Assembly (NCBI GenBank): GCA_913063285.1
Contig: CAJXXZ010000003.1
Coordinates: 2,317 to 66,316 of the forward strand
DNA: 64,000 nt
Source of the DNA: an uncultured bacterium
Lineage (GTDB): Bacteria > Pseudomonadota > Alphaproteobacteria > CAJXXZ01 > 1604HC
Reading direction: 5' to 3'
Each line of letters opens with the position of its first letter. The stretch's first letter is position 1. A program made the translations under genes and the position numbers. The notes under the pieces were generated by a model, which made no database searches, was not told the DNA's origin, and saw only the letters and a program-made list of their open reading frames with translations. Shown piece by piece: positions 1 to 64,000 of the stretch.

Positions 1-248
1 TGGAATTTATTAAGGCAAAAAATAAATTATTCTTTTTCAGAAAAGCATGAGCAATGGCAATTTTTAAATTTTATTGAGCAAAAAGCAAATAAAATGCAAG
101 TATATGATATATCTGGACATTCAAGTGAAAATCCTTGTTGGAGATTTTGGACAGGACCAACTTTACCGGCTAGTGAGGTAAAACAAGGAGCTATGTTGTT
201 TAAGCAATGTTTTGAAAAATATTTTGCTGATTTTACATTATTCAAATA
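1..248 (+). CDS. 3' end of an unidentified protein-coding gene entering from the left window edge (partial)
   Basis: Frame 1 is open from base 1 to the TAA at 246-248 (82 codons, ending ...GHSSENPCWRFWTGPTLPASEVKQGAMLFKQCFEKYFADFTLFK*). An open frame this long is unusual in such AT-rich DNA, and the W/C/P/G content looks like real protein. The listed minus ORF 27..245 is its antisense shadow. No family recognised. Confidence 0.35.
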
Positions 249-959
249 AGAGATATAAAAAAGCAGTATAAATTTAAAATTATATTTTTTAAATATAAAT
301 TTCTGAAAATTAAACTTATATAACTTCTTGAAAAAATATTAAATATAAAACTGTCTTACAAAATCATTTATAGTTTTGAAAATAGATTTTTTCTACCATT
401 TATATTCTTTTAGATATATCTAATATCTTATTCTTAACTATATAAAAAACCTCATCATCTTTATAAGATATAGTATAATTTTATGAATACTTTCTAATTA
501 TTTTGTTACATTACTTTAATTTGCTTCAAAATTATGTTTTAAGCAGATATACTATTATAGCAATAGTATTTCACTTATCTTGTTTAATGCAAAAATATTA
601 CTTACGATTAAAGCAAATAAATTTAATAAATTTGATTTTTTATATATTTATAGTTTTATTGCATATTTCAATATAATTATATGTATTTCATAAAAGAATT
701 TTTTTAAATATAACTATAGAACTTATTATTATAAATTTGATGAATTTTATATTGTATTTTGTATTATTTATTAAATTTATTTTTTCATCTATATAAGATA
801 ATCACTTGTATTTTAAATTATTTTATGTTTCTTTTAATATTTTTTGAAATTTTAACCAAGATAGTATAAGTATACAGATAATATGTAATAAAAATCTTTC
901 AAGAAAATTTTATTAAGATTTAGTTTGTATCTTTAAAGTTTATATTTTATATCTTACTT

Positions 960-1235
960 TCATCTTTTTTCATTTTGATTGATAAAAAATTTGATCCATA
1001 GTTGAGAACTAAATGGACTTGTTATTAAAATTATTATTAAAAGAAAAAATAGTAAAATTTTATGAGGGTTGCATAACATACATCTTAATATTAAAAATAT
1101 TGTTCCCCATAATCCAAAATTTAATGCGTGAATAGCTTGTTTTTCATCTTTACTTTTTAATATTCCTAATGGAAGTAGTAAAAATGATGTTAATGAAAGA
1201 AATAAAAGAATTACTGATATAATATTTTTTATCAT
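960..1235 (-). CDS. small hydrophobic (about 3 TM) hypothetical membrane protein
   Basis: 91-aa ORF with three hydrophobic stretches. Its start overlaps the stop of the upstream ORF by 4 nt (ATGA), in the same direction as hda. AT-rich DNA can generate I/L/F/K-rich ORFs by chance. Confidence 0.35.
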   Translation of the reverse strand: MIKNIISVILLFLSLTSFLLLPLGILKSKDEKQAIHALNFGLWGTIFLILRCMLCNPHKILLFFLLIIILITSPFSSQLWIKFFINQNEKR

Positions 1236-1510
1236 GATTGATTATTACTTAGAAAATAAGGAATTATTGAAGAAAGTATACAAAGTAATATGGAGTATTC
1301 TATCCAAATTGTATCTTGCTGTAATAATGATAGAGCTATGATAATAAATATATTAGCTTCAATTGCTGCAATCCAACTATACCAGTTGCATTTTCGTAGA
1401 GCAATAATTGTATTTAACATAATTATAATTATAAGCATATTTGTGTATAAGTCTAGCATATAGTATCTCGTATAATCTGCATTGTAAGAGCAGATTGTGT
1501 CAATAAGCAA
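1232..1510 (-). CDS. small hydrophobic hypothetical membrane protein (true start probably internal, near 1459 or 1438)
   Basis: 92-aa ORF with 2-3 hydrophobic segments. The longest form overlaps the hda-like 3' end by 58 nt, and internal Met codons would remove that overlap. No homology recognised. Confidence 0.3.
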   Translation of the reverse strand: MLIDTICSYNADYTRYYMLDLYTNMLIIIIMLNTIIALRKCNWYSWIAAIEANIFIIIALSLLQQDTIWIEYSILLCILSSIIPYFLSNNQS

Positions 1511-2067
1511 TTATTATGTATTTGTATAATAGATGAATGTATACTTTCATAATTTAGTGAAATTTTTTGCAAAAGATAAGCTGCTAATTTACGTGATGCA
1601 TGTAATCCAAAGTCTCGAAATTGCTTTTGTACTATTGGTATTGCACTTTGCTCCGTTAAATCATTAAACTTAACTTTTGGCATTGATTCAAATCTAGAAA
1701 TGATATCATATGGGGCAGTCCATTCTGATATATTTTTATTTGATATCCATAAAGTAGGAATAGATTTAGCTTTTGCATAAAAATATGTATTCATAGTCCA
1801 GCTATGATTTAACAACTTATCTACTTCATCAATTATTATCGGTTGATCAGTAAATTTTATATTTGGATTTATAAATAATGCATTTTTACGCTTTTTCCAT
1901 ATGTGCGCAAGATGTGTTTTTCCTGATTTTGGTTGTGAAAGTAGTAATAGTTGATTTGAACTCCATTTACTTTTACAAATATAGTCAAATGTATTTTTAC
2001 AATTTTTACCTTTATAAAAATCTGATTCAGAATATGATATTTGCCATTTCATACTCAAAAAACTCAT
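1453..2067 (-). CDS. hda: DnaA-related AAA+ protein, HdaA/Hda-like regulatory inactivator of DnaA
   Basis: Walker A LLLLSQPKSGKTHLAHIW, Walker B-like IIIDEVDKL, and a sensor region DIISRFESMPKVKFNDL. The roughly 200 aa size is typical of Hda/HdaA. Confidence 0.7.
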   Translation of the reverse strand: MSFLSMKWQISYSESDFYKGKNCKNTFDYICKSKWSSNQLLLLSQPKSGKTHLAHIWKKRKNALFINPNIKFTDQPIIIDEVDKLLNHSWTMNTYFYAKAKSIPTLWISNKNISEWTAPYDIISRFESMPKVKFNDLTEQSAIPIVQKQFRDFGLHASRKLAAYLLQKISLNYESIHSSIIQIHNNCLLTQSALTMQIIRDTIC

Positions 2068-2069
2068 AA

Positions 2070-3059
2070 TTATTCATCTAACTCGTCAAGGTTATATCGC
2101 CAATTTTTCATTAGAGTTAAAAATAATGGATGAAATACACATGTTAATGGTCCTGCTAACACTAATCCCATAGCACCAAATAATGATCCATATATCATAC
2201 ATAGTGTAATGAAATATAATGGATGTATTCCAATTTGTTGTTTCATTAATATAGGAGAAATAAATTTTCCAGATACTAAAGACCAAACTATCAATCCAGT
2301 AATTACGACATATAACATAGATCCTTTTATTGTACAGATGCAATAAATTATTGCTAAAAGTTGAGATAGAAGAGGACCTATATATGGAATAAATACTGAT
2401 AAAGATATTAATGTTGAAAGTAAAAGAGTTGCATTAGAACCACAAATAAAAAGTAAAATATAATGGTATATAAATGTGAGAAAACATATTGTTACTTGAA
2501 CATGCAACCAACCTTTTAATGACATGAATATACTATCAGTACATTCCACAAATTGTAAATGATAACATTTTGGAAGTGATTTTTGTATTGATGTGGTCCA
2601 CTCTCCCCAGTTTGTAAGAGTATAAAGACTGCATGTTATCATTGTAGCAAGAAATGCAATTATACTCATCATAGTTTTTGAAATATATATGTAAAAAAAA
2701 TTGTCTAATGGTGCATTAGTAATCATGTCGATCATTGATTTTTGTTTGATTCCATCAGGCAACATATTAATAAGATCAGGCATTTTATTCATTAAAAGTT
2801 GTGTTTGATCTTGTAATACCGGAATAAGATACACTATAGTTAATAATAAAATTATACAAATACATAATATAATAATTATCGATGATAGCCCTTTTCGCAA
2901 TCCTCTACTATGTAATGCTTCAAATGGAACAGATAATATATATGACAATACTACAGATGCTAAAATTATACATAATGTAAAGTGAAAAGTTTTATTTAAT
3001 AATATATATGAAGCGGCCACTAAAAGTAGATAACCAAAGTAATCACTTTTATATGACAT
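2070..3059 (-). CDS. AI-2E family transporter (PerM/YhhT, UPF0118) integral membrane protein
   Basis: 329 aa with about 8 TM segments. The C-terminal signature SGKFISPILMKQQIGIHPLYFITLCMIYGSLFGAMGLVLAGPL matches the AI-2E family pattern (..lhPl.v..s...G..l.G..G..la.Pl). Confidence 0.8.
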   Translation of the reverse strand: MSYKSDYFGYLLLVAASYILLNKTFHFTLCIILASVVLSYILSVPFEALHSRGLRKGLSSIIIILCICIILLLTIVYLIPVLQDQTQLLMNKMPDLINMLPDGIKQKSMIDMITNAPLDNFFYIYISKTMMSIIAFLATMITCSLYTLTNWGEWTTSIQKSLPKCYHLQFVECTDSIFMSLKGWLHVQVTICFLTFIYHYILLFICGSNATLLLSTLISLSVFIPYIGPLLSQLLAIIYCICTIKGSMLYVVITGLIVWSLVSGKFISPILMKQQIGIHPLYFITLCMIYGSLFGAMGLVLAGPLTCVFHPLFLTLMKNWRYNLDELDE

Positions 3060-3072
3060 TAAACCTCCACTA

Positions 3073-3145
3073 TAGGCATAATAGGAGTCGAACCTACGAC
3101 CTTTACGATGTCAACGTAACGCTCTAACCACTGAGCTATATGCCT
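3073..3145 (-). tRNA. tRNA-Val (anticodon GAC)
   Basis: The minus strand folds as a cloverleaf: acceptor AGGCATA/TATGCCT, D arm GCTC-AGTGGTTA-GAGC, anticodon stem TTACG/CGTAA with loop TTGACAT, T arm GTAGG-TTCGACT-CCTAT, discriminator A. CCA is not encoded. Confidence 0.9.
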
Positions 3146-3228
3146 TCACAATGAATAATCTCATAAAACAAACTGACTTGTCAATCTTAACTATTGTTTT
3201 AATATGTTTTTTATTCTAAAATTTTATA

Positions 3229-3564
3229 ATGTTTGAAAAAAATATCAATGATGAAGTGGCTGTACATAATGATACTGATCAAAGAACTGCAAATACTTTA
3301 ACAGAAAAAGAACCATCTAATGAAGTTGATGGTGTACAAAAAATTGATAATAAAGTGCAAAAAACAAAAAACAATAAAATGTTTATAAGTGATGAATTAC
3401 GTTTTGGAAAAAACTGTGGAAGAAAAATTAGATGTAATAAATGTAATATAGTGTTTTATAATCTTTTTAATGCAGAACCTAAATGTTTTGAGTGTGGAAA
3501 GATAGTTTCTTCTAAAATTAAACCTGTATCTGACTCATATGAAGATGTAGATTATGATTTATAA
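3229..3564 (+). CDS. FYDLN_acid-family zinc-ribbon protein (TIGR02300-like); true start may be the internal Met at 3379
   Basis: CNKCNIVFYNLFNAEPKCFECGK matches the C..C..FYDLN....C..CG zinc-ribbon signature and is followed by an acidic tail (SDSYEDVDYDL). In the family as I know it the ribbon lies at the N-terminus, whereas here a 50-aa extension precedes it. Confidence 0.6.
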   Translation: MFEKNINDEVAVHNDTDQRTANTLTEKEPSNEVDGVQKIDNKVQKTKNNKMFISDELRFGKNCGRKIRCNKCNIVFYNLFNAEPKCFECGKIVSSKIKPVSDSYEDVDYDL

Positions 3565-4004
3565 TGCTTTTAAATCGAAAGATACAGTATAATTATCATA
3601 TTCACAAAACATTAGAGGTTGGAATGGTGCTTAAAGGTACTGAAGTAAGAACATTACGTATGAGAAAAGGATCCATAGTAGGAGCATATATAGTTGTGAG
3701 AAGTGAGGGTTTATTACTAATGAATATGGATATTCCAATTTATACACATGCAATAGTTAATCATGAGCCTAGAGCTGTACGTACTTTACTAGCACATAAA
3801 AAAGAAATTCGATTTCTAAGAGGAAAATTACAAGAAAAAGGATTAACTCTTATTCCAAAATCACTATACTTCAATAAATTTGGACTTGTAAAAATGGAAA
3901 TTGCATTATGTAGCGGAAAAAATCAATTTGATAAGAGGCAAAGTATAAAGAAGCGAGAGATAGAGAGAGAAAAGATGAGCTGGAGAAAATCGGTAATGAT
4001 TTAA
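3564..4004 (+). CDS. smpB: SsrA-binding protein SmpB
   Basis: 146 aa. The motifs EVGMVLKGTEVRTLR, GSIVGAYI and RTLLAHKKEIRFLRGKLQEKGLTLIPKSLYF, plus the basic C-terminal tail, are typical of SmpB. The start overlaps the upstream stop (TAATG). Confidence 0.9.
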   Translation: MLLNRKIQYNYHIHKTLEVGMVLKGTEVRTLRMRKGSIVGAYIVVRSEGLLLMNMDIPIYTHAIVNHEPRAVRTLLAHKKEIRFLRGKLQEKGLTLIPKSLYFNKFGLVKMEIALCSGKNQFDKRQSIKKREIEREKMSWRKSVMI

Positions 4005-4008
4005 AATC

Positions 4009-4890
4009 ATGCGTTTTTTGTCATTAATTGTAATATTTTTATGTGGAGCTTGGCTATTGTTACCCATTCAAAAAAATATATATATGAATTATCCACAACA
4101 TCAACAAAGTGTTAAGGAAAATCTAATAAATCGTTATAATTTTTTCTCAAAATTGATGTGTTTTCCTACATTAGCTTTAGTTGTGTCAAAAATTTTTCCT
4201 ATTAAGCATGGATTATATGAATTTAAAAAAGGTACACATTACTATCAAGTTTTTAATATACTATGGTATGGTAGTAATCAACATATGTGCAAAATTACTA
4301 TTCCGGAAGGATGGTCTTCTGAAAAAATTTTTGCATATATTCGTGATGATACTAGTTTAAGTGGACCGATGCCTGAATTTGTAGCAAATGGTTACTTATG
4401 GCCATCAACTTATTATTACGTAAATGGTACATCAAGAAAGAAAATAATTGAGATGATGAAAAAAGAGTGCGAGAAAGTTCATAACTTATTGTGGAGTCAA
4501 AAATCTGTATGGAAATCAAAACAAGATTGGATAATATTTGCTTCTATGATTGAAAAAGAGGGAGTTGATTATGATGATAAAAGACAAATTGCAAATGCAT
4601 TATGGTCTAGACTACAAAAAAAAATGAGATTGCAAGTTGATGCTACAGTTGCTTATATAAAAACTAGCGGCATGTATAATCGTATTATTTCAAGAAAAGA
4701 TTGGTGGATACAGTCTCCTTATAATACTTATAGAAATAGAGGTTTACCGATCGCAGCAATTACAAATCCTAGTGAGACATCTTTGATGGTTAGTTTACAA
4801 CCAACTATTACAGACAAAATTTATTATAAGGTTATATCTGCAGGTAAACATTATTTTTCAAGTTCTCTAAAAGAGCATATTTTTGCATGA
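4009..4890 (+). CDS. mltG: endolytic murein transglycosylase MltG (YceG family)
   Basis: N-terminal TM anchor (LSLIVIFLCGAWLLLPI), an IPEGWS motif, and YNTYRNRGLPIAAITNPSETSL matching the YceG signature YNTY..GLPPGPI.NPG. Confidence 0.8.
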   Translation: MRFLSLIVIFLCGAWLLLPIQKNIYMNYPQHQQSVKENLINRYNFFSKLMCFPTLALVVSKIFPIKHGLYEFKKGTHYYQVFNILWYGSNQHMCKITIPEGWSSEKIFAYIRDDTSLSGPMPEFVANGYLWPSTYYYVNGTSRKKIIEMMKKECEKVHNLLWSQKSVWKSKQDWIIFASMIEKEGVDYDDKRQIANALWSRLQKKMRLQVDATVAYIKTSGMYNRIISRKDWWIQSPYNTYRNRGLPIAAITNPSETSLMVSLQPTITDKIYYKVISAGKHYFSSSLKEHIFA

Positions 4891-5326
4891 GATAAAATTT
4901 AGCATTCTAGTTAGATAAGCTAAATATTCAATATAATTATACTCTTACTGATGATGTATTTTAGATTTGTTATTAATATTCAATATAAAGAATAAAATTA
5001 CTATTAAATTTAAATATATACTGGTCATTATTTGTAATAAATAATTTACAGTAATTACTAATATCAAAATTGCAACTTAATTTATTATTATTAAATATTT
5101 TTTATTAAAAAAATTTTAATGAAATTACAAAATACATTTATATAAGCTATATTTTAAAGATAATTTTTATTTTGATTAACTCTTTGCACTAAAAATTCAG
5201 TTTTAAATTATTTTTTTTGATCATTATGTATTTGGTGTAATGGAAATAGTAGTTTTGAGTTATATTAAGTGTTAAGTATTTTGACTAAAATGAAAATTCT
5301 TTAACTGTATTCACTATTTTTATATA

Positions 5327-5857
5327 TTACTTATTTAAAACAGCAAATGCAGTATTTTTTTCAGGATGAACTAAAGTTATATGAGATGGTAATTTAAGAC
5401 AGCTTTCTTTAAAAACATGTCCTTTTGATGTATTAGATGTATCGACTTCAATATAATGAGGAATATTGTCGGCTTTTGCATTTAATACAACATGAACATC
5501 AACTGTACGTCTGCTAATATTTAATGTTCCACCAAGCTTTAATCCTGGAGATTTTTCATGATTAATAAATTTTAGTGGAATTTTGGTACGAATTTTAGTT
5601 GATGGTTTTGGCTCATACAAATCTATATGTAGTTTTTTATAATTTACTGGATGCTTTTGAATTTCCTTTATAATTACATTTCTTGTATTACCATTATGTT
5701 CGATAGAAATAGACATATGTTGATCAATCTCATTTTTTCTGACTTCATCTGCTAAAAGATATCCTTTAATTGATTCTTGAATATCAGGACCATATAAATT
5801 AGCTTGAATCAGAGGTTTGTTCGATGTATTTTCCTGTAGGAATTGCATAATGCTCAT
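5327..5857 (-). CDS. rplY: 50S ribosomal protein L25/general stress protein Ctc
   Basis: 176 aa. The segment NVIIKEIQKHPVNYKKLHIDLYE matches the conserved L25 core (..q.HP....i.HvDf) and is followed by the Ctc-type C-terminal beta domain. Confidence 0.8.
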   Translation of the reverse strand: MSIMQFLQENTSNKPLIQANLYGPDIQESIKGYLLADEVRKNEIDQHMSISIEHNGNTRNVIIKEIQKHPVNYKKLHIDLYEPKPSTKIRTKIPLKFINHEKSPGLKLGGTLNISRRTVDVHVVLNAKADNIPHYIEVDTSNTSKGHVFKESCLKLPSHITLVHPEKNTAFAVLNK

Positions 5858-5891
5858 TATTTAAGATTACATAATTATTATAAAAATATCA

Positions 5892-6812
5892 ATGGAGTTA
5901 TATGTAAAATTATTGTATAATTTTATTGTGAGTCAAAAAAAATGTATGAATGTGGCGATCATAGGTGCGCCAAATGTGGGAAAATCAAGCTTATTAAATT
6001 GCTGGTTAGGTGAGAAAAATAGTATAGTATCTCCTCGTCCTCATACCACTCGTAATAATGTATTAGGAATACTCAACGAAAATGATGTTCAACTTGTATT
6101 TGTAGACACTCCAGGATTTGCAAAATCTAAATTTTTACTAAATTGCGATTTACCTGTTACAAAATCTTCAGAACATTTTGATAATTATGCAATTCAAATT
6201 CAAAAAGCATTACAAAATATTGATTATGTTGTACTTGTTGTTGACGCTATTCGTGTTAATGCTGAAGGAACTGCAAATTTACTGTCAATGTTACTAAGTT
6301 CCTATCAAAACAAATTTTGTGTAATTTTAAATAAAATAGATCGTGTAAAAAAAGGGCAGTTATATAAAATTATTGATGATTTAGCAGCTGAGGCAAATAC
6401 AAAAGTTAATTTTAATCAGGTAATATATTGTGTGTCAGCTTTGATGAAAAAAGGTACAAATGATGTTATAAAATTTTTACAAAGTGTTGCTCAGAAAAAA
6501 GAATGGCAATATACGAATGAATTACCTGTAAAACGAGAAATTTACGGTGCTGAATGTGTGAGAGAAAAGGCATTTTATGTATTAAAGCAAGAGGTGCCAT
6601 TTTTTTTAAAAACTAGAGCGATGAAATGGAATTTTGATGCAAAAAAATGGAATTTAACCGTTAATATAGAGGTGCCACGACTTGGACATAAAAAAATTGT
6701 TATCGGAAAAAATGCAGCTACAGTTAAAACTATCGGCTCCGCAGCAAGATCTGAATTGATGAGTAAGTGGGGAGCAGGCAGTCTATTTGTAAATGTTGAA
6801 GTTGTAAATTAG
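5892..6812 (+). CDS. era: GTPase Era
   Basis: G1 GAPNVGKSS, G2 TTR, G3 DTPG and G4 NKID, plus a C-terminal KH domain (REKAFYVLKQEVPF...HKKIVIGKNAATVKTIG). The true start may be the in-frame GTG near 5928. Confidence 0.9.
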   Translation: MELYVKLLYNFIVSQKKCMNVAIIGAPNVGKSSLLNCWLGEKNSIVSPRPHTTRNNVLGILNENDVQLVFVDTPGFAKSKFLLNCDLPVTKSSEHFDNYAIQIQKALQNIDYVVLVVDAIRVNAEGTANLLSMLLSSYQNKFCVILNKIDRVKKGQLYKIIDDLAAEANTKVNFNQVIYCVSALMKKGTNDVIKFLQSVAQKKEWQYTNELPVKREIYGAECVREKAFYVLKQEVPFFLKTRAMKWNFDAKKWNLTVNIEVPRLGHKKIVIGKNAATVKTIGSAARSELMSKWGAGSLFVNVEVVN

Positions 6813-7477
6813 ATATCATAATAAGTAAAATTTTGACTAGTCACTATAAACCATATATATTAAATATAGTATAATCAAAATATTAAACTTTATGTAGAGC
6901 TTCACGTAATGAAAAAAATTTTAATCTAAACAAGAATAATTATTTTTTAAAATTAATTTTTTGAATGCTTGACAAGTGAATCATATTTAACATATTACTA
7001 ATTTTTTAATTTAAAAACATATTTATAAATATAATATTTATTATAACATATTTCATACCTATTTTATTACATATTTGTAGAAAATATTAAAAAAATCATT
7101 TATGCAAAATTCAAATGAAATATAGAAAATTATAAATATAATAACTAAAAATAAATGTATTTAAACGTAGAAAAATTTAAAAGTTTATTATTTAAAACGT
7201 CGATTGATGCAATTATATAACAAATATCATTATATAATAATTTAAAAGTTTAAAATACAATTAATGATATATCAAATTACTAATATAGTGAAACTTGTGT
7301 TGAAAATGATATATGTATATACATATACCTTTACTTTTAATAATTTTCTATTCAAAATAATTTTGAATTTTTACAATTTATCAGTGAAAATTTATAAAGT
7401 TTTTAATATTTTATAAATAAAGTTATATGTGCGTTTGATATATTAAAATAATAGTTAAGTTTAAAATATCGTATTCA

Positions 7478-8662
7478 TTAATTTTGATCAAATAAATATC
7501 GAAAAATAGCGTTATAGCGCAGAAAACCTTTATTAGTTAGACGAAAACTAATATTTGCATCATAAATAGCATCACCGACATCATGTAATTTTTGCAATTT
7601 ATCAGTTTGTAAAAAAGTGTTATTTACAAGTGATATTCCTTCGTGAGTACGTAGATTCATCAAAAATTGTTCCATTTTAAATATTTTTTGATCAATTTTT
7701 TCAATGATTCCTATGTTATTTTGTAAATTTGATAAATCATGAACAGCTGTATTATTTTGAACTTTTTGTAGCCATTGTTCAGGTAGTTTTAAATTATGTA
7801 TCGCATACCATTCATTATCTATCCAAATTCGACTATGTGCTCCCGGTCCAATACCAATAAACGGCTTGTAGCGCCAATAAGTTAAATTATGTTTCGAGCG
7901 ATAAGATTCATTTTTTGCAAAATTTGATATCTCATAGTGTAAATAATGCTTTAATTTTTGTAAAATCAATTCATATTGATCAGCAATTAGATCATCCTGA
8001 GGCATTTTAAGTTGTGCGCGTTCATATAATTGCCCAAATTTTGTGTTTTTTTCTAATGTCAATGCATAAAGTGAAATATGAGGAAGATTTAAATTTAATA
8101 CAACATCTAATGTTTCTTTTAGTGTTTGTAAGCTTTGATTTGGAATGCCATACATCAGATCTATTGACATATTAGAAAATAGTTGTTGAGCTTTTCGTAT
8201 CCATTGAATTGCTTCCTGTGCTGTATGTGTACGGCCGAGAAATTGTAAAATTTGATCATCAAAAGACTGTACACCAAAGGAAATTCGATTTATTCCAGCA
8301 TCTCGAAATCTTTCTAAAGAATACGATTCTAAAGATGATGGATTTACCTCAAGTGTAATTTCGGGTATGAATGTTGACCATTTTTTCAGTTCTGAAATTA
8401 TTGCTTGAATCCACTCAGGCTTCATTAATGAGGGAGTTCCTCCTCCAAAAAATATACTTGTAATTTTATGTTTTTTCCAAAGTGAAATTTCCTTTAATAG
8501 TCCTTCAAAGTAATGTTCTAGAGTTATTTTTTCACGAACATGACTATTTAGATCACAATAAAAGCATTTTTTTCGACAAAAGGGCCAGTGAATATAAACT
8601 GCAATCTCGTCGTTATTATTAATTTGCTCAAATACCATATTTTTTCTATTCTTCATATTCAT
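7478..8662 (-). CDS. hemW: radical SAM heme chaperone HemW (HemN-like, oxygen-independent coproporphyrinogen III oxidase family)
   Basis: CxxxCxxC radical-SAM motif (YIHWPFCRKKCFYCDLN), a GGGTPS motif, and the HNxxYW motif (KHNLTYW). Its start lies 1 nt from the pheT stop, so co-transcription is likely. Confidence 0.85.
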   Translation of the reverse strand: MNMKNRKNMVFEQINNNDEIAVYIHWPFCRKKCFYCDLNSHVREKITLEHYFEGLLKEISLWKKHKITSIFFGGGTPSLMKPEWIQAIISELKKWSTFIPEITLEVNPSSLESYSLERFRDAGINRISFGVQSFDDQILQFLGRTHTAQEAIQWIRKAQQLFSNMSIDLMYGIPNQSLQTLKETLDVVLNLNLPHISLYALTLEKNTKFGQLYERAQLKMPQDDLIADQYELILQKLKHYLHYEISNFAKNESYRSKHNLTYWRYKPFIGIGPGAHSRIWIDNEWYAIHNLKLPEQWLQKVQNNTAVHDLSNLQNNIGIIEKIDQKIFKMEQFLMNLRTHEGISLVNNTFLQTDKLQKLHDVGDAIYDANISFRLTNKGFLRYNAIFRYLFDQN

Positions 8663-8663
8663 A

Positions 8664-11012
8664 TTACCTAATTACACAATTTAAATCTTTAAGTTTTGAT
8701 TGTACCTTGAGATATAAATTATCAATTTGTTTTGTAGTTAATGTTTTTTGCAATGCATGCCATGTGATGCGAAATCCAATATTTCTTTCATTTATCAAAA
8801 GGCTTGGATACACATCAAACACTGAAAATGATACATTTGGTGGTAATAATTCTTTTACCTCAAGTATTGCTTGTGAAGTAGTTAATTCAGATGGCATTTT
8901 TACAGAAATATCACGAGCAATCACCTGTTGCATTGAGTATTTTGCTCTTTTTGCATATGAAATTTGATCAAGTGAAGCCTCCGCCACAAAAATTTTATTA
9001 GTAATATTGTAATGTCTTAAAATTTCATCTGAAATTGTACCAAATGTTGCGATATGTTTTGAGTTATGATGCCAACTACACGCTTGTTCATAATGAAAAT
9101 TTGCTGTATCATTCATATTCAAATCATGAAAAAATTCATTTAAAAAACTCTCAAAATTACTTTTATATCTTTGAAACTGAGATAAAAATTTTGTATTCCA
9201 GTCATTTGTAATTGGCCAAATAATTGCTAAAGATTGACGCTCATCGTCAATATCATGATATGTCTTTCCAATTTCAAACATACCAAAATAGGGCCAAGAA
9301 TATCTACTATACTCAGCAACACGCTCAAGTAATTGACATAGTAGTGTAGGGCGAAGATAAAGCTGATTTCGATTAAGTGGATTTGCAATACGTAAACATT
9401 CCTTTTGAGGAAAAAATTTGACTGCATCTTGTGACATAAATGCATTATGATATAACTCTAAGAGCTGATGATTTTTCCAATATTCACGAATTTTTTGTGT
9501 CATATCGAACTTATAAGTCGGCGAAAATGTTATACTTATCTCTTTTACCGGTATATTATGAATTTCGTAATGCCGCATGACTTCTTCAATAAGGCATTCT
9601 TCAGTTTTAACATCAGCAACACGCCATGAGGGTACCAAATATTTATCATCAATTTTTTCAAAACCAAGATTTTGTAGTATTTGTGTGATTTTTACATTTG
9701 AAATTTCAACACCAAGCATTTTTCGCAATTTATCATATGAAAGCTCAATTTCTCTTTTTACAGGTACAAATGATTGAGCCGTATAAATCATGTTATCAAT
9801 ACTTTGTGCACCGTTTTCAATTAATAAAGCGGCAGCTTTCAATAATGCATATGATGTCATCATGCCATCAACTTCATGAGAAAAGCGCTTTGATGCTTCC
9901 GTTATACAATTTAATTTTCGATACGTTTTTCGTATTGTATTAGCATCAAAAGTCGCAGCCTCTAATAGAATATTTGTAGTTTTATCATTAACACATCCAA
10001 ATTTTCCACCTATAATACCAGGTAGTGACACAACTTCATTTTCATGCTTCATTACAATCATATTTTCATCAAGGTTATGTGTATTATTTTTTAAATTTGT
10101 ATATTTCTCATTATTTGACATTGTTACTGTAATTGATTTTGTAAGTATTTTACGATCAAATGCATGTAGCGGTTGACCCAAGGCGTGCGCTATATAATTT
10201 GTTACATCTACAGCAAGTGAATGAGGTTTAATACCAACATCTAAAAGTCGTTTTTGTATTTGATATGAGCTTTTGCTATGAGCTAGCTGTAATTCAGTTG
10301 AATATAAACTTGTACATAAATTTGTTTTATTTATAAAATGATGATTGTCGTTTACAAATTTCATGTTTATTTCATTGCGTAATGAATATAAATTTATAGG
10401 TTTAAGTTTACCATATTCAGCAGCCGCTAATTCTCGTGCAATTCCATAAATACTTAACATATCACCGCGATTTGCAGTAATCTCAATTTGATATACATCT
10501 CCATCAAAGTTTAGTATTTGATTTAAATTATCAGTCAATTTTATGGATAAATTACAAAATTTTAAATCAAGAATACCATTTTCAGCTTGTATAAGATTTA
10601 GGCCAAGTTCTTGAGCCGAACATAGCATTCCTTCACTTGCAACACCGCGAATTTTAGAAGCTTTTAATTTTTTCATTGTTTGTGGAATAATTGCACCAAT
10701 TTTTGCAACTGCACACATCATACCTTCATATATATTATTTGCACCACATACTATTAACAGTACTTCATTTGTAGTTTGTACTTCACAAATTTGTAGTGAA
10801 TCAGCGTTCATATGAGAAGATATTTTATTGATACGCCCTATAACAAAATTTTCATAATCATACTTGTGATAGGTATGTTCTATAGGAAATCCAAGAGGTG
10901 ACAAAATATTATTTAATAGGTGCAAATTAGCTTTATTATCATTGGTTAAATTTAATTTTGAATCTGAAAAAAATTCTATGTAATCGCTTAGCCAGCCAAT
11001 TGTAAATTTCAT
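8664..11012 (-). CDS. pheT: phenylalanine--tRNA ligase beta subunit
   Basis: 782 aa. The N-terminus MKFTIGWLSDYIEF, the tRNA-binding domain, B3/4 and B5 regions and a C-terminal anticodon-binding-like domain follow the PheT layout. AGGAG lies 7 nt upstream of the ATG. Confidence 0.95.
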   Translation of the reverse strand: MKFTIGWLSDYIEFFSDSKLNLTNDNKANLHLLNNILSPLGFPIEHTYHKYDYENFVIGRINKISSHMNADSLQICEVQTTNEVLLIVCGANNIYEGMMCAVAKIGAIIPQTMKKLKASKIRGVASEGMLCSAQELGLNLIQAENGILDLKFCNLSIKLTDNLNQILNFDGDVYQIEITANRGDMLSIYGIARELAAAEYGKLKPINLYSLRNEINMKFVNDNHHFINKTNLCTSLYSTELQLAHSKSSYQIQKRLLDVGIKPHSLAVDVTNYIAHALGQPLHAFDRKILTKSITVTMSNNEKYTNLKNNTHNLDENMIVMKHENEVVSLPGIIGGKFGCVNDKTTNILLEAATFDANTIRKTYRKLNCITEASKRFSHEVDGMMTSYALLKAAALLIENGAQSIDNMIYTAQSFVPVKREIELSYDKLRKMLGVEISNVKITQILQNLGFEKIDDKYLVPSWRVADVKTEECLIEEVMRHYEIHNIPVKEISITFSPTYKFDMTQKIREYWKNHQLLELYHNAFMSQDAVKFFPQKECLRIANPLNRNQLYLRPTLLCQLLERVAEYSRYSWPYFGMFEIGKTYHDIDDERQSLAIIWPITNDWNTKFLSQFQRYKSNFESFLNEFFHDLNMNDTANFHYEQACSWHHNSKHIATFGTISDEILRHYNITNKIFVAEASLDQISYAKRAKYSMQQVIARDISVKMPSELTTSQAILEVKELLPPNVSFSVFDVYPSLLINERNIGFRITWHALQKTLTTKQIDNLYLKVQSKLKDLNCVIR

Positions 11013-11233
11013 TAATTCTCCTATATTAAATTAATGTATTATTTTAATTTGTCAATTTAAAGTAGTACATCAAATATTTGTTTACTCTTTTTTAATTTTT
11101 ACTTTATATTTATATATTATTCTCTAATAAGAGAAAAAAATTATGTATGAATAAAAAAGCAACTTTTTAAAAGAGCTCTTGCAAAAGAAAAAAAATCGTG
11201 CATAATCAATTTGTTACGTTATAGGAGGTACAA

Positions 11234-12802
11234 ATGACGAACATGTCTAAAAAGGCAATCGTAAGTTCTACTTTGGCTGCAATCACAATGATACATGCAG
11301 ATAGTATGTCACTGCATATTGGTTTCGGTGGATTTACAAGTTTTGTAAATAATAGCTTAAATGTAAAGTTTCCACTAAAAGCAGTCGATATGAATGAGGA
11401 GGAAAAGAAGAAAGCAAGTGCTGATAAAGTTGCAAAGGATAAGCAGATAGAAGAAATACTAAAAAAAATCATAGTTCAAGGTACAAATCTTAATCAAACA
11501 AAGCTTGATGCAAACTATAAACCTGATTCAACAAATGGTAAGCCAATCACAGAGCTGTTTTCAAATATTACTGACAACAAGTTACCTACATCTGGTATAT
11601 TTAGTCCAACTACAGAAATGAGTTTATCTGATGCATTTAATCAAGATAAGACATATGATGCAACTGCAATGGGAATTCAGGCAAATATTCCAGATCTACA
11701 GTCTGTATTAAATGCTATCCATAATGCTCTTAATACTGCAGCCTCTACTACTGATGTAACTGCTGATCCATCAACTGTTAATGAAGTTGTTACTAGATTT
11801 AATAACGCTTTACAAAAAATACAGAATACATCAAACCCAGCAATAAAAGCAGCAGTTAAAGATATTAAAAAAATGGAAAATGTAATGGGATCAGACGAAG
11901 CAACTAAAAATGTTGAAGCTATTGACTTTGCTTTTATATCTACTGGAACAGATAATATAACTCAGCATAATTTTGTTGATACAAAGCAAGAATTTAAAAA
12001 TTATGCATTAACTAATGATCAGAAAGCCGAATTACAAACAGTATTAAAATTACAACAAGAAGTAAAAAATGCGACTTCTTCAAAAAAGCATACATATTTA
12101 ATATCTAGACTAGTAGATAACACAGCAACAGCAGTAAAAGGTCTAGATGCAAATGGACAAGAGACAGCATTAAAAGTTCTAGGTCAAGATTTTTCAGATT
12201 TAAACAAAACTGATACAGCAAATTTTAATATTGAGTTTGAAGGAGCAACACCTGTTATTGGATTCCCATCTGGAATAGTTGGCTTCGCTGATATGTTCTT
12301 TATGAAACTATCAGGCATAAAATGCGGTGTTCGTCTACAGATGTTTGGACAGATCTCTGGACAAAAGAGTAAAGGAGTTGACAAAGATGCTGATACTCAA
12401 AACGAACTATTTTATCTTACAATGGGTAAACAATCATTATTCCTTGGTCCGTGTCTTGCATACACAATTTCTCCTGGATATGATTTATATTTTGGTGTTG
12501 GTGCAGTAGGTCGATTAGTAAGTCTTTCAATGGAGAAAACTAAGAATTCTAGACTTCAAAGTGCAAAATCATTTGACAAGATAGAGGATTCTGTAATGAA
12601 TCTTGGTGGTGGCGGAATGATTGGAATGCGTATTGCTATTTATGGAATACAATTCTTTGGAGAGGTTAATGGAGATTATGGTGCTCTTATTGGTGTAAAT
12701 GACTATGCTCAGCAGGATAAGTTTAACACTACCTTTCAAGAAGCTATTCTAGGAAGTACAGGTGTCAGAGCTGCTTTTGGTGTTTCTTTCCAAGTAATGT
12801 GA
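11234..12802 (+). CDS. putative surface/outer-membrane protein: signal peptide, extended polar N-terminal region, Gly/aromatic-rich C-terminal beta-barrel-like domain
   Basis: A strong SD (AGGAGG at 11223-11228) precedes the ATG. Signal peptide MSKKAIVSSTLAAITMIHA. The C-terminal 170-200 aa have alternating hydrophobic patterns and Gly-rich turns (GGGGMIGMRIAIYGIQFFGEVNGDYGAL ... GVRAAFGVSFQVM). No specific family recognised. Confidence 0.6.
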   Translation: MTNMSKKAIVSSTLAAITMIHADSMSLHIGFGGFTSFVNNSLNVKFPLKAVDMNEEEKKKASADKVAKDKQIEEILKKIIVQGTNLNQTKLDANYKPDSTNGKPITELFSNITDNKLPTSGIFSPTTEMSLSDAFNQDKTYDATAMGIQANIPDLQSVLNAIHNALNTAASTTDVTADPSTVNEVVTRFNNALQKIQNTSNPAIKAAVKDIKKMENVMGSDEATKNVEAIDFAFISTGTDNITQHNFVDTKQEFKNYALTNDQKAELQTVLKLQQEVKNATSSKKHTYLISRLVDNTATAVKGLDANGQETALKVLGQDFSDLNKTDTANFNIEFEGATPVIGFPSGIVGFADMFFMKLSGIKCGVRLQMFGQISGQKSKGVDKDADTQNELFYLTMGKQSLFLGPCLAYTISPGYDLYFGVGAVGRLVSLSMEKTKNSRLQSAKSFDKIEDSVMNLGGGGMIGMRIAIYGIQFFGEVNGDYGALIGVNDYAQQDKFNTTFQEAILGSTGVRAAFGVSFQVM

Positions 12803-14151
12803 AAATTTCATAAATTTTTATTATATTGTAAATAAAACATTATCATAAATAATCATGAATATTAATTTCATGAATTTGTCTTAAACTAAATAATTAGAAC
12901 TTAATTTTATTTACTCAAAATTTTAAATTGCTAATTAATTTTTAACCAAACAAATAAGTAAAATCTTAAAAAATAATAAATATTATAAAATTTGTAGTTT
13001 ATGAATCAGAAACTACTATTTCTTAATGATTTTTAAATACATATACCTTTGAAACTAATTTTACCATATATTATATACGATATTATTATAAATCATTTTA
13101 GTTATAACCATGTATATTAATTTATATTAGTGTAATTAAAGTATAAAAAATATAAAAATGAAATTATAAAGTAACATAATTTTACTATAGTACTAAATTT
13201 ATACTTTATAAATTAAGTTGATTTAGATTTTTAGTTAATTAAATCACTACTATATGATAAAGATGATTTAAATCTTTATATAAGCCTTACTTTTTATTAT
13301 AAATCATTATTAGTGTCTAACTCATATAAATAATATTATTTTGATTAATCATAAGAATTATTTGAAAAAAGGAGATAAATTATGTTATAAAAAATAGTAA
13401 TTTTGTAAAAATTTAAGTAATTTATTTTAAAAATAGCATTAAACAAAGTTTTTATACTTATTTTATTATTTTTAAAATCAAAAATATGCTTCTTTTTTTA
13501 GTTTAAATTTCTATATATACTGTATAGATAAATTTTTCACTATAGGTGATTATAATATTAAAATAAATTTATTGCAAAAAATTTTACAATCATTTTGAAA
13601 TATTTTCAAATTGCAAAATAACAGTTTTTAAGAATTCACATTATAAAACAGCTATATATGATTTAAATTCGATATATTTTAGTAAATTTACTCATTCTTA
13701 TTTTATAATTCATTTTAATAGTAATATTTAAATTTTATAAATTACAGTATATTTCCTGTTGTACTTGTATTTTTACTCAAACTACTCATGTAATTAATAA
13801 TATAAATAAAATTATGGTTTTATTTAAATAGTAAAAGTATAATAAAATTCATTAATATAGTAATCATACTATTTCATATATTTTCATTTAAATTATTTGT
13901 AACAGAAACATAAAAGTTATATTTTTAGGTGTTATTAACATACAAAGTTTATCACACTTAAGTGAATAAATAATCTAAAAATAGCAAAACACTAAAAATT
14001 AAATTGATCAAAAGTATTGCTTTATAATAAACTAAACTGATTATAAATAATTTACAGTATTTTTATAAAATTGATATGATCTGCCATATACAAATAATAT
14101 TTACTATTTAGATCAGAAAATATTTATACTTATCAATTTTCATTACTATTT

Positions 14152-14583
14152 TTAATTATTATTTTTACTTGCAATTAATTTTTTACGAGCTTCATCTTGA
14201 TGTTCTTTAAATAAATTTGGATTCCAAATTTGGAATATTGGACCACGTCCCACAAATACTAGCTCTTTTTCTATATGAGCATGCTTTAATAATGATTCGG
14301 AGAGAATTATACGGCCATCTGCATCAAATTGTAGCATATGAGAATCTGCAAAAATACTTGTCATAGGAGGAAGTTCAGATGAAAAGGGATATTCAAAATC
14401 ACATTCTGCACTCATTTTTTCCATTCTACTCATTCCAAAGCAATCTATTGTAGGTAAAGAATAGGACTGAACAGCAACTATTCCAAAAAATGATTCATTA
14501 GATAGAACAGTTCTAAATGCATTAGGCGTGGAGACTCGGTTCTTTCTATCAAGTGTTTTTGGATATTGAGAGAGAAAAACCAT
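14152..14583 (-). CDS. mraZ: transcriptional regulator MraZ
   Basis: Two SpoVT/AbrB-like halves carry the MraZ signature (LDRKNRVSTPNAFR and FDADGRIILSESLLKHA). I chose the ATG at 14583 (MVFLSQYP...), which matches typical MraZ N-termini. The track's longer form begins at a TTG (14622). Confidence 0.85.
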   Translation of the reverse strand: MVFLSQYPKTLDRKNRVSTPNAFRTVLSNESFFGIVAVQSYSLPTIDCFGMSRMEKMSAECDFEYPFSSELPPMTSIFADSHMLQFDADGRIILSESLLKHAHIEKELVFVGRGPIFQIWNPNLFKEHQDEARKKLIASKNNN

Positions 14584-14600
14584 TACAAGTTTGATAATAT

Positions 14601-14638
14601 CATGGAAATTTATGGGATTCAATGGGATATTTTGGTAC
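14601..14638. promoter_or_regulatory. four 10-bp-phased direct repeats (TGGAAA / TGGGAT / TGGGAT / TTGGTA) just upstream of mraZ; candidate MraZ operator
   Basis: The sequence catGGAAAtt tatGGGATtc aatGGGATat tttGGTActt has repeat cores at 14603, 14613, 14623 and 14632/3. E. coli MraZ is known to bind phased TGGGN direct repeats in its own promoter. Orientation and function here are not established. Confidence 0.3.
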
Positions 14639-15866
14639 TTTATACACAGATTTATACACAGGTTGTGAAAAAGTATTGTATAAAGATAATCACAACTTTA
14701 GTATTTTATGTAATTATTGGTATTAACAAGATAAATTTTATATTAACAGTAGTGTTGTGATCAGTATAAACATAAATATATGATTAATAATAAAAATACT
14801 AAAATGCAAGAAAGAGGAAATTAAATATATATATCTCTGAAGTGAATAAGTGTTAAAAAATTTTTGTTAATTTGACTTTATTATAATATTTCATGTGTAA
14901 ATTTTAAAAATATTCATTTAAGTTTTAGTTTTTGTGTAGTTATATATTGGAGTCAGTTTTTGTATGTCTAAAAAAGCCCTATTAGATTTAAGTAAAAGTT
15001 GTGAATAATGTCTAAAATTCTTAAGAGTAGCAAAATCACTTCTTATTTTATGAATTACATGATCTTTTATGTGATTATTATAAAGAGAATGAGTACGCAA
15101 AGGATCAAAAGAATAAGCATTGAAAAGTGTTTGACTCACATTATTAATATCTTTAAATAATTTTCAATATTTCTTCTTATCAAAATCACTTTCATAAGAA
15201 TGTAAAGCTTGATTTAAAATGACTTCATAAAAGTTGAATATTTTTTCAACCTTCTTTAAAGTAATATTTTGAATAATATCGTAATTGAATATTACATAAC
15301 ATATACTTTAAAAATCAATTCATTTATTAAATAGATTTATATATATATTTTCATTTTAACTTGAATAAAAAGAAGAAATTAATAATTGTTTAAAACAAAG
15401 AGCTATGAATATATATTTTATCATAAAAAGCATATTCATGGTAAATATCTTTAGACAATAATGTCAAGATTTAATAGAATTTGCAGTAGATGAATTAGGA
15501 AAAATACACATTAGCTTTATATAAAGTCTCATATTTATTATAAATGTAATTACTAACTTAGAAAATTAAAATTATTGAGATATACTTACATATTTTTACA
15601 TTATCTTCCTACTCTTTACTATCACTTATATAAGTCTATATCAATTAGAAAGTTATTCAAATTTATATATCATAATAGCTGCTCTTAGATAGTTATATAT
15701 GATTTTATTGATTTAGCATTAATAGTCTTAAAATCATAGTTCGTTATTATAGAATTTTTTGTTAAATTCATCAGAATCAACAACTAGAGTGTAAACAAAT
15801 TACATAATATCAGATTTTTTATCATTATATTATTTTATATTTTTTAGCTACCAAGTGCGTCCTTGA

Positions 15867-17753
15867 CTATGTTAATTTAAGCATCCAAACACGATCATCA
15901 GATCTTCTTTTTTGTATAGCATTCGGGTTCTTCTGTATATTCCTATTGAATGTTTTGGGTTTATTTTGAGATTGATTATCGCCTCTTCTTTTAAGTTTAG
16001 TAGGTGCTGCTTCTGCTGCTTTTGCTGCTTCTGCAGCTTGTGCAGCTCTTTCTTTTGCAGCTTCTGCTGCTTTTGCTGCTTCTGCTGCTTTTGCTGCTTC
16101 ACCTCCTGCTCCTTGAGTTGATCTGCCTCCTGCTGTATTTGGCAAACTCTCTTGTGCTGATATATAACCTTCTTCTGATCTTTTTTTGACTTGAGATCGA
16201 TCACCCCTTGATGGTGAATGATCTACTCTAGAAGCTCTTAAATCTCCTTTTGCTGAATCTTGTACTTTAGATGGTGTGCCTGCTGGACTAGCAGCTCTTG
16301 GTTCTGGACCAGTAGCTCCTAGTACTACTTTTGCTTCGGTTTCTGCATCTTTTTCTCCTGTCGCTTCACCTTGTGCTGAAATTGGACTATTATCTCCTTC
16401 TAGAGTTTGTGGAACATTGCTATCTTTTAACTTTTTCAATAAATTCTTTAACTCCTCTGAAATATGATTCAATATTGAAGAATCTGGATTTTCTCTCTTC
16501 AATCTATTTACTTCTTCATTTATAGACATTATTTTTTTTATACTACCTTGTCTCTCAAGCTCGTGAGTAGAATAATAATGTTCATATAGACTTAAAATAC
16601 TTGTACGTAAACACCTAATACTATTCTCAAATAATGATTCTTCAATATGGTTCTTAAGAATCTTTTCCAACTCAATCATTAAGGTGATCATATTAATATG
16701 CTGTTCTGATAATTTTTGATAATCATTTTCATATGCATTGAAAATTTCTTGATTAATATTATTTAGTCTTTGTATGATGACTTCTAATTTACTCTCATTA
16801 TCACCTTCTATAATCTTAAAATACTGAATAAAATTTTGTGGATATTGTTCTAAATAATATTTAAAAATTTTCAGTATATTTTCTACAATTTTTTTATCAT
16901 CCTTTAGTTCTTTCAAATCACTATGCAATATAATATAAGATAAAATTTTCTCTTTTGATAATTCCTTTTCTGCAAAATGATCACTAGCGGACCTTATAAT
17001 TTTCGTTAAAACAGTATTTTCTATATTGGCAATATCTAATAGTTGTTTAACACCAGATAATATAGCTTTTCTTTTACCTAAATCTTTGAAATTTGGATCT
17101 TTATAAAAATTTTCCATTACTTGTTTGATTTCACCAAAATGCTGTATTGATTCTTCTTTTTTCTTTTGTGATTGTGAAGAATCTTTCGTAATTGCTCCTT
17201 TGCCTTTATAATTTTGAAAATTAATACCAGTGGCATCATAGAGATATTGCTCAACTTCTGTATCAGATAAGTCTTCAATGATAAATTTAGCTATAAATTC
17301 ATCTGATTCTAATTCTTCGCTTGTTAATTTGTACTGAACTGATGTTTGAGAATTTGCAATATACTTTGCTAGCTCACTTGTTTGATCAACAAGAATAGGC
17401 ACAATACTTTCTATGAAAAGAACTTCACCATTGTCATCATATTGAGCTAATGGATTTGCTATTTGAGTATCTAAAACAACTTCTATAAAACTGGCATCTT
17501 TTATTGTATCTGATGATGTTTCTTTTAGTAATGTAGAAAGATTTGCTTTATCTTTATCTTCAAGAGTTACCAACATACGAATATGATCTTGATAAGACTC
17601 AGTAAATCCAATAGAACCATGCCTACTCATAGATTTCATCATCAAAGCATCTTCATAAGCTAATGCATCTTGATTATAAAATGTAAAAGAAGGTTGATTA
17701 TTAGCCCTTGTATGAGGACTAAACAATATAAGTACACAGAGTATAATTGACAT
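15867..17753 (-). CDS. secreted paralog-family member A: signal peptide, conserved N-domain, helical region, disordered Ala/Glu/Lys/Pro/Gly-rich tail
   Basis: Signal peptide MSIILCVLILFSPHTRA. The N-domain aligns with members B-G (GSIGFTE..IRMLVTLEDKDKANL..ASFIEVVL..YDDNGEVLF..VEQYLYDATG). The tail contains AAKAAEAAKAAEAAKERAAQAAEAAKAAEAA. Confidence 0.8.
   Translation of the reverse strand: MSIILCVLILFSPHTRANNQPSFTFYNQDALAYEDALMMKSMSRHGSIGFTESYQDHIRMLVTLEDKDKANLSTLLKETSSDTIKDASFIEVVLDTQIANPLAQYDDNGEVLFIESIVPILVDQTSELAKYIANSQTSVQYKLTSEELESDEFIAKFIIEDLSDTEVEQYLYDATGINFQNYKGKGAITKDSSQSQKKKEESIQHFGEIKQVMENFYKDPNFKDLGKRKAILSGVKQLLDIANIENTVLTKIIRSASDHFAEKELSKEKILSYIILHSDLKELKDDKKIVENILKIFKYYLEQYPQNFIQYFKIIEGDNESKLEVIIQRLNNINQEIFNAYENDYQKLSEQHINMITLMIELEKILKNHIEESLFENSIRCLRTSILSLYEHYYSTHELERQGSIKKIMSINEEVNRLKRENPDSSILNHISEELKNLLKKLKDSNVPQTLEGDNSPISAQGEATGEKDAETEAKVVLGATGPEPRAASPAGTPSKVQDSAKGDLRASRVDHSPSRGDRSQVKKRSEEGYISAQESLPNTAGGRSTQGAGGEAAKAAEAAKAAEAAKERAAQAAEAAKAAEAAPTKLKRRGDNQSQNKPKTFNRNIQKNPNAIQKRRSDDRVWMLKLT
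16005..16100. repeat. 18-bp tandem repeat (gcttctgctgcttttgct) encoding (AAEAAK)n on the minus strand
   Basis: About 5 units are visible directly. This is a locally GC-enriched patch, and it spawns several spurious overlapping ORFs in other frames. Confidence 0.85.
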
Positions 17754-17762
17754 ATATTTTAT

Positions 17763-17795
17763 ATTATACTTAATTTATCTTAAAAATCAATTGAT
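17763..17795 (-). promoter_or_regulatory. candidate promoter of member A: TTGATT-N16-TATAAT, ATG 9 nt downstream; overlaps the palindrome ATCAATTGAT
   Basis: The minus strand reads ATCAATTGATTTTTAAGATAAATTAAGTATAATATAAAATATATG. There is no SD between the -10 hexamer and the ATG. Confidence 0.4.
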
Positions 17796-17816
17796 AGCTA
17801 TTTGCATCAACCTAAT

Positions 17817-18419
17817 TTAAGATATCTTATCAGCGTTGAAATTTCCAAGTTTCTCATCTATTTCTAATTCACGCTCTTCGTTTAATACCTCAAATTCCAA
17901 ATTCTCATTTGCTTTTTCTGCTTTTCTCAACTCCCATTCTTTAGCGAAGTTTACAAGTTGACTTATTTTTTTCTGCATATAATTATCAAGCTTCATATAA
18001 TCTTCTTTATATTTCATAATTTTATCAATAATTTTATTTTTTAATTCATTACAAATTTCTTTAATCTGATCTGCAGTATATGAATTTAAAGTTCTTTTTC
18101 TATTTATAAACATTTTTCCTAATTTAAAAACATTATGTTTTATGATTTGTTTATCTTGCCTACTCATTTGTTGAAACATCTTCATAGAAATTCCCACATT
18201 ATTTAATTTACGCTTAAGTCTTCTAAGTTTATCTCTATTACGATTTCTTAGATTTTTTAGATTTTTTAAAGGATTTGAATAGTTATTTTTAAAAGAATTT
18301 TCATTTGATACTACAGAAATTTTTTTTACAGAAGGTTGATTATTTTCTAGTGCATCTTCAGCATTTAATATATAGTTAGAAAAACATAATAAAAAGTAAT
18401 ATTTGATGCTGCTTTTCAA
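17817..18419 (-). CDS. small secreted basic (Lys/Asn/Arg-rich) hypothetical protein
   Basis: A canonical SD (AAGGAGGT, 4 nt spacer) precedes a TTG start. Signal peptide MKSSIKYYFLLCFSNYILNA. It shares a 15-nt identity (agaaggttgattatt, encoding NNQPS) with the 5' end of member A. Confidence 0.65.
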   Translation of the reverse strand: MKSSIKYYFLLCFSNYILNAEDALENNQPSVKKISVVSNENSFKNNYSNPLKNLKNLRNRNRDKLRRLKRKLNNVGISMKMFQQMSRQDKQIIKHNVFKLGKMFINRKRTLNSYTADQIKEICNELKNKIIDKIMKYKEDYMKLDNYMQKKISQLVNFAKEWELRKAEKANENLEFEVLNEERELEIDEKLGNFNADKIS

Positions 18420-18615
18420 GTTTACCTCCTTAGTAGAATTAATTCTAGAAATTAAGTATTAATATTTTATTGATAATTTTGAAATATTATCATATATATG
18501 ATGAATTTTATATTTTGTATTCTTTAATAAAGTTTATTAAGTATGTAAAATTAATGAAATTCATAAATTTTATTGATTTTTCATTAAAATTAAGATTCAA
18601 TATATTATATAAATC

Positions 18616-21324
18616 ATGAAAACTATCGTTGTGCTTATATTATTATATTTTCAAGTTAATGCACAAGATTTTAATAGAGAATCATGTAGATCAAAATATG
18701 GCATTCAGTTAACAGGATATACTTCACAAGCAATGCTAGAAAATTTACCAAAACATTTTTCTCAGATAGAGACCGCCACTGAGATTTTTAGTGGCTTTTG
18801 TGGCGTTGTTGAAGTCGATAATGATTACTATACACAATTTCTAAAGATTGATAAAATACCAGGTTCAAATCAGTTGCTTTTAGACTTACTAAGATCAGAA
18901 ACTAAATATTTAAAAATTAAAGCACCTAAAGTATATTTTCAGGGTTCAGAGCCGACGAAATGCATATTAAACTTATTAATGAAAAATGAAGATATTGATG
19001 CAAATGAAATCAAAACCATAAAAGGAAGCAGTAGTACAGATAAAGTGGAAGTTGATATAAGTAAATTTGAATACCTAATTAGGTGTAAGTGTCAAAAACA
19101 AACATGTCAAGAAGTAATTAATGATATGGAATTTATACAATGTTTAACTACTATATTTCAAGAACAGATTAGAGAGAAAGAAGATGAAATAGATAGTCAA
19201 GCAGCGGAAGCGGCTCGTCAAGAAGCTCAACGTAAAGCAGATCAGGCTAAAGCAGCTCAAGATCAAGCGGAAGCAGCGCGTAAAGAGGCTCAACGTAAAG
19301 CAGATCAGTTACAAACTAAACTTCAAGAGGTTCAAACAACTAAAGATCAAGCGGAATTGGCTCATAAAGCAGTAGAAACTCAACTTCAAGCAAAAGTTCA
19401 AGAGGTGGAAGATCAAGCGGAAGCGGCTCGTCAAGAAGCTCAACATAAAGCAGATCAGTTACAAACTGAACTTAAAGCTGTTCAAGATAAAGTAGCTCAA
19501 ACGGAAGCAACTAAAGCACAACTTCAAGCGAAAGTTGAAGAGGCTCAACATAATGCAGCCCAGGCTAAAGCAGCTCAAGCTCAAGCGGAAGAAGATCGTA
19601 AAGTAGCGGAAGAAGGGCGTAAAGAGGCTGAAGCTCAAGCAGCTCAGTTACAAACTGAACTTAAAAATGCTAAAACAGCTGAAGCTAAAGCTGAAGTAGC
19701 TCATCAAGAAGCAGAAACTGAACTTAAATCTCGAATTAAATTGGCGGAAGCGGCTAAAGCTAAAGAGGAATTAGCTTGTCAAGAAGCTCAACATCAAGCA
19801 GATCACTTACAAAATGAACTTAAAGCTATTCAAGATCAAGCGGAAGCGAATCTTCAAGAAGCTCAACGTAATGTAGCTCAAGCAAATGAAGCAAAACGTA
19901 AAGCAGAAGAAGATCTACAAGATACTCAACGTCAAGCAGCTCAAGCTATGGAAGCAGCTCATCAAGAGACTGAAAGCTTAAGAACTGCACTTCAAGCGTC
20001 TGAATACAAATTAGCTCAACTTCGAACAAAATTCGAAGTCGCGGAAGAATCTCTTAAATCAACAGAAGCTAAACTTCAAGATCAAATTAAATTGGCGGAA
20101 GCGAATCGTCACAAGGCTCATGTTCAAGCAGCTCAAGCGAATAAAGCAAAACATAAAGAGGAAGAATCTCGTAAAAACTCTGAAGCTCAGGCTGAAGAGT
20201 TAAAAGTTCAACTTCAAAAGGCTAAATATAAAGCAGCTCAGTTACAAACTGAACTTCAAAAGGCTGAATATAAAGCAGATCAATTGCAAAATGAACTTGA
20301 AAAGGCTCAAACAGCTAAAGCAAAACTTCAAGCAAAAGTTGAAGCGGCTAAAGCTCAAGCGGAAGCGAATCTTCAAGAGGCTCAAGGTACAATAAATCAG
20401 TTAAAAACTAAACTTCAAAAGGCTCAAGATCAAGTAGCTCAGGCTAATGAAGCAAAACTGAAAGTAGAAGCCGAAGCAAAACGTAAAGAGGAAGAGGTTT
20501 ATAAAGATGCTAAAGACTTAAAAAATAAACTTCAGGCTAAAACTCAAGAGGCTCAAGATCAAACAGCTAATGCTGAAGACTTAAAAGCTCAACTTAAAAA
20601 TGCTCAAACAGCTAAAGATCAAGCGGAATTGGCTCATAAAGCAGTAGAAACTCAACTTCAAGCTAAAACTCAAGAGGCTGAAGCGGCTAAAGCTCAAGCG
20701 GAAGCGAATCTTCAAGAAGCTAAAGCTCAAGCGGAAGCGAATCTTCAAGATGCTCAAGCTCAAGCAGAAGCAGCTCGTAAAGAGGCTCACGATAAAGAAA
20801 ATCAGTTACAAACTGAACTTGAAAAGGCTCAAACAGCTAAAGCTCAAGCGGAAGCTGAACTTCAAAAGATAATTATAGATATTGATGAATTAATTAGAAT
20901 GGAATATTTGTGTCAAAATGCTGAGAATAAATTGAACATGGCTCATCAAGAGTCTAATGATTTAAGAGCTGATCTTCAAGCAAAAGCTCGAGAAGAGGAA
21001 GCAGCTCGTAAAGCAGCAGAAGAGGCTCAAGCTCAAGTGGAAGCGGCTCGTAAAGAGGCTCACGATAAAGAAAATCAGTTACAAACTGAACTTGAAAAGG
21101 CTCAAGATCAAGCATCTAAAGCAGAAGCAGCTCATAAAGAACTAGAAAATCAACTTCAAATAAAAGTTCGAGAAGTTGAAGAATTAAAATCTCAACTTCA
21201 AGCGAAAATTCAAGGATTAAAAAATGAACTTCAAGCATCTCAAACATCTGAAAAGAATAGCAATACATGGGATTGGCTTGGAGTATTACTTGGATGCTTT
21301 AGTCAACAGAGAAAGTCATCTTAA
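18616..21324 (+). CDS. large secreted/surface coiled-coil protein: signal peptide, about 190-aa Cys-containing globular head, about 690 aa of A/Q/E/K heptad-like repeats, short hydrophobic C-terminal tail
   Basis: Signal peptide MKTIVVLILLYFQVNA. The head has 7 Cys. The rod consists of degenerate repeats such as QAEAARKEAQRKADQLQTELK. The tail is NTWDWLGVLLGCFSQQRKSS. Exact internal DNA repeats of about 50-60 nt occur (19340/20612 and 20773/21046). Confidence 0.85.
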   Translation: MKTIVVLILLYFQVNAQDFNRESCRSKYGIQLTGYTSQAMLENLPKHFSQIETATEIFSGFCGVVEVDNDYYTQFLKIDKIPGSNQLLLDLLRSETKYLKIKAPKVYFQGSEPTKCILNLLMKNEDIDANEIKTIKGSSSTDKVEVDISKFEYLIRCKCQKQTCQEVINDMEFIQCLTTIFQEQIREKEDEIDSQAAEAARQEAQRKADQAKAAQDQAEAARKEAQRKADQLQTKLQEVQTTKDQAELAHKAVETQLQAKVQEVEDQAEAARQEAQHKADQLQTELKAVQDKVAQTEATKAQLQAKVEEAQHNAAQAKAAQAQAEEDRKVAEEGRKEAEAQAAQLQTELKNAKTAEAKAEVAHQEAETELKSRIKLAEAAKAKEELACQEAQHQADHLQNELKAIQDQAEANLQEAQRNVAQANEAKRKAEEDLQDTQRQAAQAMEAAHQETESLRTALQASEYKLAQLRTKFEVAEESLKSTEAKLQDQIKLAEANRHKAHVQAAQANKAKHKEEESRKNSEAQAEELKVQLQKAKYKAAQLQTELQKAEYKADQLQNELEKAQTAKAKLQAKVEAAKAQAEANLQEAQGTINQLKTKLQKAQDQVAQANEAKLKVEAEAKRKEEEVYKDAKDLKNKLQAKTQEAQDQTANAEDLKAQLKNAQTAKDQAELAHKAVETQLQAKTQEAEAAKAQAEANLQEAKAQAEANLQDAQAQAEAARKEAHDKENQLQTELEKAQTAKAQAEAELQKIIIDIDELIRMEYLCQNAENKLNMAHQESNDLRADLQAKAREEEAARKAAEEAQAQVEAARKEAHDKENQLQTELEKAQDQASKAEAAHKELENQLQIKVREVEELKSQLQAKIQGLKNELQASQTSEKNSNTWDWLGVLLGCFSQQRKSS

Positions 21325-21406
21325 AGCTGAATCTTAAAATAAAACATAATGAAGTATAAATTAGAACGCTAAATCATCTCATATAATCATTAAAAAAATA
21401 TTAATA

Positions 21407-21435
21407 TTGACATTTAAGTTATAATTTAACAAAAT
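21407..21435 (+). promoter_or_regulatory. candidate promoter of member B: TTGACA-N17-CAAAAT, ATG 6 nt downstream
   Basis: ATATTGACATTTAAGTTATAATTTAACAAAATACCAATATG has the same geometry as the other family members. The -10 hexamer is weak. Confidence 0.3.
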
Positions 21436-21441
21436 ACCAAT

Positions 21442-22860
21442 ATGAAAGTATATAATTTAATATTTTGCATGATACTATCACAGCATGCTTCTCCAAACTC
21501 ACTAACACTTCATAAGTCATATACACCTACTGAAAAAGATTTAGTAACTATACAACATCTTCAGTCTGCTGGTAGACATTGTTTTGCTCAGACTAATGAA
21601 TCTGGAGATTTTCGTATTTTTATGCTAATTGATGAAGATAGAAAAAATCGTTTGTTTCAATTATTAAATATAGATAAACAGCGTATTCAAGATACTAAAT
21701 TTATAGAATTTAGTATTGATTCTGAAGATGTTAAAAAATTGGCTAAATTTGATAAAGATGGTAATATTTTTCACATTGATAATCCTTTTTTCGATCACAA
21801 TTCAGACTTCCTAAGAAGTTTAGAAATTTTTGATGCAAAAACCAGTTCTGAGAAAGAGAGAATAGCAAAAATAGTAACTGCAAATTTTATTAAAAATTCT
21901 AGTTCTGAAAAGACTTGCGAATATATTAAAACGATTAATGGTCATAGTTTAGATGATTTTTATCAAAAAGATGTTCAAGATGATACGAATAGAACTTTCG
22001 ACATTGTAATCGTTGAAAATGATAAACCACATATAGATATATTTGATTCAAGCTATGAAACAGCTATGCAATTTACTAAAGAAAAAGAATTAAGTGATGA
22101 AAGTAGTATAGAATTCATGATGAAAAATATAAGAACTCTTCAACAAATGTATGATATATCTCATGAAAATTTAGAGATAGTTTTAAGAAAAATTATAGAT
22201 TCAGAGTGGGTAACAAAACAATTAGATTTTTTTGAAATTCAAACAAAAATATTACAAAATTCTGAGATGACTGATTTAATTGGCCCTTTGAAAGATATAC
22301 AGTCACTTTATCTTGCTGCTCTTCACAGTAATTATCACATTGAATGTATTAAAAAAAATACTAAGAAAATCTATGATTCTGATTATACTGATGATGAATT
22401 TGATTTAGCTATTGCTGACATACAAAAGACTTTAGATGAAATAACTAACTTTACTAAAGTTATTTTGGAGAGATATCAAAAACTTCATATACGAAATATG
22501 GTAAATTATGAAAATCTAATTACTTTTGATAGAATTTCTAAAAATATAAATAATACTATGAATAATATTTATGAGTTGCAAAAAGATTATTTGCACAAAC
22601 TTGATACAAGAGTTATAGATGCTGAGTTTGCTGAGCAGCATGCTAATCTTAAATCTGAAGCTATTCGTAAACTTATTATGTACGCAGATCTTAGATGTAA
22701 AGTATATCTATCTTATAATGATAATAGTAAATACTTACGTATTTTATCTGTAACAGAAGATCAAGAAAGTGAAGAAAGAGCTACAGTTGCTTATAATGAA
22801 TATGTAGACGTTTTGAGAGATCTTCATAAAGCTAAAGCCTATACTGCAACAATAAAATAA
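21442..22860 (+). CDS. secreted paralog-family member B (shortest member, no repeat tail)
   Basis: Signal peptide MKVYNLIFCMILSQHASP. N-domain blocks: GRHCFAQT..FRIFMLIDEDRKNRLFQLLNID..TKFIEFSI..FDKDGNIFH..CEYIKTING. Second module: NIRTLQQMYDISHENLEIVLRKIIDSEW. Confidence 0.8.
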   Translation: MKVYNLIFCMILSQHASPNSLTLHKSYTPTEKDLVTIQHLQSAGRHCFAQTNESGDFRIFMLIDEDRKNRLFQLLNIDKQRIQDTKFIEFSIDSEDVKKLAKFDKDGNIFHIDNPFFDHNSDFLRSLEIFDAKTSSEKERIAKIVTANFIKNSSSEKTCEYIKTINGHSLDDFYQKDVQDDTNRTFDIVIVENDKPHIDIFDSSYETAMQFTKEKELSDESSIEFMMKNIRTLQQMYDISHENLEIVLRKIIDSEWVTKQLDFFEIQTKILQNSEMTDLIGPLKDIQSLYLAALHSNYHIECIKKNTKKIYDSDYTDDEFDLAIADIQKTLDEITNFTKVILERYQKLHIRNMVNYENLITFDRISKNINNTMNNIYELQKDYLHKLDTRVIDAEFAEQHANLKSEAIRKLIMYADLRCKVYLSYNDNSKYLRILSVTEDQESEERATVAYNEYVDVLRDLHKAKAYTATIK

Positions 22861-22973
22861 TTAAGCTTTTTTATACATTTATTACTTTAAAAAATATATC
22901 ATATTACAACTTTATTTTTTAAACTAAAATATAAATTAACTAACTTTTTAAACATATGCTCTAAAATGGAAAT

Positions 22974-25181
22974 ATGATATTCAAAAAAATAATATTTTTC
23001 TTCGTTTTAATATTATATGCAGATCAAACTGAAATAGCTACCAAAGGTAGTTCAGTCACATTGTATGATCAAGGAACTTTATCTACCAATGTGCAAGCGC
23101 TTCTTAAACTGCACGAATACAATCAAAAACTTGGTATTGCTTATACTGATGATTTTAATCAGGTTCATTTGATAAGAAGATTAGATGATGATTTAAGATC
23201 AAAACTTACAAAATCTTTAGGTCTTGATCAATCAAAAACAGATGAAGCTCAATTTATAAAAGTTGCTGTTGATCATGACTTTGCAAGCAAGTTTAATCAA
23301 TTTGATGACCAAGGTAAATTTGTGTCTATGACAGACTTTATATCTGAGGCTTTAAAGGATGATGCTAAATCACAAGAAATGCGTGATAATTTTAATAAAC
23401 ATAGTCTTGAAAGTTCAAATCCTGAACATAGAGAAAAATTAATATCTAGCACTATTATTGATAGCCTTTCTTCAAACGAGCTTAATAAATATATTCAAAC
23501 AGGGATGAGTAGTAACTCTTTATATTCTGGTAGATCTATTTTGGGCACTTCAATGGATGGAAACACATTACCACTTTATGATATATCAGTTTTGAACATT
23601 TCAATGGATATGAATCAATTACCAGCTTTTCAACAAATAACTGCATTACTAGGAGAAGTATATAACCAGGAAAATTTAACTAAGATTTTTGATGAAAAAT
23701 TGGCAGGAAAACTCTCAAATGATATTATTAGGAAAGACTTGATGTTGGAATTTATAAAATACACTCAAAACTCAGAGGCTAGATTAGGTGATGATACACC
23801 AGATTCTGGCTCAGATGTTAGTACAGCACAAGATCCTACTGATCGATTGGTTACGCAATCTGTTTTAGGAGGAGCTTATTCAAGAGTAGCACAACCTGAG
23901 TCGTCTAAAATAGATATCGCAGGAGCTGTTTTAGCAGATGCTATTAAAAAAGCAGTACAAGGATTTAAGTCTAGTGGTGCTGGTGATACTTCTGCACAAA
24001 CTGCTGATGGTGCTCCTGCTCTTGATACTGACGTTACTGGTAAAGGTGTAGCTGGTGCTGGCAATGATCCTGCTAGAGCTGTTGAAACTCCTGATAGTGG
24101 TACCGATGTAGCTTCCGCTGATGCTTCTACAACTAGCCCTACTCAAGTTGCCTTTTCTCAAGATAGTCCTGATGATAAACAAACTCTTACTGTTGCTGAT
24201 GGTTCTGTTGAAACTTTTCCTGCTGATAATAGTGGTGTCAATCAACAAGATGGTTCTGATGCTGCACAAACTTCTCCTGGTAGTGTAGATGTTGCTCCTA
24301 CTGAAACTAGTCCTGCTAAACAAACTGGTGCTGATGGTGCTCCTGCTAGAGCTATTGAAACTCCTGATAGTGGTACCGATGTAGCTTCCGCTGATGCTTC
24401 TACAACTAGCTCTGCTCAAGTTGTCTTTTCTCAAGATGGTTCTGATGATAAACAAACTCTTACTGGTGCTGGTGGTTCTGTTGAAACTTTTCCTGCTGAT
24501 AATAGTGGTGTCAATCAACAAGATGGTTCTGCTGTTAATAGTACTATCAATCAACAAGCTGATTCTGCTGGTGATGCTGAAACTCCTGATAGTGGTACCG
24601 ATGTAGCTTCCGCTGATGCTCTTGCAACTAGCTCTACTCAAGTTGCCTCTTCTCAAGATGCTGCTCAAAAATCAGATGCTAGCTTAGATTTTTCTTTCTC
24701 TGATACTGACTCTGATGCTGATAAGGGAAGATATGATGTTGCAAAAGCTACTATAGAAAATATTATGCAACATGGTTTAGACAGTTTTGATGATAGAGAA
24801 AATATTGCTTTCTCTGATGCTGGCTCAGATGCTGGCTCAGCTGACGATACACCGAAATCTAATAAGGGTAACACATCATTTGCTATTCATTATAATTTAC
24901 ATAATCAAGGTTACAGTGATGATGAAAAAGCTGTTTTAACAGCTGATGAACAAACTGCTTCTACTGGTGCTTCTGGTGATGGTAGCGGTATAGCTCCTGA
25001 AACTGGACCTGGTGCACAACTTACTGATCAAATAGCTAATCATTCAATTGAAGAGATTTATGATCATCAAGACTGGACAAATAATCCTACTAATGTGTTG
25101 GCTGAAAGTGCTGCACATGTTCTTAAACCACCGTATATTATTTATTTTTTACAGGATGATAGCCCTGTCGATACAGTATAA
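22974..25181 (+). CDS. secreted paralog-family member C with an acidic Ser/Thr/Asp/Ala-rich tandem-repeat region
   Basis: Signal peptide MIFKKIIFFFVLILYA. N-domain blocks: LGIAYTDD..VHLIRRLDDDLRSKLTKSLGLD..AQFIKVAV..FDDQGKFV..LNKYIQTGM. Repeats have the form ETPDSGTDVASADASTTS.TQV.FSQD..DDKQTLT...GSVETFPADNSGVNQQDGS. Confidence 0.85.
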   Translation: MIFKKIIFFFVLILYADQTEIATKGSSVTLYDQGTLSTNVQALLKLHEYNQKLGIAYTDDFNQVHLIRRLDDDLRSKLTKSLGLDQSKTDEAQFIKVAVDHDFASKFNQFDDQGKFVSMTDFISEALKDDAKSQEMRDNFNKHSLESSNPEHREKLISSTIIDSLSSNELNKYIQTGMSSNSLYSGRSILGTSMDGNTLPLYDISVLNISMDMNQLPAFQQITALLGEVYNQENLTKIFDEKLAGKLSNDIIRKDLMLEFIKYTQNSEARLGDDTPDSGSDVSTAQDPTDRLVTQSVLGGAYSRVAQPESSKIDIAGAVLADAIKKAVQGFKSSGAGDTSAQTADGAPALDTDVTGKGVAGAGNDPARAVETPDSGTDVASADASTTSPTQVAFSQDSPDDKQTLTVADGSVETFPADNSGVNQQDGSDAAQTSPGSVDVAPTETSPAKQTGADGAPARAIETPDSGTDVASADASTTSSAQVVFSQDGSDDKQTLTGAGGSVETFPADNSGVNQQDGSAVNSTINQQADSAGDAETPDSGTDVASADALATSSTQVASSQDAAQKSDASLDFSFSDTDSDADKGRYDVAKATIENIMQHGLDSFDDRENIAFSDAGSDAGSADDTPKSNKGNTSFAIHYNLHNQGYSDDEKAVLTADEQTASTGASGDGSGIAPETGPGAQLTDQIANHSIEEIYDHQDWTNNPTNVLAESAAHVLKPPYIIYFLQDDSPVDTV
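24084..24665 (+). repeat. in-frame tandem repeats in member C: unit 1 of 273 bp (24084-24356), unit 2 of 222 bp (24357-24578), unit 3 partial
   Basis: The string gaaactcctgatagtggtaccgatgtagcttccgctgatgc recurs at 24084, 24357 and 24579. The units are near-identical at the DNA level. Confidence 0.9.
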
Positions 25182-25366
25182 GGTGTTGTAGAAGATACTG
25201 TAGAAGATATATCTTTGTAATATATTTTTTATCTAATCAACAGAGCTAAATTTAGTTTTTTTATTTTAGGTAATATTATTAGCACTGATAATATTTTTTA
25301 TAGATATAATCTTATATTAAATCTTGTCATTCTTTAGTTTTCAAATTTTTATACATATACAATAAA

Positions 25367-25394
25367 TTGATTTTTAGTATATATAATATAGAAT
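25367..25394 (+). promoter_or_regulatory. candidate promoter of member D: TTGATT-N16-TAGAAT, ATG 8 nt downstream
   Basis: ATAAATTGATTTTTAGTATATATAATATAGAATATTTATATATG; no SD. Confidence 0.35.
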
Positions 25395-25402
25395 ATTTAT
25401 AT

Positions 25403-28400
25403 ATGCTACTACAAAAAGTAATACTTTGTATAATACTTACATCATATATAAATTATGCAGAAACTTCAATAAAACTTTATAATTCATCCTCATTACCTAT
25501 TCAACATCAAGCTTTAATGAGAGATATGCAAGGCAAAGGTAATACAGGTTTTGCTGATACTCTTCAGTCTGATAAAGTTAGTGTACTTGTAGAGGTAAAG
25601 AATAAAGATAAAGATGCTCTTGCTAAAGCTTTGCGTTTAGATCAGAAAGACATGAAAGAACAGAAATTTATCGAGCTTATTATTAGTTATAAAGAAGCAC
25701 AAGATCTTGTTCATGCTGATAAAGATGGAAAAATTCTTTTTCTAAGAGACTTTACAGGTGATCTTTTAGATGCAAACAGTAAATTAAGACGAAGTATATC
25801 TACCAATAAAACTACTAATAACATAGAATTTGTTTCGATTTTTGAAGATACTACTGATTTAGATCAGTATACACGTCTCAAAGAAAAAGTAGCAGCTTCC
25901 GATATAATTGCAACTCTTGATTCTAAAGGATTACAAGCATATATTGATAATATAACGGGTGAAAATTCGGCAAATAGTGATAGTACAGGTAGTATTTCCT
26001 ATGGAGTAGCTCTATTAAGATCTAAACTAAATTCAGATCATTTAGCTCATGCTATACAAGTTCAGAATGGTCAACATCAGAAAGATAAAGATATTGAAAA
26101 ATTATATTTTGTTGCTACTAAACAAGATTCTCTAGCTTTACAAACTAAAATAGCTGATGCTGCTCGTGAATATAGTTGGAATGCAGGTCGTCAATTTATG
26201 CAAGTTATTAAATTCAATGCAAGTAAAAGTGAATTTTTTAAATATTATGAAAAATTTATTGATGCTTATTATCAATCTGTATTAGCCAAAAAGAATTTAC
26301 TCAATGCATCTATTAAATATCTGAGAGAACTTAAAAATAATTCTCAAGCTACTAAAGAGAGTCAAAATGAATTTAAGAAAAAAGTATTGAGGATGTTAAT
26401 GCAATTCATCCTTTATTGTACGGATTATCAAGTTGTAATGCCTAATATAGCCACATTAAAGCTGCAATATTCTTATGATGATTTAAATCAAGATATTTCA
26501 GATTTAATATTATTAATTATGAATTCAGAAAAAGAATTTATAGCTTTTCCGTTTAAAACTACTGATTTTGATTATGTAACAATAAATGATTTTCCAGAGA
26601 ATTTTGATACAGAATTTATGAAATATCATGTATTATTTAAAGACATTATTAAAGATCCTAAAAGAAAGTCAGAAGATTTAATACAACTGTGGAGATTGTG
26701 TAGTGATTTTATCAAAATTTTACCTACACCTGCATCAGGTATCAGTACTGATGATAATAGAAAATTTGATGAAATATTAGATAGAATAATGAGACAACTA
26801 GATACAATATTCAAAAGAATGGAAAAAAATCAAGAAAAATATAATTCGAAGGGCAAAGGTAAAGGTAAAGGCAAAGGTACAGGCAAAGGTGGAAAAGCTG
26901 CAGGTAAAGGTGATACAGCTTTTGCTCCTCGCGCTTCAGCTTCTTTGGGTAGTGACAAAGGTGGCAAAGGTGGAAAAGGTAAAGGTAAAGGTGATACAGC
27001 TTCTTGGGGGGATGGTCGTGGTAAAGGAGGTGGGGCTTCAGCTTCTTGGGGAGATGATGCAGCTTCTCGGGGACGTGTGGGTGCTTTGAATCATACTCCA
27101 TTACTTGCATCTGGTAGAGATGACACTTTAGTAGGTGCTGATCATTCTCAGTTTGATGCAGAGTCATTACAACTAGGTCTTGATAATTCAAAGAGTCCTT
27201 TTTATACATATTTTAAGCAAATACATTCTAGCTATGACAAGATTAAATCAACAGCTGATGTAATTCTTACAAAGATTGAACAAGGCAGGGGCTCTTATGA
27301 AGACTATAAGAAAGATTTTATAAAAGCTTGTCGTGAAAGTGTGGATTTTACAAGAGATATGCTCAATAAAATTGATTCATTATTTTATGAGGATGGTTAT
27401 CAAGAAGATCAATATTATAAATATCATGAAAAACATTATTTTGCTGCATTGTTTGAGTATACGAAAAATATAAATATATATTTATATGCAACTAAAGTTA
27501 ATAATGCAAATGCTGTGAAATTTCTTAAGAAATTAAAAGAAATTGGTTTGCAGTTTATGCATGCTAGGGCTCATAAAGATTTCAATTCTCAAAAATTAAT
27601 ACGAGATTTTATAATGATAAATCGTCATATTAGGCGTGCAGATATAGATGCAATATTTCATTATAATGTGTTAAAGTTTTTATTACATCTCAATAATACA
27701 GTGGTAAGCTTTCTTCATACACAGCAAGATGAAAAATCTATAGAGCAATTTGCAAAATTAAAACAACTAGCTCAATGTGTTAATTTTCCTACAGATGAAT
27801 TAAAATACAAAAAAGATGATAATATTAGAAAATATGATCATAATCATACATTAAGAACTTGGGTAAAGGCTCTGAATTGGAGTAATAGTTTATATGACAA
27901 TTTCGATCAGAAATCTGATAGGTATTCAGCTTCTTTGGGTAATGGTCATGGCAAAGGAGGCTTCGATGCTTTAGCTTCTCGGGGACCTGTGGGTGCTTTG
28001 AATCATGTTCCATTGCTTGCATCTGATAGAGATTCAGATGTTGTGAATGATGATTCAGATTCTAGTCATAAAGATTCAGCTTCTATGGATGGTATAAATT
28101 CAATTAAGAATTATTTATCCAGAACTTGGAGAAATTTCAAGGGTTTCTTTGATAATGAAGGTTGGAAATTTTATAGAGCTTCAGATTCTTGGGATGATGG
28201 TGGAGATTCTATTCATCGGTATCCAGCTCAGGATATTCATAGACCTCCTAGTTCTACTCCAGCTTTTCACAGAGATGTGATATCTAGAGATCATCATGCT
28301 TCAGATTTTCGGGATGGTGCAAATTTAACTGAAGATGACTATCTTACAATTGTTAGAGGAACTAAATATTTTCAACAAAGTGAGATAGATCATGCAGGTA

Positions 28401-29158
28401 TTAAAATTATTACTAATAATATAAAATTATTTTGCTCGATTTATAGAGTTATAAAAATAGAAGAAGCACAAGAAATTTTGAATAAGATTATTGGAGCAAA
28501 ATGGTTATATCCACTAAGTGATTCAAATATTCATGAACAGATTTTGAGATTAGATTCTAAAGAATTTGATAGTATGACAGAATATTTCGTTTATGAATCT
28601 ATGACTGTAGATCAGATGCTTCATTTTTATCAACTTAATGATAAAGTTCTTTCATATGTTAGTTCACGTTATAAATTTGATCTTAATATTGCACGGAATA
28701 TTAATAAATTAGAAAATCTTATTGAAAGAAGATTGGTCTATAATAAAGAAAGTTTAGAGAATCCGGTTAATATTGAAATTCGTTACAAGGCTACGGATTC
28801 TTTAAAAAAATATATTGAAAAAGAATATCAAGATAATATATCTTTCTATGATTTAGATAAGAATAAACAAAAGCAGATTTCTATTTTAGAACAACTTGCT
28901 ATTTGTATTCTAAGAAAAACTGATATTATTTTTTATAAATATAAATATTCTAAGACACTAGAGACTTATACAGAAATATATAAATTGTATAAGAAATCTA
29001 TCGAAGAATTAAGAAAATATCAAAATAAAGGCCTTGTTTTGGTATCTGGTTGTGACATTGAATATTCAATTAAACATAGAATATTATGGCTAGGTAAATT
29101 TGAAACAATGATGAAAGCATTATCTAATTCAAAACATTGCAGAATTAAGAAAATATAA
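25403..29158 (+). CDS. secreted paralog-family member D (giant, multi-module): N-domain plus three helical modules separated by Gly/Lys- and Ser/Ala/Gly/Asp-rich linkers
   Basis: I chose the ATG at 25403 (MLLQKVILCIILTSYINYA), which matches the family signal peptides; the track's 25367 start is a TTG. N-domain blocks: NTGFAD..VSVLVEVKNKDKDALAKALRLD..QKFIELII..ADKDGKILF..LQAYIDNITG. Confidence 0.85.
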   Translation: MLLQKVILCIILTSYINYAETSIKLYNSSSLPIQHQALMRDMQGKGNTGFADTLQSDKVSVLVEVKNKDKDALAKALRLDQKDMKEQKFIELIISYKEAQDLVHADKDGKILFLRDFTGDLLDANSKLRRSISTNKTTNNIEFVSIFEDTTDLDQYTRLKEKVAASDIIATLDSKGLQAYIDNITGENSANSDSTGSISYGVALLRSKLNSDHLAHAIQVQNGQHQKDKDIEKLYFVATKQDSLALQTKIADAAREYSWNAGRQFMQVIKFNASKSEFFKYYEKFIDAYYQSVLAKKNLLNASIKYLRELKNNSQATKESQNEFKKKVLRMLMQFILYCTDYQVVMPNIATLKLQYSYDDLNQDISDLILLIMNSEKEFIAFPFKTTDFDYVTINDFPENFDTEFMKYHVLFKDIIKDPKRKSEDLIQLWRLCSDFIKILPTPASGISTDDNRKFDEILDRIMRQLDTIFKRMEKNQEKYNSKGKGKGKGKGTGKGGKAAGKGDTAFAPRASASLGSDKGGKGGKGKGKGDTASWGDGRGKGGGASASWGDDAASRGRVGALNHTPLLASGRDDTLVGADHSQFDAESLQLGLDNSKSPFYTYFKQIHSSYDKIKSTADVILTKIEQGRGSYEDYKKDFIKACRESVDFTRDMLNKIDSLFYEDGYQEDQYYKYHEKHYFAALFEYTKNINIYLYATKVNNANAVKFLKKLKEIGLQFMHARAHKDFNSQKLIRDFIMINRHIRRADIDAIFHYNVLKFLLHLNNTVVSFLHTQQDEKSIEQFAKLKQLAQCVNFPTDELKYKKDDNIRKYDHNHTLRTWVKALNWSNSLYDNFDQKSDRYSASLGNGHGKGGFDALASRGPVGALNHVPLLASDRDSDVVNDDSDSSHKDSASMDGINSIKNYLSRTWRNFKGFFDNEGWKFYRASDSWDDGGDSIHRYPAQDIHRPPSSTPAFHRDVISRDHHASDFRDGANLTEDDYLTIVRGTKYFQQSEIDHAGIKIITNNIKLFCSIYRVIKIEEAQEILNKIIGAKWLYPLSDSNIHEQILRLDSKEFDSMTEYFVYESMTVDQMLHFYQLNDKVLSYVSSRYKFDLNIARNINKLENLIERRLVYNKESLENPVNIEIRYKATDSLKKYIEKEYQDNISFYDLDKNKQKQISILEQLAICILRKTDIIFYKYKYSKTLETYTEIYKLYKKSIEELRKYQNKGLVLVSGCDIEYSIKHRILWLGKFETMMKALSNSKHCRIKKI
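26848..27125 (+). repeat. low-complexity linker 1 of member D ((KG)n, SASLG, SASWGD, SRGRVGALNHTPLLASGRDD)
   Basis: Repetitive aaaggt/ggcaaaggt codons. The 3' part, about 60 nt (27062 onward), is nearly identical to 27974 onward. Confidence 0.85.
27921..28035 (+). repeat. low-complexity linker 2 of member D (YSASLGNGHGKGG...SRGPVGALNHVPLLASDRDSD), a copy of part of linker 1
   Basis: tcagcttctttgggta... and gcttctcggggac.tgtgggtgctttgaatcat..ccatt.cttgcatctg.tagaga are shared with 26934 and 27062. Confidence 0.85.
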
Positions 29159-29262
29159 AAATAAAGGCCTTGTTTTGGTATCTGGTAATAACATTAAAGA
29201 TTTAATTAAACATAGAATATGTGTGGCAAGATAAATTTTAACAAATGATGAAAAAATAATCA
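29009..29262 (+). repeat. tandem duplication of about 125 bp spanning the 3' end of member D; the second copy (29140-29262) is decayed
   Basis: attaagaaaatatcaaaataaaggccttgttttggtatctggttgtgacattgaatattcaattaaacatagaatat... recurs as attaagaaaatataaaaataaaggccttgttttggtatctggtaataacattaaagatttaattaaacatagaatat... Confidence 0.85.
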
Positions 29263-29304
29263 TCTAATTTTAAACCTGATGTTCCTGCTCAATCTACAGA
29301 TATA

Positions 29305-30060
29305 TTGAAATCAACGCTTGAATTAACTGATGAGGTATTTCTTCAAATTGCTAAACAAAGTTCATATGTTGTGGAGGAAAATATACAGAGTGAGGAATTT
29401 CTCAAAAGGATTGCTAATAATATAAAAGTCTTTTTCGATACTTATGCAGGTATTGCACAAGAAGAAGCACAAGACATTTTGAATAAGATTATTGGCCAAG
29501 AATGGTTAGGCAAATTATTATCTAATATAGATATTCATAAACAGATTTTTATGTTACCATATGAAGAATTTATTGATATAAAATTAATTTTAAGAGATAG
29601 TTTAATGTACGAAGCTCAATATACACATGAAATTCCACATATTAATGAACTGAATAAAAGTCTTATTAACAATATCAGTAAGATTGACAATCAAGATCAA
29701 AGTGAATATTTTATCTTACCAAACATGAGTCTTTTTATAGGTGATATAAACAATTTTTTCTTAGAATATTTATCAGTATTGTCAGTAGATGTTGTTAGGA
29801 ATATTAATCAAACTAATCTCAGTATACTAGCATTTATATATGATCAATTGTTGAACAATGAAATGGATGATGATCTTTTATTATATATATCGCAATGTAT
29901 TAAAAGACAATGTATTGCTCAATACACTCTATATCGGAATGGAGATATAGAAGAAGCTGAATTTATTGAATTTGCTAAATGGTCATTACAAGAATTAGAA
30001 AAAACCATTCTTCTGATGAAAAAGATAAGAGAGATATTCAAAGATTCATTGATGAGATAG
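29305..30060 (+). CDS. orphan C-terminal module paralogous to residues about 960-1263 of member D; it has no signal peptide or N-domain and may be a gene remnant or cassette
   Basis: TTG start only, with no family promoter module upstream. NNIKVFFDTYAGIAQEEAQDILNKIIGQEWLGKLLSNIDIHKQIF matches NNIKLFCSIYRVIKIEEAQEILNKIIGAKWLYPLSDSNIHEQIL in D. The remainder has diverged. Confidence 0.45.
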   Translation: MKSTLELTDEVFLQIAKQSSYVVEENIQSEEFLKRIANNIKVFFDTYAGIAQEEAQDILNKIIGQEWLGKLLSNIDIHKQIFMLPYEEFIDIKLILRDSLMYEAQYTHEIPHINELNKSLINNISKIDNQDQSEYFILPNMSLFIGDINNFFLEYLSVLSVDVVRNINQTNLSILAFIYDQLLNNEMDDDLLLYISQCIKRQCIAQYTLYRNGDIEEAEFIEFAKWSLQELEKTILLMKKIREIFKDSLMR

Positions 30061-30172
30061 GTAATTTAGAGTTGGAGGCAGAAGTTACATTAAGTTCACA
30101 ACTTAAAGCATAACTTTTAATTAATAAGCTGAAATATATTTGTCTAAAGATGATCATAAAACATTGAATAAA

Positions 30173-30200
30173 TTGACTTTTAAGACATATTGTATATAAT
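30173..30200 (+). promoter_or_regulatory. candidate promoter of member E: TTGACT-N16-TATAAT, ATG 10 nt downstream
   Basis: ATAAATTGACTTTTAAGACATATTGTATATAATATTTTTATACATG; no SD. Confidence 0.4.
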
Positions 30201-30210
30201 ATTTTTATAC

Positions 30211-32112
30211 ATGATCATACATAAAATATTATTTTATATAATTTTAATATTTTATACTAACTACAATAACGCAAAATTCTCACTTAAATTTCATAAATTT
30301 AGCACACCTACAGATTCAATTTTGATGCGTAGTATGAAGATGAGGAATGGTATTGGTTTTGCTTATCTTGATCAACTTGGTAAAGTTCGTGTATTTATAA
30401 AAATTAATGATGATGACAAAAATGATCTTGCAAAATTCTTAAATATAGATGTATCACTTCTTAAAGAAAGAAAATTTGCAGAGCTGATTATGGATGTCGC
30501 ACTAGCAGAAAATTTTGTAAAATTGAATGAAAAAGGTCATGTTGCTTATATGGAGAACTTTATGTCTGATCTCATCAGCGAAAAAAGTAAATTACGAATG
30601 AGTATAGATATAAATAGTGTAAAAACTAATTTGAATAAGCATGAAAATGTTAAGAAAGATGTTGTGACATCATATATGATGAATTCACTTGATGATATCA
30701 AGCTTCAAAAATATCTTGAAAATATCACAGGTTCTGATACAGTAAGTATTTATGATAAAGGACCTATTTTTCATGCTAAGCATATTTTACAAATTACAAT
30801 GAATGCTGATGATTTACATGATGTAGAGAAAATTAGTAAATTTATTGAAGAAAGTGACATAAATGATAATGATACTATTGAAGCTATTGTTAAAAATAGG
30901 CCTAAAAGTGAAAGTATTGATCTTTATTTAAAAAATATCGAACTTTTTTTTGAGCAATATGAAGGTCTGCCAAGTGAGGTTTTAGAAAAAATTATGAGTC
31001 AAGATTGGGCTAAAAGGCCTTTGACTGCTGATTATATTCATCAAGAAATTTCTTTAAATCACGATTCATTTAATGATTTAATTTATTATGCAAAAGATAT
31101 AAAAGCTATAGCATTGATTAATAAGAAAGCTGCTGAAGAGATTAGAAAAAGTCTTGAGCAAATCTCTAATCAAGTTGCTAATTCTGAGACAAGAAATAAA
31201 ATATATAAAAGCATGCTTACTTTGCAAAAAATAGGCAATTTCACTGAAGCTCTTTTTGAAAAAGCTAAAAAATCTTATGAAAAGGCCAGTTCAGATCAGG
31301 AAAAAACTAATTTTTATCTAGTTATGCAAAATATTTTTCAAACTCTTGAGGAAGTATATAAAGCTTATGAAATTTTTGTTCAGTTAAATTCAGATTATTT
31401 TGATTCAGAAGTAGATATGCAAAAGCATCATATTAATTTTAATTTAAAGCGTGCTTTAGATATTATACAAGCTACTAAAATTTACAGAGAATTTATTACG
31501 AAGTATATAACTTATTATGATACTTTAGTAGCTTTAGGTATAGATACAGATAAAATAGATAGAGAAAAATTAAATAGTGTTGCTCAAGATCGTCTAAATA
31601 CAGCTATTTCAAAGAGTGTTGATATACTTGCTAAGTTGAATGAGCGAGATGTCAATATTCAAGATGTTATTGTTCCTGTTGAGATGCTTTATAAATATAT
31701 TACAGATATTAAAAATAGTATTAAAAAAGTTTATGGTCTACTCGATGATATAAATAAGAATTTTGTAAATACAGATTCTGATGAAGTTAAAAAATCTCTA
31801 AATGAAGTTAAAAGATCTCTAGAAGATATTAAATATCTTTTATCAAGTTATACATCACAATGTATATTTTATACTAATGCAGTTGATTTTACTGAATTGT
31901 TTAAAAAGAATTCTTCTAATAAATCTTATCAGAATATTAAATCGCTTTGTGAAATTATTAAAAATATTCTTGATATTGATAAGCAGAAGGCTGAAGAAGA
32001 TTATAACCAATGTCAGAAGAGATATAGTAAATATAGGACAAAGTATTATAAATCTAAGAAAGTAACCTTTTCTGATTATGATGAAGTCTTTTCCATACAA
32101 AAAAATATTTAA
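30211..32112 (+). CDS. secreted paralog-family member E
   Basis: I chose the ATG at 30211 (MIIHKILFYIILIFYTNYNNA); the track's start is a TTG at 30190. N-domain blocks: GIGFAY..VRVFIKINDDDKNDLAKFLNID..RKFAELIM..LNEKGHVAY..LQKYLENITG. Second module: NIELFFEQYEGLPSEVLEKIMSQDW. Confidence 0.85.
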   Translation: MIIHKILFYIILIFYTNYNNAKFSLKFHKFSTPTDSILMRSMKMRNGIGFAYLDQLGKVRVFIKINDDDKNDLAKFLNIDVSLLKERKFAELIMDVALAENFVKLNEKGHVAYMENFMSDLISEKSKLRMSIDINSVKTNLNKHENVKKDVVTSYMMNSLDDIKLQKYLENITGSDTVSIYDKGPIFHAKHILQITMNADDLHDVEKISKFIEESDINDNDTIEAIVKNRPKSESIDLYLKNIELFFEQYEGLPSEVLEKIMSQDWAKRPLTADYIHQEISLNHDSFNDLIYYAKDIKAIALINKKAAEEIRKSLEQISNQVANSETRNKIYKSMLTLQKIGNFTEALFEKAKKSYEKASSDQEKTNFYLVMQNIFQTLEEVYKAYEIFVQLNSDYFDSEVDMQKHHINFNLKRALDIIQATKIYREFITKYITYYDTLVALGIDTDKIDREKLNSVAQDRLNTAISKSVDILAKLNERDVNIQDVIVPVEMLYKYITDIKNSIKKVYGLLDDINKNFVNTDSDEVKKSLNEVKRSLEDIKYLLSSYTSQCIFYTNAVDFTELFKKNSSNKSYQNIKSLCEIIKNILDIDKQKAEEDYNQCQKRYSKYRTKYYKSKKVTFSDYDEVFSIQKNI

Positions 32113-32332
32113 TTTTTTACAGATAAATTTTATATTTTAGAAACACTGACTCGACTTTTTTAAAGCCTACTGCTTTATACATGACATCAAAATTTAAAGA
32201 ATAACATGAAATATCTTCTTCAATATTAATTTATAGCCTGTTTAAGCTAAATGGTGGTTGAACTACCTTTCTTTACTGTTATCACTACAGCTAATTTTAA
32301 AGTTATTTTTAATCTATATATCAAAAAATCAA

Positions 32333-32360
32333 TTGATATTTAAAAAATATGTCATATAAT
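32333..32360 (+). promoter_or_regulatory. candidate promoter of member F: TTGATA-N16-TATAAT, ATG 10 nt downstream; overlaps the palindrome ATCAATTGAT
   Basis: TCAAAAAATCAATTGATATTTAAAAAATATGTCATATAATATATTTATATATG. The first 17 nt are identical to the member G upstream region. Confidence 0.4.
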
Positions 32361-32370
32361 ATATTTATAT

Positions 32371-34539
32371 ATGATACAAAAAATAATACTGTGTATGATT
32401 CTTACCTCATATGCACGTGTTACTGAACATACCTTGTATAAAAAAAATGCAGGGAATTCCACAGACAGATTTGTAATGCAAACTTTAAAAAGTAGAGGTC
32501 ATGCTGGATTTGCTCATGTCAAAGATGATGATCAAGTAGATGTTCTTATGACAATACAAGATGATGATCAAGATGTTCTTGAGAGAGCTCTGAGATTTAG
32601 TAAAGAAGAGCTTAATGAAAGCGAATTTATAAAATTTACTCTAAATCGTGAGTTAGCAAAGAAATTTATTAAAACAGATAATAATGGAAGAAAAATTACT
32701 GGTTTTAAAAATCTAATGGATGCTCTTAGAAACAAAGATAGTGATTTAATGAATATTTTACAAAGCTCTCCTAAATCTATAAGAAGTTTAGATCATATTC
32801 AAGATCAGAGTGAAAAAGAACAAAAAATTATGGAAGCAGGTTTTATTGATACATTTGATGCACGTGAACTTCAGAGACATATGAAAAATTTAACTAACTT
32901 TGATTTTGATACATATACAGACGGAGATATTCCAATATCAGATTTTTTTGCAAAATCGATTGATTTGAAGCGAATTGATAAAAATTATGAGTAGGTTCGA
33001 CAAAAAGCATTGCAGTTGAATGAAGGAAACAGAAAAATATTTATTAATAATAGAAAACCGCTTATGATTATGTGGAAATATTTAGACAAAAATGAGATAG
33101 ATGCAGTTTTGACTAAAGCAAGAGATATGGGTATAGATAAAGAGCAAATAAAATTTTCTGATATTGTTTCTGCTATGTTTAGTATTAGTCAAAATCAAGA
33201 ATCACCTCATGAGGAAACAGAAATACCAGCAATACCAGTAACACCAGCAGCTTCTCGAGGTGAAGTGCCAACTACAAGATCAGCAGAAGAAGGTGTAGGT
33301 ACTGATCTTATGAGTAAATTTTATAGCAGGATTCAACAATCTGTAGAGAATTTTGCATCTATTCTCTCTGAACTTTCACGCTCTAGTCTTGACATAATAT
33401 CTAAAGCTCTACAATCTTCACATTTCATAAATATAAAACAGTTTATTAATGCATTAAAATGTATAGATGTGATAAAAAGTCTGGAACAAAATGTTATAAC
33501 TGCTAGAGAAGATACAGATGAAGAATCTGAAGAAATTACACAGAATAATGATAATTTTGAAAATAAATTAAAAAAAGTATTTTTAGATTCAAAAGAGAAT
33601 ATACAAAATTTCGTACAATCGCTTATAAAGTATGAAGCATTAAGTTTTGAAGAGTTTAATATAATTATTGATTTCTTATTATATTTTTCTCATTATATAA
33701 TAGAAGATGAAACAATTCAAGATGAAAGCTTTGTAGAGCGAATTCATATAGATATCATATCGGCATTGTGTAATACAGAGTTCTTTCAGGGTAAAGAATT
33801 GAGCAAATTGAATGTTGATGAGAAAAGTAAATTAACTGGTATGATCAAATCATATCTAGATAAATTGACACAAATGTTGATGCACAAATATTCATGTGAA
33901 TGTAATGATATTTATGATGGATGGGAGCTTCGAACGCATAGCAATGATCCGAAAGTTCATTTTATTATACATTTAGAAAATATTAAGAAGATTATATATA
34001 CTCTAATACATCCTCATTTTCTCATAAACAATTTCATTCCAAAAATAGAAAAATTGAAGAATGATTATACATCACTGCAAAATGTACAAGGTATGTTAGA
34101 AAAGGACAAACAACAAAATACTGAATTAGAAGAAAAATTCACAGATATTGCAAATATGGTAATATCTTATCTAGAACGCATTAGTGGTGTACAAGTATCT
34201 ACTCATGCTTCAGATGCAAGACCTACTACTCCTGATTTAGTTGCAAGTGCTGTTATTCCTCCAAGATCTGCTGGACCATATCTAGAAACTACCCGTTATC
34301 CAGTTGCAGGAATTGGTGTTGGTTCTCCAGCTGCAAGACCTACTACTCCTGATTTAGTTGCAAGTGCTGTTATTCCTCCAAGATCTGCTGGACCATATCT
34401 AGAAACTGCCCGTTATCCAGTTGCAGGAATTGGTGTTGGTTCTCCAGTTGCAAGACCTGCTGATTCTGCTTCAGCTGCAAGACCTAGCCCTACTTCAGCT
34501 GAAAGACCTGGTCTCCTGCACAAGTTTCAAGAAATCTAG
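32371..34539 (+). pseudogene. secreted paralog-family member F, one reading frame interrupted by a single in-frame TAG at 32995-32997 (listed as ORFs 32371..32994 and 33010..34539)
   Basis: Both ORFs are in the same frame (coordinates equal 1 mod 3) and are separated only by TAG plus 4 sense codons. The first ORF carries the signal peptide and N-domain (HAGFAH..VDVLMTIQDDDQDVLERALRF..SEFIKFTL..TDNNGRKI..LQRHMKNLTN). The second carries the variable part and a Pro-rich repeat tail. Confidence 0.7.
34216..34500 (+). repeat. 117-bp (39-aa) in-frame tandem repeat, 2 copies plus a partial third: ARPTTPDLVASAVIPPRSAGPYLETTRYPVAGIGVGSPA
   Basis: Units start at 34216 and 34333 and are almost identical. 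A degenerate third begins near 34450 (ARPADSASAARPSPTSAERPG). Confidence 0.9.
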
Positions 34540-35492
34540 CAGCAGGAGGATTAGTCTATGATCAAGTTGAAAGAGGCCCTATACATGCCAGATTGATAAG
34601 AGGTGAGCAGGAAAGATATTTAGCTAGTGTATTATCTTCAGATTCATAATTCGACATTGTCGTATAAGATTAAGAAGATAGAGTAGATGTTCTTTAGCAA
34701 GTGTCTAAATTTTATTTTTAACAATATTATGTGGAAGGATAAGAAGGAAATAGCAATGAAAATCTATTCAGATATAACTCAGCATTATAACTTAGCATTA
34801 AATCTTTATTTGAAATTTATCAATATAAGTCATATTCCTATAATAGACTCTCTATACTTTATAACTTAGTAAATATTAATTATTTAATTAAGTCTGATTA
34901 AGCTCAATATTTTATAGCAGCAACACAAGAAAATTTTAGAGAATTGATTTTTTTACACTGCCTTAAGGTTGATTAAAGCATAAATGAAAAACTTAAAGAT
35001 ATACTATTAATATAATTTATGATAATTTCATTCAAAAATATGTAGATACGCTTAAAACTCTTAATGATATATGAATATGATATTTTTCTATTTTTTCAGC
35101 AAATTGGAAATTTTATTTCAAATCTTTATTTGATAATATAAAATTAAACTAATTCTATCTATAAGTCATTTTTCATATATATATATTATTCTTATAATCA
35201 ATAATAAAAAACTTAGATTATTTATTAAATAATATAAATTATATCTTATCTTATTAAAAAAATAGACCTAATTTATAAAATATAGAAGCTCAGAACATAA
35301 AGTTGACTGAGATATAGATTATAAGAATTTATATCATAAAGGTTTAATGCCTATATTTTCTAAAGATTTAGATCAAGCGTCTGATTATTTAGATACAGAT
35401 GATGATAATTTTGACTTATATCACTATATTCAGCTTGATTTTTAACAGTTATCATGATTATTTAAAATTTAAATATAAATTCAAAAAATCAA

Positions 35493-35520
35493 TTGATTTT
35501 TAAAAAAAAATCTATACAAT
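35493..35520 (+). promoter_or_regulatory. candidate promoter of member G: TTGATT-N16-TACAAT, ATG 6 nt downstream; overlaps the palindrome ATCAATTGAT
   Basis: TCAAAAAATCAATTGATTTTTAAAAAAAAATCTATACAATATAAATATG. Transcription starting the usual 6-8 nt after the -10 hexamer would begin at or next to the ATG. Confidence 0.4.
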
Positions 35521-35526
35521 ATAAAT

Positions 35527-38211
35527 ATGTCAATACATAAAATCATATTTTGTATAATCTTTATCTCTTATGCTGATGAAGGTTTAAATAGCAGTCCTTA
35601 TGCTCAATTCTATAAAAATCAAGAATTAGGTGCCATAGACAGTTTTTTGATAAATGCTGCAGATCAAAAAGAACTGGGAGGTATTGCTAAATCTGGTGAC
35701 ACTGATGTTCGTGTATTAATGAGGCTTAAAGAGAATGAAAAAAAGGCTCTTTCTAAGTCACTACCAATATCATTAGAACAGTTAAAAGATATTGATACGA
35801 TGGCACTCACCTTAAGCCGTGAAAAAGCAGGTCGATTTGCTAAATTTGATGAAGAAGGTAAAATTATGCATCTAAACAATCTTATGCCTTATCTTCTTAA
35901 TGAAGATAGTGAGTTAGCACAATCTATTTCAGTTAAAGATTCAGAAGAGTCAAGAGAGGATAGATTAATAAATGCAGCCTTAACTAATCAGCATCTTTTG
36001 GAAGAAAACCTTAGCAAATATATCAAAGAAATTTCTGGTATGAGCATGGATAGTTATTCAGGACAGGGTGTATGGATTTCTGACACAAGTAAATTAGATA
36101 CAGTATTAAAAGAAGTAATGCCAAAAGAAAAAGATGTTCAGAAAATGAAAGAAGTGATAAAAAATAAGAATTTGAATGTTAATCAAACTCCATTATTTGC
36201 AAATACTGTACAAAGCATATTACAAATAAATCCTGATGTAGATGTAGATACTTTATTAGATTTTCTGGCAGAAAATGTAGATACTTTATTGACAGATAAT
36301 ATTTCTAGAGAGAGATTATATCACGATTTACTTTCACAAGCTGAAATATCAAGCTCAGAAAATATAAAGTATACTTTTGCTACAGCGCTTATTCTAGAAG
36401 TTATAAAAACAGATAGAGAAGAAGATCAATATTTGAGATCAATTTTTAATCAAATTAACAATCCTCATCCTGATGATCTTGAATTCTTGAGATTCTTTGT
36501 AGATTGCTATGCATCAGTATATAAGCCTCAAGATAATGTATTATTATCAGCGCTTAAGATTATTGCTTCTAGTCATAATGTTGAAGAAGTAGCATTAAGT
36601 GATGCAATCAAAGATTTTATAAAAAATAAAGATAGATTCAATTACGAAGAAATGATGGGATTGGCAAAAAATTTCAAAATTCTCTTAGAAGTGGATGGTA
36701 TTACAGAAGATCTTTTATTAAATGACATTGAAGACTCTATCGATCTATTTAAAGAATATGAAGGTAAAATATCAGCATATACTAATATGATTCCTGTATT
36801 AAGATCATTAGAAGGAAAACAAGATATTATTGATAGTATTACCTTTAATATTCAAGAAATTGTTCAAAAAGCTGTAGAGGATACACAAGATCATAGATGT
36901 ATACAATTATTTGATGTAATTACTTCAGGTAAATATAATTATGCAGAATCGTCACAATATATAAAGGAGATTAATCTCATTAATGATCTATTGAGTGATG
37001 AAATGTTAAAAGGATTCAATTATCTTATAAGTTTTTATGATAATAAACAAGTAGATGAATCACATGCTGCGCCTCAAGCAAACGGATGGTTTCAAAGATT
37101 TGACATGTCTAGTATAAGATCTATTTTCAGTAGGAGAGCTCCTGTAGCAGAAGAATTTGTAGGAGCAGAAGTAGAAGCAGATCAAGGAGAAGCACCTGCA
37201 GGAGTAGGAGACCTAGATGATGTTCCCGATAAATCTCAAACAAAAGGAAGATTACAAGAATGGAGTAGATGGTTGTTCGGAGATAGATTGTCTAGAGAAT
37301 CATCAGATCAAGTAGCAGATGCATCTGTAGGAGAAGGAGTAGATAAAGATGACAGTAAATCAGATTCAAAGGCTCAAGCAAAAAAATCAAATTTTAGATT
37401 ACCTATTAAAAAAATTGGTGGTATTATGGGTGGTGCTCTTGGTACCTATCTCGCTTATGAAGCCTATCCTAATGATATAACTTCGACTACACCTGGTACA
37501 CTTCATAATAAGACTAAACCAGAAGCTAGCGGATTTCCACTTGATTCATCATCTTTTGGTCAACAAAGAGCTCAAGGTATAAACGCAAATGGCATATCTC
37601 AACCTTTAACACCACAAGAAGTTATAGAAGAATCAGCTAGAGCATTAGAAGTACTACAAAGACGAGGTTTAGTTGATTTTTCTACTGAAACTAAAACAGC
37701 AGATTTTACACCAGCTTTAACACCAGAAAAAATACTAGAAGTATTAAAAAGAGTTGTGCCAGAAGAAGGTATAGATACTACTCCTATAAAAGGAAATTCC
37801 ACTAATGGAACTAAAACAGCAGGTAACATATATGGATTAATACCATCTGGTTTAAGCCCAGAAGAACAAGAAGCAGCAACCAAAAAACTAAATGACCCAG
37901 TCATTCAAGCAGTAATAGATCAAGAAGCAGCTAGAGCAGCAAGTCTACAAAGTTTTACACCAGCAGATAAAAAGTATGAATTAACACCATATGGTTTTAC
38001 ACCAGCAGAACACAGAGCAATAGCAAAAAGACAAAAAGAAGAATATACAGATAAAGACGTGGAACTACAAAGAGTAGAAGCTATAACTGCAGAAGCAGAA
38101 GATAGAACAGAAAAAGCTATGGAGACAGCAGAAGATAGAGCAGCAAAAGACAAAGCCATAGTAGAAAAATCTATAGCTGCATCAGCTAGATTGCAGCAGT
38201 TAGAGCATTAG
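35527..38211 (+). CDS. secreted paralog-family member G: N-domain, helical region, acidic linker, Gly-zipper hydrophobic segment, C-terminal (F/L)TP-repeat and Ala/Glu-rich region
   Basis: Signal peptide MSIHKIIFCIIFISYA. N-domain blocks: LGGIAKSG..VRVLMRLKENEKKALSKSL..FAKFDEEGKIMH..LSKYIKEISG. Hydrophobic segment IGGIMGGALGTYLAYEAY (about 37425-37475). Repeats: LTPQEVIEE, FTPALTPEKILE, LSPEEQEAA, FTPADKKYELTPYGFTPAEHRA. Confidence 0.85.
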   Translation: MSIHKIIFCIIFISYADEGLNSSPYAQFYKNQELGAIDSFLINAADQKELGGIAKSGDTDVRVLMRLKENEKKALSKSLPISLEQLKDIDTMALTLSREKAGRFAKFDEEGKIMHLNNLMPYLLNEDSELAQSISVKDSEESREDRLINAALTNQHLLEENLSKYIKEISGMSMDSYSGQGVWISDTSKLDTVLKEVMPKEKDVQKMKEVIKNKNLNVNQTPLFANTVQSILQINPDVDVDTLLDFLAENVDTLLTDNISRERLYHDLLSQAEISSSENIKYTFATALILEVIKTDREEDQYLRSIFNQINNPHPDDLEFLRFFVDCYASVYKPQDNVLLSALKIIASSHNVEEVALSDAIKDFIKNKDRFNYEEMMGLAKNFKILLEVDGITEDLLLNDIEDSIDLFKEYEGKISAYTNMIPVLRSLEGKQDIIDSITFNIQEIVQKAVEDTQDHRCIQLFDVITSGKYNYAESSQYIKEINLINDLLSDEMLKGFNYLISFYDNKQVDESHAAPQANGWFQRFDMSSIRSIFSRRAPVAEEFVGAEVEADQGEAPAGVGDLDDVPDKSQTKGRLQEWSRWLFGDRLSRESSDQVADASVGEGVDKDDSKSDSKAQAKKSNFRLPIKKIGGIMGGALGTYLAYEAYPNDITSTTPGTLHNKTKPEASGFPLDSSSFGQQRAQGINANGISQPLTPQEVIEESARALEVLQRRGLVDFSTETKTADFTPALTPEKILEVLKRVVPEEGIDTTPIKGNSTNGTKTAGNIYGLIPSGLSPEEQEAATKKLNDPVIQAVIDQEAARAASLQSFTPADKKYELTPYGFTPAEHRAIAKRQKEEYTDKDVELQRVEAITAEAEDRTEKAMETAEDRAAKDKAIVEKSIAASARLQQLEH

Positions 38212-38273
38212 TAGAAGAAGCTAGAGCAGCAGTAGAAGAAGCTAGAGCAGCAGTAGAAGAAGCTAGAGAGGAA
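38211..38273 (+). repeat. 21-bp tandem repeat x3 (gtagaagaagctagagcagca) starting at the last base of member G's stop codon
   Basis: It reads VEEARAA VEEARAA VEEAREE in the frame shifted +2 from member G, suggesting former coding sequence now out of frame. Confidence 0.85.
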
Positions 38274-39949
38274 GAAGTCTAAAGCTGAAGCAGATTTTAT
38301 AATATAAATTATCCAGTTATTATGCCTAGGCAGGCATTACTCAAGCCTTAACCAAAGAAGATTTAGCATTATTTGGTACAGGTGCATTGCTACAATTACC
38401 TGAAGAAGAATAAAGAGTAGCAGCAGAAGCAGAAAGACTAGCTAGAATTAGACGCATTTTTAAAAGATAATGACCAGAAGAAGCTTGCACTTAAGTTCTA
38501 TAAGAAGGTTAATCTTATAAATAAAAAGTAATAGCTACCCTGATATATATTAATAGATGTATTCCAATGAGAGATAAATAATTATATATTAACTTTCTTG
38601 AATAGTTGCAATAGATAGATTATAAAAATAATTTTTATTAGCTTATAATAAAAAAGAGAAAACATAGATGAAATCACTTAAATATTAGCTAATTAAATAG
38701 CGTATAATATAAATACTAACTTAAACTTCTTTAAAGTTATTTAAGCTTCTAAAATTATAACAGAGTTAAAGATTATATAGAGAATTCATTTTTTAAGAAT
38801 ATGATTCAATAGGATATTCAGATCAAATTAATGATAAAACTCAAAGAATAATAAATGAATTGAATACTAATTATAGAATCAAGATTAGCTTTATATATAA
38901 AAAATATTTATTATAATATATCAGTTTTTCTTATATAAAAAACTATTTAATTCATTTTTAATGTAGATATTAAAACTTGTATATTTTGACTTATCATCAA
39001 TCTAATACTTCTAATAGTTAAATATTATAAGTTCTTAAATATGAAATATATCATATAAAATAAACATATCATTTTCAAGCATAATATATTAATTTGAATA
39101 AATTTATTTTTTATACTTGCATTACAAATATACAAATAAATAAATTCATTTTAAAATATATATTATATGTTTTTTATATAGTAGTATTCAAAATACTACT
39201 TTATATCAATTTAATATCAAATACTTATATTCCTTCAGTTATATCATATGAGTCAAAGATATTATCTAATTCAATATCAAATTTTACTAAAAGATATATG
39301 AGATATGTTAGATTTTACTCATATAAATAATTCTGATCAGAATGTGCATATTTTTAATTATTGATGAAGATAGTAAATACCAAATTTATAAAGTCATTTT
39401 GAATCAAACTTGAGACTCTTATGATAATAATTCTAATATAGAATATGTTAAATGGTATGATAAATTGTCTGCTAATATTTTAACGTGATAAATGAAATTT
39501 ACATAGCTGATTAAAACTATCATTTAAAACTCAAACTTTTTATTAATAATAATGCATACTTTGATTATGCTTCTATATTTTTATAATCTTACGAATCTTT
39601 AACATTATGAAAAACTTGAAACAAAGCTTCTGAAGCGCATTATAGGTAGTAATATAAAGTTTTTTGAATAGATGACTAAAATAGTGGCTAAAACTTAAAT
39701 AAATATTTTAAAACTCATTTGATTTTTTGCTTAATTAATCTTGTTTTGATATTTGATTAGCTGTAAATCATATTATCTTTAATAAACTTATAACTAATAA
39801 TAATTTTTGAAATCAAGATTTATTCATCAATATATATTTTGTTTATTTTATATTTATAGTTCACTTGAATATTTTAATGTATCAAAATAAACTGCATAAA
39901 ATATATAAAATTCTACTTTTATTACTTATTGTAATATGATTATTTAGCA

Positions 39950-40900
39950 GTGTTTGCTTCTTTTTTCTTAGCTATTAACCCGACGGTAGCGTTTTGGGTA
40001 AAATTAAATGCTAAGCTTACTTCCTGTCATGCTTTAATTATTAAAGTAGTTCCAGCTAATGATGCTTGCTTTATCTGAGTTTCAGCTTTCTTAACGCCTG
40101 TTTCAAATGACTCACTTTTTCCTTATAGAATTTATTTCTTGTCCATTAGCATAAGCAGTAGCACTAATATCAGAAATAGCTAGTGGTGCATGTAATAATA
40201 ATTCAGTTCAGCTCTAACAGCAGTTGCTTAATGTTCAACTCCAACAGCAGTTGCTTAATGTCCAGCTCCAGCTGTTATTCCATACTTACCTAATTCACCT
40301 CTCAGTAGATCTAAACATGGAATAACATATGAGGTAGCTTTCATAGTCATTACTTCTTGATTTTCTAATACATTCTTCTTCTTTTTACTTTTTAGTATAG
40401 ATTCTGTTTCTTAAGCTATTTCAATCATAATTTTTTATTCTTTATTCATGGTGTATATGTAGTAAAAGCTTCACAGTGTACAGCTGATTCAAATTCTTGC
40501 TTTACTTCTTTTATCAAACTTACTTCTTCTCCTCTATTTTTTATACCTTAATGTGCTGTATATGTAGTCTTCCTAAAAACTCCATTGATAGCTGCTTCTG
40601 GATGAGCTGTACTTGCATTTCAAGCTAATTTACTAGATGCTGACTTAAAAGTGAACTTTTCTAGTGCAGCTACTTCTAGTGCTACTACAGCTACAGCTGT
40701 CTTGCTTATTTCTATTTGTTGATATTATATCAGACTTACCTTGTAACTGTGATGTCGTTGTAGATTGATACTTCTGTGATGTTATTTCAGTTTTGGTAGT
40801 ATTTTGAACATCAGTTTGAGTTCTACGTAGACTGCCTTGACTTTTTGTACTACTTAGGTATGATCCGGCTCCATCTTCAAAAAATTGTTATGAAGAATGC
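39950..40900 (-). pseudogene. decayed protein-coding remnant of unknown family (many stops and frameshifts on the minus strand)
   Basis: G+C is visibly higher than in the flanks. Minus-strand translation gives protein-like stretches broken by stops, for example AVAVVALEVAALEKFTFKSASSKLA*NASTAHPEAAINGVFRKTTYTAH*, MTMKATSYVIPCLDLLRGELGKYGITAGAGH*ATAVGVEH*ATAV and GKSESFETGVKKAETQIKQASLAGTTLIIKA*QEVSLAFNFTQNATVGLIAKKKEANTAK*. It contains an internal 27-bp tandem duplication (aacagcagttgcttaatgt x2 at about 40216-40262). Confidence 0.4.
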
Positions 40901-41012
40901 AAACAATATTGTTTTTTATCAATTTTCCTATACTTGATATATTTTTTATTTATGATTTATTGACAAAATACTTATTTTTACTACTCTAAAATTATGATTA
41001 AGAAAGCAAAAT

Positions 41013-41861
41013 ATGCATATTTCAGTTATGAGTAATGAAGTTATGTCGATTTTTAAGCCAAAAAAGGGTGAGGTATTTATAGATGCAACATTTGGACGTG
41101 GTGGACATACAAAATTAATGCTAAATGCTCAAGCAAATGTAATGGCAGTTGATCGTGATATAGATGCTGTGCAATATGCATACGACACTATATTCAGTAA
41201 TCAGTTTATAATACGACATTGTTTATTTAGTGAATTATATGATGTATGGAAATCAGTTGCAGCACAAAATAGTCAATATAGTAAAGTTACAGGAGTATTA
41301 TTTGATGTTGGATTATCTTCAAATCAAATTAGTGATGCATCAAGAGGATTTTCCTTTATGAAGGATGGCCCTCTTGATATGCGTATGGGATGTAATGAGA
41401 GATCAGCTTTGCATATAATACAGAATTACTCAAAGTTAGAATTAGCAAATTTAATTTATAGATATGGAGAAGAGGGCAGGTCAAGATTAATTGCAAATTT
41501 AATTGTGAATAATAGATTTAATTTGAAAACTACTAAAAATTTGGCAGATCTATTAGCAAAAAATTTACCCAGTGGAAAAATTCATGCTGCTACAAAAGTA
41601 TTTCAAGCATTGAGAATTGCAGTAAATAATGAATTAGGTGAGCTGGAAAACGGGCTAATAAATGCATGTAGAATTTTACAGCGTGGCGGATTGCTAGTTG
41701 TAATTACATTTCATTCTCTTGAAGATAGAATAGTAAAACAATTTTTTAAAAGACATTCGCTTGCTTATACAAAGAAATTACCGATTTCTCCATCAAAACA
41801 AGAAATTTTACAAAATCGAAGAGCTCGCAGCGCAAAACTTCGTTGGGCAATAGTTACGTAA
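41013..41861 (+). CDS. rsmH: 16S rRNA (cytosine1402-N4)-methyltransferase RsmH (MraW)
   Basis: HISVMSNEVMSIF, FIDATFGRGGHT, DRD, FDVGLSSNQISDASRGFSFMKDGPLDMRM and FHSLEDRIVKQFF are all canonical RsmH motifs. Confidence 0.9.
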   Translation: MHISVMSNEVMSIFKPKKGEVFIDATFGRGGHTKLMLNAQANVMAVDRDIDAVQYAYDTIFSNQFIIRHCLFSELYDVWKSVAAQNSQYSKVTGVLFDVGLSSNQISDASRGFSFMKDGPLDMRMGCNERSALHIIQNYSKLELANLIYRYGEEGRSRLIANLIVNNRFNLKTTKNLADLLAKNLPSGKIHAATKVFQALRIAVNNELGELENGLINACRILQRGGLLVVITFHSLEDRIVKQFFKRHSLAYTKKLPISPSKQEILQNRRARSAKLRWAIVT

Positions 41862-42763
41862 GGTATGTGAGTTGTAGTAAATTTACATACAAATGATGAA
41901 TTGAATAAAGTTGACATAAATTTTAATAAAGTATTAAAATCATAAAGTTTTGCTTGCAAAATAAGGTGTAATAAATTAAGTAACAGTGTGTTTCAAGTAA
42001 AATTAAATTTTTTTAACATTATTTTTATAAAATGTAAAATTATTAATGATAATACAAGTATCAACAATCAAATTAGTAAGTATTCTTTTGAAGAATTTTT
42101 GATTTACTATATGATTCTAATACATATCAATTATTTAAAATATTATGTTGAATCTTTTCAAGAATTGTTTTTATTTATGATAAAGCTTCAAAATTTTACT
42201 ATATTTCATCAAATTTATTTAGTAGTGATTTTTTTGATTTACAGATAATATATAAGTGATATTTTAAATAAAGATGTTAGTTTCATTACTAAAAAACACA
42301 TAAATATAAATGAAAGCTTCTTGTCAATGAAAAATTCTTATATTGAAATTGACTTTAACTAAAAATTAATTTATCTTTTGCCACAAATTATTATGAGTTT
42401 AATATATATTTATTGGTTATAAGAATTTACTTTCTAATTTATATTATTTTTTGTTTAATTATGCTCATATCAATAATATAAATTATATTTTATTTATATC
42501 GTAAATAACTTTTATAAAATTATCTACAGAAAAAAATAATATACATAGTTAAATCTATAAAACTATACCTTATCATACATATTTGTCATTAATTAATTTA
42601 ATATTGATGATGCATGAAAACTAAAATAGTGTAGGCAAGTTATAATATTATTATATATGTAATTTATTAATAATTGATCAATTTTATTGATAGTATTTTT
42701 TAGCATAAATTAGCAAGAAAAAACTCTAGACAAGTAATATATTATATAGTAGATTGTGTTGAA

Positions 42764-42836
42764 GCTTGGATAGCTCAGTTGGTAGAGCAATAGACTGAAG
42801 ATCTATGTGTCGCTGGTTCGATTCCTGCTCCAAGCA
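42764..42836 (+). tRNA. tRNA-Phe (anticodon GAA)
   Basis: Acceptor GCTTGGA/TCCAAGC, D arm GCTC-AGTTGGTA-GAGC, anticodon stem ATAGA/TCTAT with loop CTGAAGA, T arm GCTGG-TTCGATT-CCTGC (one U-U mismatch), discriminator A. Confidence 0.85.
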
Positions 42837-42850
42837 TTTATAGGAGTAAA

Positions 42851-43003
42851 GTGGCTAAAAAAAAGGAAAAAAGTTTAGTTTTGCTTGTAGGCGAAGGATA
42901 CAGATCAGTTCGTAAACCTTCTAAAGGCAAACCTCTAATTTTACGTAAATATAGTCCAAAACTACGAAAGCATGTTGAATGTAAAGAACGTAAATTTAGC
43001 TAA
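42851..43003 (+). CDS. rpmG: 50S ribosomal protein L33
   Basis: Below the 60-aa cutoff of the ORF track. GTG start with TAGGAG 4 nt upstream. The translation MAKKKEKSLVLLVGEGYRSVRKPSKGKPLILRKYSPKLRKHVECKERKFS matches the L33 C-terminal signature (kLeL.KY.P..rKHv..kE.K). Confidence 0.8.
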   Translation: MAKKKEKSLVLLVGEGYRSVRKPSKGKPLILRKYSPKLRKHVECKERKFS

Positions 43004-43861
43004 TAAATTTGAATAATAAGTTTTATTAAATTATAAGAGTTTCATACTAATTCAAAAACTAATATATATTATATTGCATCTTGAAATAAATTTCATCTAA
43101 AAACAAATTTAAACTATTAAAAATAATTCATTTTATGCAAAAGATATATCAGAAAGAGCTGAGGAACGCCATATAATTTTGAAGTTTACTCAATGCTAAA
43201 AGCTAAATTTTATGTTTAATAAAGCAAGGCTCAATACTAATAATACAAAGCAATTTTGAGACTTTATTTAAATTAAATACATCGTATAAATTAGTAGCTT
43301 ACTCTTTGCACAAAATTATATAAAACATATATCAGAATTAACTATTGCATATGATATTATTTTACAAGTTAATCAATACCAAAAGTTAAGTTTAGTATTT
43401 TTACAAAGCAAAGAGCACTATCAATAGTACAAAAGCAATTTTCAGATTTTAAATTAAATGTACCACATAAATTAGTAGCTTATTTCTTGAAAAAATTCAC
43501 CAAAGAATGTAAAAATGTAGTTATTTCTCAAAAAATACATAATAAATGACTATTACAAAATTCCAGTAAATTTTAGATATTTGAGTATGATTATTAGCTT
43601 AATTTGTAAAATTTGTAAAAAGTGAAATAAGTAAAAATCTTAAATAATACTTATAACATTTCCTTTTCATTCTGTTTAAAAAATTTCATTTAATTCTTAA
43701 AGCTTTGAATTTTTAATTTTGTGAGCTTTATTATGAATAAATATTGATATGATAGTTTTCACATGTATTAAAACTGTAAATCATATGGAGTATTAGTGAA
43801 ATTTTAAATATTTCAGTATGAGAAATATTGTAAACTGCAATAAGTAGTGCAATAATAAAGT

Positions 43862-45052
43862 GTGTGGCCATTTTTCATAGTAACTTCGGGCATGGTTTTG
43901 GCAAAAATATGGTCTGAAAGTGTATATGTAGCAGCTGCTTATATAGCATCAACAAAATTCATCTCAATGCATTTAGCAAATCAAGTTGTTGGTTTTCATG
44001 TAGTCGGATTTGTAGTTGGAGGAATTTTGGGAGGAATGTTAGTAGACTTTTTTGGTGCAAAGCGTATTTTTATATCAAGCTCTATTACTATAGCCTTTAC
44101 TTTAATCAGCTTAATAATTACCTCATCATTATATCTTTTAAAGATACTGTTCTTTATTCGCGCATTTTGTATTGCACTGACATACAATAGTTCTTATGGA
44201 TTATTACTAAATTTTTATCATAATAATAATTTTGGTGCTGTCATGTCTAGATTTTATTCAGTTTTATTTTTTGTCTCATCATTTACTCCAGTCGTCATTG
44301 CCAGAATTATTGAGCATCATTCTGAAATGATGGCATATTTGTTTATAATTGCCAGTATATTATTAGTATATGTATCAATAGCATTATATCATATTCACGA
44401 TTCTCATGTACAAGCTATTGACTCCTTTAATCTTTATGGAACAAAATTTCGACTTTTATTATCAAATCAAGAATTTATGACAATGTGTATTGTATCTATG
44501 ATTGGAATGGGTGGTTTTTACGGATTTATGCCAATTTTCTCTATGTATATAGAAAAATATTCAGGATCTGTATCTTTAGGCGTAATTCAATCGATTGGTA
44601 ATGTTTGTACGGTTAGTGCTTCGATAATATTTGCATCTCTTAAAATTACACAAATCAATATGTTAAGAAAAAGCATACTAATTGGAATGATTATGATTAT
44701 TTGCGCTTCAACTTACATCTCTATAATGGTTACTTCTTTAGTTCCTTATGCAATTCCCGGATTTTTAGTATTTTGTATAGCAAAAGGATTTACTCATCCT
44801 GCTTGTAAAACAATAGCGCTTTCTCAAGCTAGACAAATTAGTAAAGATAATAATATTGCTTTATCAGGTATGGCACAATCTTTAGTCACAACCTTTAACA
44901 GTTTATTAGAAATGGTAGCAAGTATATTATTATTTTATGATTTATTTGATTTATTTACTAGTGCCATAATTTTTACATTAACAATAATACTTCTTGCTAT
45001 ATATATTATGTTAAATCTATTTGAAATTATAAATCAAAGTGAAGCTATATGA
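43862..45052 (+). CDS. MFS-type transporter (about 12 TM)
   Basis: 396 aa, hydrophobic throughout. An MFS motif-A-like loop (GGMLVDFFGAKRIF) follows TM2, and the two halves of 6 TM each are separated by a central loop. GTG start. Confidence 0.7.
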   Translation: MWPFFIVTSGMVLAKIWSESVYVAAAYIASTKFISMHLANQVVGFHVVGFVVGGILGGMLVDFFGAKRIFISSSITIAFTLISLIITSSLYLLKILFFIRAFCIALTYNSSYGLLLNFYHNNNFGAVMSRFYSVLFFVSSFTPVVIARIIEHHSEMMAYLFIIASILLVYVSIALYHIHDSHVQAIDSFNLYGTKFRLLLSNQEFMTMCIVSMIGMGGFYGFMPIFSMYIEKYSGSVSLGVIQSIGNVCTVSASIIFASLKITQINMLRKSILIGMIMIICASTYISIMVTSLVPYAIPGFLVFCIAKGFTHPACKTIALSQARQISKDNNIALSGMAQSLVTTFNSLLEMVASILLFYDLFDLFTSAIIFTLTIILLAIYIMLNLFEIINQSEAI

Positions 45053-45163
45053 TAAAACTCATAATATACATAAGTTTAGTTTGTAGTTGGACTTTATTTT
45101 ATAAAACTTTTACTATTTTTCTAAAATCCTTGCTTTTTAACATTCATATGATAATAGGAAGTT

Positions 45164-47062
45164 GTGATAAAATTCATAACATCATTTATTTTCTCAGTAG
45201 CAGTTTGTGTTTATGATCTTGGTGATCTTGATCAGAAACAACAGTTATCGGGAATAGTGAGCTCTATTAATGTATTTTCTGGTGAAGTTGCCTACCAAGA
45301 AGGTAGTGAAGTTTTATTTAAAATACCTGAATCAGAATTATTATATCATCACAAACATCTTTTGCAGAAACTTGATAAAGATGAAGGAAAAGTTGATAAA
45401 GTGGATGTTTTAATAGATATTTCTGATTCTGCAATGAAAGAAGTATTTTTTAAGAGTGATAATGTATGGCTAGTTGATTATGGAAAATTAACAGATGAAA
45501 AAGTCGATATGCTTTGGCGGCAAGGTAGAATTACAATTTATACTGAACAAAAAGAAGTTGCAGCATTATCAATAAAGAATATTCTTAAAAACGAATTGTA
45601 TTTGTATTTGCTACAAAAAGAGCTTGAGGATAGTGAATTTTCCGTCAATGCTGAAGATCTTTTAAAAAGAAGGTGTGACTTACTTAGAGAAAAATATAAT
45701 TTGAAAGATAACGCTTTACAACTATCAGATGATGACATGACTAAATTAATTATGTTTCATGAATATCAAATAAAAGCAAGTAAAATTGAAGATTTAAAGA
45801 AAGAGTTGATACATTACTATGCTTCTAGTACTTCTAGTACTTTGCAAGCAAGTATAATTAATGCTTTTGATATATTATATCATATGAATTATGAAAAATT
45901 TTATACTTTTGATATGAAGGCATTTATGGCAGAGATAAATAAATTAAAAGCTGAGAATTTTAACGATATTTTTAATATTCTATTACAGCATATTTGCCCT
46001 GATCATGATGATCAAGAAATACTCAAACAATTACGAAATGAAGCAGATGAGGATCATGCTAAAATACATCCTGAAACAAATATGCAGATGTTTGCTAGAG
46101 AAACACACAATCAGGATAATTATGTCGATGCATATATACTACTGAATGGTAATAATGATAAATTTAAGAATGAGTTGGCTGAAGAATTATTGCAAAAATT
46201 ATCGAATATCTTTAAAGATCAAAAGATACAAGACTTAAAAGAAGATATGATAGATCATATATTAGATAACAAAGTTAAGATACGAAATACAGATAAAGCT
46301 AATGCAGTTGAAAAGCAATATTCCACTAAGATTGATGCATTTATAAAATATCTTCAAGAGAATAAAGATGTAGAAGGTGAAAAAGGTGTGCAAATTCTTT
46401 CTACAGATAATATAAAATCTTATATAGATAGTTCTACATCAATAAGGAGTATTTTAACTGCAATTCTTAAAGGTGTCCCAGTACAACCAGATTATGATCT
46501 TTTTCACCAAGATATTGTTGAACTTTCTAATATAATATTAGATAAAATTTATCCTGAAATACAAAAAGATTTAAATCAAGCCTATAAAGAAAAATTTGTA
46601 GAAGGATTTTCTTCAGAGTTAAAAGCTACAGAGATTATAGAGCAAGAGCTTGCAAAAATTGATGGCTATTTGAACAGTACTGAAAAGTTGCAAAATAAAA
46701 TTGACTTCTTGAAACAATTTGATGATAAGGAAGATATGGTAGAACATCTAAAAAGTTCATCTGGAGTAATAATGAGTGATTTGCTAGAATTTCAGAAATT
46801 TATAGATGATGATTGGTTAAGTGCATATAATCAAGGTGTGAGGTTATGGCAAGATTTTAAGAATAATATTGATACTGAAAATGAATTAAGTTACTTGAGA
46901 AAAGCTATAGATTTTGAAAAAATGCTTATACTAAGTATATATCTTAAGATGAAGAAAGCTGGTGAATATAGCGGACAAACTTCCGATTATGATATTAGAA
47001 AAGCCTTATTCATGACTCCTTCTGGTTCTATTGTTCATACATTATATTATATACTAGAATAA
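45164..47062 (+). CDS. hypothetical secreted protein (N-terminal hydrophobic signal); possibly a very distant relative of the island family
   Basis: GTG start. MIKFITSFIFSVAVCVY looks signal-like. There is a weak resemblance to the family N-domain (GEVAYQEGSEVLFKIPESE...LLQKLDKD...VDVLIDISDSAMKEVFFKSD). The upstream TTGCTT-N16-TAATAG-N6-GTG has the same geometry as the family promoters. Confidence 0.6.
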   Translation: MIKFITSFIFSVAVCVYDLGDLDQKQQLSGIVSSINVFSGEVAYQEGSEVLFKIPESELLYHHKHLLQKLDKDEGKVDKVDVLIDISDSAMKEVFFKSDNVWLVDYGKLTDEKVDMLWRQGRITIYTEQKEVAALSIKNILKNELYLYLLQKELEDSEFSVNAEDLLKRRCDLLREKYNLKDNALQLSDDDMTKLIMFHEYQIKASKIEDLKKELIHYYASSTSSTLQASIINAFDILYHMNYEKFYTFDMKAFMAEINKLKAENFNDIFNILLQHICPDHDDQEILKQLRNEADEDHAKIHPETNMQMFARETHNQDNYVDAYILLNGNNDKFKNELAEELLQKLSNIFKDQKIQDLKEDMIDHILDNKVKIRNTDKANAVEKQYSTKIDAFIKYLQENKDVEGEKGVQILSTDNIKSYIDSSTSIRSILTAILKGVPVQPDYDLFHQDIVELSNIILDKIYPEIQKDLNQAYKEKFVEGFSSELKATEIIEQELAKIDGYLNSTEKLQNKIDFLKQFDDKEDMVEHLKSSSGVIMSDLLEFQKFIDDDWLSAYNQGVRLWQDFKNNIDTENELSYLRKAIDFEKMLILSIYLKMKKAGEYSGQTSDYDIRKALFMTPSGSIVHTLYYILE

Positions 47063-47346
47063 AACTTAAAGTTAAACTTAAATTTAGTATTACTTTAAAT
47101 AATTTTTTTTAATTCAGCATCAAATTTATATATTTTTCACAGAAATTTCACATCATTTTTTTATAAATGAGTATTTTACCAATATTTAATCATACATATA
47201 TACTTTTTTAAATAAATATGAGATAAATTATAAACGGAGGATTTAACTATTTCACTTTTATTTGATGAGTAGTTAATGTTGTTCTGAGTATTCTGCATAT
47301 AAAATACACATAATGCCCCGTATATTTAAGAAAGGGATATATCATT

Positions 47347-47946
47347 ATGAATGAAATTGATTACAATAGTGTGAGCAAAGTAGTTGTTAACGAAAAAAAG
47401 CAAAGAGATATGAGTAGTGGTCAAGAAAATAAAGAGCATAATTTAACTAGATCAAAATCAAAGTTTGGCGATAAATTTAATAGAAAATTTTCAGGTCGAG
47501 GAAAATTTGAAGGCAGATCAAGTAGTAGATTTGAAGGTGAAGGAAGATTTGAAAAAGCATCAGGTAACAGATTTAAAAGTGAAGCAGGTAAAAGATTTGG
47601 AGGAAACAAATTTAAAAGTCAAGAAAATAGTACAGGTAGAAGATTTAGAGGTGAAGGAGCATCATCAGGTAATGAATTTGCAAGAAGATCAGGTAGTAGA
47701 TTTGAAGGTGAAGGAAGATTTGAAAAAGCATCAGGTAACAGATTTAAAAGTGAAAATATAAATAGAAATTTTGAGAGTCAAAAAAATAATATTAATGATA
47801 ATCAGCAGGATAGCGAAAAATCAATGAATAATAGAAGTGGATTTAGAGGTGAGGTGTTTTTCATAAATAATGATTTCACGAAAAAAGTTCAAGAACCTTG
47901 TAAAGTTGAGGAATTGAGTGATAATATGGACTGGTATAAAGAGTAA
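47347..47946 (+). CDS. basic Arg/Gly/Phe/Ser-rich (RGG/RFxG-like) repeat protein, hypothetical
   Basis: 199 aa, mostly low complexity (SRFEGEGRFEKASGNRFKSE x2). It has a 171-bp internal duplication with a 60-nt exact core (47524 and 47695). The non-repetitive C-terminal 35 aa recur in the decayed copy at 50189. Confidence 0.6.
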   Translation: MNEIDYNSVSKVVVNEKKQRDMSSGQENKEHNLTRSKSKFGDKFNRKFSGRGKFEGRSSSRFEGEGRFEKASGNRFKSEAGKRFGGNKFKSQENSTGRRFRGEGASSGNEFARRSGSRFEGEGRFEKASGNRFKSENINRNFESQKNNINDNQQDSEKSMNNRSGFRGEVFFINNDFTKKVQEPCKVEELSDNMDWYKE

Positions 47947-48010
47947 TCAAAAATCGCCAAATTTGAGTTGTTTACATCTTGTTGATAAAGTATTGAATTC
48001 AGTTCAATCA

Positions 48011-48107
48011 AAATAAACAGAAATCGCAATTCATGAAAGTAGTGCTTTTGAAAAAATGTACACTGCTGGTAAATTAGCTTTTAAAAACTTAAACTTATTT
48101 ATCAAAA
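48011..48107 (+). pseudogene. decayed copy of the map 5' end (left half of an interrupted map pseudocopy)
   Basis: aaataaacagaaatcgcaattcatgaaagtagtgcttttgaaaaaatgtacactgctggtaaattagc...cttatttatcaaaat matches the real map 5' end at about 50840-50930. Confidence 0.75.
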
Positions 48108-48126
48108 TAATCACACTTTATGTTAA

Positions 48127-48154
48127 TTGAATTTTAAATCAAAAGAAATAAAGT
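48127..48154 (+). promoter_or_regulatory. candidate promoter of the 48161 gene: TTGAAT-N16-TAAAGT, ATG 6 nt downstream
   Basis: TTAATTGAATTTTAAATCAAAAGAAATAAAGTGAAGTGATG has the same AATTGA.TTTTAAA module as the island family. Confidence 0.3.
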
Positions 48155-48160
48155 GAAGTG

Positions 48161-49231
48161 ATGAAGCACTTATCCTTAATTTTTCTTATAAATACATTAG
48201 CAATGACTGGCTTAGAAAATACAACCCATAGTCCAACTATGTCAAAAACTCCAGTCGATTCTCAAGCTATGTCAAAAACGTTGGCTAAAATAACAAAAGA
48301 AGTTTATAAACAATATTCTCGAGAAATATTCGGAGGGATTAAAAGTACTTCCGGCATGAAATCCTTATCTTATAAACTTAAATCAATAAAAGCATCAGTC
48401 AGTGAATTTTTAAATCCTACTTCATTACAAGAGCTACGTCTTGATCATATAAAGGAAATATTAGATCAAAATGTATATTTAATAAACATAGATTTAGATA
48501 AGATAGCTAATCATCAATATCGTAATATTATACAAATTATACGAGGAGTAGAACTTTCCTCTATTGATGATTTTAAAACAGGTTATAATCAGTATGATAC
48601 ACAAAAAATGCTAAAGCATATTCATGATATGATGGAAACATTAAAGAATAATTCTAATATAAATACAGAAGTACGGCGTGCAATACGACTAAATATGGTA
48701 AGAATATGTACTTTTTGTTATAAAGAATTAAATGAAGATCAAAAATCATTTTTGAAATCAGAAACAGAAGCTTTAACCAATGAAGAGGTAATTAAGCTTT
48801 TTCGTAACGATCGCAATAATCCTCGTGTCATACGTTCTAGATCATCTGATTTTTCCATCATAGAGTATATGACAATTAAGCAAATTGAAGCATTAATGAA
48901 AGTAGTTGATAGTAATACTTCTGATTTTAGACAGTCAATTAGAGTTAATCTTTCTGTATATACAAAAGAGGCTTCAAAGCTTGATCAAAAAAAATTGAAA
49001 ACAATATTTAAATCTTTACTATTAGATAAGCAAAAACTTCAAAAAGAGCTAACACAAATTCAAAATCAAATATCTAAAGCTGAAGGTAAAGGTATACCAA
49101 AAGATCTACTACTTACTCAGGAGAGATTAGGAGACAAGATTTCAGATTATAACCTTATGACACTTCAGCTTGATAACAATAATATTGTAAAAGACATAAC
49201 TGAGAAGATTGAAGCAGAGATAAATAAGTAA
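48161..49231 (+). CDS. hypothetical secreted protein
   Basis: I chose the ATG at 48161; the track's start is the GTG at 48158. Signal-like MKHLSLIFLINTLAMTG, followed by a K/E/N-rich helical protein. A decayed partial paralog lies directly downstream. Confidence 0.7.
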   Translation: MKHLSLIFLINTLAMTGLENTTHSPTMSKTPVDSQAMSKTLAKITKEVYKQYSREIFGGIKSTSGMKSLSYKLKSIKASVSEFLNPTSLQELRLDHIKEILDQNVYLINIDLDKIANHQYRNIIQIIRGVELSSIDDFKTGYNQYDTQKMLKHIHDMMETLKNNSNINTEVRRAIRLNMVRICTFCYKELNEDQKSFLKSETEALTNEEVIKLFRNDRNNPRVIRSRSSDFSIIEYMTIKQIEALMKVVDSNTSDFRQSIRVNLSVYTKEASKLDQKKLKTIFKSLLLDKQKLQKELTQIQNQISKAEGKGIPKDLLLTQERLGDKISDYNLMTLQLDNNNIVKDITEKIEAEINK

Positions 49232-49282
49232 TAGATCATTTTTAATGATTCAATACACTTATATTCAAGCTTTTACATTACT

Positions 49283-49560
49283 TCTCGTAAATTTCAATTA
49301 TAGAATATATGATGATTAATCAACCTGAAGCTTTGGTGTTAGCAATGTAGCATAATATTGATGATTTTAAAAATTTTATTAAATTTAATGTTAATCACTA
49401 TAGAAGATATTTAGATTCTAATCAAGAAAAATTCAACATAATATTACATCATTTAGAATTACATAGAAGAGAATTTGAGAAAAAGCTAGAAGAATAGGTG
49501 AAAGAAATTCTCAGATTTTTATTAAGAATCGATAATGATTAAAATATAGCAGATTATTTA
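49283..49560 (+). pseudogene. decayed duplicate of the C-terminal third of the 48161 gene
   Basis: One frame reads ISIIEYMMINQPEALVLAM*HNIDDFKNFIKFNVNHYRRYLDSNQEKFNIILHHLELHRREFEKKLEE*. The intact gene reads FSIIEYMTIKQIEALMKVVDSNTSDFRQSIRVNLSVYTKEASKLDQKKLKTIFKSLLLDKQKLQKEL. Confidence 0.6.
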
Positions 49561-49715
49561 AACGATTATCAGATTAAATTAATGCAAATATCAAATCTTT
49601 TAAACACATGCTTTAAATTCTTAATAATTAAAAAAGATATCGATTTTTTGAATACATTTTTTTGTTGTTAAGTTGATTTTGATACATACTTACAATTTAT
49701 TATTATTCTAAATAT

Positions 49716-50040
49716 ATTTTTGAATATTAGGTACCTCAACACTTAAAATTGATAGTCTATTTGAAAATTTATCAGAGATAATAGCAGAATTTCGGCATGT
49801 ATAGGATTTTGCGGATATAAGCACTCGATCTGTATATCTATAAATGAGGTTGTGTGTCATGGGGTACCGTCAAAGAATGTAATACTAAAAAGATTCTGAT
49901 ATTGTAAACTTAGATGTTGTAGTTACGGTAGATGGATGGTATGGAGATACTAGTAGAATTTTTTATGTAGATAATGTTTTCAAAGAAAAAGAAAACTTAG
50001 TTTATGTTGCATTTAATTTTATTAAATTTTTTGGTAGGAT
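49716..50040 (+). pseudogene. decayed copy of map codons about 45-150 (right half of the interrupted map pseudocopy)
   Basis: ggtacctcaacacttaaaattgatag...ggcatgtataggattttgcggatataagcactcgatctgtatatctataaatgaggttgtgtgtcatggggtaccgtcaaagaatgtaatactaaaa... parallels map 50940-51250, with indels and stops. Confidence 0.8.
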
Positions 50041-50057
50041 ATATTGTTCATTTTAAA

Positions 50058-50778
50058 AAAATAAACAGAAATCGCAATTCCTAAAAGACTACTTGTGCAA
50101 AAATATACATTACTGGTAAATCAGCATTCAAAACTTCAACTTGTTTATCAAAATTATTTGTATCAAGTATTTCAACACTTAAAATAATGGATTTAGAGGA
50201 GAGGTGTTTTTCATAAATAATGATTTCACGAAAAAAGTTAAAGAACCTTGTAAAGTTGAGGAATTGAGTGATAATATGAATTGGTATAAAAGTAATCAAA
50301 AATTTCCAAATTTGAGTCGTTTAAAGCTTGTTGATAAAGTATTGAATTCAGTTTAATCGAAATAAACACAAATCATAATTCCTAAAAGAGTACTTTTGAA
50401 AAAAATATACATTGCTGGTAAATTAGCTTTTGAAAACTTAAACTTGTTTATCAAAATTATTTGTATTAAGTACCTAAACACTTAAAATTGATAGTTTATT
50501 TGAAAAATTTATCGTAAATAATAGCAAAAATTTCACATATATATGAATTTTGTGAATATAAGCAGCTCGCATATATATAAAGTAGTTTATATGTCAGAAA
50601 TAGCATCAAAGGACATAATATCAAAAAATTATTAAATTTGAATTTTGTAAAGTTTTTTGATAAATTATATAGTGCTCTTTAAGCGAAATAAACAGAAATC
50701 GCAATTCATGAAAGTACTGCTTTTGAAAAAATGTACATTGCTGGTAAATCAGCATTCAAAACTTCAACTTATTTATCT
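50058..50778 (+). repeat. stack of decayed duplicates: map 5' fragment (50058-50188), 3' end of the RG-rich gene plus spacer (50189-50361), longer map 5' fragment (50362-50630), and a 145-bp tandem copy of the map start region (50634-50778)
   Basis: Direct sequence identities: 50189-50470 matches 47839-48115, 50634-50778 matches 50779-50923, and aaataaaca.aaatc..aattc... recurs at 48011, 50061, 50362, 50690 and 50835. Confidence 0.85.
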
Positions 50779-50801
50779 AAATTTGAATTTTATAAAATTT
50801 T

Positions 50802-51593
50802 TTGATAAATTATATAGTGCTCTTTAAGCGAAATAAAAATGGAATCGCAATTCATGAAAGTACTGCTTTTGAAAAAATGTATATTGCTGGTAAATTAGCA
50901 TCCAAAACTCTAACTTATTTATCGAAATTTGTTGTATCAGGTATTTCAACCCTTGAAATTGATACTTTATGTGAAAAATTTATCAGAGATAATGGCGGAA
51001 TTGCGGCATGTATAGGATTTTGCGGATATAAACACTCAATCTGTATATCTATAAATGAGGTTGTGTGTCATGGAGTACCATCAAAGAATGTAATACTAAA
51101 AGATGGTGATATTGTAAACTTAGATGTTGTAGTTGCGGTAGATGGATGGCATGGAGATACTAGTAGAACTTTTTACGTAGGTGATGTTTCTAAAGAAAAA
51201 CAAAACTTAGTTGATGTTGCATTTAATGCAATGTGGGCTGGTATTAATGTTGTTAAGATTGATGCTACTTTTAATGATATTGGTGTAGCAATTGAAAATT
51301 ATGTAAATCAAAATTCATGCTTTTCAGTTATTCCCAACTATTGTGGACATGGAATTGGAGTGAATTTACATGATAAACCTCACGTATTACACTATGATTC
51401 TGGTAGTAAAATAAAAATCAAGCCTGGTATGTTTTTTACTATTGAGCCAATCATATCAGCAGGAAGTATTAAATCAAGAACTTTATCAGATGAATGGACT
51501 GTTGTAAGTGTAGATGGAGCTGCAACTGCACAATTTGAACATACAATTGGTGTTGGATATGACGGTGAAATTCATTTATTTACAAAAGAATAG
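50802..51593 (+). CDS. map: type I methionine aminopeptidase
   Basis: The motifs CHGVPS, DGDIVNLDVV, DGWHGDTSRTF, GHGIG..H, FTIEP and QFEHT give the full set of MetAP metal ligands. No in-frame ATG precedes the conserved core, so the start is the TTG at 50802 or the GTG at 50817. Confidence 0.9.
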   Translation: MINYIVLFKRNKNGIAIHESTAFEKMYIAGKLASKTLTYLSKFVVSGISTLEIDTLCEKFIRDNGGIAACIGFCGYKHSICISINEVVCHGVPSKNVILKDGDIVNLDVVVAVDGWHGDTSRTFYVGDVSKEKQNLVDVAFNAMWAGINVVKIDATFNDIGVAIENYVNQNSCFSVIPNYCGHGIGVNLHDKPHVLHYDSGSKIKIKPGMFFTIEPIISAGSIKSRTLSDEWTVVSVDGAATAQFEHTIGVGYDGEIHLFTKE

Positions 51594-51978
51594 TACTGTG
51601 ATTTTCAGTTGTAAATTAATTTTCAAAATAAATTCATGTATCATCATGTATATAAATAGTTAATAATACATTGACTTAATACAAAAAATGTGTATAAAAT
51701 TTGAAAAAATGATATAATATTTTTATTAAAAGTGAAAAAAGTATTGAAATAATAATCTGCTTTTATGGGTTAAATGACTTGTATTATAGTAAAATATGGT
51801 TGTTATTTATTATTTTTCAAAAAATGCATAAAACAGATGTTGAAAATAAAATATTTTTGTATCATAATCGGCGTTGTAATATGTATACAAATAAAAGTAC
51901 ACTTGATTATTGTTATGTATTGTTAATTCGAATATATAGTTCGATTTTTGAAGTTGAAATTTTGAATAAGGAGATTCG

Positions 51979-53844
51979 ATGAATCAAGGTGATTTATTAT
52001 TACAATTTTTGATTCAAAAAGGTATTAAAAGAATATTTTGCTTAACTCAACAAATGAGAGATATATTACAATTAATTGTTGACTTGGAAGTGATATGTCT
52101 AACAAATTCATTATATGATGTTAAGTTTACAAGCTTTAAAGCAGAAGATCAGATTGAGTATAAATTAACAAATGAAGATATAGTAGTTGTCAAAGAAAGT
52201 GAACAATTTGATTTAAAGGTAATGAAATACTCGAATAAGTTATATGTAATTGAAGATATTGCTATTAATGATCTTTCAAAACACACTTGTTATCGATATG
52301 AAAATTACTATGAAGAGGCGAAAGCTATATTAAACTATGCCAAAAAAGTAGATACTTTATATGTTGCTTCAGATAAAGAAATATTATATAGAACGATGTC
52401 TGCTCTTTCAAATCATTCTATTGATCGAGCTAACAGTGATATTATGTTTTGGGCTATCTGTGCAAAAGCTTTATCCGCTCCCTATACTTGTTCTATAGAG
52501 GTGTGTGATTGTATTGCACATCCACTAGTTTCAGCTTTTTCTTCAAAATATTCTGCTATGCATAATTTACCGATCGATAAAGATTATAAAGATGTGTTAA
52601 AAAGTTGGATTGCAAAAATTGATAGAAATAAAAAATATGCGGTTAATGAATTATGGAGTGTTTTATATGATTTTGTAACTTTTTTAACTAAAGGAAATAT
52701 TCCAAATATTTTAGACTCATTTAATGTAAATTGGCCAGATATGACTATAAAAGAATATGCAAATTCATTATCAGATATGGTAAATTTGGAAATACAAGAA
52801 TCTACTGTAAAAAAAATCAATAATATTTTATACATACCTATAGATACTTTATCTATATATTTACCTAAAAATATTTGGGTTGCTGGATTAAATAATTTAT
52901 CAGCTTTATCTAGATCTATATATGCGATTTGTAATTTAAAAAAATGTATATTATCATTTTCTGCATATGAAAATGGAAAAATTGCTTGCATTAATCCAGT
53001 ACTAAGTGAATGTACTATAGTAGAGCAAAATATATCAACTGAATGTACAGTTCATAGAAGTAATTATAATTATCCAGCACCACCTATTAGTAGTAGACCA
53101 AAAGAGATAGCTATTAATCACATAACAAAATTAATGAATGATCCTTACGTATTTTATATAGAATGTATTATGCATTTGAGACCTAGAAACGCATATCTTT
53201 TACATTGGGTAGGTATGTATATACACAATTTATTTGAAGAAGTAGTAGTTAAGTGGAAACAATTTGAAACTCAAAAAGATTTAAATGAATATCTTACTCA
53301 AACTTTAATTGCCGAAGATCTTAGCGATTGGATGTATATTTTAGTATATACTAAGATGAGAAAAATGGCATCAGCTTTATGGAGTGTTGTTTCAGATAAG
53401 AAGCACGTACAATCTGAGGTTGAAGGAAGCATAAGTATTATTCATGAAGATAATGAATATATTTTACATGGAAGAGCTGATATAATTTATGGTAATGAAT
53501 CGGGAAAATACGGCGTGATTGATTTTAAAACTGGCATTACTGCAAGTTGGGCTTGTATTGCAAGTGGAAAAGATCCTCAAATGGCACTTGAAATGTTAAT
53601 TTTGGTAGATGGAGGTTTTGGTATGAAAACAGATACATTATTAGCTTCTGGATTTATATCTCCTAGAGAGTTTATTCCTGTTATTAAGGAAAATTTACTC
53701 ATTAATAGCGCTAGAGATGGTTTGAAAAAACTATTACAGATGTATTGGAAAGAAGAGCAGGTTTATTTTGCTGCTAATTTTGGAGTTGATTATGCTTACT
53801 TACCTTTTATGAGAGAATATGGAGTTTATTGTGAAAAGAATTGA
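51979..53844 (+). CDS. addB: AddB-like PD-(D/E)XK nuclease subunit of the AddAB double-strand-break repair complex (shortened)
   Basis: A C-terminal RecB-family nuclease motif (HGRADIIYGNESGKYGVIDFKTG ... QMALEMLIL). It lies immediately upstream of, and overlaps, the UvrD-like addA. There is no Walker A motif in the N-terminal part. 621 aa. Confidence 0.65.
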   Translation: MNQGDLLLQFLIQKGIKRIFCLTQQMRDILQLIVDLEVICLTNSLYDVKFTSFKAEDQIEYKLTNEDIVVVKESEQFDLKVMKYSNKLYVIEDIAINDLSKHTCYRYENYYEEAKAILNYAKKVDTLYVASDKEILYRTMSALSNHSIDRANSDIMFWAICAKALSAPYTCSIEVCDCIAHPLVSAFSSKYSAMHNLPIDKDYKDVLKSWIAKIDRNKKYAVNELWSVLYDFVTFLTKGNIPNILDSFNVNWPDMTIKEYANSLSDMVNLEIQESTVKKINNILYIPIDTLSIYLPKNIWVAGLNNLSALSRSIYAICNLKKCILSFSAYENGKIACINPVLSECTIVEQNISTECTVHRSNYNYPAPPISSRPKEIAINHITKLMNDPYVFYIECIMHLRPRNAYLLHWVGMYIHNLFEEVVVKWKQFETQKDLNEYLTQTLIAEDLSDWMYILVYTKMRKMASALWSVVSDKKHVQSEVEGSISIIHEDNEYILHGRADIIYGNESGKYGVIDFKTGITASWACIASGKDPQMALEMLILVDGGFGMKTDTLLASGFISPREFIPVIKENLLINSARDGLKKLLQMYWKEEQVYFAANFGVDYAYLPFMREYGVYCEKN

Positions 53845-56188
53845 ATGGATAAGTGCAGCAGCTGGCTCAGGTAAGACATATTACATTATTTCTAGTATAT
53901 GCAAGCTACTACTGCAAGGAGTAAAAGGAAACGAAATTTTATGTATATCATTTACTAATGTAGCTGCTAAAGAAATGGAGATGCGTCTTCATTCTATTAT
54001 GCAGTCAGCATCAAGAGGAATTTACGCCGATGAACTTGTTAATTTAACTATTCCTCATAATATAAATGAAATCGTGAAAAACTTTTATCAATATCCAGTA
54101 AATTGTTTTACAATTCATGGTTTAGCAATGCATCACGCAAAAAAATTACATCAATCAGTAAAAATATTAGCTCCATATAAAAGTAGTAGTATGGTTAACG
54201 AAGCAATTGAATTAACATTACGAGAAAAGTTATGGAGAGATTTATGTATAGCTCTTTCTGATGAGCGAATGTCAATTGTGAAAGAAATCACCTCATTTAT
54301 AATGAGTAATCAATTAAAATATCTACTTAATGAGTATAAAGTTGGTAATAAAGCGTGGCCAATTATGACTTTTCCAAAAGGATTATATGCTACTTTATAT
54401 AGTACTGGATATAAAAATATTGCTGATATACTTCAAAGTGGAGATAAGGAACAAATTAGCAAATTATTTTTAACACAAACAGGTGGATTAAAAGAGGGGG
54501 TATTTTCTTCTGCTTGGATAGGAAGAAATAGAAAAGAATATTCAGCTATTCACAGATTTGCTCATGATGTATTTGCCTATTCTCAATCTCATCAAAATTA
54601 TAGAGCGATGAAAAAATCTCATGTACTAACTGAATGGATTAAAGCCATATGTTTTGAATATAAAAAGTTAAAACAAAATAATAATGTATGGGATTTTAGT
54701 GACATGCTATCTTATCTTACAGAAATTATAGATGTTGAGTACTCTATAAATTGCTTTTCATATCTTTTTCTTGATGAAGCTCAAGATTTATCAGAAGCAC
54801 AGTGGAATATTGTACAACTTTTATGCAAAAATATTATGGATAAAGATAAGTTTTTAATTTCAATTGTAGGTGATTCAAAACAAAATATTTACAGTTTTCA
54901 AGGAGCTACTGCAAATTTAATGAAAGATGCCAAAGTGTATTTACAAAAATTAGCTAAGCAGCAAATTGCAAGTTTTGAAAATATATCTCTACATCACTCA
55001 TATCGTTCTGGTGAATTATTATTAAATTTTGTAAGTAACACTATGTTAAATTTTATGCCCATCGAACAGCATGTAGCTGCAAAACAAATGAAAAGTTATG
55101 TGCATGTTTGGAAGAAAATTAAGAAAGAGTTAGAGTTAGAACAAGGATGGTGTCCTAAAGTTGATACTTCAAAACTATTATGGGTAGATTTATGTGTTAA
55201 TGAGATTAAAAAACTACTAAATACCAAGTTACTAAATGAAAATCGAAAAGTTGAGTACGAAGATATTTTAATTTTAATTCGTAAGAGAACAAATCAGCAC
55301 TCTATATTAATTTCAAAATTAGAAGCAAATGATATTCCTATTGCAGTATCTCCATTTCCTTTTTATTCAAATTTACTAGTTCAAGATTTGGTTAATATTA
55401 TCATATTAATGAGAGATATTGATGATGATTTTATGTTAGCTGGCTTATTAAAAAATGCTTATTTTGCATGGACTGATGAAGATTTAATCAAATTTGTAAG
55501 TAATAGAACGGATAGTTTATATAATAATTTACTTGAAAATAAATCAAATGAAAAAGTTGAATATGTACTAAATACTTTGAGTAGATGGAAGCAATATCCT
55601 TTGCATGTATATGAATTTTTTCAAAAATTAATTTTTCATGATGAATTTGGAAGATTTTTTATAAATAGCTCCGACTCTGATATAATATTACACTTTTGGG
55701 AACAAGTTGTGCAATTTGATAAAATATCATCATCTATTATTGATTTTATTCATTGGATTAAAAGTATAAATTCAATAGAAAGAAAAGGTGTTAGAATTTC
55801 CACAATTCATGGAGCAAAAGGAGCCGAAGCTCCAATTGTAATTTTATGCGATAGCTATCAACCATCTCCAAGAAATATGAATACTCTCATTGTACATCAA
55901 GGATCAGCTTTGTGGCCTCGAGATCATCCGATGTATTACTCACTTAAAAAGCAAAATTTACAAAATCAGAATATTGAACAAAATAATTTGCTTTATGTAG
56001 CATTGACTCGAGCTAAAGAACAGCTATATATTTTACCTCCAGTCTATAGTACTAATTCGGATATGATGACATGGTATAGCAAAATTTGCAGTACAATGAA
56101 AGAAATTGGAGATGAGCATGATGAATATTATTCTTTAGGATGTGCTCCACTATTGATTGATATTAAGAAGCAGAGTATGATGGGATGA
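53819..56188 (+). CDS. addA: AddA-like UvrD/Rep-family helicase (no recognisable C-terminal nuclease domain)
   Basis: Helicase motifs I (AAAGSGKTY), II (LFLDEAQDLSEAQW), IV-like (SYRSG), V (VRISTIHGAKGAEAPIVIL) and VI (LLYVALTRAKEQLYI). The protein ends about 60 aa after motif VI. Confidence 0.8.
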   Translation: MEFIVKRIEWISAAAGSGKTYYIISSICKLLLQGVKGNEILCISFTNVAAKEMEMRLHSIMQSASRGIYADELVNLTIPHNINEIVKNFYQYPVNCFTIHGLAMHHAKKLHQSVKILAPYKSSSMVNEAIELTLREKLWRDLCIALSDERMSIVKEITSFIMSNQLKYLLNEYKVGNKAWPIMTFPKGLYATLYSTGYKNIADILQSGDKEQISKLFLTQTGGLKEGVFSSAWIGRNRKEYSAIHRFAHDVFAYSQSHQNYRAMKKSHVLTEWIKAICFEYKKLKQNNNVWDFSDMLSYLTEIIDVEYSINCFSYLFLDEAQDLSEAQWNIVQLLCKNIMDKDKFLISIVGDSKQNIYSFQGATANLMKDAKVYLQKLAKQQIASFENISLHHSYRSGELLLNFVSNTMLNFMPIEQHVAAKQMKSYVHVWKKIKKELELEQGWCPKVDTSKLLWVDLCVNEIKKLLNTKLLNENRKVEYEDILILIRKRTNQHSILISKLEANDIPIAVSPFPFYSNLLVQDLVNIIILMRDIDDDFMLAGLLKNAYFAWTDEDLIKFVSNRTDSLYNNLLENKSNEKVEYVLNTLSRWKQYPLHVYEFFQKLIFHDEFGRFFINSSDSDIILHFWEQVVQFDKISSSIIDFIHWIKSINSIERKGVRISTIHGAKGAEAPIVILCDSYQPSPRNMNTLIVHQGSALWPRDHPMYYSLKKQNLQNQNIEQNNLLYVALTRAKEQLYILPPVYSTNSDMMTWYSKICSTMKEIGDEHDEYYSLGCAPLLIDIKKQSMMG

Positions 56189-56197
56189 AGGGGAATT

Positions 56198-56806
56198 ATG
56201 CCTATTATTCAACAAAAATATAAGATTGATCGTCGTTGTGGAGTTAATATAAGTGGTCGTGAAAAAAGTGCATTTAATACTAGGCCTTCACGTCCTGGGC
56301 AACATGGAAAGAATATGCGACGCAAAGTATCGGAGATGGGAAAGAGATTATTAGAAAAACAAAAATTACGCTTTTATTATGGACTAAGTGAGTTGCAGTT
56401 TAGATCACTTTTTCGTAAATCAGCTAAAGGTGTAGGAGAACGAGGATTAAAATTTGTTCGATTACTCGAAACACGTTTAGACTCTGTTGTATTTAGATTA
56501 AAATGGGCTCCTACAATATACGCAGCAAAGCAATTAATTTCTCATGGTCACGTCAAGATTAATGATACTAGAGTGAAATCAGCATCTCATGCTGTACATC
56601 CTGGTGATATAGTTTCTTTATCCGATACTATGAAAAATAACGGAGTTGTAAACATAACAATGGAGTCATCTGAACGAGATATACCATCTTATATTGATGC
56701 ATCAAGTGGACAACTACTTAAACTACCAGATTCGATCGATGAAGTTTTGTATCCAAATTATATGAATCTTCAAATGATAATTGAATGGTATTCTAGATTG
56801 ATATAG
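56198..56806 (+). CDS. rpsD: 30S ribosomal protein S4
   Basis: The motifs KIDRRCGVNI, LLEKQKLRFYYGLSELQFRSLF, the S4 domain LETRLDSVVFRLKWAPTIYAAKQLISHGHVKINDTRV, and YPNYMN. Confidence 0.95.
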   Translation: MPIIQQKYKIDRRCGVNISGREKSAFNTRPSRPGQHGKNMRRKVSEMGKRLLEKQKLRFYYGLSELQFRSLFRKSAKGVGERGLKFVRLLETRLDSVVFRLKWAPTIYAAKQLISHGHVKINDTRVKSASHAVHPGDIVSLSDTMKNNGVVNITMESSERDIPSYIDASSGQLLKLPDSIDEVLYPNYMNLQMIIEWYSRLI

Positions 56807-56811
56807 TGAAT

Positions 56812-57203
56812 TAAATACAAATTAAGATTATATTTTTGAATAATTCAAGATTGTTAAATCAATTTAAGTAACAAGACTATTATATAAATATGAATTTTGA
56901 TAAGTTGAAACATAAAAAAAATAGCTTTGTTTAGTGGTATTTTGTTAAGTAGTATTTTTTAGTATAAATGTATATAATTTGATACATATTAAGCAAAATA
57001 TAATATATATTAAATTTATTTAAGATAATAATATTAACAAAACATCCTAAATTATATGAACGCAGCTGAAAATCAATATATACACAAGCTTATGCTTGAA
57101 GTTCAAAAAACATTAAGTTTAGTAAAATCAGCATTATCAAGATAAGTGCAAGTTTTTATAATATAATTGAATGTTATTCAGATTAATATCGTACATCAAA
57201 TAC
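56812..57203 (+). repeat. decayed upstream copy of a tandem duplication of about 392 bp, comprising the PLD gene's upstream region plus its first 250 bp
   Basis: atgaattttgataagttgaaacataaaa (56890) matches atgagttttgataagttaaaacgtaaaa (57282). gcagctgaaaatcaatatatacacaagcttatgcttgaagttcaaaaaacattaagtttagtaaaatcagca matches gcagctaaaaaatcaatatatatacaggcttatggctggagttcaaacaatatattaaattcagtaaaatcagca. The upstream spacers also align, at 56812 onward and 57204 onward. Confidence 0.8.
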
Positions 57204-57281
57204 AAATTGAGATTATGTTTAATATTTAAATAATCAAAGATTGTTGCATCGGTATAAACTACAATGCTAGTATATATATAT

Positions 57282-57866
57282 ATGAGTTTTGATAAGTTAA
57301 AACGTAAAATAATAGGATTTGTTAGTGGTGTTTTAGTAAGCAGTATTTTTTTTAGTAGAAATATATATGATTCGATACATCTTAGAGAAAATATGATGCA
57401 TATCAAATTTGTTCCAGGTGATGATATTACACAAAATATCGTGGATCATATAAATGCAGCTAAAAAATCAATATATATACAGGCTTATGGCTGGAGTTCA
57501 AACAATATATTAAATTCAGTAAAATCAGCAGCAGCGAGGGAAGTGAAAATTTTTATCATTTTGGATAAAAGTAATGTAGGCAAATATCGAAACAAATCAC
57601 AATCATATTTTATGCAAGATTTATTAAAATTAGGCGTAAATATTTTAATTGATTCGCGTAGTATTGCTCATAATAAGGTTATGATCATAGATGAAAGTAT
57701 TGTTATTACAGGTAGTTTTAATTTTACCGAAAGTGCAAATCGTCGTAATGTTGAAAATGTAATTTTTTTATATAGTAAAGATGCTGCAAATCGTTATTTA
57801 AATAATTGGCATAATAGGGAAAAATGCTCTACACCATTACATAAATTGATTAATAATAATTATTAA
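57282..57866 (+). CDS. phospholipase D/Nuc-family HKD-motif protein with an N-terminal signal/anchor
   Basis: Single HKD motif HNKVMIIDESIVITGSFNFTESAN (HxK(x)4D(x)6GSxN). Hydrophobic N-terminus IIGFVSGVLVSSIFF. I chose the ATG at 57282 (MSFDKLKRK) because the decayed duplicate starts at the homologous ATG. The roughly 195-aa size matches Nuc and rickettsial Pld-type proteins. Confidence 0.8.
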   Translation: MSFDKLKRKIIGFVSGVLVSSIFFSRNIYDSIHLRENMMHIKFVPGDDITQNIVDHINAAKKSIYIQAYGWSSNNILNSVKSAAAREVKIFIILDKSNVGKYRNKSQSYFMQDLLKLGVNILIDSRSIAHNKVMIIDESIVITGSFNFTESANRRNVENVIFLYSKDAANRYLNNWHNREKCSTPLHKLINNNY

Positions 57867-58394
57867 TATTGAACATTATTATTTTTATATAAAAATACAA
57901 CTTTGTACTTGTTAAAATTATTCATTATTCACTATTATGTGATGAAAAGTTTATATATGATAAGAATATTTAACTTAATTATTAAATTTATAATGTGAAT
58001 AGCATTTTTATGAATTCATATTTCATATTTATCTCTAAAAGTAATCAATTTTATTAATATTATTTGCTTGTTATTCATCTAATACTAAGTTGATAATCTA
58101 TAATTATATATAAAATCACGTTATGTAAATTTGATTGAGAAATTATAAAATTGAAGTATATCATTATTATAGTAAAAATTATAATAGTAAAAATATAAAT
58201 TATAATTAAAAATAAAATTATACTTTCATAACATAATACTTCTTAAATAAAGTATAAATTTTATCAATGATAAATATCAAATTACATATAAATATATTGT
58301 GTATAAACATAATATGCTTCATAGAAAAAATAAATTATAAAAAATCACTAAACTATATTGTATTACTAATAAAGTTCATATATAGTTATAGTAA

Positions 58395-58475
58395 GCCCGC
58401 TTGGTGGAATGGTAGACACAGCAGACTTAAAATCTGCAGGCTTATGCCGTACTGGTTCAAGTCCGGTAGCGGGTA
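58395..58475 (+). tRNA. tRNA-Leu (anticodon TAA)
   Basis: Acceptor GCCCGCT/AGCGGGT (G1-U72 wobble), D region GTG-GAATGGTAGA-CAC, anticodon stem GCAGA/TCTGC with loop CTTAAAA, a long variable arm (GGC-TTAT-GCC), and T loop TTCAAGT. Confidence 0.9.
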
Positions 58476-58478
58476 TTT

Positions 58479-58553
58479 GCGCTCGTAGCTTAATTCGGAT
58501 AGAGCGTCAGACTACGGATTTGAAGGTTGGGAGTTCGAGTCTTCCCGAGCGTG
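58479..58553 (+). tRNA. tRNA-Arg (anticodon ACG)
   Basis: Acceptor GCGCTCG/CGAGCGT (G1-U72 wobble), D arm GCTT-AATTCGGATA-GAGC, anticodon stem TCAGA/TTTGA with loop CTACGGA, T arm GGGAG-TTCGAGT-CTTCC. It lies only 3 nt after tRNA-Leu. Confidence 0.9.
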
Positions 58554-60960
58554 ATATTTCAATATATTTTACAGCTTAATAATTAATATTATAATAAAAT
58601 ATGTAATTACTGTAAATAATAAAAAATTTTTCTGACAAATACTATATATAAAGTCAACTTTTCATAATTAAACTTGTTACTCAATAGTAGCCTACACAAA
58701 ATTTGATTTTATACTATTTTTCATATATTTTATTTAATAAATTAAATCATAATATTACTACATAATAAAAATATATAATTTAATTACAGAAAATAATTTC
58801 GTTTTTACATACTTTTTACTTTAGAATTTATTAATTTTAAAATTACCTATAAAAAATTCATCTAAATACTATATTTTAGCTTCAGAGCCTTGAAATTTAA
58901 ATTTTTTCATATTTTTTTATAAAGTATCTAAAGTTTATTTAATACTATCTAATTTTCAAATATTTTTTGCGATTTTAGATTCTTTATTTTAAGTAGTGAT
59001 ATGTAATTTTTTACATATTATTGAATTACATTTGCTAATACTTTACAAATATGTAGTAATTTTTTCAGTTTAATTCTTCAAAATCACTTTAGTGAATCAA
59101 ATAAAAATAAATTTTTTAAATTTAACACTTTAATTTACATTAATATAAGAAAATTTAGTAGTACATAATTTGTTCTTTAGATTTGTTATGTCTTTGCATA
59201 ATATTTATCTTTATCATTTCTATATTTGAAGTTAATTTTTTGATCATTTTCATTCTTATCAGAGTTACTATTTTTTTGAATTTGAGAAAATAATAATTTT
59301 TAAAATTTATATTAATTTAACGTAGTAGTTGTTAAATTTTTTGTCTAAGTATTCAATGAAATACAAAAGTAGTGTTTTAGATTTACTAAATTTATTAATA
59401 GCAAAATACTTCTATTTATTTAGAAAAAACATATATATGAAAAATAATTAGCTTGATATCGTATATTTTTTAATATTTTTGCATGTTTTTATTAGGTGAA
59501 TATAAACAGTATAGTATGAATATAAATCTTACAAAAATATTCTTACTTTAATGTTTTTACTATTTTGCATGAAATAACATTATAATGATGTAATAAAATC
59601 TAAATATTAGAAGGTCTAAAAGCTTAAATTTTAAATCAAATGATGAAATATAAGTTATAAAATCAAGTTGATTTGGCAATCATTAGTAATTTGATTTCAT
59701 ATGCTTTTATCTATTCTTAAAATTATAAGTAAGTAAGCTCTCACAAATCAGAATCAAGTATTGTAATTGTGATTATAATTTTAGATCTTACTATAAAATT
59801 TTTCTATCATTCATAAAGAATAGAACTATGAAGTTAATGCTATAGCTTTAAATTGATCTGAAGATTTTTCTAAAGTAATTATTTTGTATTTTTTAATGTG
59901 AGTATCCTCTTCTATCAATAAATCTTTAAAAGTAGTAATATTTGATGTTTTAGTTATATAAAGTAAAATGAAAAATTTGAGTAGAATTATAGTCGAAAGA
60001 AGTCGTAAGTTATTTTGAAATTACAGTTTAAAAAAAAGATACACATTTCCAGTCATAAAAATAAATAAAATATAAATTTATTTTTGAAATCATATTGTGT
60101 ACGTATTATAAAATAAAAAGTACGAATGAGATTTTCTATCTTGAATTATATATAGTTTTAATTTCGATAAATAAAACTGATCATATAAAATTTTTAAAAA
60201 TTGTACATAATAAAGTATTGAGAAATCTATATTGTCTAATTTATTTCTTTTTTTAAATTGACTTCTTGCTGCTGTTAAAGAAGATGCTTCATTATAAATT
60301 AAATAATTTAAAAAATATTCATACATAAAAGTAGTAGGGTATATCAAATTTATTTGTGGTAATAATTTTTACATAAACTTACTATTATGAATTTTCAATA
60401 TATTGCCAAAAAGAGCTAATCATTAGCACAAAGTGTATTTCAATATTTTTAAATAAAAATATATATAGTTCTTTCATTCAATATAATTTTTCAAAAAAGA
60501 GAAAAAATTACAGCAACTCTCTCAAAACTTTACATTATATAAAAAATAATTGATTTACATAAATCATTAAAAAACATATATTAAAAACTTATATATATAC
60601 AATGTTGCTTCTTCTAATTCATATTTAATTTACTTAAGCTTTAACTTTTTAATCTCATCGATTTTAAACTAAATTATTTATTAATTTCATCATATAATTT
60701 TTAATTACTTATACTTGATTTGCTTATTATTAATACACTTCATTATAGGGTAAACTTGATCTTTAAAAATAATTAATTTATCTAATTTTTTATTAATACA
60801 TATTCAAGAAAACAATTTCTCTTCAGAAAATCATCTTAAATCTTTGTAATAAAATATATAGCTAAATTTTTTGCAACTAATAATATTTACACTTGTCTAT
60901 TACTAATTTTTAAATTTAGATATTTTTTTAAATATTTTTGGTAGAGTGAATGTTTTTCAT

Positions 60961-62241
60961 TTAGTTTTTTTCAGGGTAAGATAGACGATTCCATTGTTTT
61001 GTAAATTCTTTCATTTTATTAGAACTTATTGATTTAAATAGAGGGCTGTCAAAAAGTTGATCTAAAGCTTGTATATCCGGAATATTATTCAATGCAATTT
61101 GACCAGTTTCATTTTGTGCCGCTTGAGCGTCTTTAAGTTTTCTAATCATCAATGATAAATCAGGTAATAATTTAGTCATACACTGATTATGAGCTATAGT
61201 AAGTCTATTTTTCTTTATTTCTTGTATTATAGATTCTTCTTGCTTTTTAAGAGCACAATGTTTTTTATATAATTCAAAATATTGATAAAATATTTCAGGA
61301 ACTAAGTTTTTTTCTTTTTTCTTTTTTCCCTGCAATTTATTAAAAGATGCTTGTATCTCTTCTGCTTTTTCATAACTATGTATTTCTTCTAGTAATCTTT
61401 TTCTATCTTGAGGAGATTTACTAGGAATCAGAGCATGCATTTCACTCCTTAAATTTTGCATTGCTATTGTTGTTGTTGGAATTTCTGATTTTATTCTATC
61501 CTTCTCTCGTGTTAATGTTTGTATACTATTTTCATGTGTAATAGTATCTTCTTGTATACTTTGTAAATGTTGTTCTAAACCATCAAGTAATGCTATTGCT
61601 TGATTAAATTCTGCTTCTTCATTAAAATACTTAAATTTGACGATTCCTGGAAATGCATCGGCAAATGAAGGTATAGCAATTCCATATTTCTTCTTTAATT
61701 CTTGAGCTACTGACGCATAAAATTGTGGAAAATCTTTATTCCATAAATCTTGTAGAAACTTCTCAATTATCTTATGTATATCATCAGAAGACAAACTTAT
61801 CTGTAAAAGATTACTAGAAAGTATAGTTGCTACATTATCTAGAAACTTAAGCTTATAAATAGAAGGTATAGCAAGTTGATCATTATTTGGATTTGTGAAT
61901 ATGAATAATGTACGATAATCTTGAAAGTTTATGTAAGCGACTGAATCCCAATGACTTGTATCTTGATCAGCATATTCCGTGAAACATATATTTGTTTTAT
62001 CTTCAAAAGAATTTCCAAAAAGTTCCTTACGTGGAAAAAAAATATCTCCCATATCCTTTAACTGACAAAGAGTAGATTCATTATCATATGGTCTATCTTT
62101 TTTTCGCTCATTAAATTGATGTGCGCCTTCTTCAAGGGTAGATAAACATGTGTCACCTCTATTATATTTGTCAACAAAACCTATTTCTAAAGTACAATTT
62201 ATATTATACATTGCTAATAAACACGAAATTAATATTTTCAT
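60961..62241 (-). CDS. hypothetical secreted protein (paralog of the partial gene at 63637 onward)
   Basis: Signal-like MKILISCLLAMYNINC. The N-terminal half contains Cys and the C-terminal half is helical. The C-terminus GQIALNNIPDIQALDQLFDSPLFKSISSNKMKEFTKQWNRLSYPEKN aligns with the paralog. The upstream sequence has TTGACG-N17-TAATAT-N6-ATG (62248-62276). Confidence 0.7.
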   Translation of the reverse strand: MKILISCLLAMYNINCTLEIGFVDKYNRGDTCLSTLEEGAHQFNERKKDRPYDNESTLCQLKDMGDIFFPRKELFGNSFEDKTNICFTEYADQDTSHWDSVAYINFQDYRTLFIFTNPNNDQLAIPSIYKLKFLDNVATILSSNLLQISLSSDDIHKIIEKFLQDLWNKDFPQFYASVAQELKKKYGIAIPSFADAFPGIVKFKYFNEEAEFNQAIALLDGLEQHLQSIQEDTITHENSIQTLTREKDRIKSEIPTTTIAMQNLRSEMHALIPSKSPQDRKRLLEEIHSYEKAEEIQASFNKLQGKKKKEKNLVPEIFYQYFELYKKHCALKKQEESIIQEIKKNRLTIAHNQCMTKLLPDLSLMIRKLKDAQAAQNETGQIALNNIPDIQALDQLFDSPLFKSISSNKMKEFTKQWNRLSYPEKN

Positions 62242-62841
62242 ATAAACATATTAACAAATTTAAAAGATATCGTCAATATATAAATTTAGATGTAGAATTT
62301 GTAAGACATATATATTTTTTATATTTTAAATTTTATATGATATATCAAATATACTGTTTTTACTCTTTTTGCTTGAAGTGTAACTTTGTATTTCATAAAA
62401 TTATAGCAAATTTACTAAATTGATAAAAGATAAACATATTTTTTCATATGTTTGACTATTATGAAATTACCATAGGCGTAATTAATGAAATTAATTCATA
62501 ATTAAAATAATAATAAGTTTTTTATTTTATTAAGTTAATACAACTGATAGATAAATTTATTATAACTCAATATTAAAATATACATGCACTTCAATTTATG
62601 ATTATTTTATACAGATTTAGTTTAAGAAAATTAATTTTATATTGAAGGTTGAATTTTATTTTTATATTAATATATAATCTAGAGTAGATAAGCAATTGAT
62701 TTTTATATTATATATATTTGATTTATTTTATATTGAAAGTTGAATTTTATTTTATATTAATATATCATACAGATTAAATTAATGACTAATTTTTTTGTTA
62801 TATATTTAAATTAATTTGAGATTGATTTTTATATTTATTAA

Positions 62842-62957
62842 AGCTGGCAACCCCTACTCTTGCGCGTACTATACGAACTACCATCGGTGCTGAAGGATTT
62901 TACGGTCGAGTTCGGAATGGAATCGAGTACTATGTCCTTCGCCGTCGTCACCAGCAG
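62842..62957 (-). rRNA. rrf: 5S ribosomal RNA
   Basis: The minus strand reads CUGCUGGUGACGACGGCGAAGGACAUAGUACUCGAUUCCAUUCCGAACUCGACCGUAAAAUCCUUCAGCACCGAUGGUAGUUCGUAUAGUACGCGCAAGAGUAGGGGUUGCCAGC. It contains the universal CCGAAC and CGAUGGUAG(U) and AGAGUAGG blocks, and the termini pair to form helix I (GCUGGUGAC/GUUGCCAGC). Confidence 0.9.
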
Positions 62958-63636
62958 TTTTATTAAATCATACGTCAAAATCAATTGCAAGCCCTTTTTT
63001 TGAACTTTATAAATATTTTTGCAAAAAATATACTCAATTAAAATGAATTTTATAAAAATGTATATTTTGCTTTGTAAAATAACATCATAATACTATTTAA
63101 AGGTCAAAATATAAAATTTAAATATCTGAAAAATAAAGTCTATAATTTCAATTTTTGAAAATTTCTGTATCTTATGATGCAAATATGATTTTAAATAAAT
63201 TATTGAAAACAAATTTATTTAAAACTTATATGTAGAAAAATATTATTTACTATATTATTTTAGTTTCTTACTTTTACTGTAAAATGAATCATTTTAACTT
63301 TCTCAAAACTTTTTACCATATTAGAAGTCATTGATTTAAAGAAGTGATCAGCAAAAAAAATACACATAAATTATACATATAAAATATTTATTACTATAAT
63401 TTCTTTTTTTATTTAGTTATGCTTTAACTTTTTTTAAGCTAATCAATCTTTGATATAAAATCAACTGTTAATTTTGCTATATAATTTTAATTACTTATAC
63501 TAAATTTATTTTGTCTATTGAACCTTATTAGGGAACATTGAAGAAATAATTTATTTTAAAGTAAAATAAATTTTTTATACTTATATATTATGAGTTCTTA
63601 AATTTAGATATTATTTATAGAGTGAGTGTTTTTTCA

Positions 63637-64000
63637 TTAAGTTGTTTCAGGGAAAGAGAGACGATTCCAATGTTTTAAAAATTCTTCACTTTTATCAGGA
63701 TATGCTAATTTAAAGAGAGAATTAGCAAAAAGTGTGTCTAAAGCTTGTATATCAGGAATCTTGTCTATCGCAATTTGACCTTGTGCTTCATTGTGTGCTT
63801 TCTTATCTTTAAGATCTTCAATTAGTTTTGATAAATTGGTTAATACTCTATGTATACGATTTTGTTCACATATAATCAATTCATTTTGCTCTATTTCTTT
63901 TTGCATAGATTTAATTTTACTTTTGTTAGCTGCTCCTTCTTGAGTGAGACCAAAATATTTATATAATAAAGGCTTAACTGTGTCTTTATGAAGTCTCTGC
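63637..64000 (-). CDS. paralog of the 60961-62241 gene (3' part; the ORF stays open to the right window edge)
   Basis: The frame remains open upstream of the listed Met (QRLHKDTVKPLLYKYFGLTQEGAANKSKIKSMQKEIEQ...). The C-terminus GQIAIDKIPDIQALDTLFANSLFKLAYPDKSEEFLKHWNRLSFPETT aligns with the other copy. The 3' flanks are also homologous. Confidence 0.65.
   Translation of the reverse strand, partial: QRLHKDTVKPLLYKYFGLTQEGAANKSKIKSMQKEIEQNELIICEQNRIHRVLTNLSKLIEDLKDKKAHNEAQGQIAIDKIPDIQALDTLFANSLFKLAYPDKSEEFLKHWNRLSFPETT

Follow-up and report, generated by a model that had tools for sequence, protein, structure and literature searches.

The island at positions 15867-38211 of the analysed window (the whole stretch of DNA, 64,000 nucleotides in length) raised the question of whether its seven large genes, designated A to G, constitute a single protein family and, if so, what this family is and how it became so diverse. 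The earlier note had proposed a set of paralogs with a shared N-terminus and divergent C-termini, and all seven of its open reading frames (ORFs) were found, coordinates and strands included. Leave-one-out hidden Markov models (HMMs), built with the signal peptides removed, bore out the paralogy: each omitted member was recovered with a score of 77–118 bits (E values of 6e-23 to 1.5e-35), compared with approximately 8 bits for the next-best segment of the window translated in six frames. The same scan revealed no eighth N-domain member within the 64 kb. Pairwise BLASTP comparisons of the N-terminal ~190 aa gave E values of 1e-26 to 6e-5 in a 12-sequence database. Thus, the N-terminal similarity, which the note had left to be confirmed by a proper alignment or HMM, proved to be significant by HMM. 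When all members were searched against the window with tblastn, the long spacers yielded no additional remnants, and the hhalign comparison revealed no relation between the N-domain profile and the signal-peptide orphans beginning at 18616, 45164, and 48158. An alignment that combined fragments with full-length members was discarded, since the C-terminal fragments were misplaced in it.

The domain common to all seven members (the N-domain) is approximately 170 aa long, and its pairwise identity among the paralogs is 20–36%. Between paralogs, the signal peptides were 39% identical versus 24% for the N-domain. The only invariant positions were two leucines and a glycine, and conserved polar residues were absent; the domain would, as judged from its sequence, be non-enzymatic. 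The AF2 model of the N-domain was of the alpha/beta type (pLDDT 76.8, pTM 0.74). The order of secondary structure elements was identical in two independent predictions, and the fold signal was retained in all copies. Since the model was built from an alignment of seven sequences and is of moderate confidence, the designation “new fold” is provisional.

The earlier note had recognised no known domain, and the profile, domain, and fold searches all agreed with it. When 1.84 billion representative proteins were searched exhaustively with a profile, only C, D, E, F1 (the first part of the split gene F), and G of the window itself were returned. A was missing because the collection lacks its exact sequence, and the two ENA contigs covering the region overlap within this gene; B was missing because its 90% cluster representative is a 120-aa C-terminal fragment. 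A word-index search of 5.8 billion proteins likewise yielded nothing but F1 itself. No match was obtained in Pfam (E <= 1, all members), NCBIfam, PHROGs, plasmids, or PDB sequences. With Foldseek, the N-domain model gave best E values of 0.58 against PDB and 0.16 against BFVD, with a TM of about 0.2. The full-length model of B (pLDDT 62) resembled only generic helical bundles (14-3-3; syntaxin Sso2, E about 0.1); this likeness was not counted as evidence. A profile of module 2 and the C-domain, a second shared motif described below, found no outside relative among the matches listed (8000 candidates, low-complexity), which is a weak negative. The N-domain is thus, at the level of sequence, a well-defined new family without a structural match so far. 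As for the host, its AddA and AddB matched alphaproteobacterial models, and the closest match of its PheT anywhere was only 32–33% identical; neither PheT nor the N-terminal half of D found a match among 185,579 species-representative genomes. A Rickettsiales affiliation, to which the earlier note had geared its suggested genome comparison, was not confirmed by these data. The bacterium that carries the island is a very AT-rich alphaproteobacterium of a deeply branching lineage.

All seven members begin with a Sec-type signal-peptide-like N-terminus, as had been claimed; the assignment was made by inspection of the sequences. A short basic n-region, absent in A, is followed by a hydrophobic core of 10–12 residues, and alanine occupies the predicted −1 position in 7/7 members (the sites include SYA, LYA, NYA, NNA, QHA, and TRA, with cleavage after the alanine). 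The lipobox is absent from all seven, and a lipoprotein reading was rejected on this ground. Beyond the signal peptide, the members contain no hydrophobic segment of transmembrane strength. From these features we infer Sec export of the members. In a diderm, Sec export alone delivers proteins to the periplasm, and no encoded system for crossing the outer membrane was found in the 64-kb window.

The explanation that we consider probable, if only slightly so, is that the island encodes a family of Sec-exported modular proteins, restricted to this lineage and expanded in tandem to seven independently transcribed genes, in which the N-domain would serve as a handle and the C-termini are specific to each member. 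Each gene would be transcribed from its own near-consensus promoter into a leaderless or near-leaderless mRNA, and the protein would cross the inner membrane via Sec. The N-domain may then act as a common non-enzymatic handle that docks all members to one partner, either an anchor in the envelope or a step of export across the outer membrane, while the variable C-termini may provide differing binding surfaces toward the host or the environment. A host-directed role is suggested by analogy with other reduced AT-rich bacteria and by the many orphan signal-peptide proteins nearby. The diversity of the family would have arisen through whole-gene duplication together with the promoter, doubling of module 2, repeat slippage, and gene decay, and cassette recombination would have played no part in it.

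Comparison of the members demonstrated that the regions downstream of the N-domain carry the repeats described in the earlier note, namely AAEAAK in A, an acidic unit in C, (KG)n in D, a 39-aa unit in F, and FTP in G. Gene A (15867-17753, minus strand; 628 aa) encodes a signal peptide, the N-domain, and a helical region; its disordered tail is basic and bears AAEAAK repeats at 16005-16100. Gene G (35527-38211, plus strand, as are genes B to F; 894 aa) resembles A for ~120 aa past the N-domain; here the signal peptide and N-domain are followed by an acidic helical region and a low-complexity tail of 370 aa with FTP motifs. B (21442-22860; 472 aa) and E (30211-32112; 633 aa) align over the full length of E; both possess a signal peptide, the N-domain, and module 2, which are followed by a long-helix bundle without a disordered tail in B and by a long helical region in E. 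The product of C (22974-25181; 735 aa) consists of a signal peptide, the N-domain, a short helical segment, and an acidic disordered tail of 460 aa with a net charge of -55; the tail region contains ~210-nt repeats (24052-24756) and an acidic unit of ~91 aa with a 273-nt period. In D (25403-29158; 1251 aa), the signal peptide and N-domain are followed by two helical segments, each succeeded by a disordered one (the first of these KG-rich, 26852-26920), and module 2 lies in the C-terminal domain. Overall, the C-termini are predicted to be helical bundles or disordered repeats, and the net charge of the tails spans -55 to +9. Gene F (32371-34539) has the span previously assigned to it but is not a single ORF: one in-frame TAG codon (32992-32994) separates two ORFs of the same frame. 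F1 (207 aa) comprises the signal peptide and N-domain, and F2 comprises the helical region and a Pro-rich 117-nt (39-aa) repeat present in about two copies (34208-34458). Stop-codon reassignment was rejected as the cause of this TAG, because hda, era, map, and rpsD all end on TAG stops.

Non-family genes with signal-peptide-like starts were also observed near the members. The protein encoded at 18616-21324 (plus strand), inside the island, has a signal peptide, a Cys-containing head of ~170 aa, and A/Q/E/K coiled-coil repeats that span ~700 aa. The gene at 17817-18419 (minus strand) encodes a K/N-rich protein of 200 aa and has a good Shine-Dalgarno sequence. Outside the island, a 522-aa protein (11234-12802) has a cleavage site similar to those of the family (IHA before D), and its C-terminal half, rich in Gly and aromatic residues, resembles an outer-membrane barrel.

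The island was also compared among three independent assemblies from at least two samples (accessions ERZ508546 and ERZ27241910). The assemblies were 99.6–100% identical, with no C-terminal swaps, and the differences were located almost wholly in the tail repeats: each of the two other assemblies implies one more unit of the 117-nt repeat of F, and the tail of G shows a 9-nt indel polymorphism. A possible, though unlikely, alternative is that the genes encode structural proteins of the periplasm or cell envelope that play no part in host interaction, whose N-domain binds peptidoglycan or the outer membrane and whose helical and disordered parts are spacers or scaffolds of the bacterium's own envelope. 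Such a role would suit Sec signal peptides that reach the periplasm only, a window without outer-membrane secretion machinery, an N-domain without catalytic-type conservation, the long helical bundles predicted, and the presence of a coiled-coil protein with a signal peptide in the same island. However, envelope housekeeping proteins are usually conserved, whereas 15 billion proteins contain no homologue of this family, and seven highly divergent copies with oppositely charged tails and polymorphic repeats would be odd for structural housekeeping.

The claim of independent transcription relies on the upstream regions. A sigma-70-like promoter block is kept 6–10 nt before the ATG in 7/7 genes, and a Shine-Dalgarno sequence is absent in all of them; the family mRNAs are therefore probably leaderless or nearly so. 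The block is 68% identical between paralogs versus 42% for the upstream flank, and it was picked up independently by a repeat finder. A strict composite promoter pattern occurred five times, always at family genes, versus 0.23 occurrences expected. The best two sigma-70 matches across 20–39.5 kb were the promoters of E (30172-30210; TTGACT, 16 nt, TATAAT, 10 nt to ATG) and F (32332-32370; ATCAATTGATA ... TATAAT, 10 nt to ATG), each with 11/12 consensus matches. The remaining promoters are those of A (17754-17791, minus strand; ATTGATTTTTAA ... TATAAT, ending 9 nt before ATG), B (21406-21441; TTGACA, 17 nt, CAAAAT, 6 nt to ATG), D (25366-25402; TTGATT, 16 nt, TAGAAT, 8 nt to ATG), and G (35492-35526; ATCAATTGATT ... 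TACAAT, 6 nt to ATG), together with a degenerate one in C (22937-22973; ACTAAC ... TAAAAT, 6 nt to ATG). The longer TTG-start ORF of D in the mechanical listing starts within the -35 box. A perfect palindrome, ATCAATTGAT, covers the -35 box in A, F, and G; its one-mismatch pattern was not enriched, and the palindrome is not independent of the promoter homology. In addition, a geneless copy of the promoter block, matching the promoter of G at 71% over 56 nt, was found at 15280-15344 on the minus strand. No family homology was detectable downstream of it, and this copy probably represents the remains of a lost eighth member.

The second motif reported in the earlier note, here termed module 2, was significant in B, E, the C-terminus of D (about aa 975-1090), and the ORF at 29305-30060, with leave-one-out E values of 8.5e-8 to 2.6e-17 for these four, but it remained sub-threshold in A and C. 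The ORF in question, X251, lies within 29260-30060 on the plus strand, carries a second module-2 domain, and lacks the family promoter, a signal peptide, and a Shine-Dalgarno sequence. It had been regarded as an orphan C-terminal module, and the notion of a silent cassette was not upheld. X251 is 36% identical to the C-terminus of D (BLASTP, E = 3e-13), and the last ~136 nt of D are tandemly duplicated at 29005-29280 (copy 1, 29005-29140; copy 2, 29141 to ~29280). The two copies are 86% identical with small indels, and the duplication shifts the frame and creates the present stop codon of D. When copy 2 was removed in silico, D and X251 became one ORF of 1505-1506 codons. Thus, X251 is the former C-terminus of D, severed by a frameshifting duplication, and is explained as a truncation product, probably not a donor cassette. 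Five of the seven genes are intact; the damaged ones are D, truncated by the 3' duplication, and F, interrupted by a nonsense codon.

This result bears on the suggestion of antigenic variation, in which surface proteins would have their C-termini swapped or diversified for immune evasion, with orphan modules as donor cassettes. We consider it very unlikely. A constant N-terminus joined to a variable C-terminus, a promoter-less C-terminal ORF, and a repeat copy number that varies among assemblies are what such a system might display. However, the only candidate cassette is accounted for by the duplication in D, and besides the pair of D and X251 the members share no DNA-level similarity able to drive conversion. 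The paralogs are just 20–36% identical even in the N-domain, and neither near-identical cassettes nor conversion tracts were seen among them; every member has its own promoter, so that there is no single expression site; and the C-termini are unswapped in the three assemblies. The paralogs are old, and the earlier description of them as antigenically diversifying was not supported; cassette-style antigenic variation is largely refuted. The locus also differs from the msp2/p44 and vls systems in having neither a single expression site nor silent donors with high-identity flanks.

The favoured reading of a family expanded in place agrees with the composition of the island. The GC3 values of the island genes (0.137–0.159) are like those of the housekeeping genes (0.136–0.205), which indicates that the island is native, and recent horizontal transfer was rejected accordingly. 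The proposal of in-situ expansion made earlier was thus supported, and no mobile-element genes were found. With regard to the borders, the scanned ORFs and intergenic segments contain no transposase or integrase, as had been stated, but a tRNA-Phe gene is located 4.5 kb beyond G, with rsmH between them. A phage or plasmid origin was rejected in the absence of PHROGs or plasmid matches. If anything less likely than antigenic variation is the idea of a decaying relic, that is, a disused family eroding in a shrinking genome. The nonsense codon in F, the frameshift truncation of D, the geneless promoter at 15280-15344, and the long gene-free AT-rich spacers that flank the island are consistent with it, and damage to 2/7 genes is also compatible with ongoing loss of the family. 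On the other hand, five ORFs of 472–1251 codons are still open although ~9% of random codons are stops (266 stop-free codons would occur by chance with a probability of ~5e-12), the promoters are near consensus in all seven genes, and the N-domain fold signal is present in each copy.

In architecture, the family can be compared with the MafB proteins of Neisseria, which have a signal peptide of ~25 aa, a genus-restricted N-domain, and a variable C-terminus, and whose genes lie in maf genomic islands together with stand-alone C-terminal cassettes without a start codon (PMC4287609). The island shares with them the layout of a signal peptide, a conserved, lineage-restricted N-domain, and a variable C-terminus, several copies per island, and one stand-alone C-terminal ORF without start signals of its own (X251), and the resemblance is architectural only. 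A MafB-like polymorphic toxin system for competition between bacteria, with immunity genes and orphan cassettes, is nevertheless the least likely of the alternatives, since neither DUF1020 (PF06255; all members scanned with Pfam, E <= 1) nor a C-terminal toxin domain (nuclease, deaminase, or peptidase; Pfam or NCBIfam) was found, the successive gaps from B to F are 114–259 nt and contain no immunity-sized ORFs, so that downstream immunity genes are missing there, the C-termini are predicted to form helical bundles or disordered repeats, and the variable regions extend over hundreds of residues and begin right after the N-domain without a demarcation motif. Unlike in MafB, the copies are anciently diverged and not recombining, and truncation of D gave rise to the stand-alone ORF.

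Other secreted families offer partial parallels. Substrates of type 1 secretion carry no N-terminal Sec signal and have their secretion signal at the C-terminus. The Ehrlichia proteins TRP32, TRP47, TRP75, and TRP120 are described in the cited sources as lineage-specific, with acidic or low-complexity tandem repeats of variable copy number and no known domains (PMC3417381, PMC8112483), and as type 1 secretion substrates (PMC3417381). As with the TRPs of Ehrlichia and other Anaplasmataceae so described, the proteins studied here are lineage-specific repeat proteins of an AT-rich reduced alphaproteobacterium; unlike the TRPs, they start with signal peptides and have a folded N-domain in common. 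They show no sequence similarity to known TRPs, and no match was found outside the window. Phytoplasmas have a single membrane, and Sec export is therefore sufficient for secretion there. Their SVM (sequence-variable mosaic) families are multi-copy in small-genome, host-dependent bacteria; the signal peptide is the best conserved part, the mature parts vary, and the proteins are small, without a shared folded N-domain. A reference for this group of families is PMC8026896. The signal peptide is the best conserved part in our family as well (39% versus 24% for the N-domain), and the members gave no Pfam match to the SVM signal.

TpsA proteins use as their secretion handle a conserved N-terminal domain that directly follows the signal peptide, a role also proposed here for the N-domain. 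Similarly to TpsA and to autotransporters such as rickettsial Sca, the members are predicted to be Sec-dependent, large, modular, and repeat-rich; however, the predicted N-domain is alpha/beta and not a beta-helix. The TPS (haemagglutination-activity) domain, a beta-helix, and a TpsB-like neighbour were not found by Pfam or NCBIfam in the members and neighbouring ORFs, and the members had no Pfam match to a C-terminal beta-barrel translocator of the autotransporter or Sca type. A more specific and rather doubtful form of the handle idea is that the N-domain might be a new secretion or anchoring handle read by a dedicated outer-membrane partner, thereby moving unrelated cargos to the surface or the host. 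It would then be a functional counterpart of the TPS domain in two-partner secretion, differing in fold and occurring in an alphaproteobacterial lineage that branches deeply.

In conclusion, the result is hypothesis-generating and points to a domain family that is new within a familiar class of architectures. For an uncultured lineage whose PheT is at most 33% identical to any other, these proteins would be the principal candidates for a role at the surface or in host interaction. The locus also shows how such a family evolves: a promoter was copied with its gene, a C-terminal domain was doubled, a gene was cut by a 136-nt tandem duplication, and the repeats differ from sample to sample. The N-domain offers a concrete handle for finding a binding partner, and finding it would reveal how the organism places its Sec-exported proteins.

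The seven genes of the family were located where the earlier note had placed them: A (15867–17753, −), B (21442–22860, +), C (22974–25181, +), D (25403–29158, +), E (30211–32112, +), F (32371–34539, +; split by an in-frame TAG), and G (35527–38211, +). In all-against-all BLASTP, the N-terminal ~190 residues linked all members pairwise (E-values from 1e-26 to 6e-5). An HMM built on an alignment (A2) of residues ~18–190 of the seven members, with signal peptides removed, recovered exactly these members from the six-frame translation of the window. In leave-one-out tests, the left-out member scored 77–118 bits and the runner-up segment ~8 bits; thus, the proposed N-terminal similarity is significant. 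The second shared motif, module 2, was also confirmed (leave-one-out E-values of 8.5e-8 to 2.6e-17). Its alignment, comprising the C-terminus of D, the ORF X251 (29305–30060), E, and B, contained 15 invariant columns, including the N-I...Y...E...L-K-I...W core. The best sub-threshold matches were C and A, at the expected position, which is only suggestive of module 2 in these proteins.

By inspection, all seven N-termini consist of a short n-region (K/H-K; missing in A) and a hydrophobic core of 10–12 residues, with c-regions closing with Ala (SYA, LYA, NYA, NNA, QHA, TRA), and they are predicted to be signal peptides. No lipobox was found in them, and no further segments of transmembrane hydrophobicity were found elsewhere in A–G. 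The signal peptide was the best-conserved stretch, with a mean pairwise identity of 39% vs. 24% in the N-domain, the ~170-aa region that follows it. Only two Leu and one Gly of the N-domain were invariant in the seven-member alignment, and no conserved polar, potentially catalytic residue was detected across the members. The AlphaFold2 model of the N-domain, based on the 7-sequence alignment (pLDDT 76.8, pTM 0.74), had the order beta-alpha-beta-beta-alpha-alpha-beta, followed by further strands and helices and two long C-terminal helices; an independent prediction of full-length B repeated this order. The first six elements could be read as a ferredoxin-like unit with respect to secondary-structure order only. 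The tails agreed with their earlier description as disordered, low-complexity, or repeated and different in every member. In B and E, the N-domain is followed by module 2 and a bundle of 30–39-residue helices (pLDDT 70–85 in B), and A and G have ~120 residues beyond the N-domain in common. In D, helical, KG-rich disordered, helical, and disordered parts precede a module-2 segment. C is mostly an acidic tail of 460 aa with a net charge of −55. Basic tails occur in A and F, and the KG segment of D is likewise basic.

The earlier note had recognized no known domain and had proposed profile searches and structure prediction for the N-domain. A word-index profile search of 5.8 billion proteins returned only F1, the part of F upstream of its TAG (signal peptide and N-domain, 207 aa), itself. 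An exhaustive HMMER search of 1.84 billion representatives gave five matches, all from this window (C, D, E, F1, and G). A and B were absent for technical reasons: the collection lacks a sequence identical to A, inside which the two covering ENA contigs overlap, and a 120-aa C-terminal fragment stands for B in its 90% cluster. The family had no matches in Pfam, NCBIfam, or PHROGs, in a sequence-profile search of the PDB, or in tblastn of plasmids. The best Foldseek match of the N-domain model had E = 0.16 and a TM of ~0.2, and full-length B matched generic helical bundles only. No relative of module 2 was found among the matches listed by its profile search. No additional family members were found in assemblies carrying this organism, and, to the extent that these are complete, the family appears confined to a single island.

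The island is bracketed exactly by mraZ (14152–14622, −) and rsmH (41013–41861, +), which usually lie side by side in one orientation at the head of the cell-division cluster but here are divergent and 26 kb apart. The rsmH gene is followed by tRNA-Phe and rpmG instead of ftsL/ftsI. The flanks contain an hda-like gene, smpB, mltG, rplY, era, hemW, pheT, rpmG, map, addB, addA, and rpsD, as well as a PLD-family gene, tRNAs, and 5S rRNA (62842–62955, −; no 23S rRNA was detected in the remaining 1 kb of the window). The genes for tRNA-Leu(taa) and tRNA-Arg(acg) (58395–58554) are 2 nt apart. GC3 of the island genes (0.137–0.159) was the same as that of the housekeeping genes (0.136–0.205), and the ORFs and intergenic segments scanned gave no sign of an integrase, transposase, phage, or plasmid. 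These data support the proposed in situ expansion over recent transfer; judged by composition, the island is native to this genome and grew where it lies.

AddA and AddB matched alphaproteobacterial models best. The match of the addB product (621 aa) is limited to the C-terminal part of the AddB model, and the addA product (789 aa) falls far short of the 1138 positions of its model. Both ORFs (51979–56188, +), which overlap by 26 nt, may encode shortened versions of the repair nuclease. PheT (8664–11012, −) was 32–33% identical to the nearest of 5.8 billion proteins, and the nearest named ones (30%) were from an Alphaproteobacteria MAG and a Wolbachia. With the N-terminal half of D and PheT as queries, no relatives were found among 185,579 species-representative genomes. 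By these sequence comparisons, the lineage either is very divergent or evolves fast, and reference genomes do not represent it. The low GC content (22–35%), long spacers, fragmented cell-division (dcw) cluster, and density of orphan signal-peptide proteins (besides the family, the 200-aa X200 at 17817–18419, −, a 902-aa coiled-coil protein, and the ORFs 45164–47062 and 48158–49231) suggest a reduced, host-associated lifestyle.

The region around the island has an unusual wealth of unknown predicted exported proteins. The 902-aa protein (18616–21324, +) has a signal peptide and a Cys-containing head of ~170 aa; degenerate A/Q/E/K coiled-coil repeats make up a further ~700 aa, and the C-terminus is short and hydrophobic. 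Comparison by hhalign showed no relation of its head to the family N-domain (probability 0.1%), and the protein had no family match beyond weak SMC-like coiled-coil noise. Signal-peptide-like starts were present in three of four orphan ORFs without a Pfam or NCBIfam match (45164–47062, +; 48158–49231, +; 60961–62241, −; 11234–12802, +). The last of these encodes a 522-aa protein in which the C-terminal half is rich in Gly and aromatic residues and resembles an outer-membrane barrel. Repeats of the RFEGEGRFEKASGNRFKSE type are present in a basic 199-aa protein (47347–47946, +), whose C-terminal ~30 residues (FFINNDFTKKV.EPCKVEELSDNM.WYK) recur 2.3 kb downstream in a short separate ORF directly ahead of map (50204–50356, +).

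Alignment of the 45 nt ahead of the ATG of all seven genes (A6) revealed the pattern A-TTGAY-(T)TTTAA, 16–17 nt, TAnAAT, 6–10 nt, ATG, a new finding that would represent a conserved family promoter suited to leaderless mRNAs. The Shine-Dalgarno sequence was absent from all seven genes and present at pheT, rpmG, addB, and X200, where it was strong, and at the 522-aa protein. The strict composite pattern occurred five times in 64 kb vs. 0.23 expected, at A, D, E, F, and G, and B and C carried relaxed forms. The E and F promoters were the top two sigma-70 consensus matches within 20–39.5 kb (11/12 positions). A repeat finder detected the block independently, as well as a further copy at 15280–15344 (−); this copy has no gene behind it and is probably the remnant of an eighth member. 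Pairwise identity was 68% in the block vs. 42% farther upstream. Promoter positions also backed the ATG starts chosen in the earlier note; the start of the longer TTG-start ORFs of D and E falls within the −35 box. Specific to the family is that the entire block was kept as protein identity fell to ~25%; each member is therefore its own transcription unit, probably an active one.

The same geometry (TTGAY, ~17 nt, TAATnT, 6 nt to ATG), without a Shine-Dalgarno sequence, was observed upstream of rplY (5858–5900, −) and of the 426-aa orphan ORF (62242–62280, −). Thus, leaderless mRNAs may be common in this organism, despite strong Shine-Dalgarno sequences elsewhere. In the promoters of A, F, and G, the −35 box is overlapped by a perfect 10-bp palindrome, ATCAATTGAT (17786–17795, 32328–32337, and 35488–35497), which has no other exact occurrence in the window. 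The palindrome may be the operator of a common regulator or just inherited promoter sequence.

X251, previously regarded as an orphan module, turned out to be the severed 3′ end of D. The last ~136 nt of D are present in tandem (copy 1, 29005–29140; copy 2, 29141 to ~29280; 86% identical). Since the duplication unit is not a multiple of three, D passes into copy 2 in a shifted frame and ends after RIKKI. The D-tail peptide is still encoded, now with two stops, by the 3′ part of copy 2, in a frame that is open onward into X251. In silico removal of copy 2 (137 or 140 nt) gave a single ORF of 1505–1506 codons; thus, ancestral D ended in two tandem module-2 domains. X251 is open for 266 codons (chance probability ~5e-12), and either the split would be recent or the fragment would still be under selection.

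Two ENA contigs, one of 32.6 kb and one of 6.4 kb from a second sample, likewise carry the single in-frame TAG of F (32992–32994). This TAG is a true stop, because housekeeping genes end in TAG, TAA, and TGA alike. ENA contigs from two samples matched the window at 99.6–100%. Compared base by base, the 32.6-kb contig differed only within repeats: one additional 117-nt unit in the F tail, one substitution in the C repeat, and one 21-nt unit immediately past the G stop codon. The second sample's contigs (~3x coverage) had a 9-nt (ARA) insertion in the G tail and one F-to-S change in the helical region of G. The differences in repeat copy number could be explained by assembly collapse. The 2.8-kb segment 38212–41012 contained no ORF of more than ~80 codons and no Rfam or Pfam match, and may consist of decayed genes; a 21-nt tandem repeat that begins at the G stop codon (38201–38268) varies in copy number between assemblies, and a 27-nt repeat lies at 40206–40270.

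We favor, with slightly better than even confidence, a lineage-restricted, Sec-exported modular family. The conserved, non-enzymatic N-domain would be a common handle through which all members dock to the same partner, either an anchor in the envelope or an export step at the outer membrane, and the helical bundles and disordered repeats would provide interaction surfaces specific to each member. That the members are instead structural proteins of the envelope or periplasm is conceivable, though rather unlikely. Of the earlier interpretation, the secreted paralog family expanded in situ stood, and antigenic diversification did not: tblastn and repeat comparison within the window detected no DNA-level similarity between members except D/X251, and X251 is not a cassette, so that cassette-type antigenic variation is very improbable. 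A decaying relic, with the split D and interrupted F on one side and the retained promoters on the other, is very improbable. Least probable is a MafB-like toxin system, which is nearest in layout (signal peptide, lineage-restricted N-domain, variable C-terminus; PMC4287609); however, neither DUF1020 nor a toxin domain was found in the members by Pfam or NCBIfam, and the gaps between members from B to F hold no immunity gene.

The family also resembles TpsA exoproteins in the proposed role of the N-domain, Ehrlichia TRP effectors in the repeat-rich orphan tails, and phytoplasma SVM proteins in the conserved signal peptide. The TRPs use type 1 secretion, unlike the predicted Sec export of the family. 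Because of this difference, and because none of the defining domains of the MafB, TpsA, TRP, and SVM systems was found in the family, it belongs to none of them. Orphan secreted families are expected in such organisms. This one, clean and without a detectable relative, is a new domain family inside a familiar architectural class, in which the handle hypothesis is testable.
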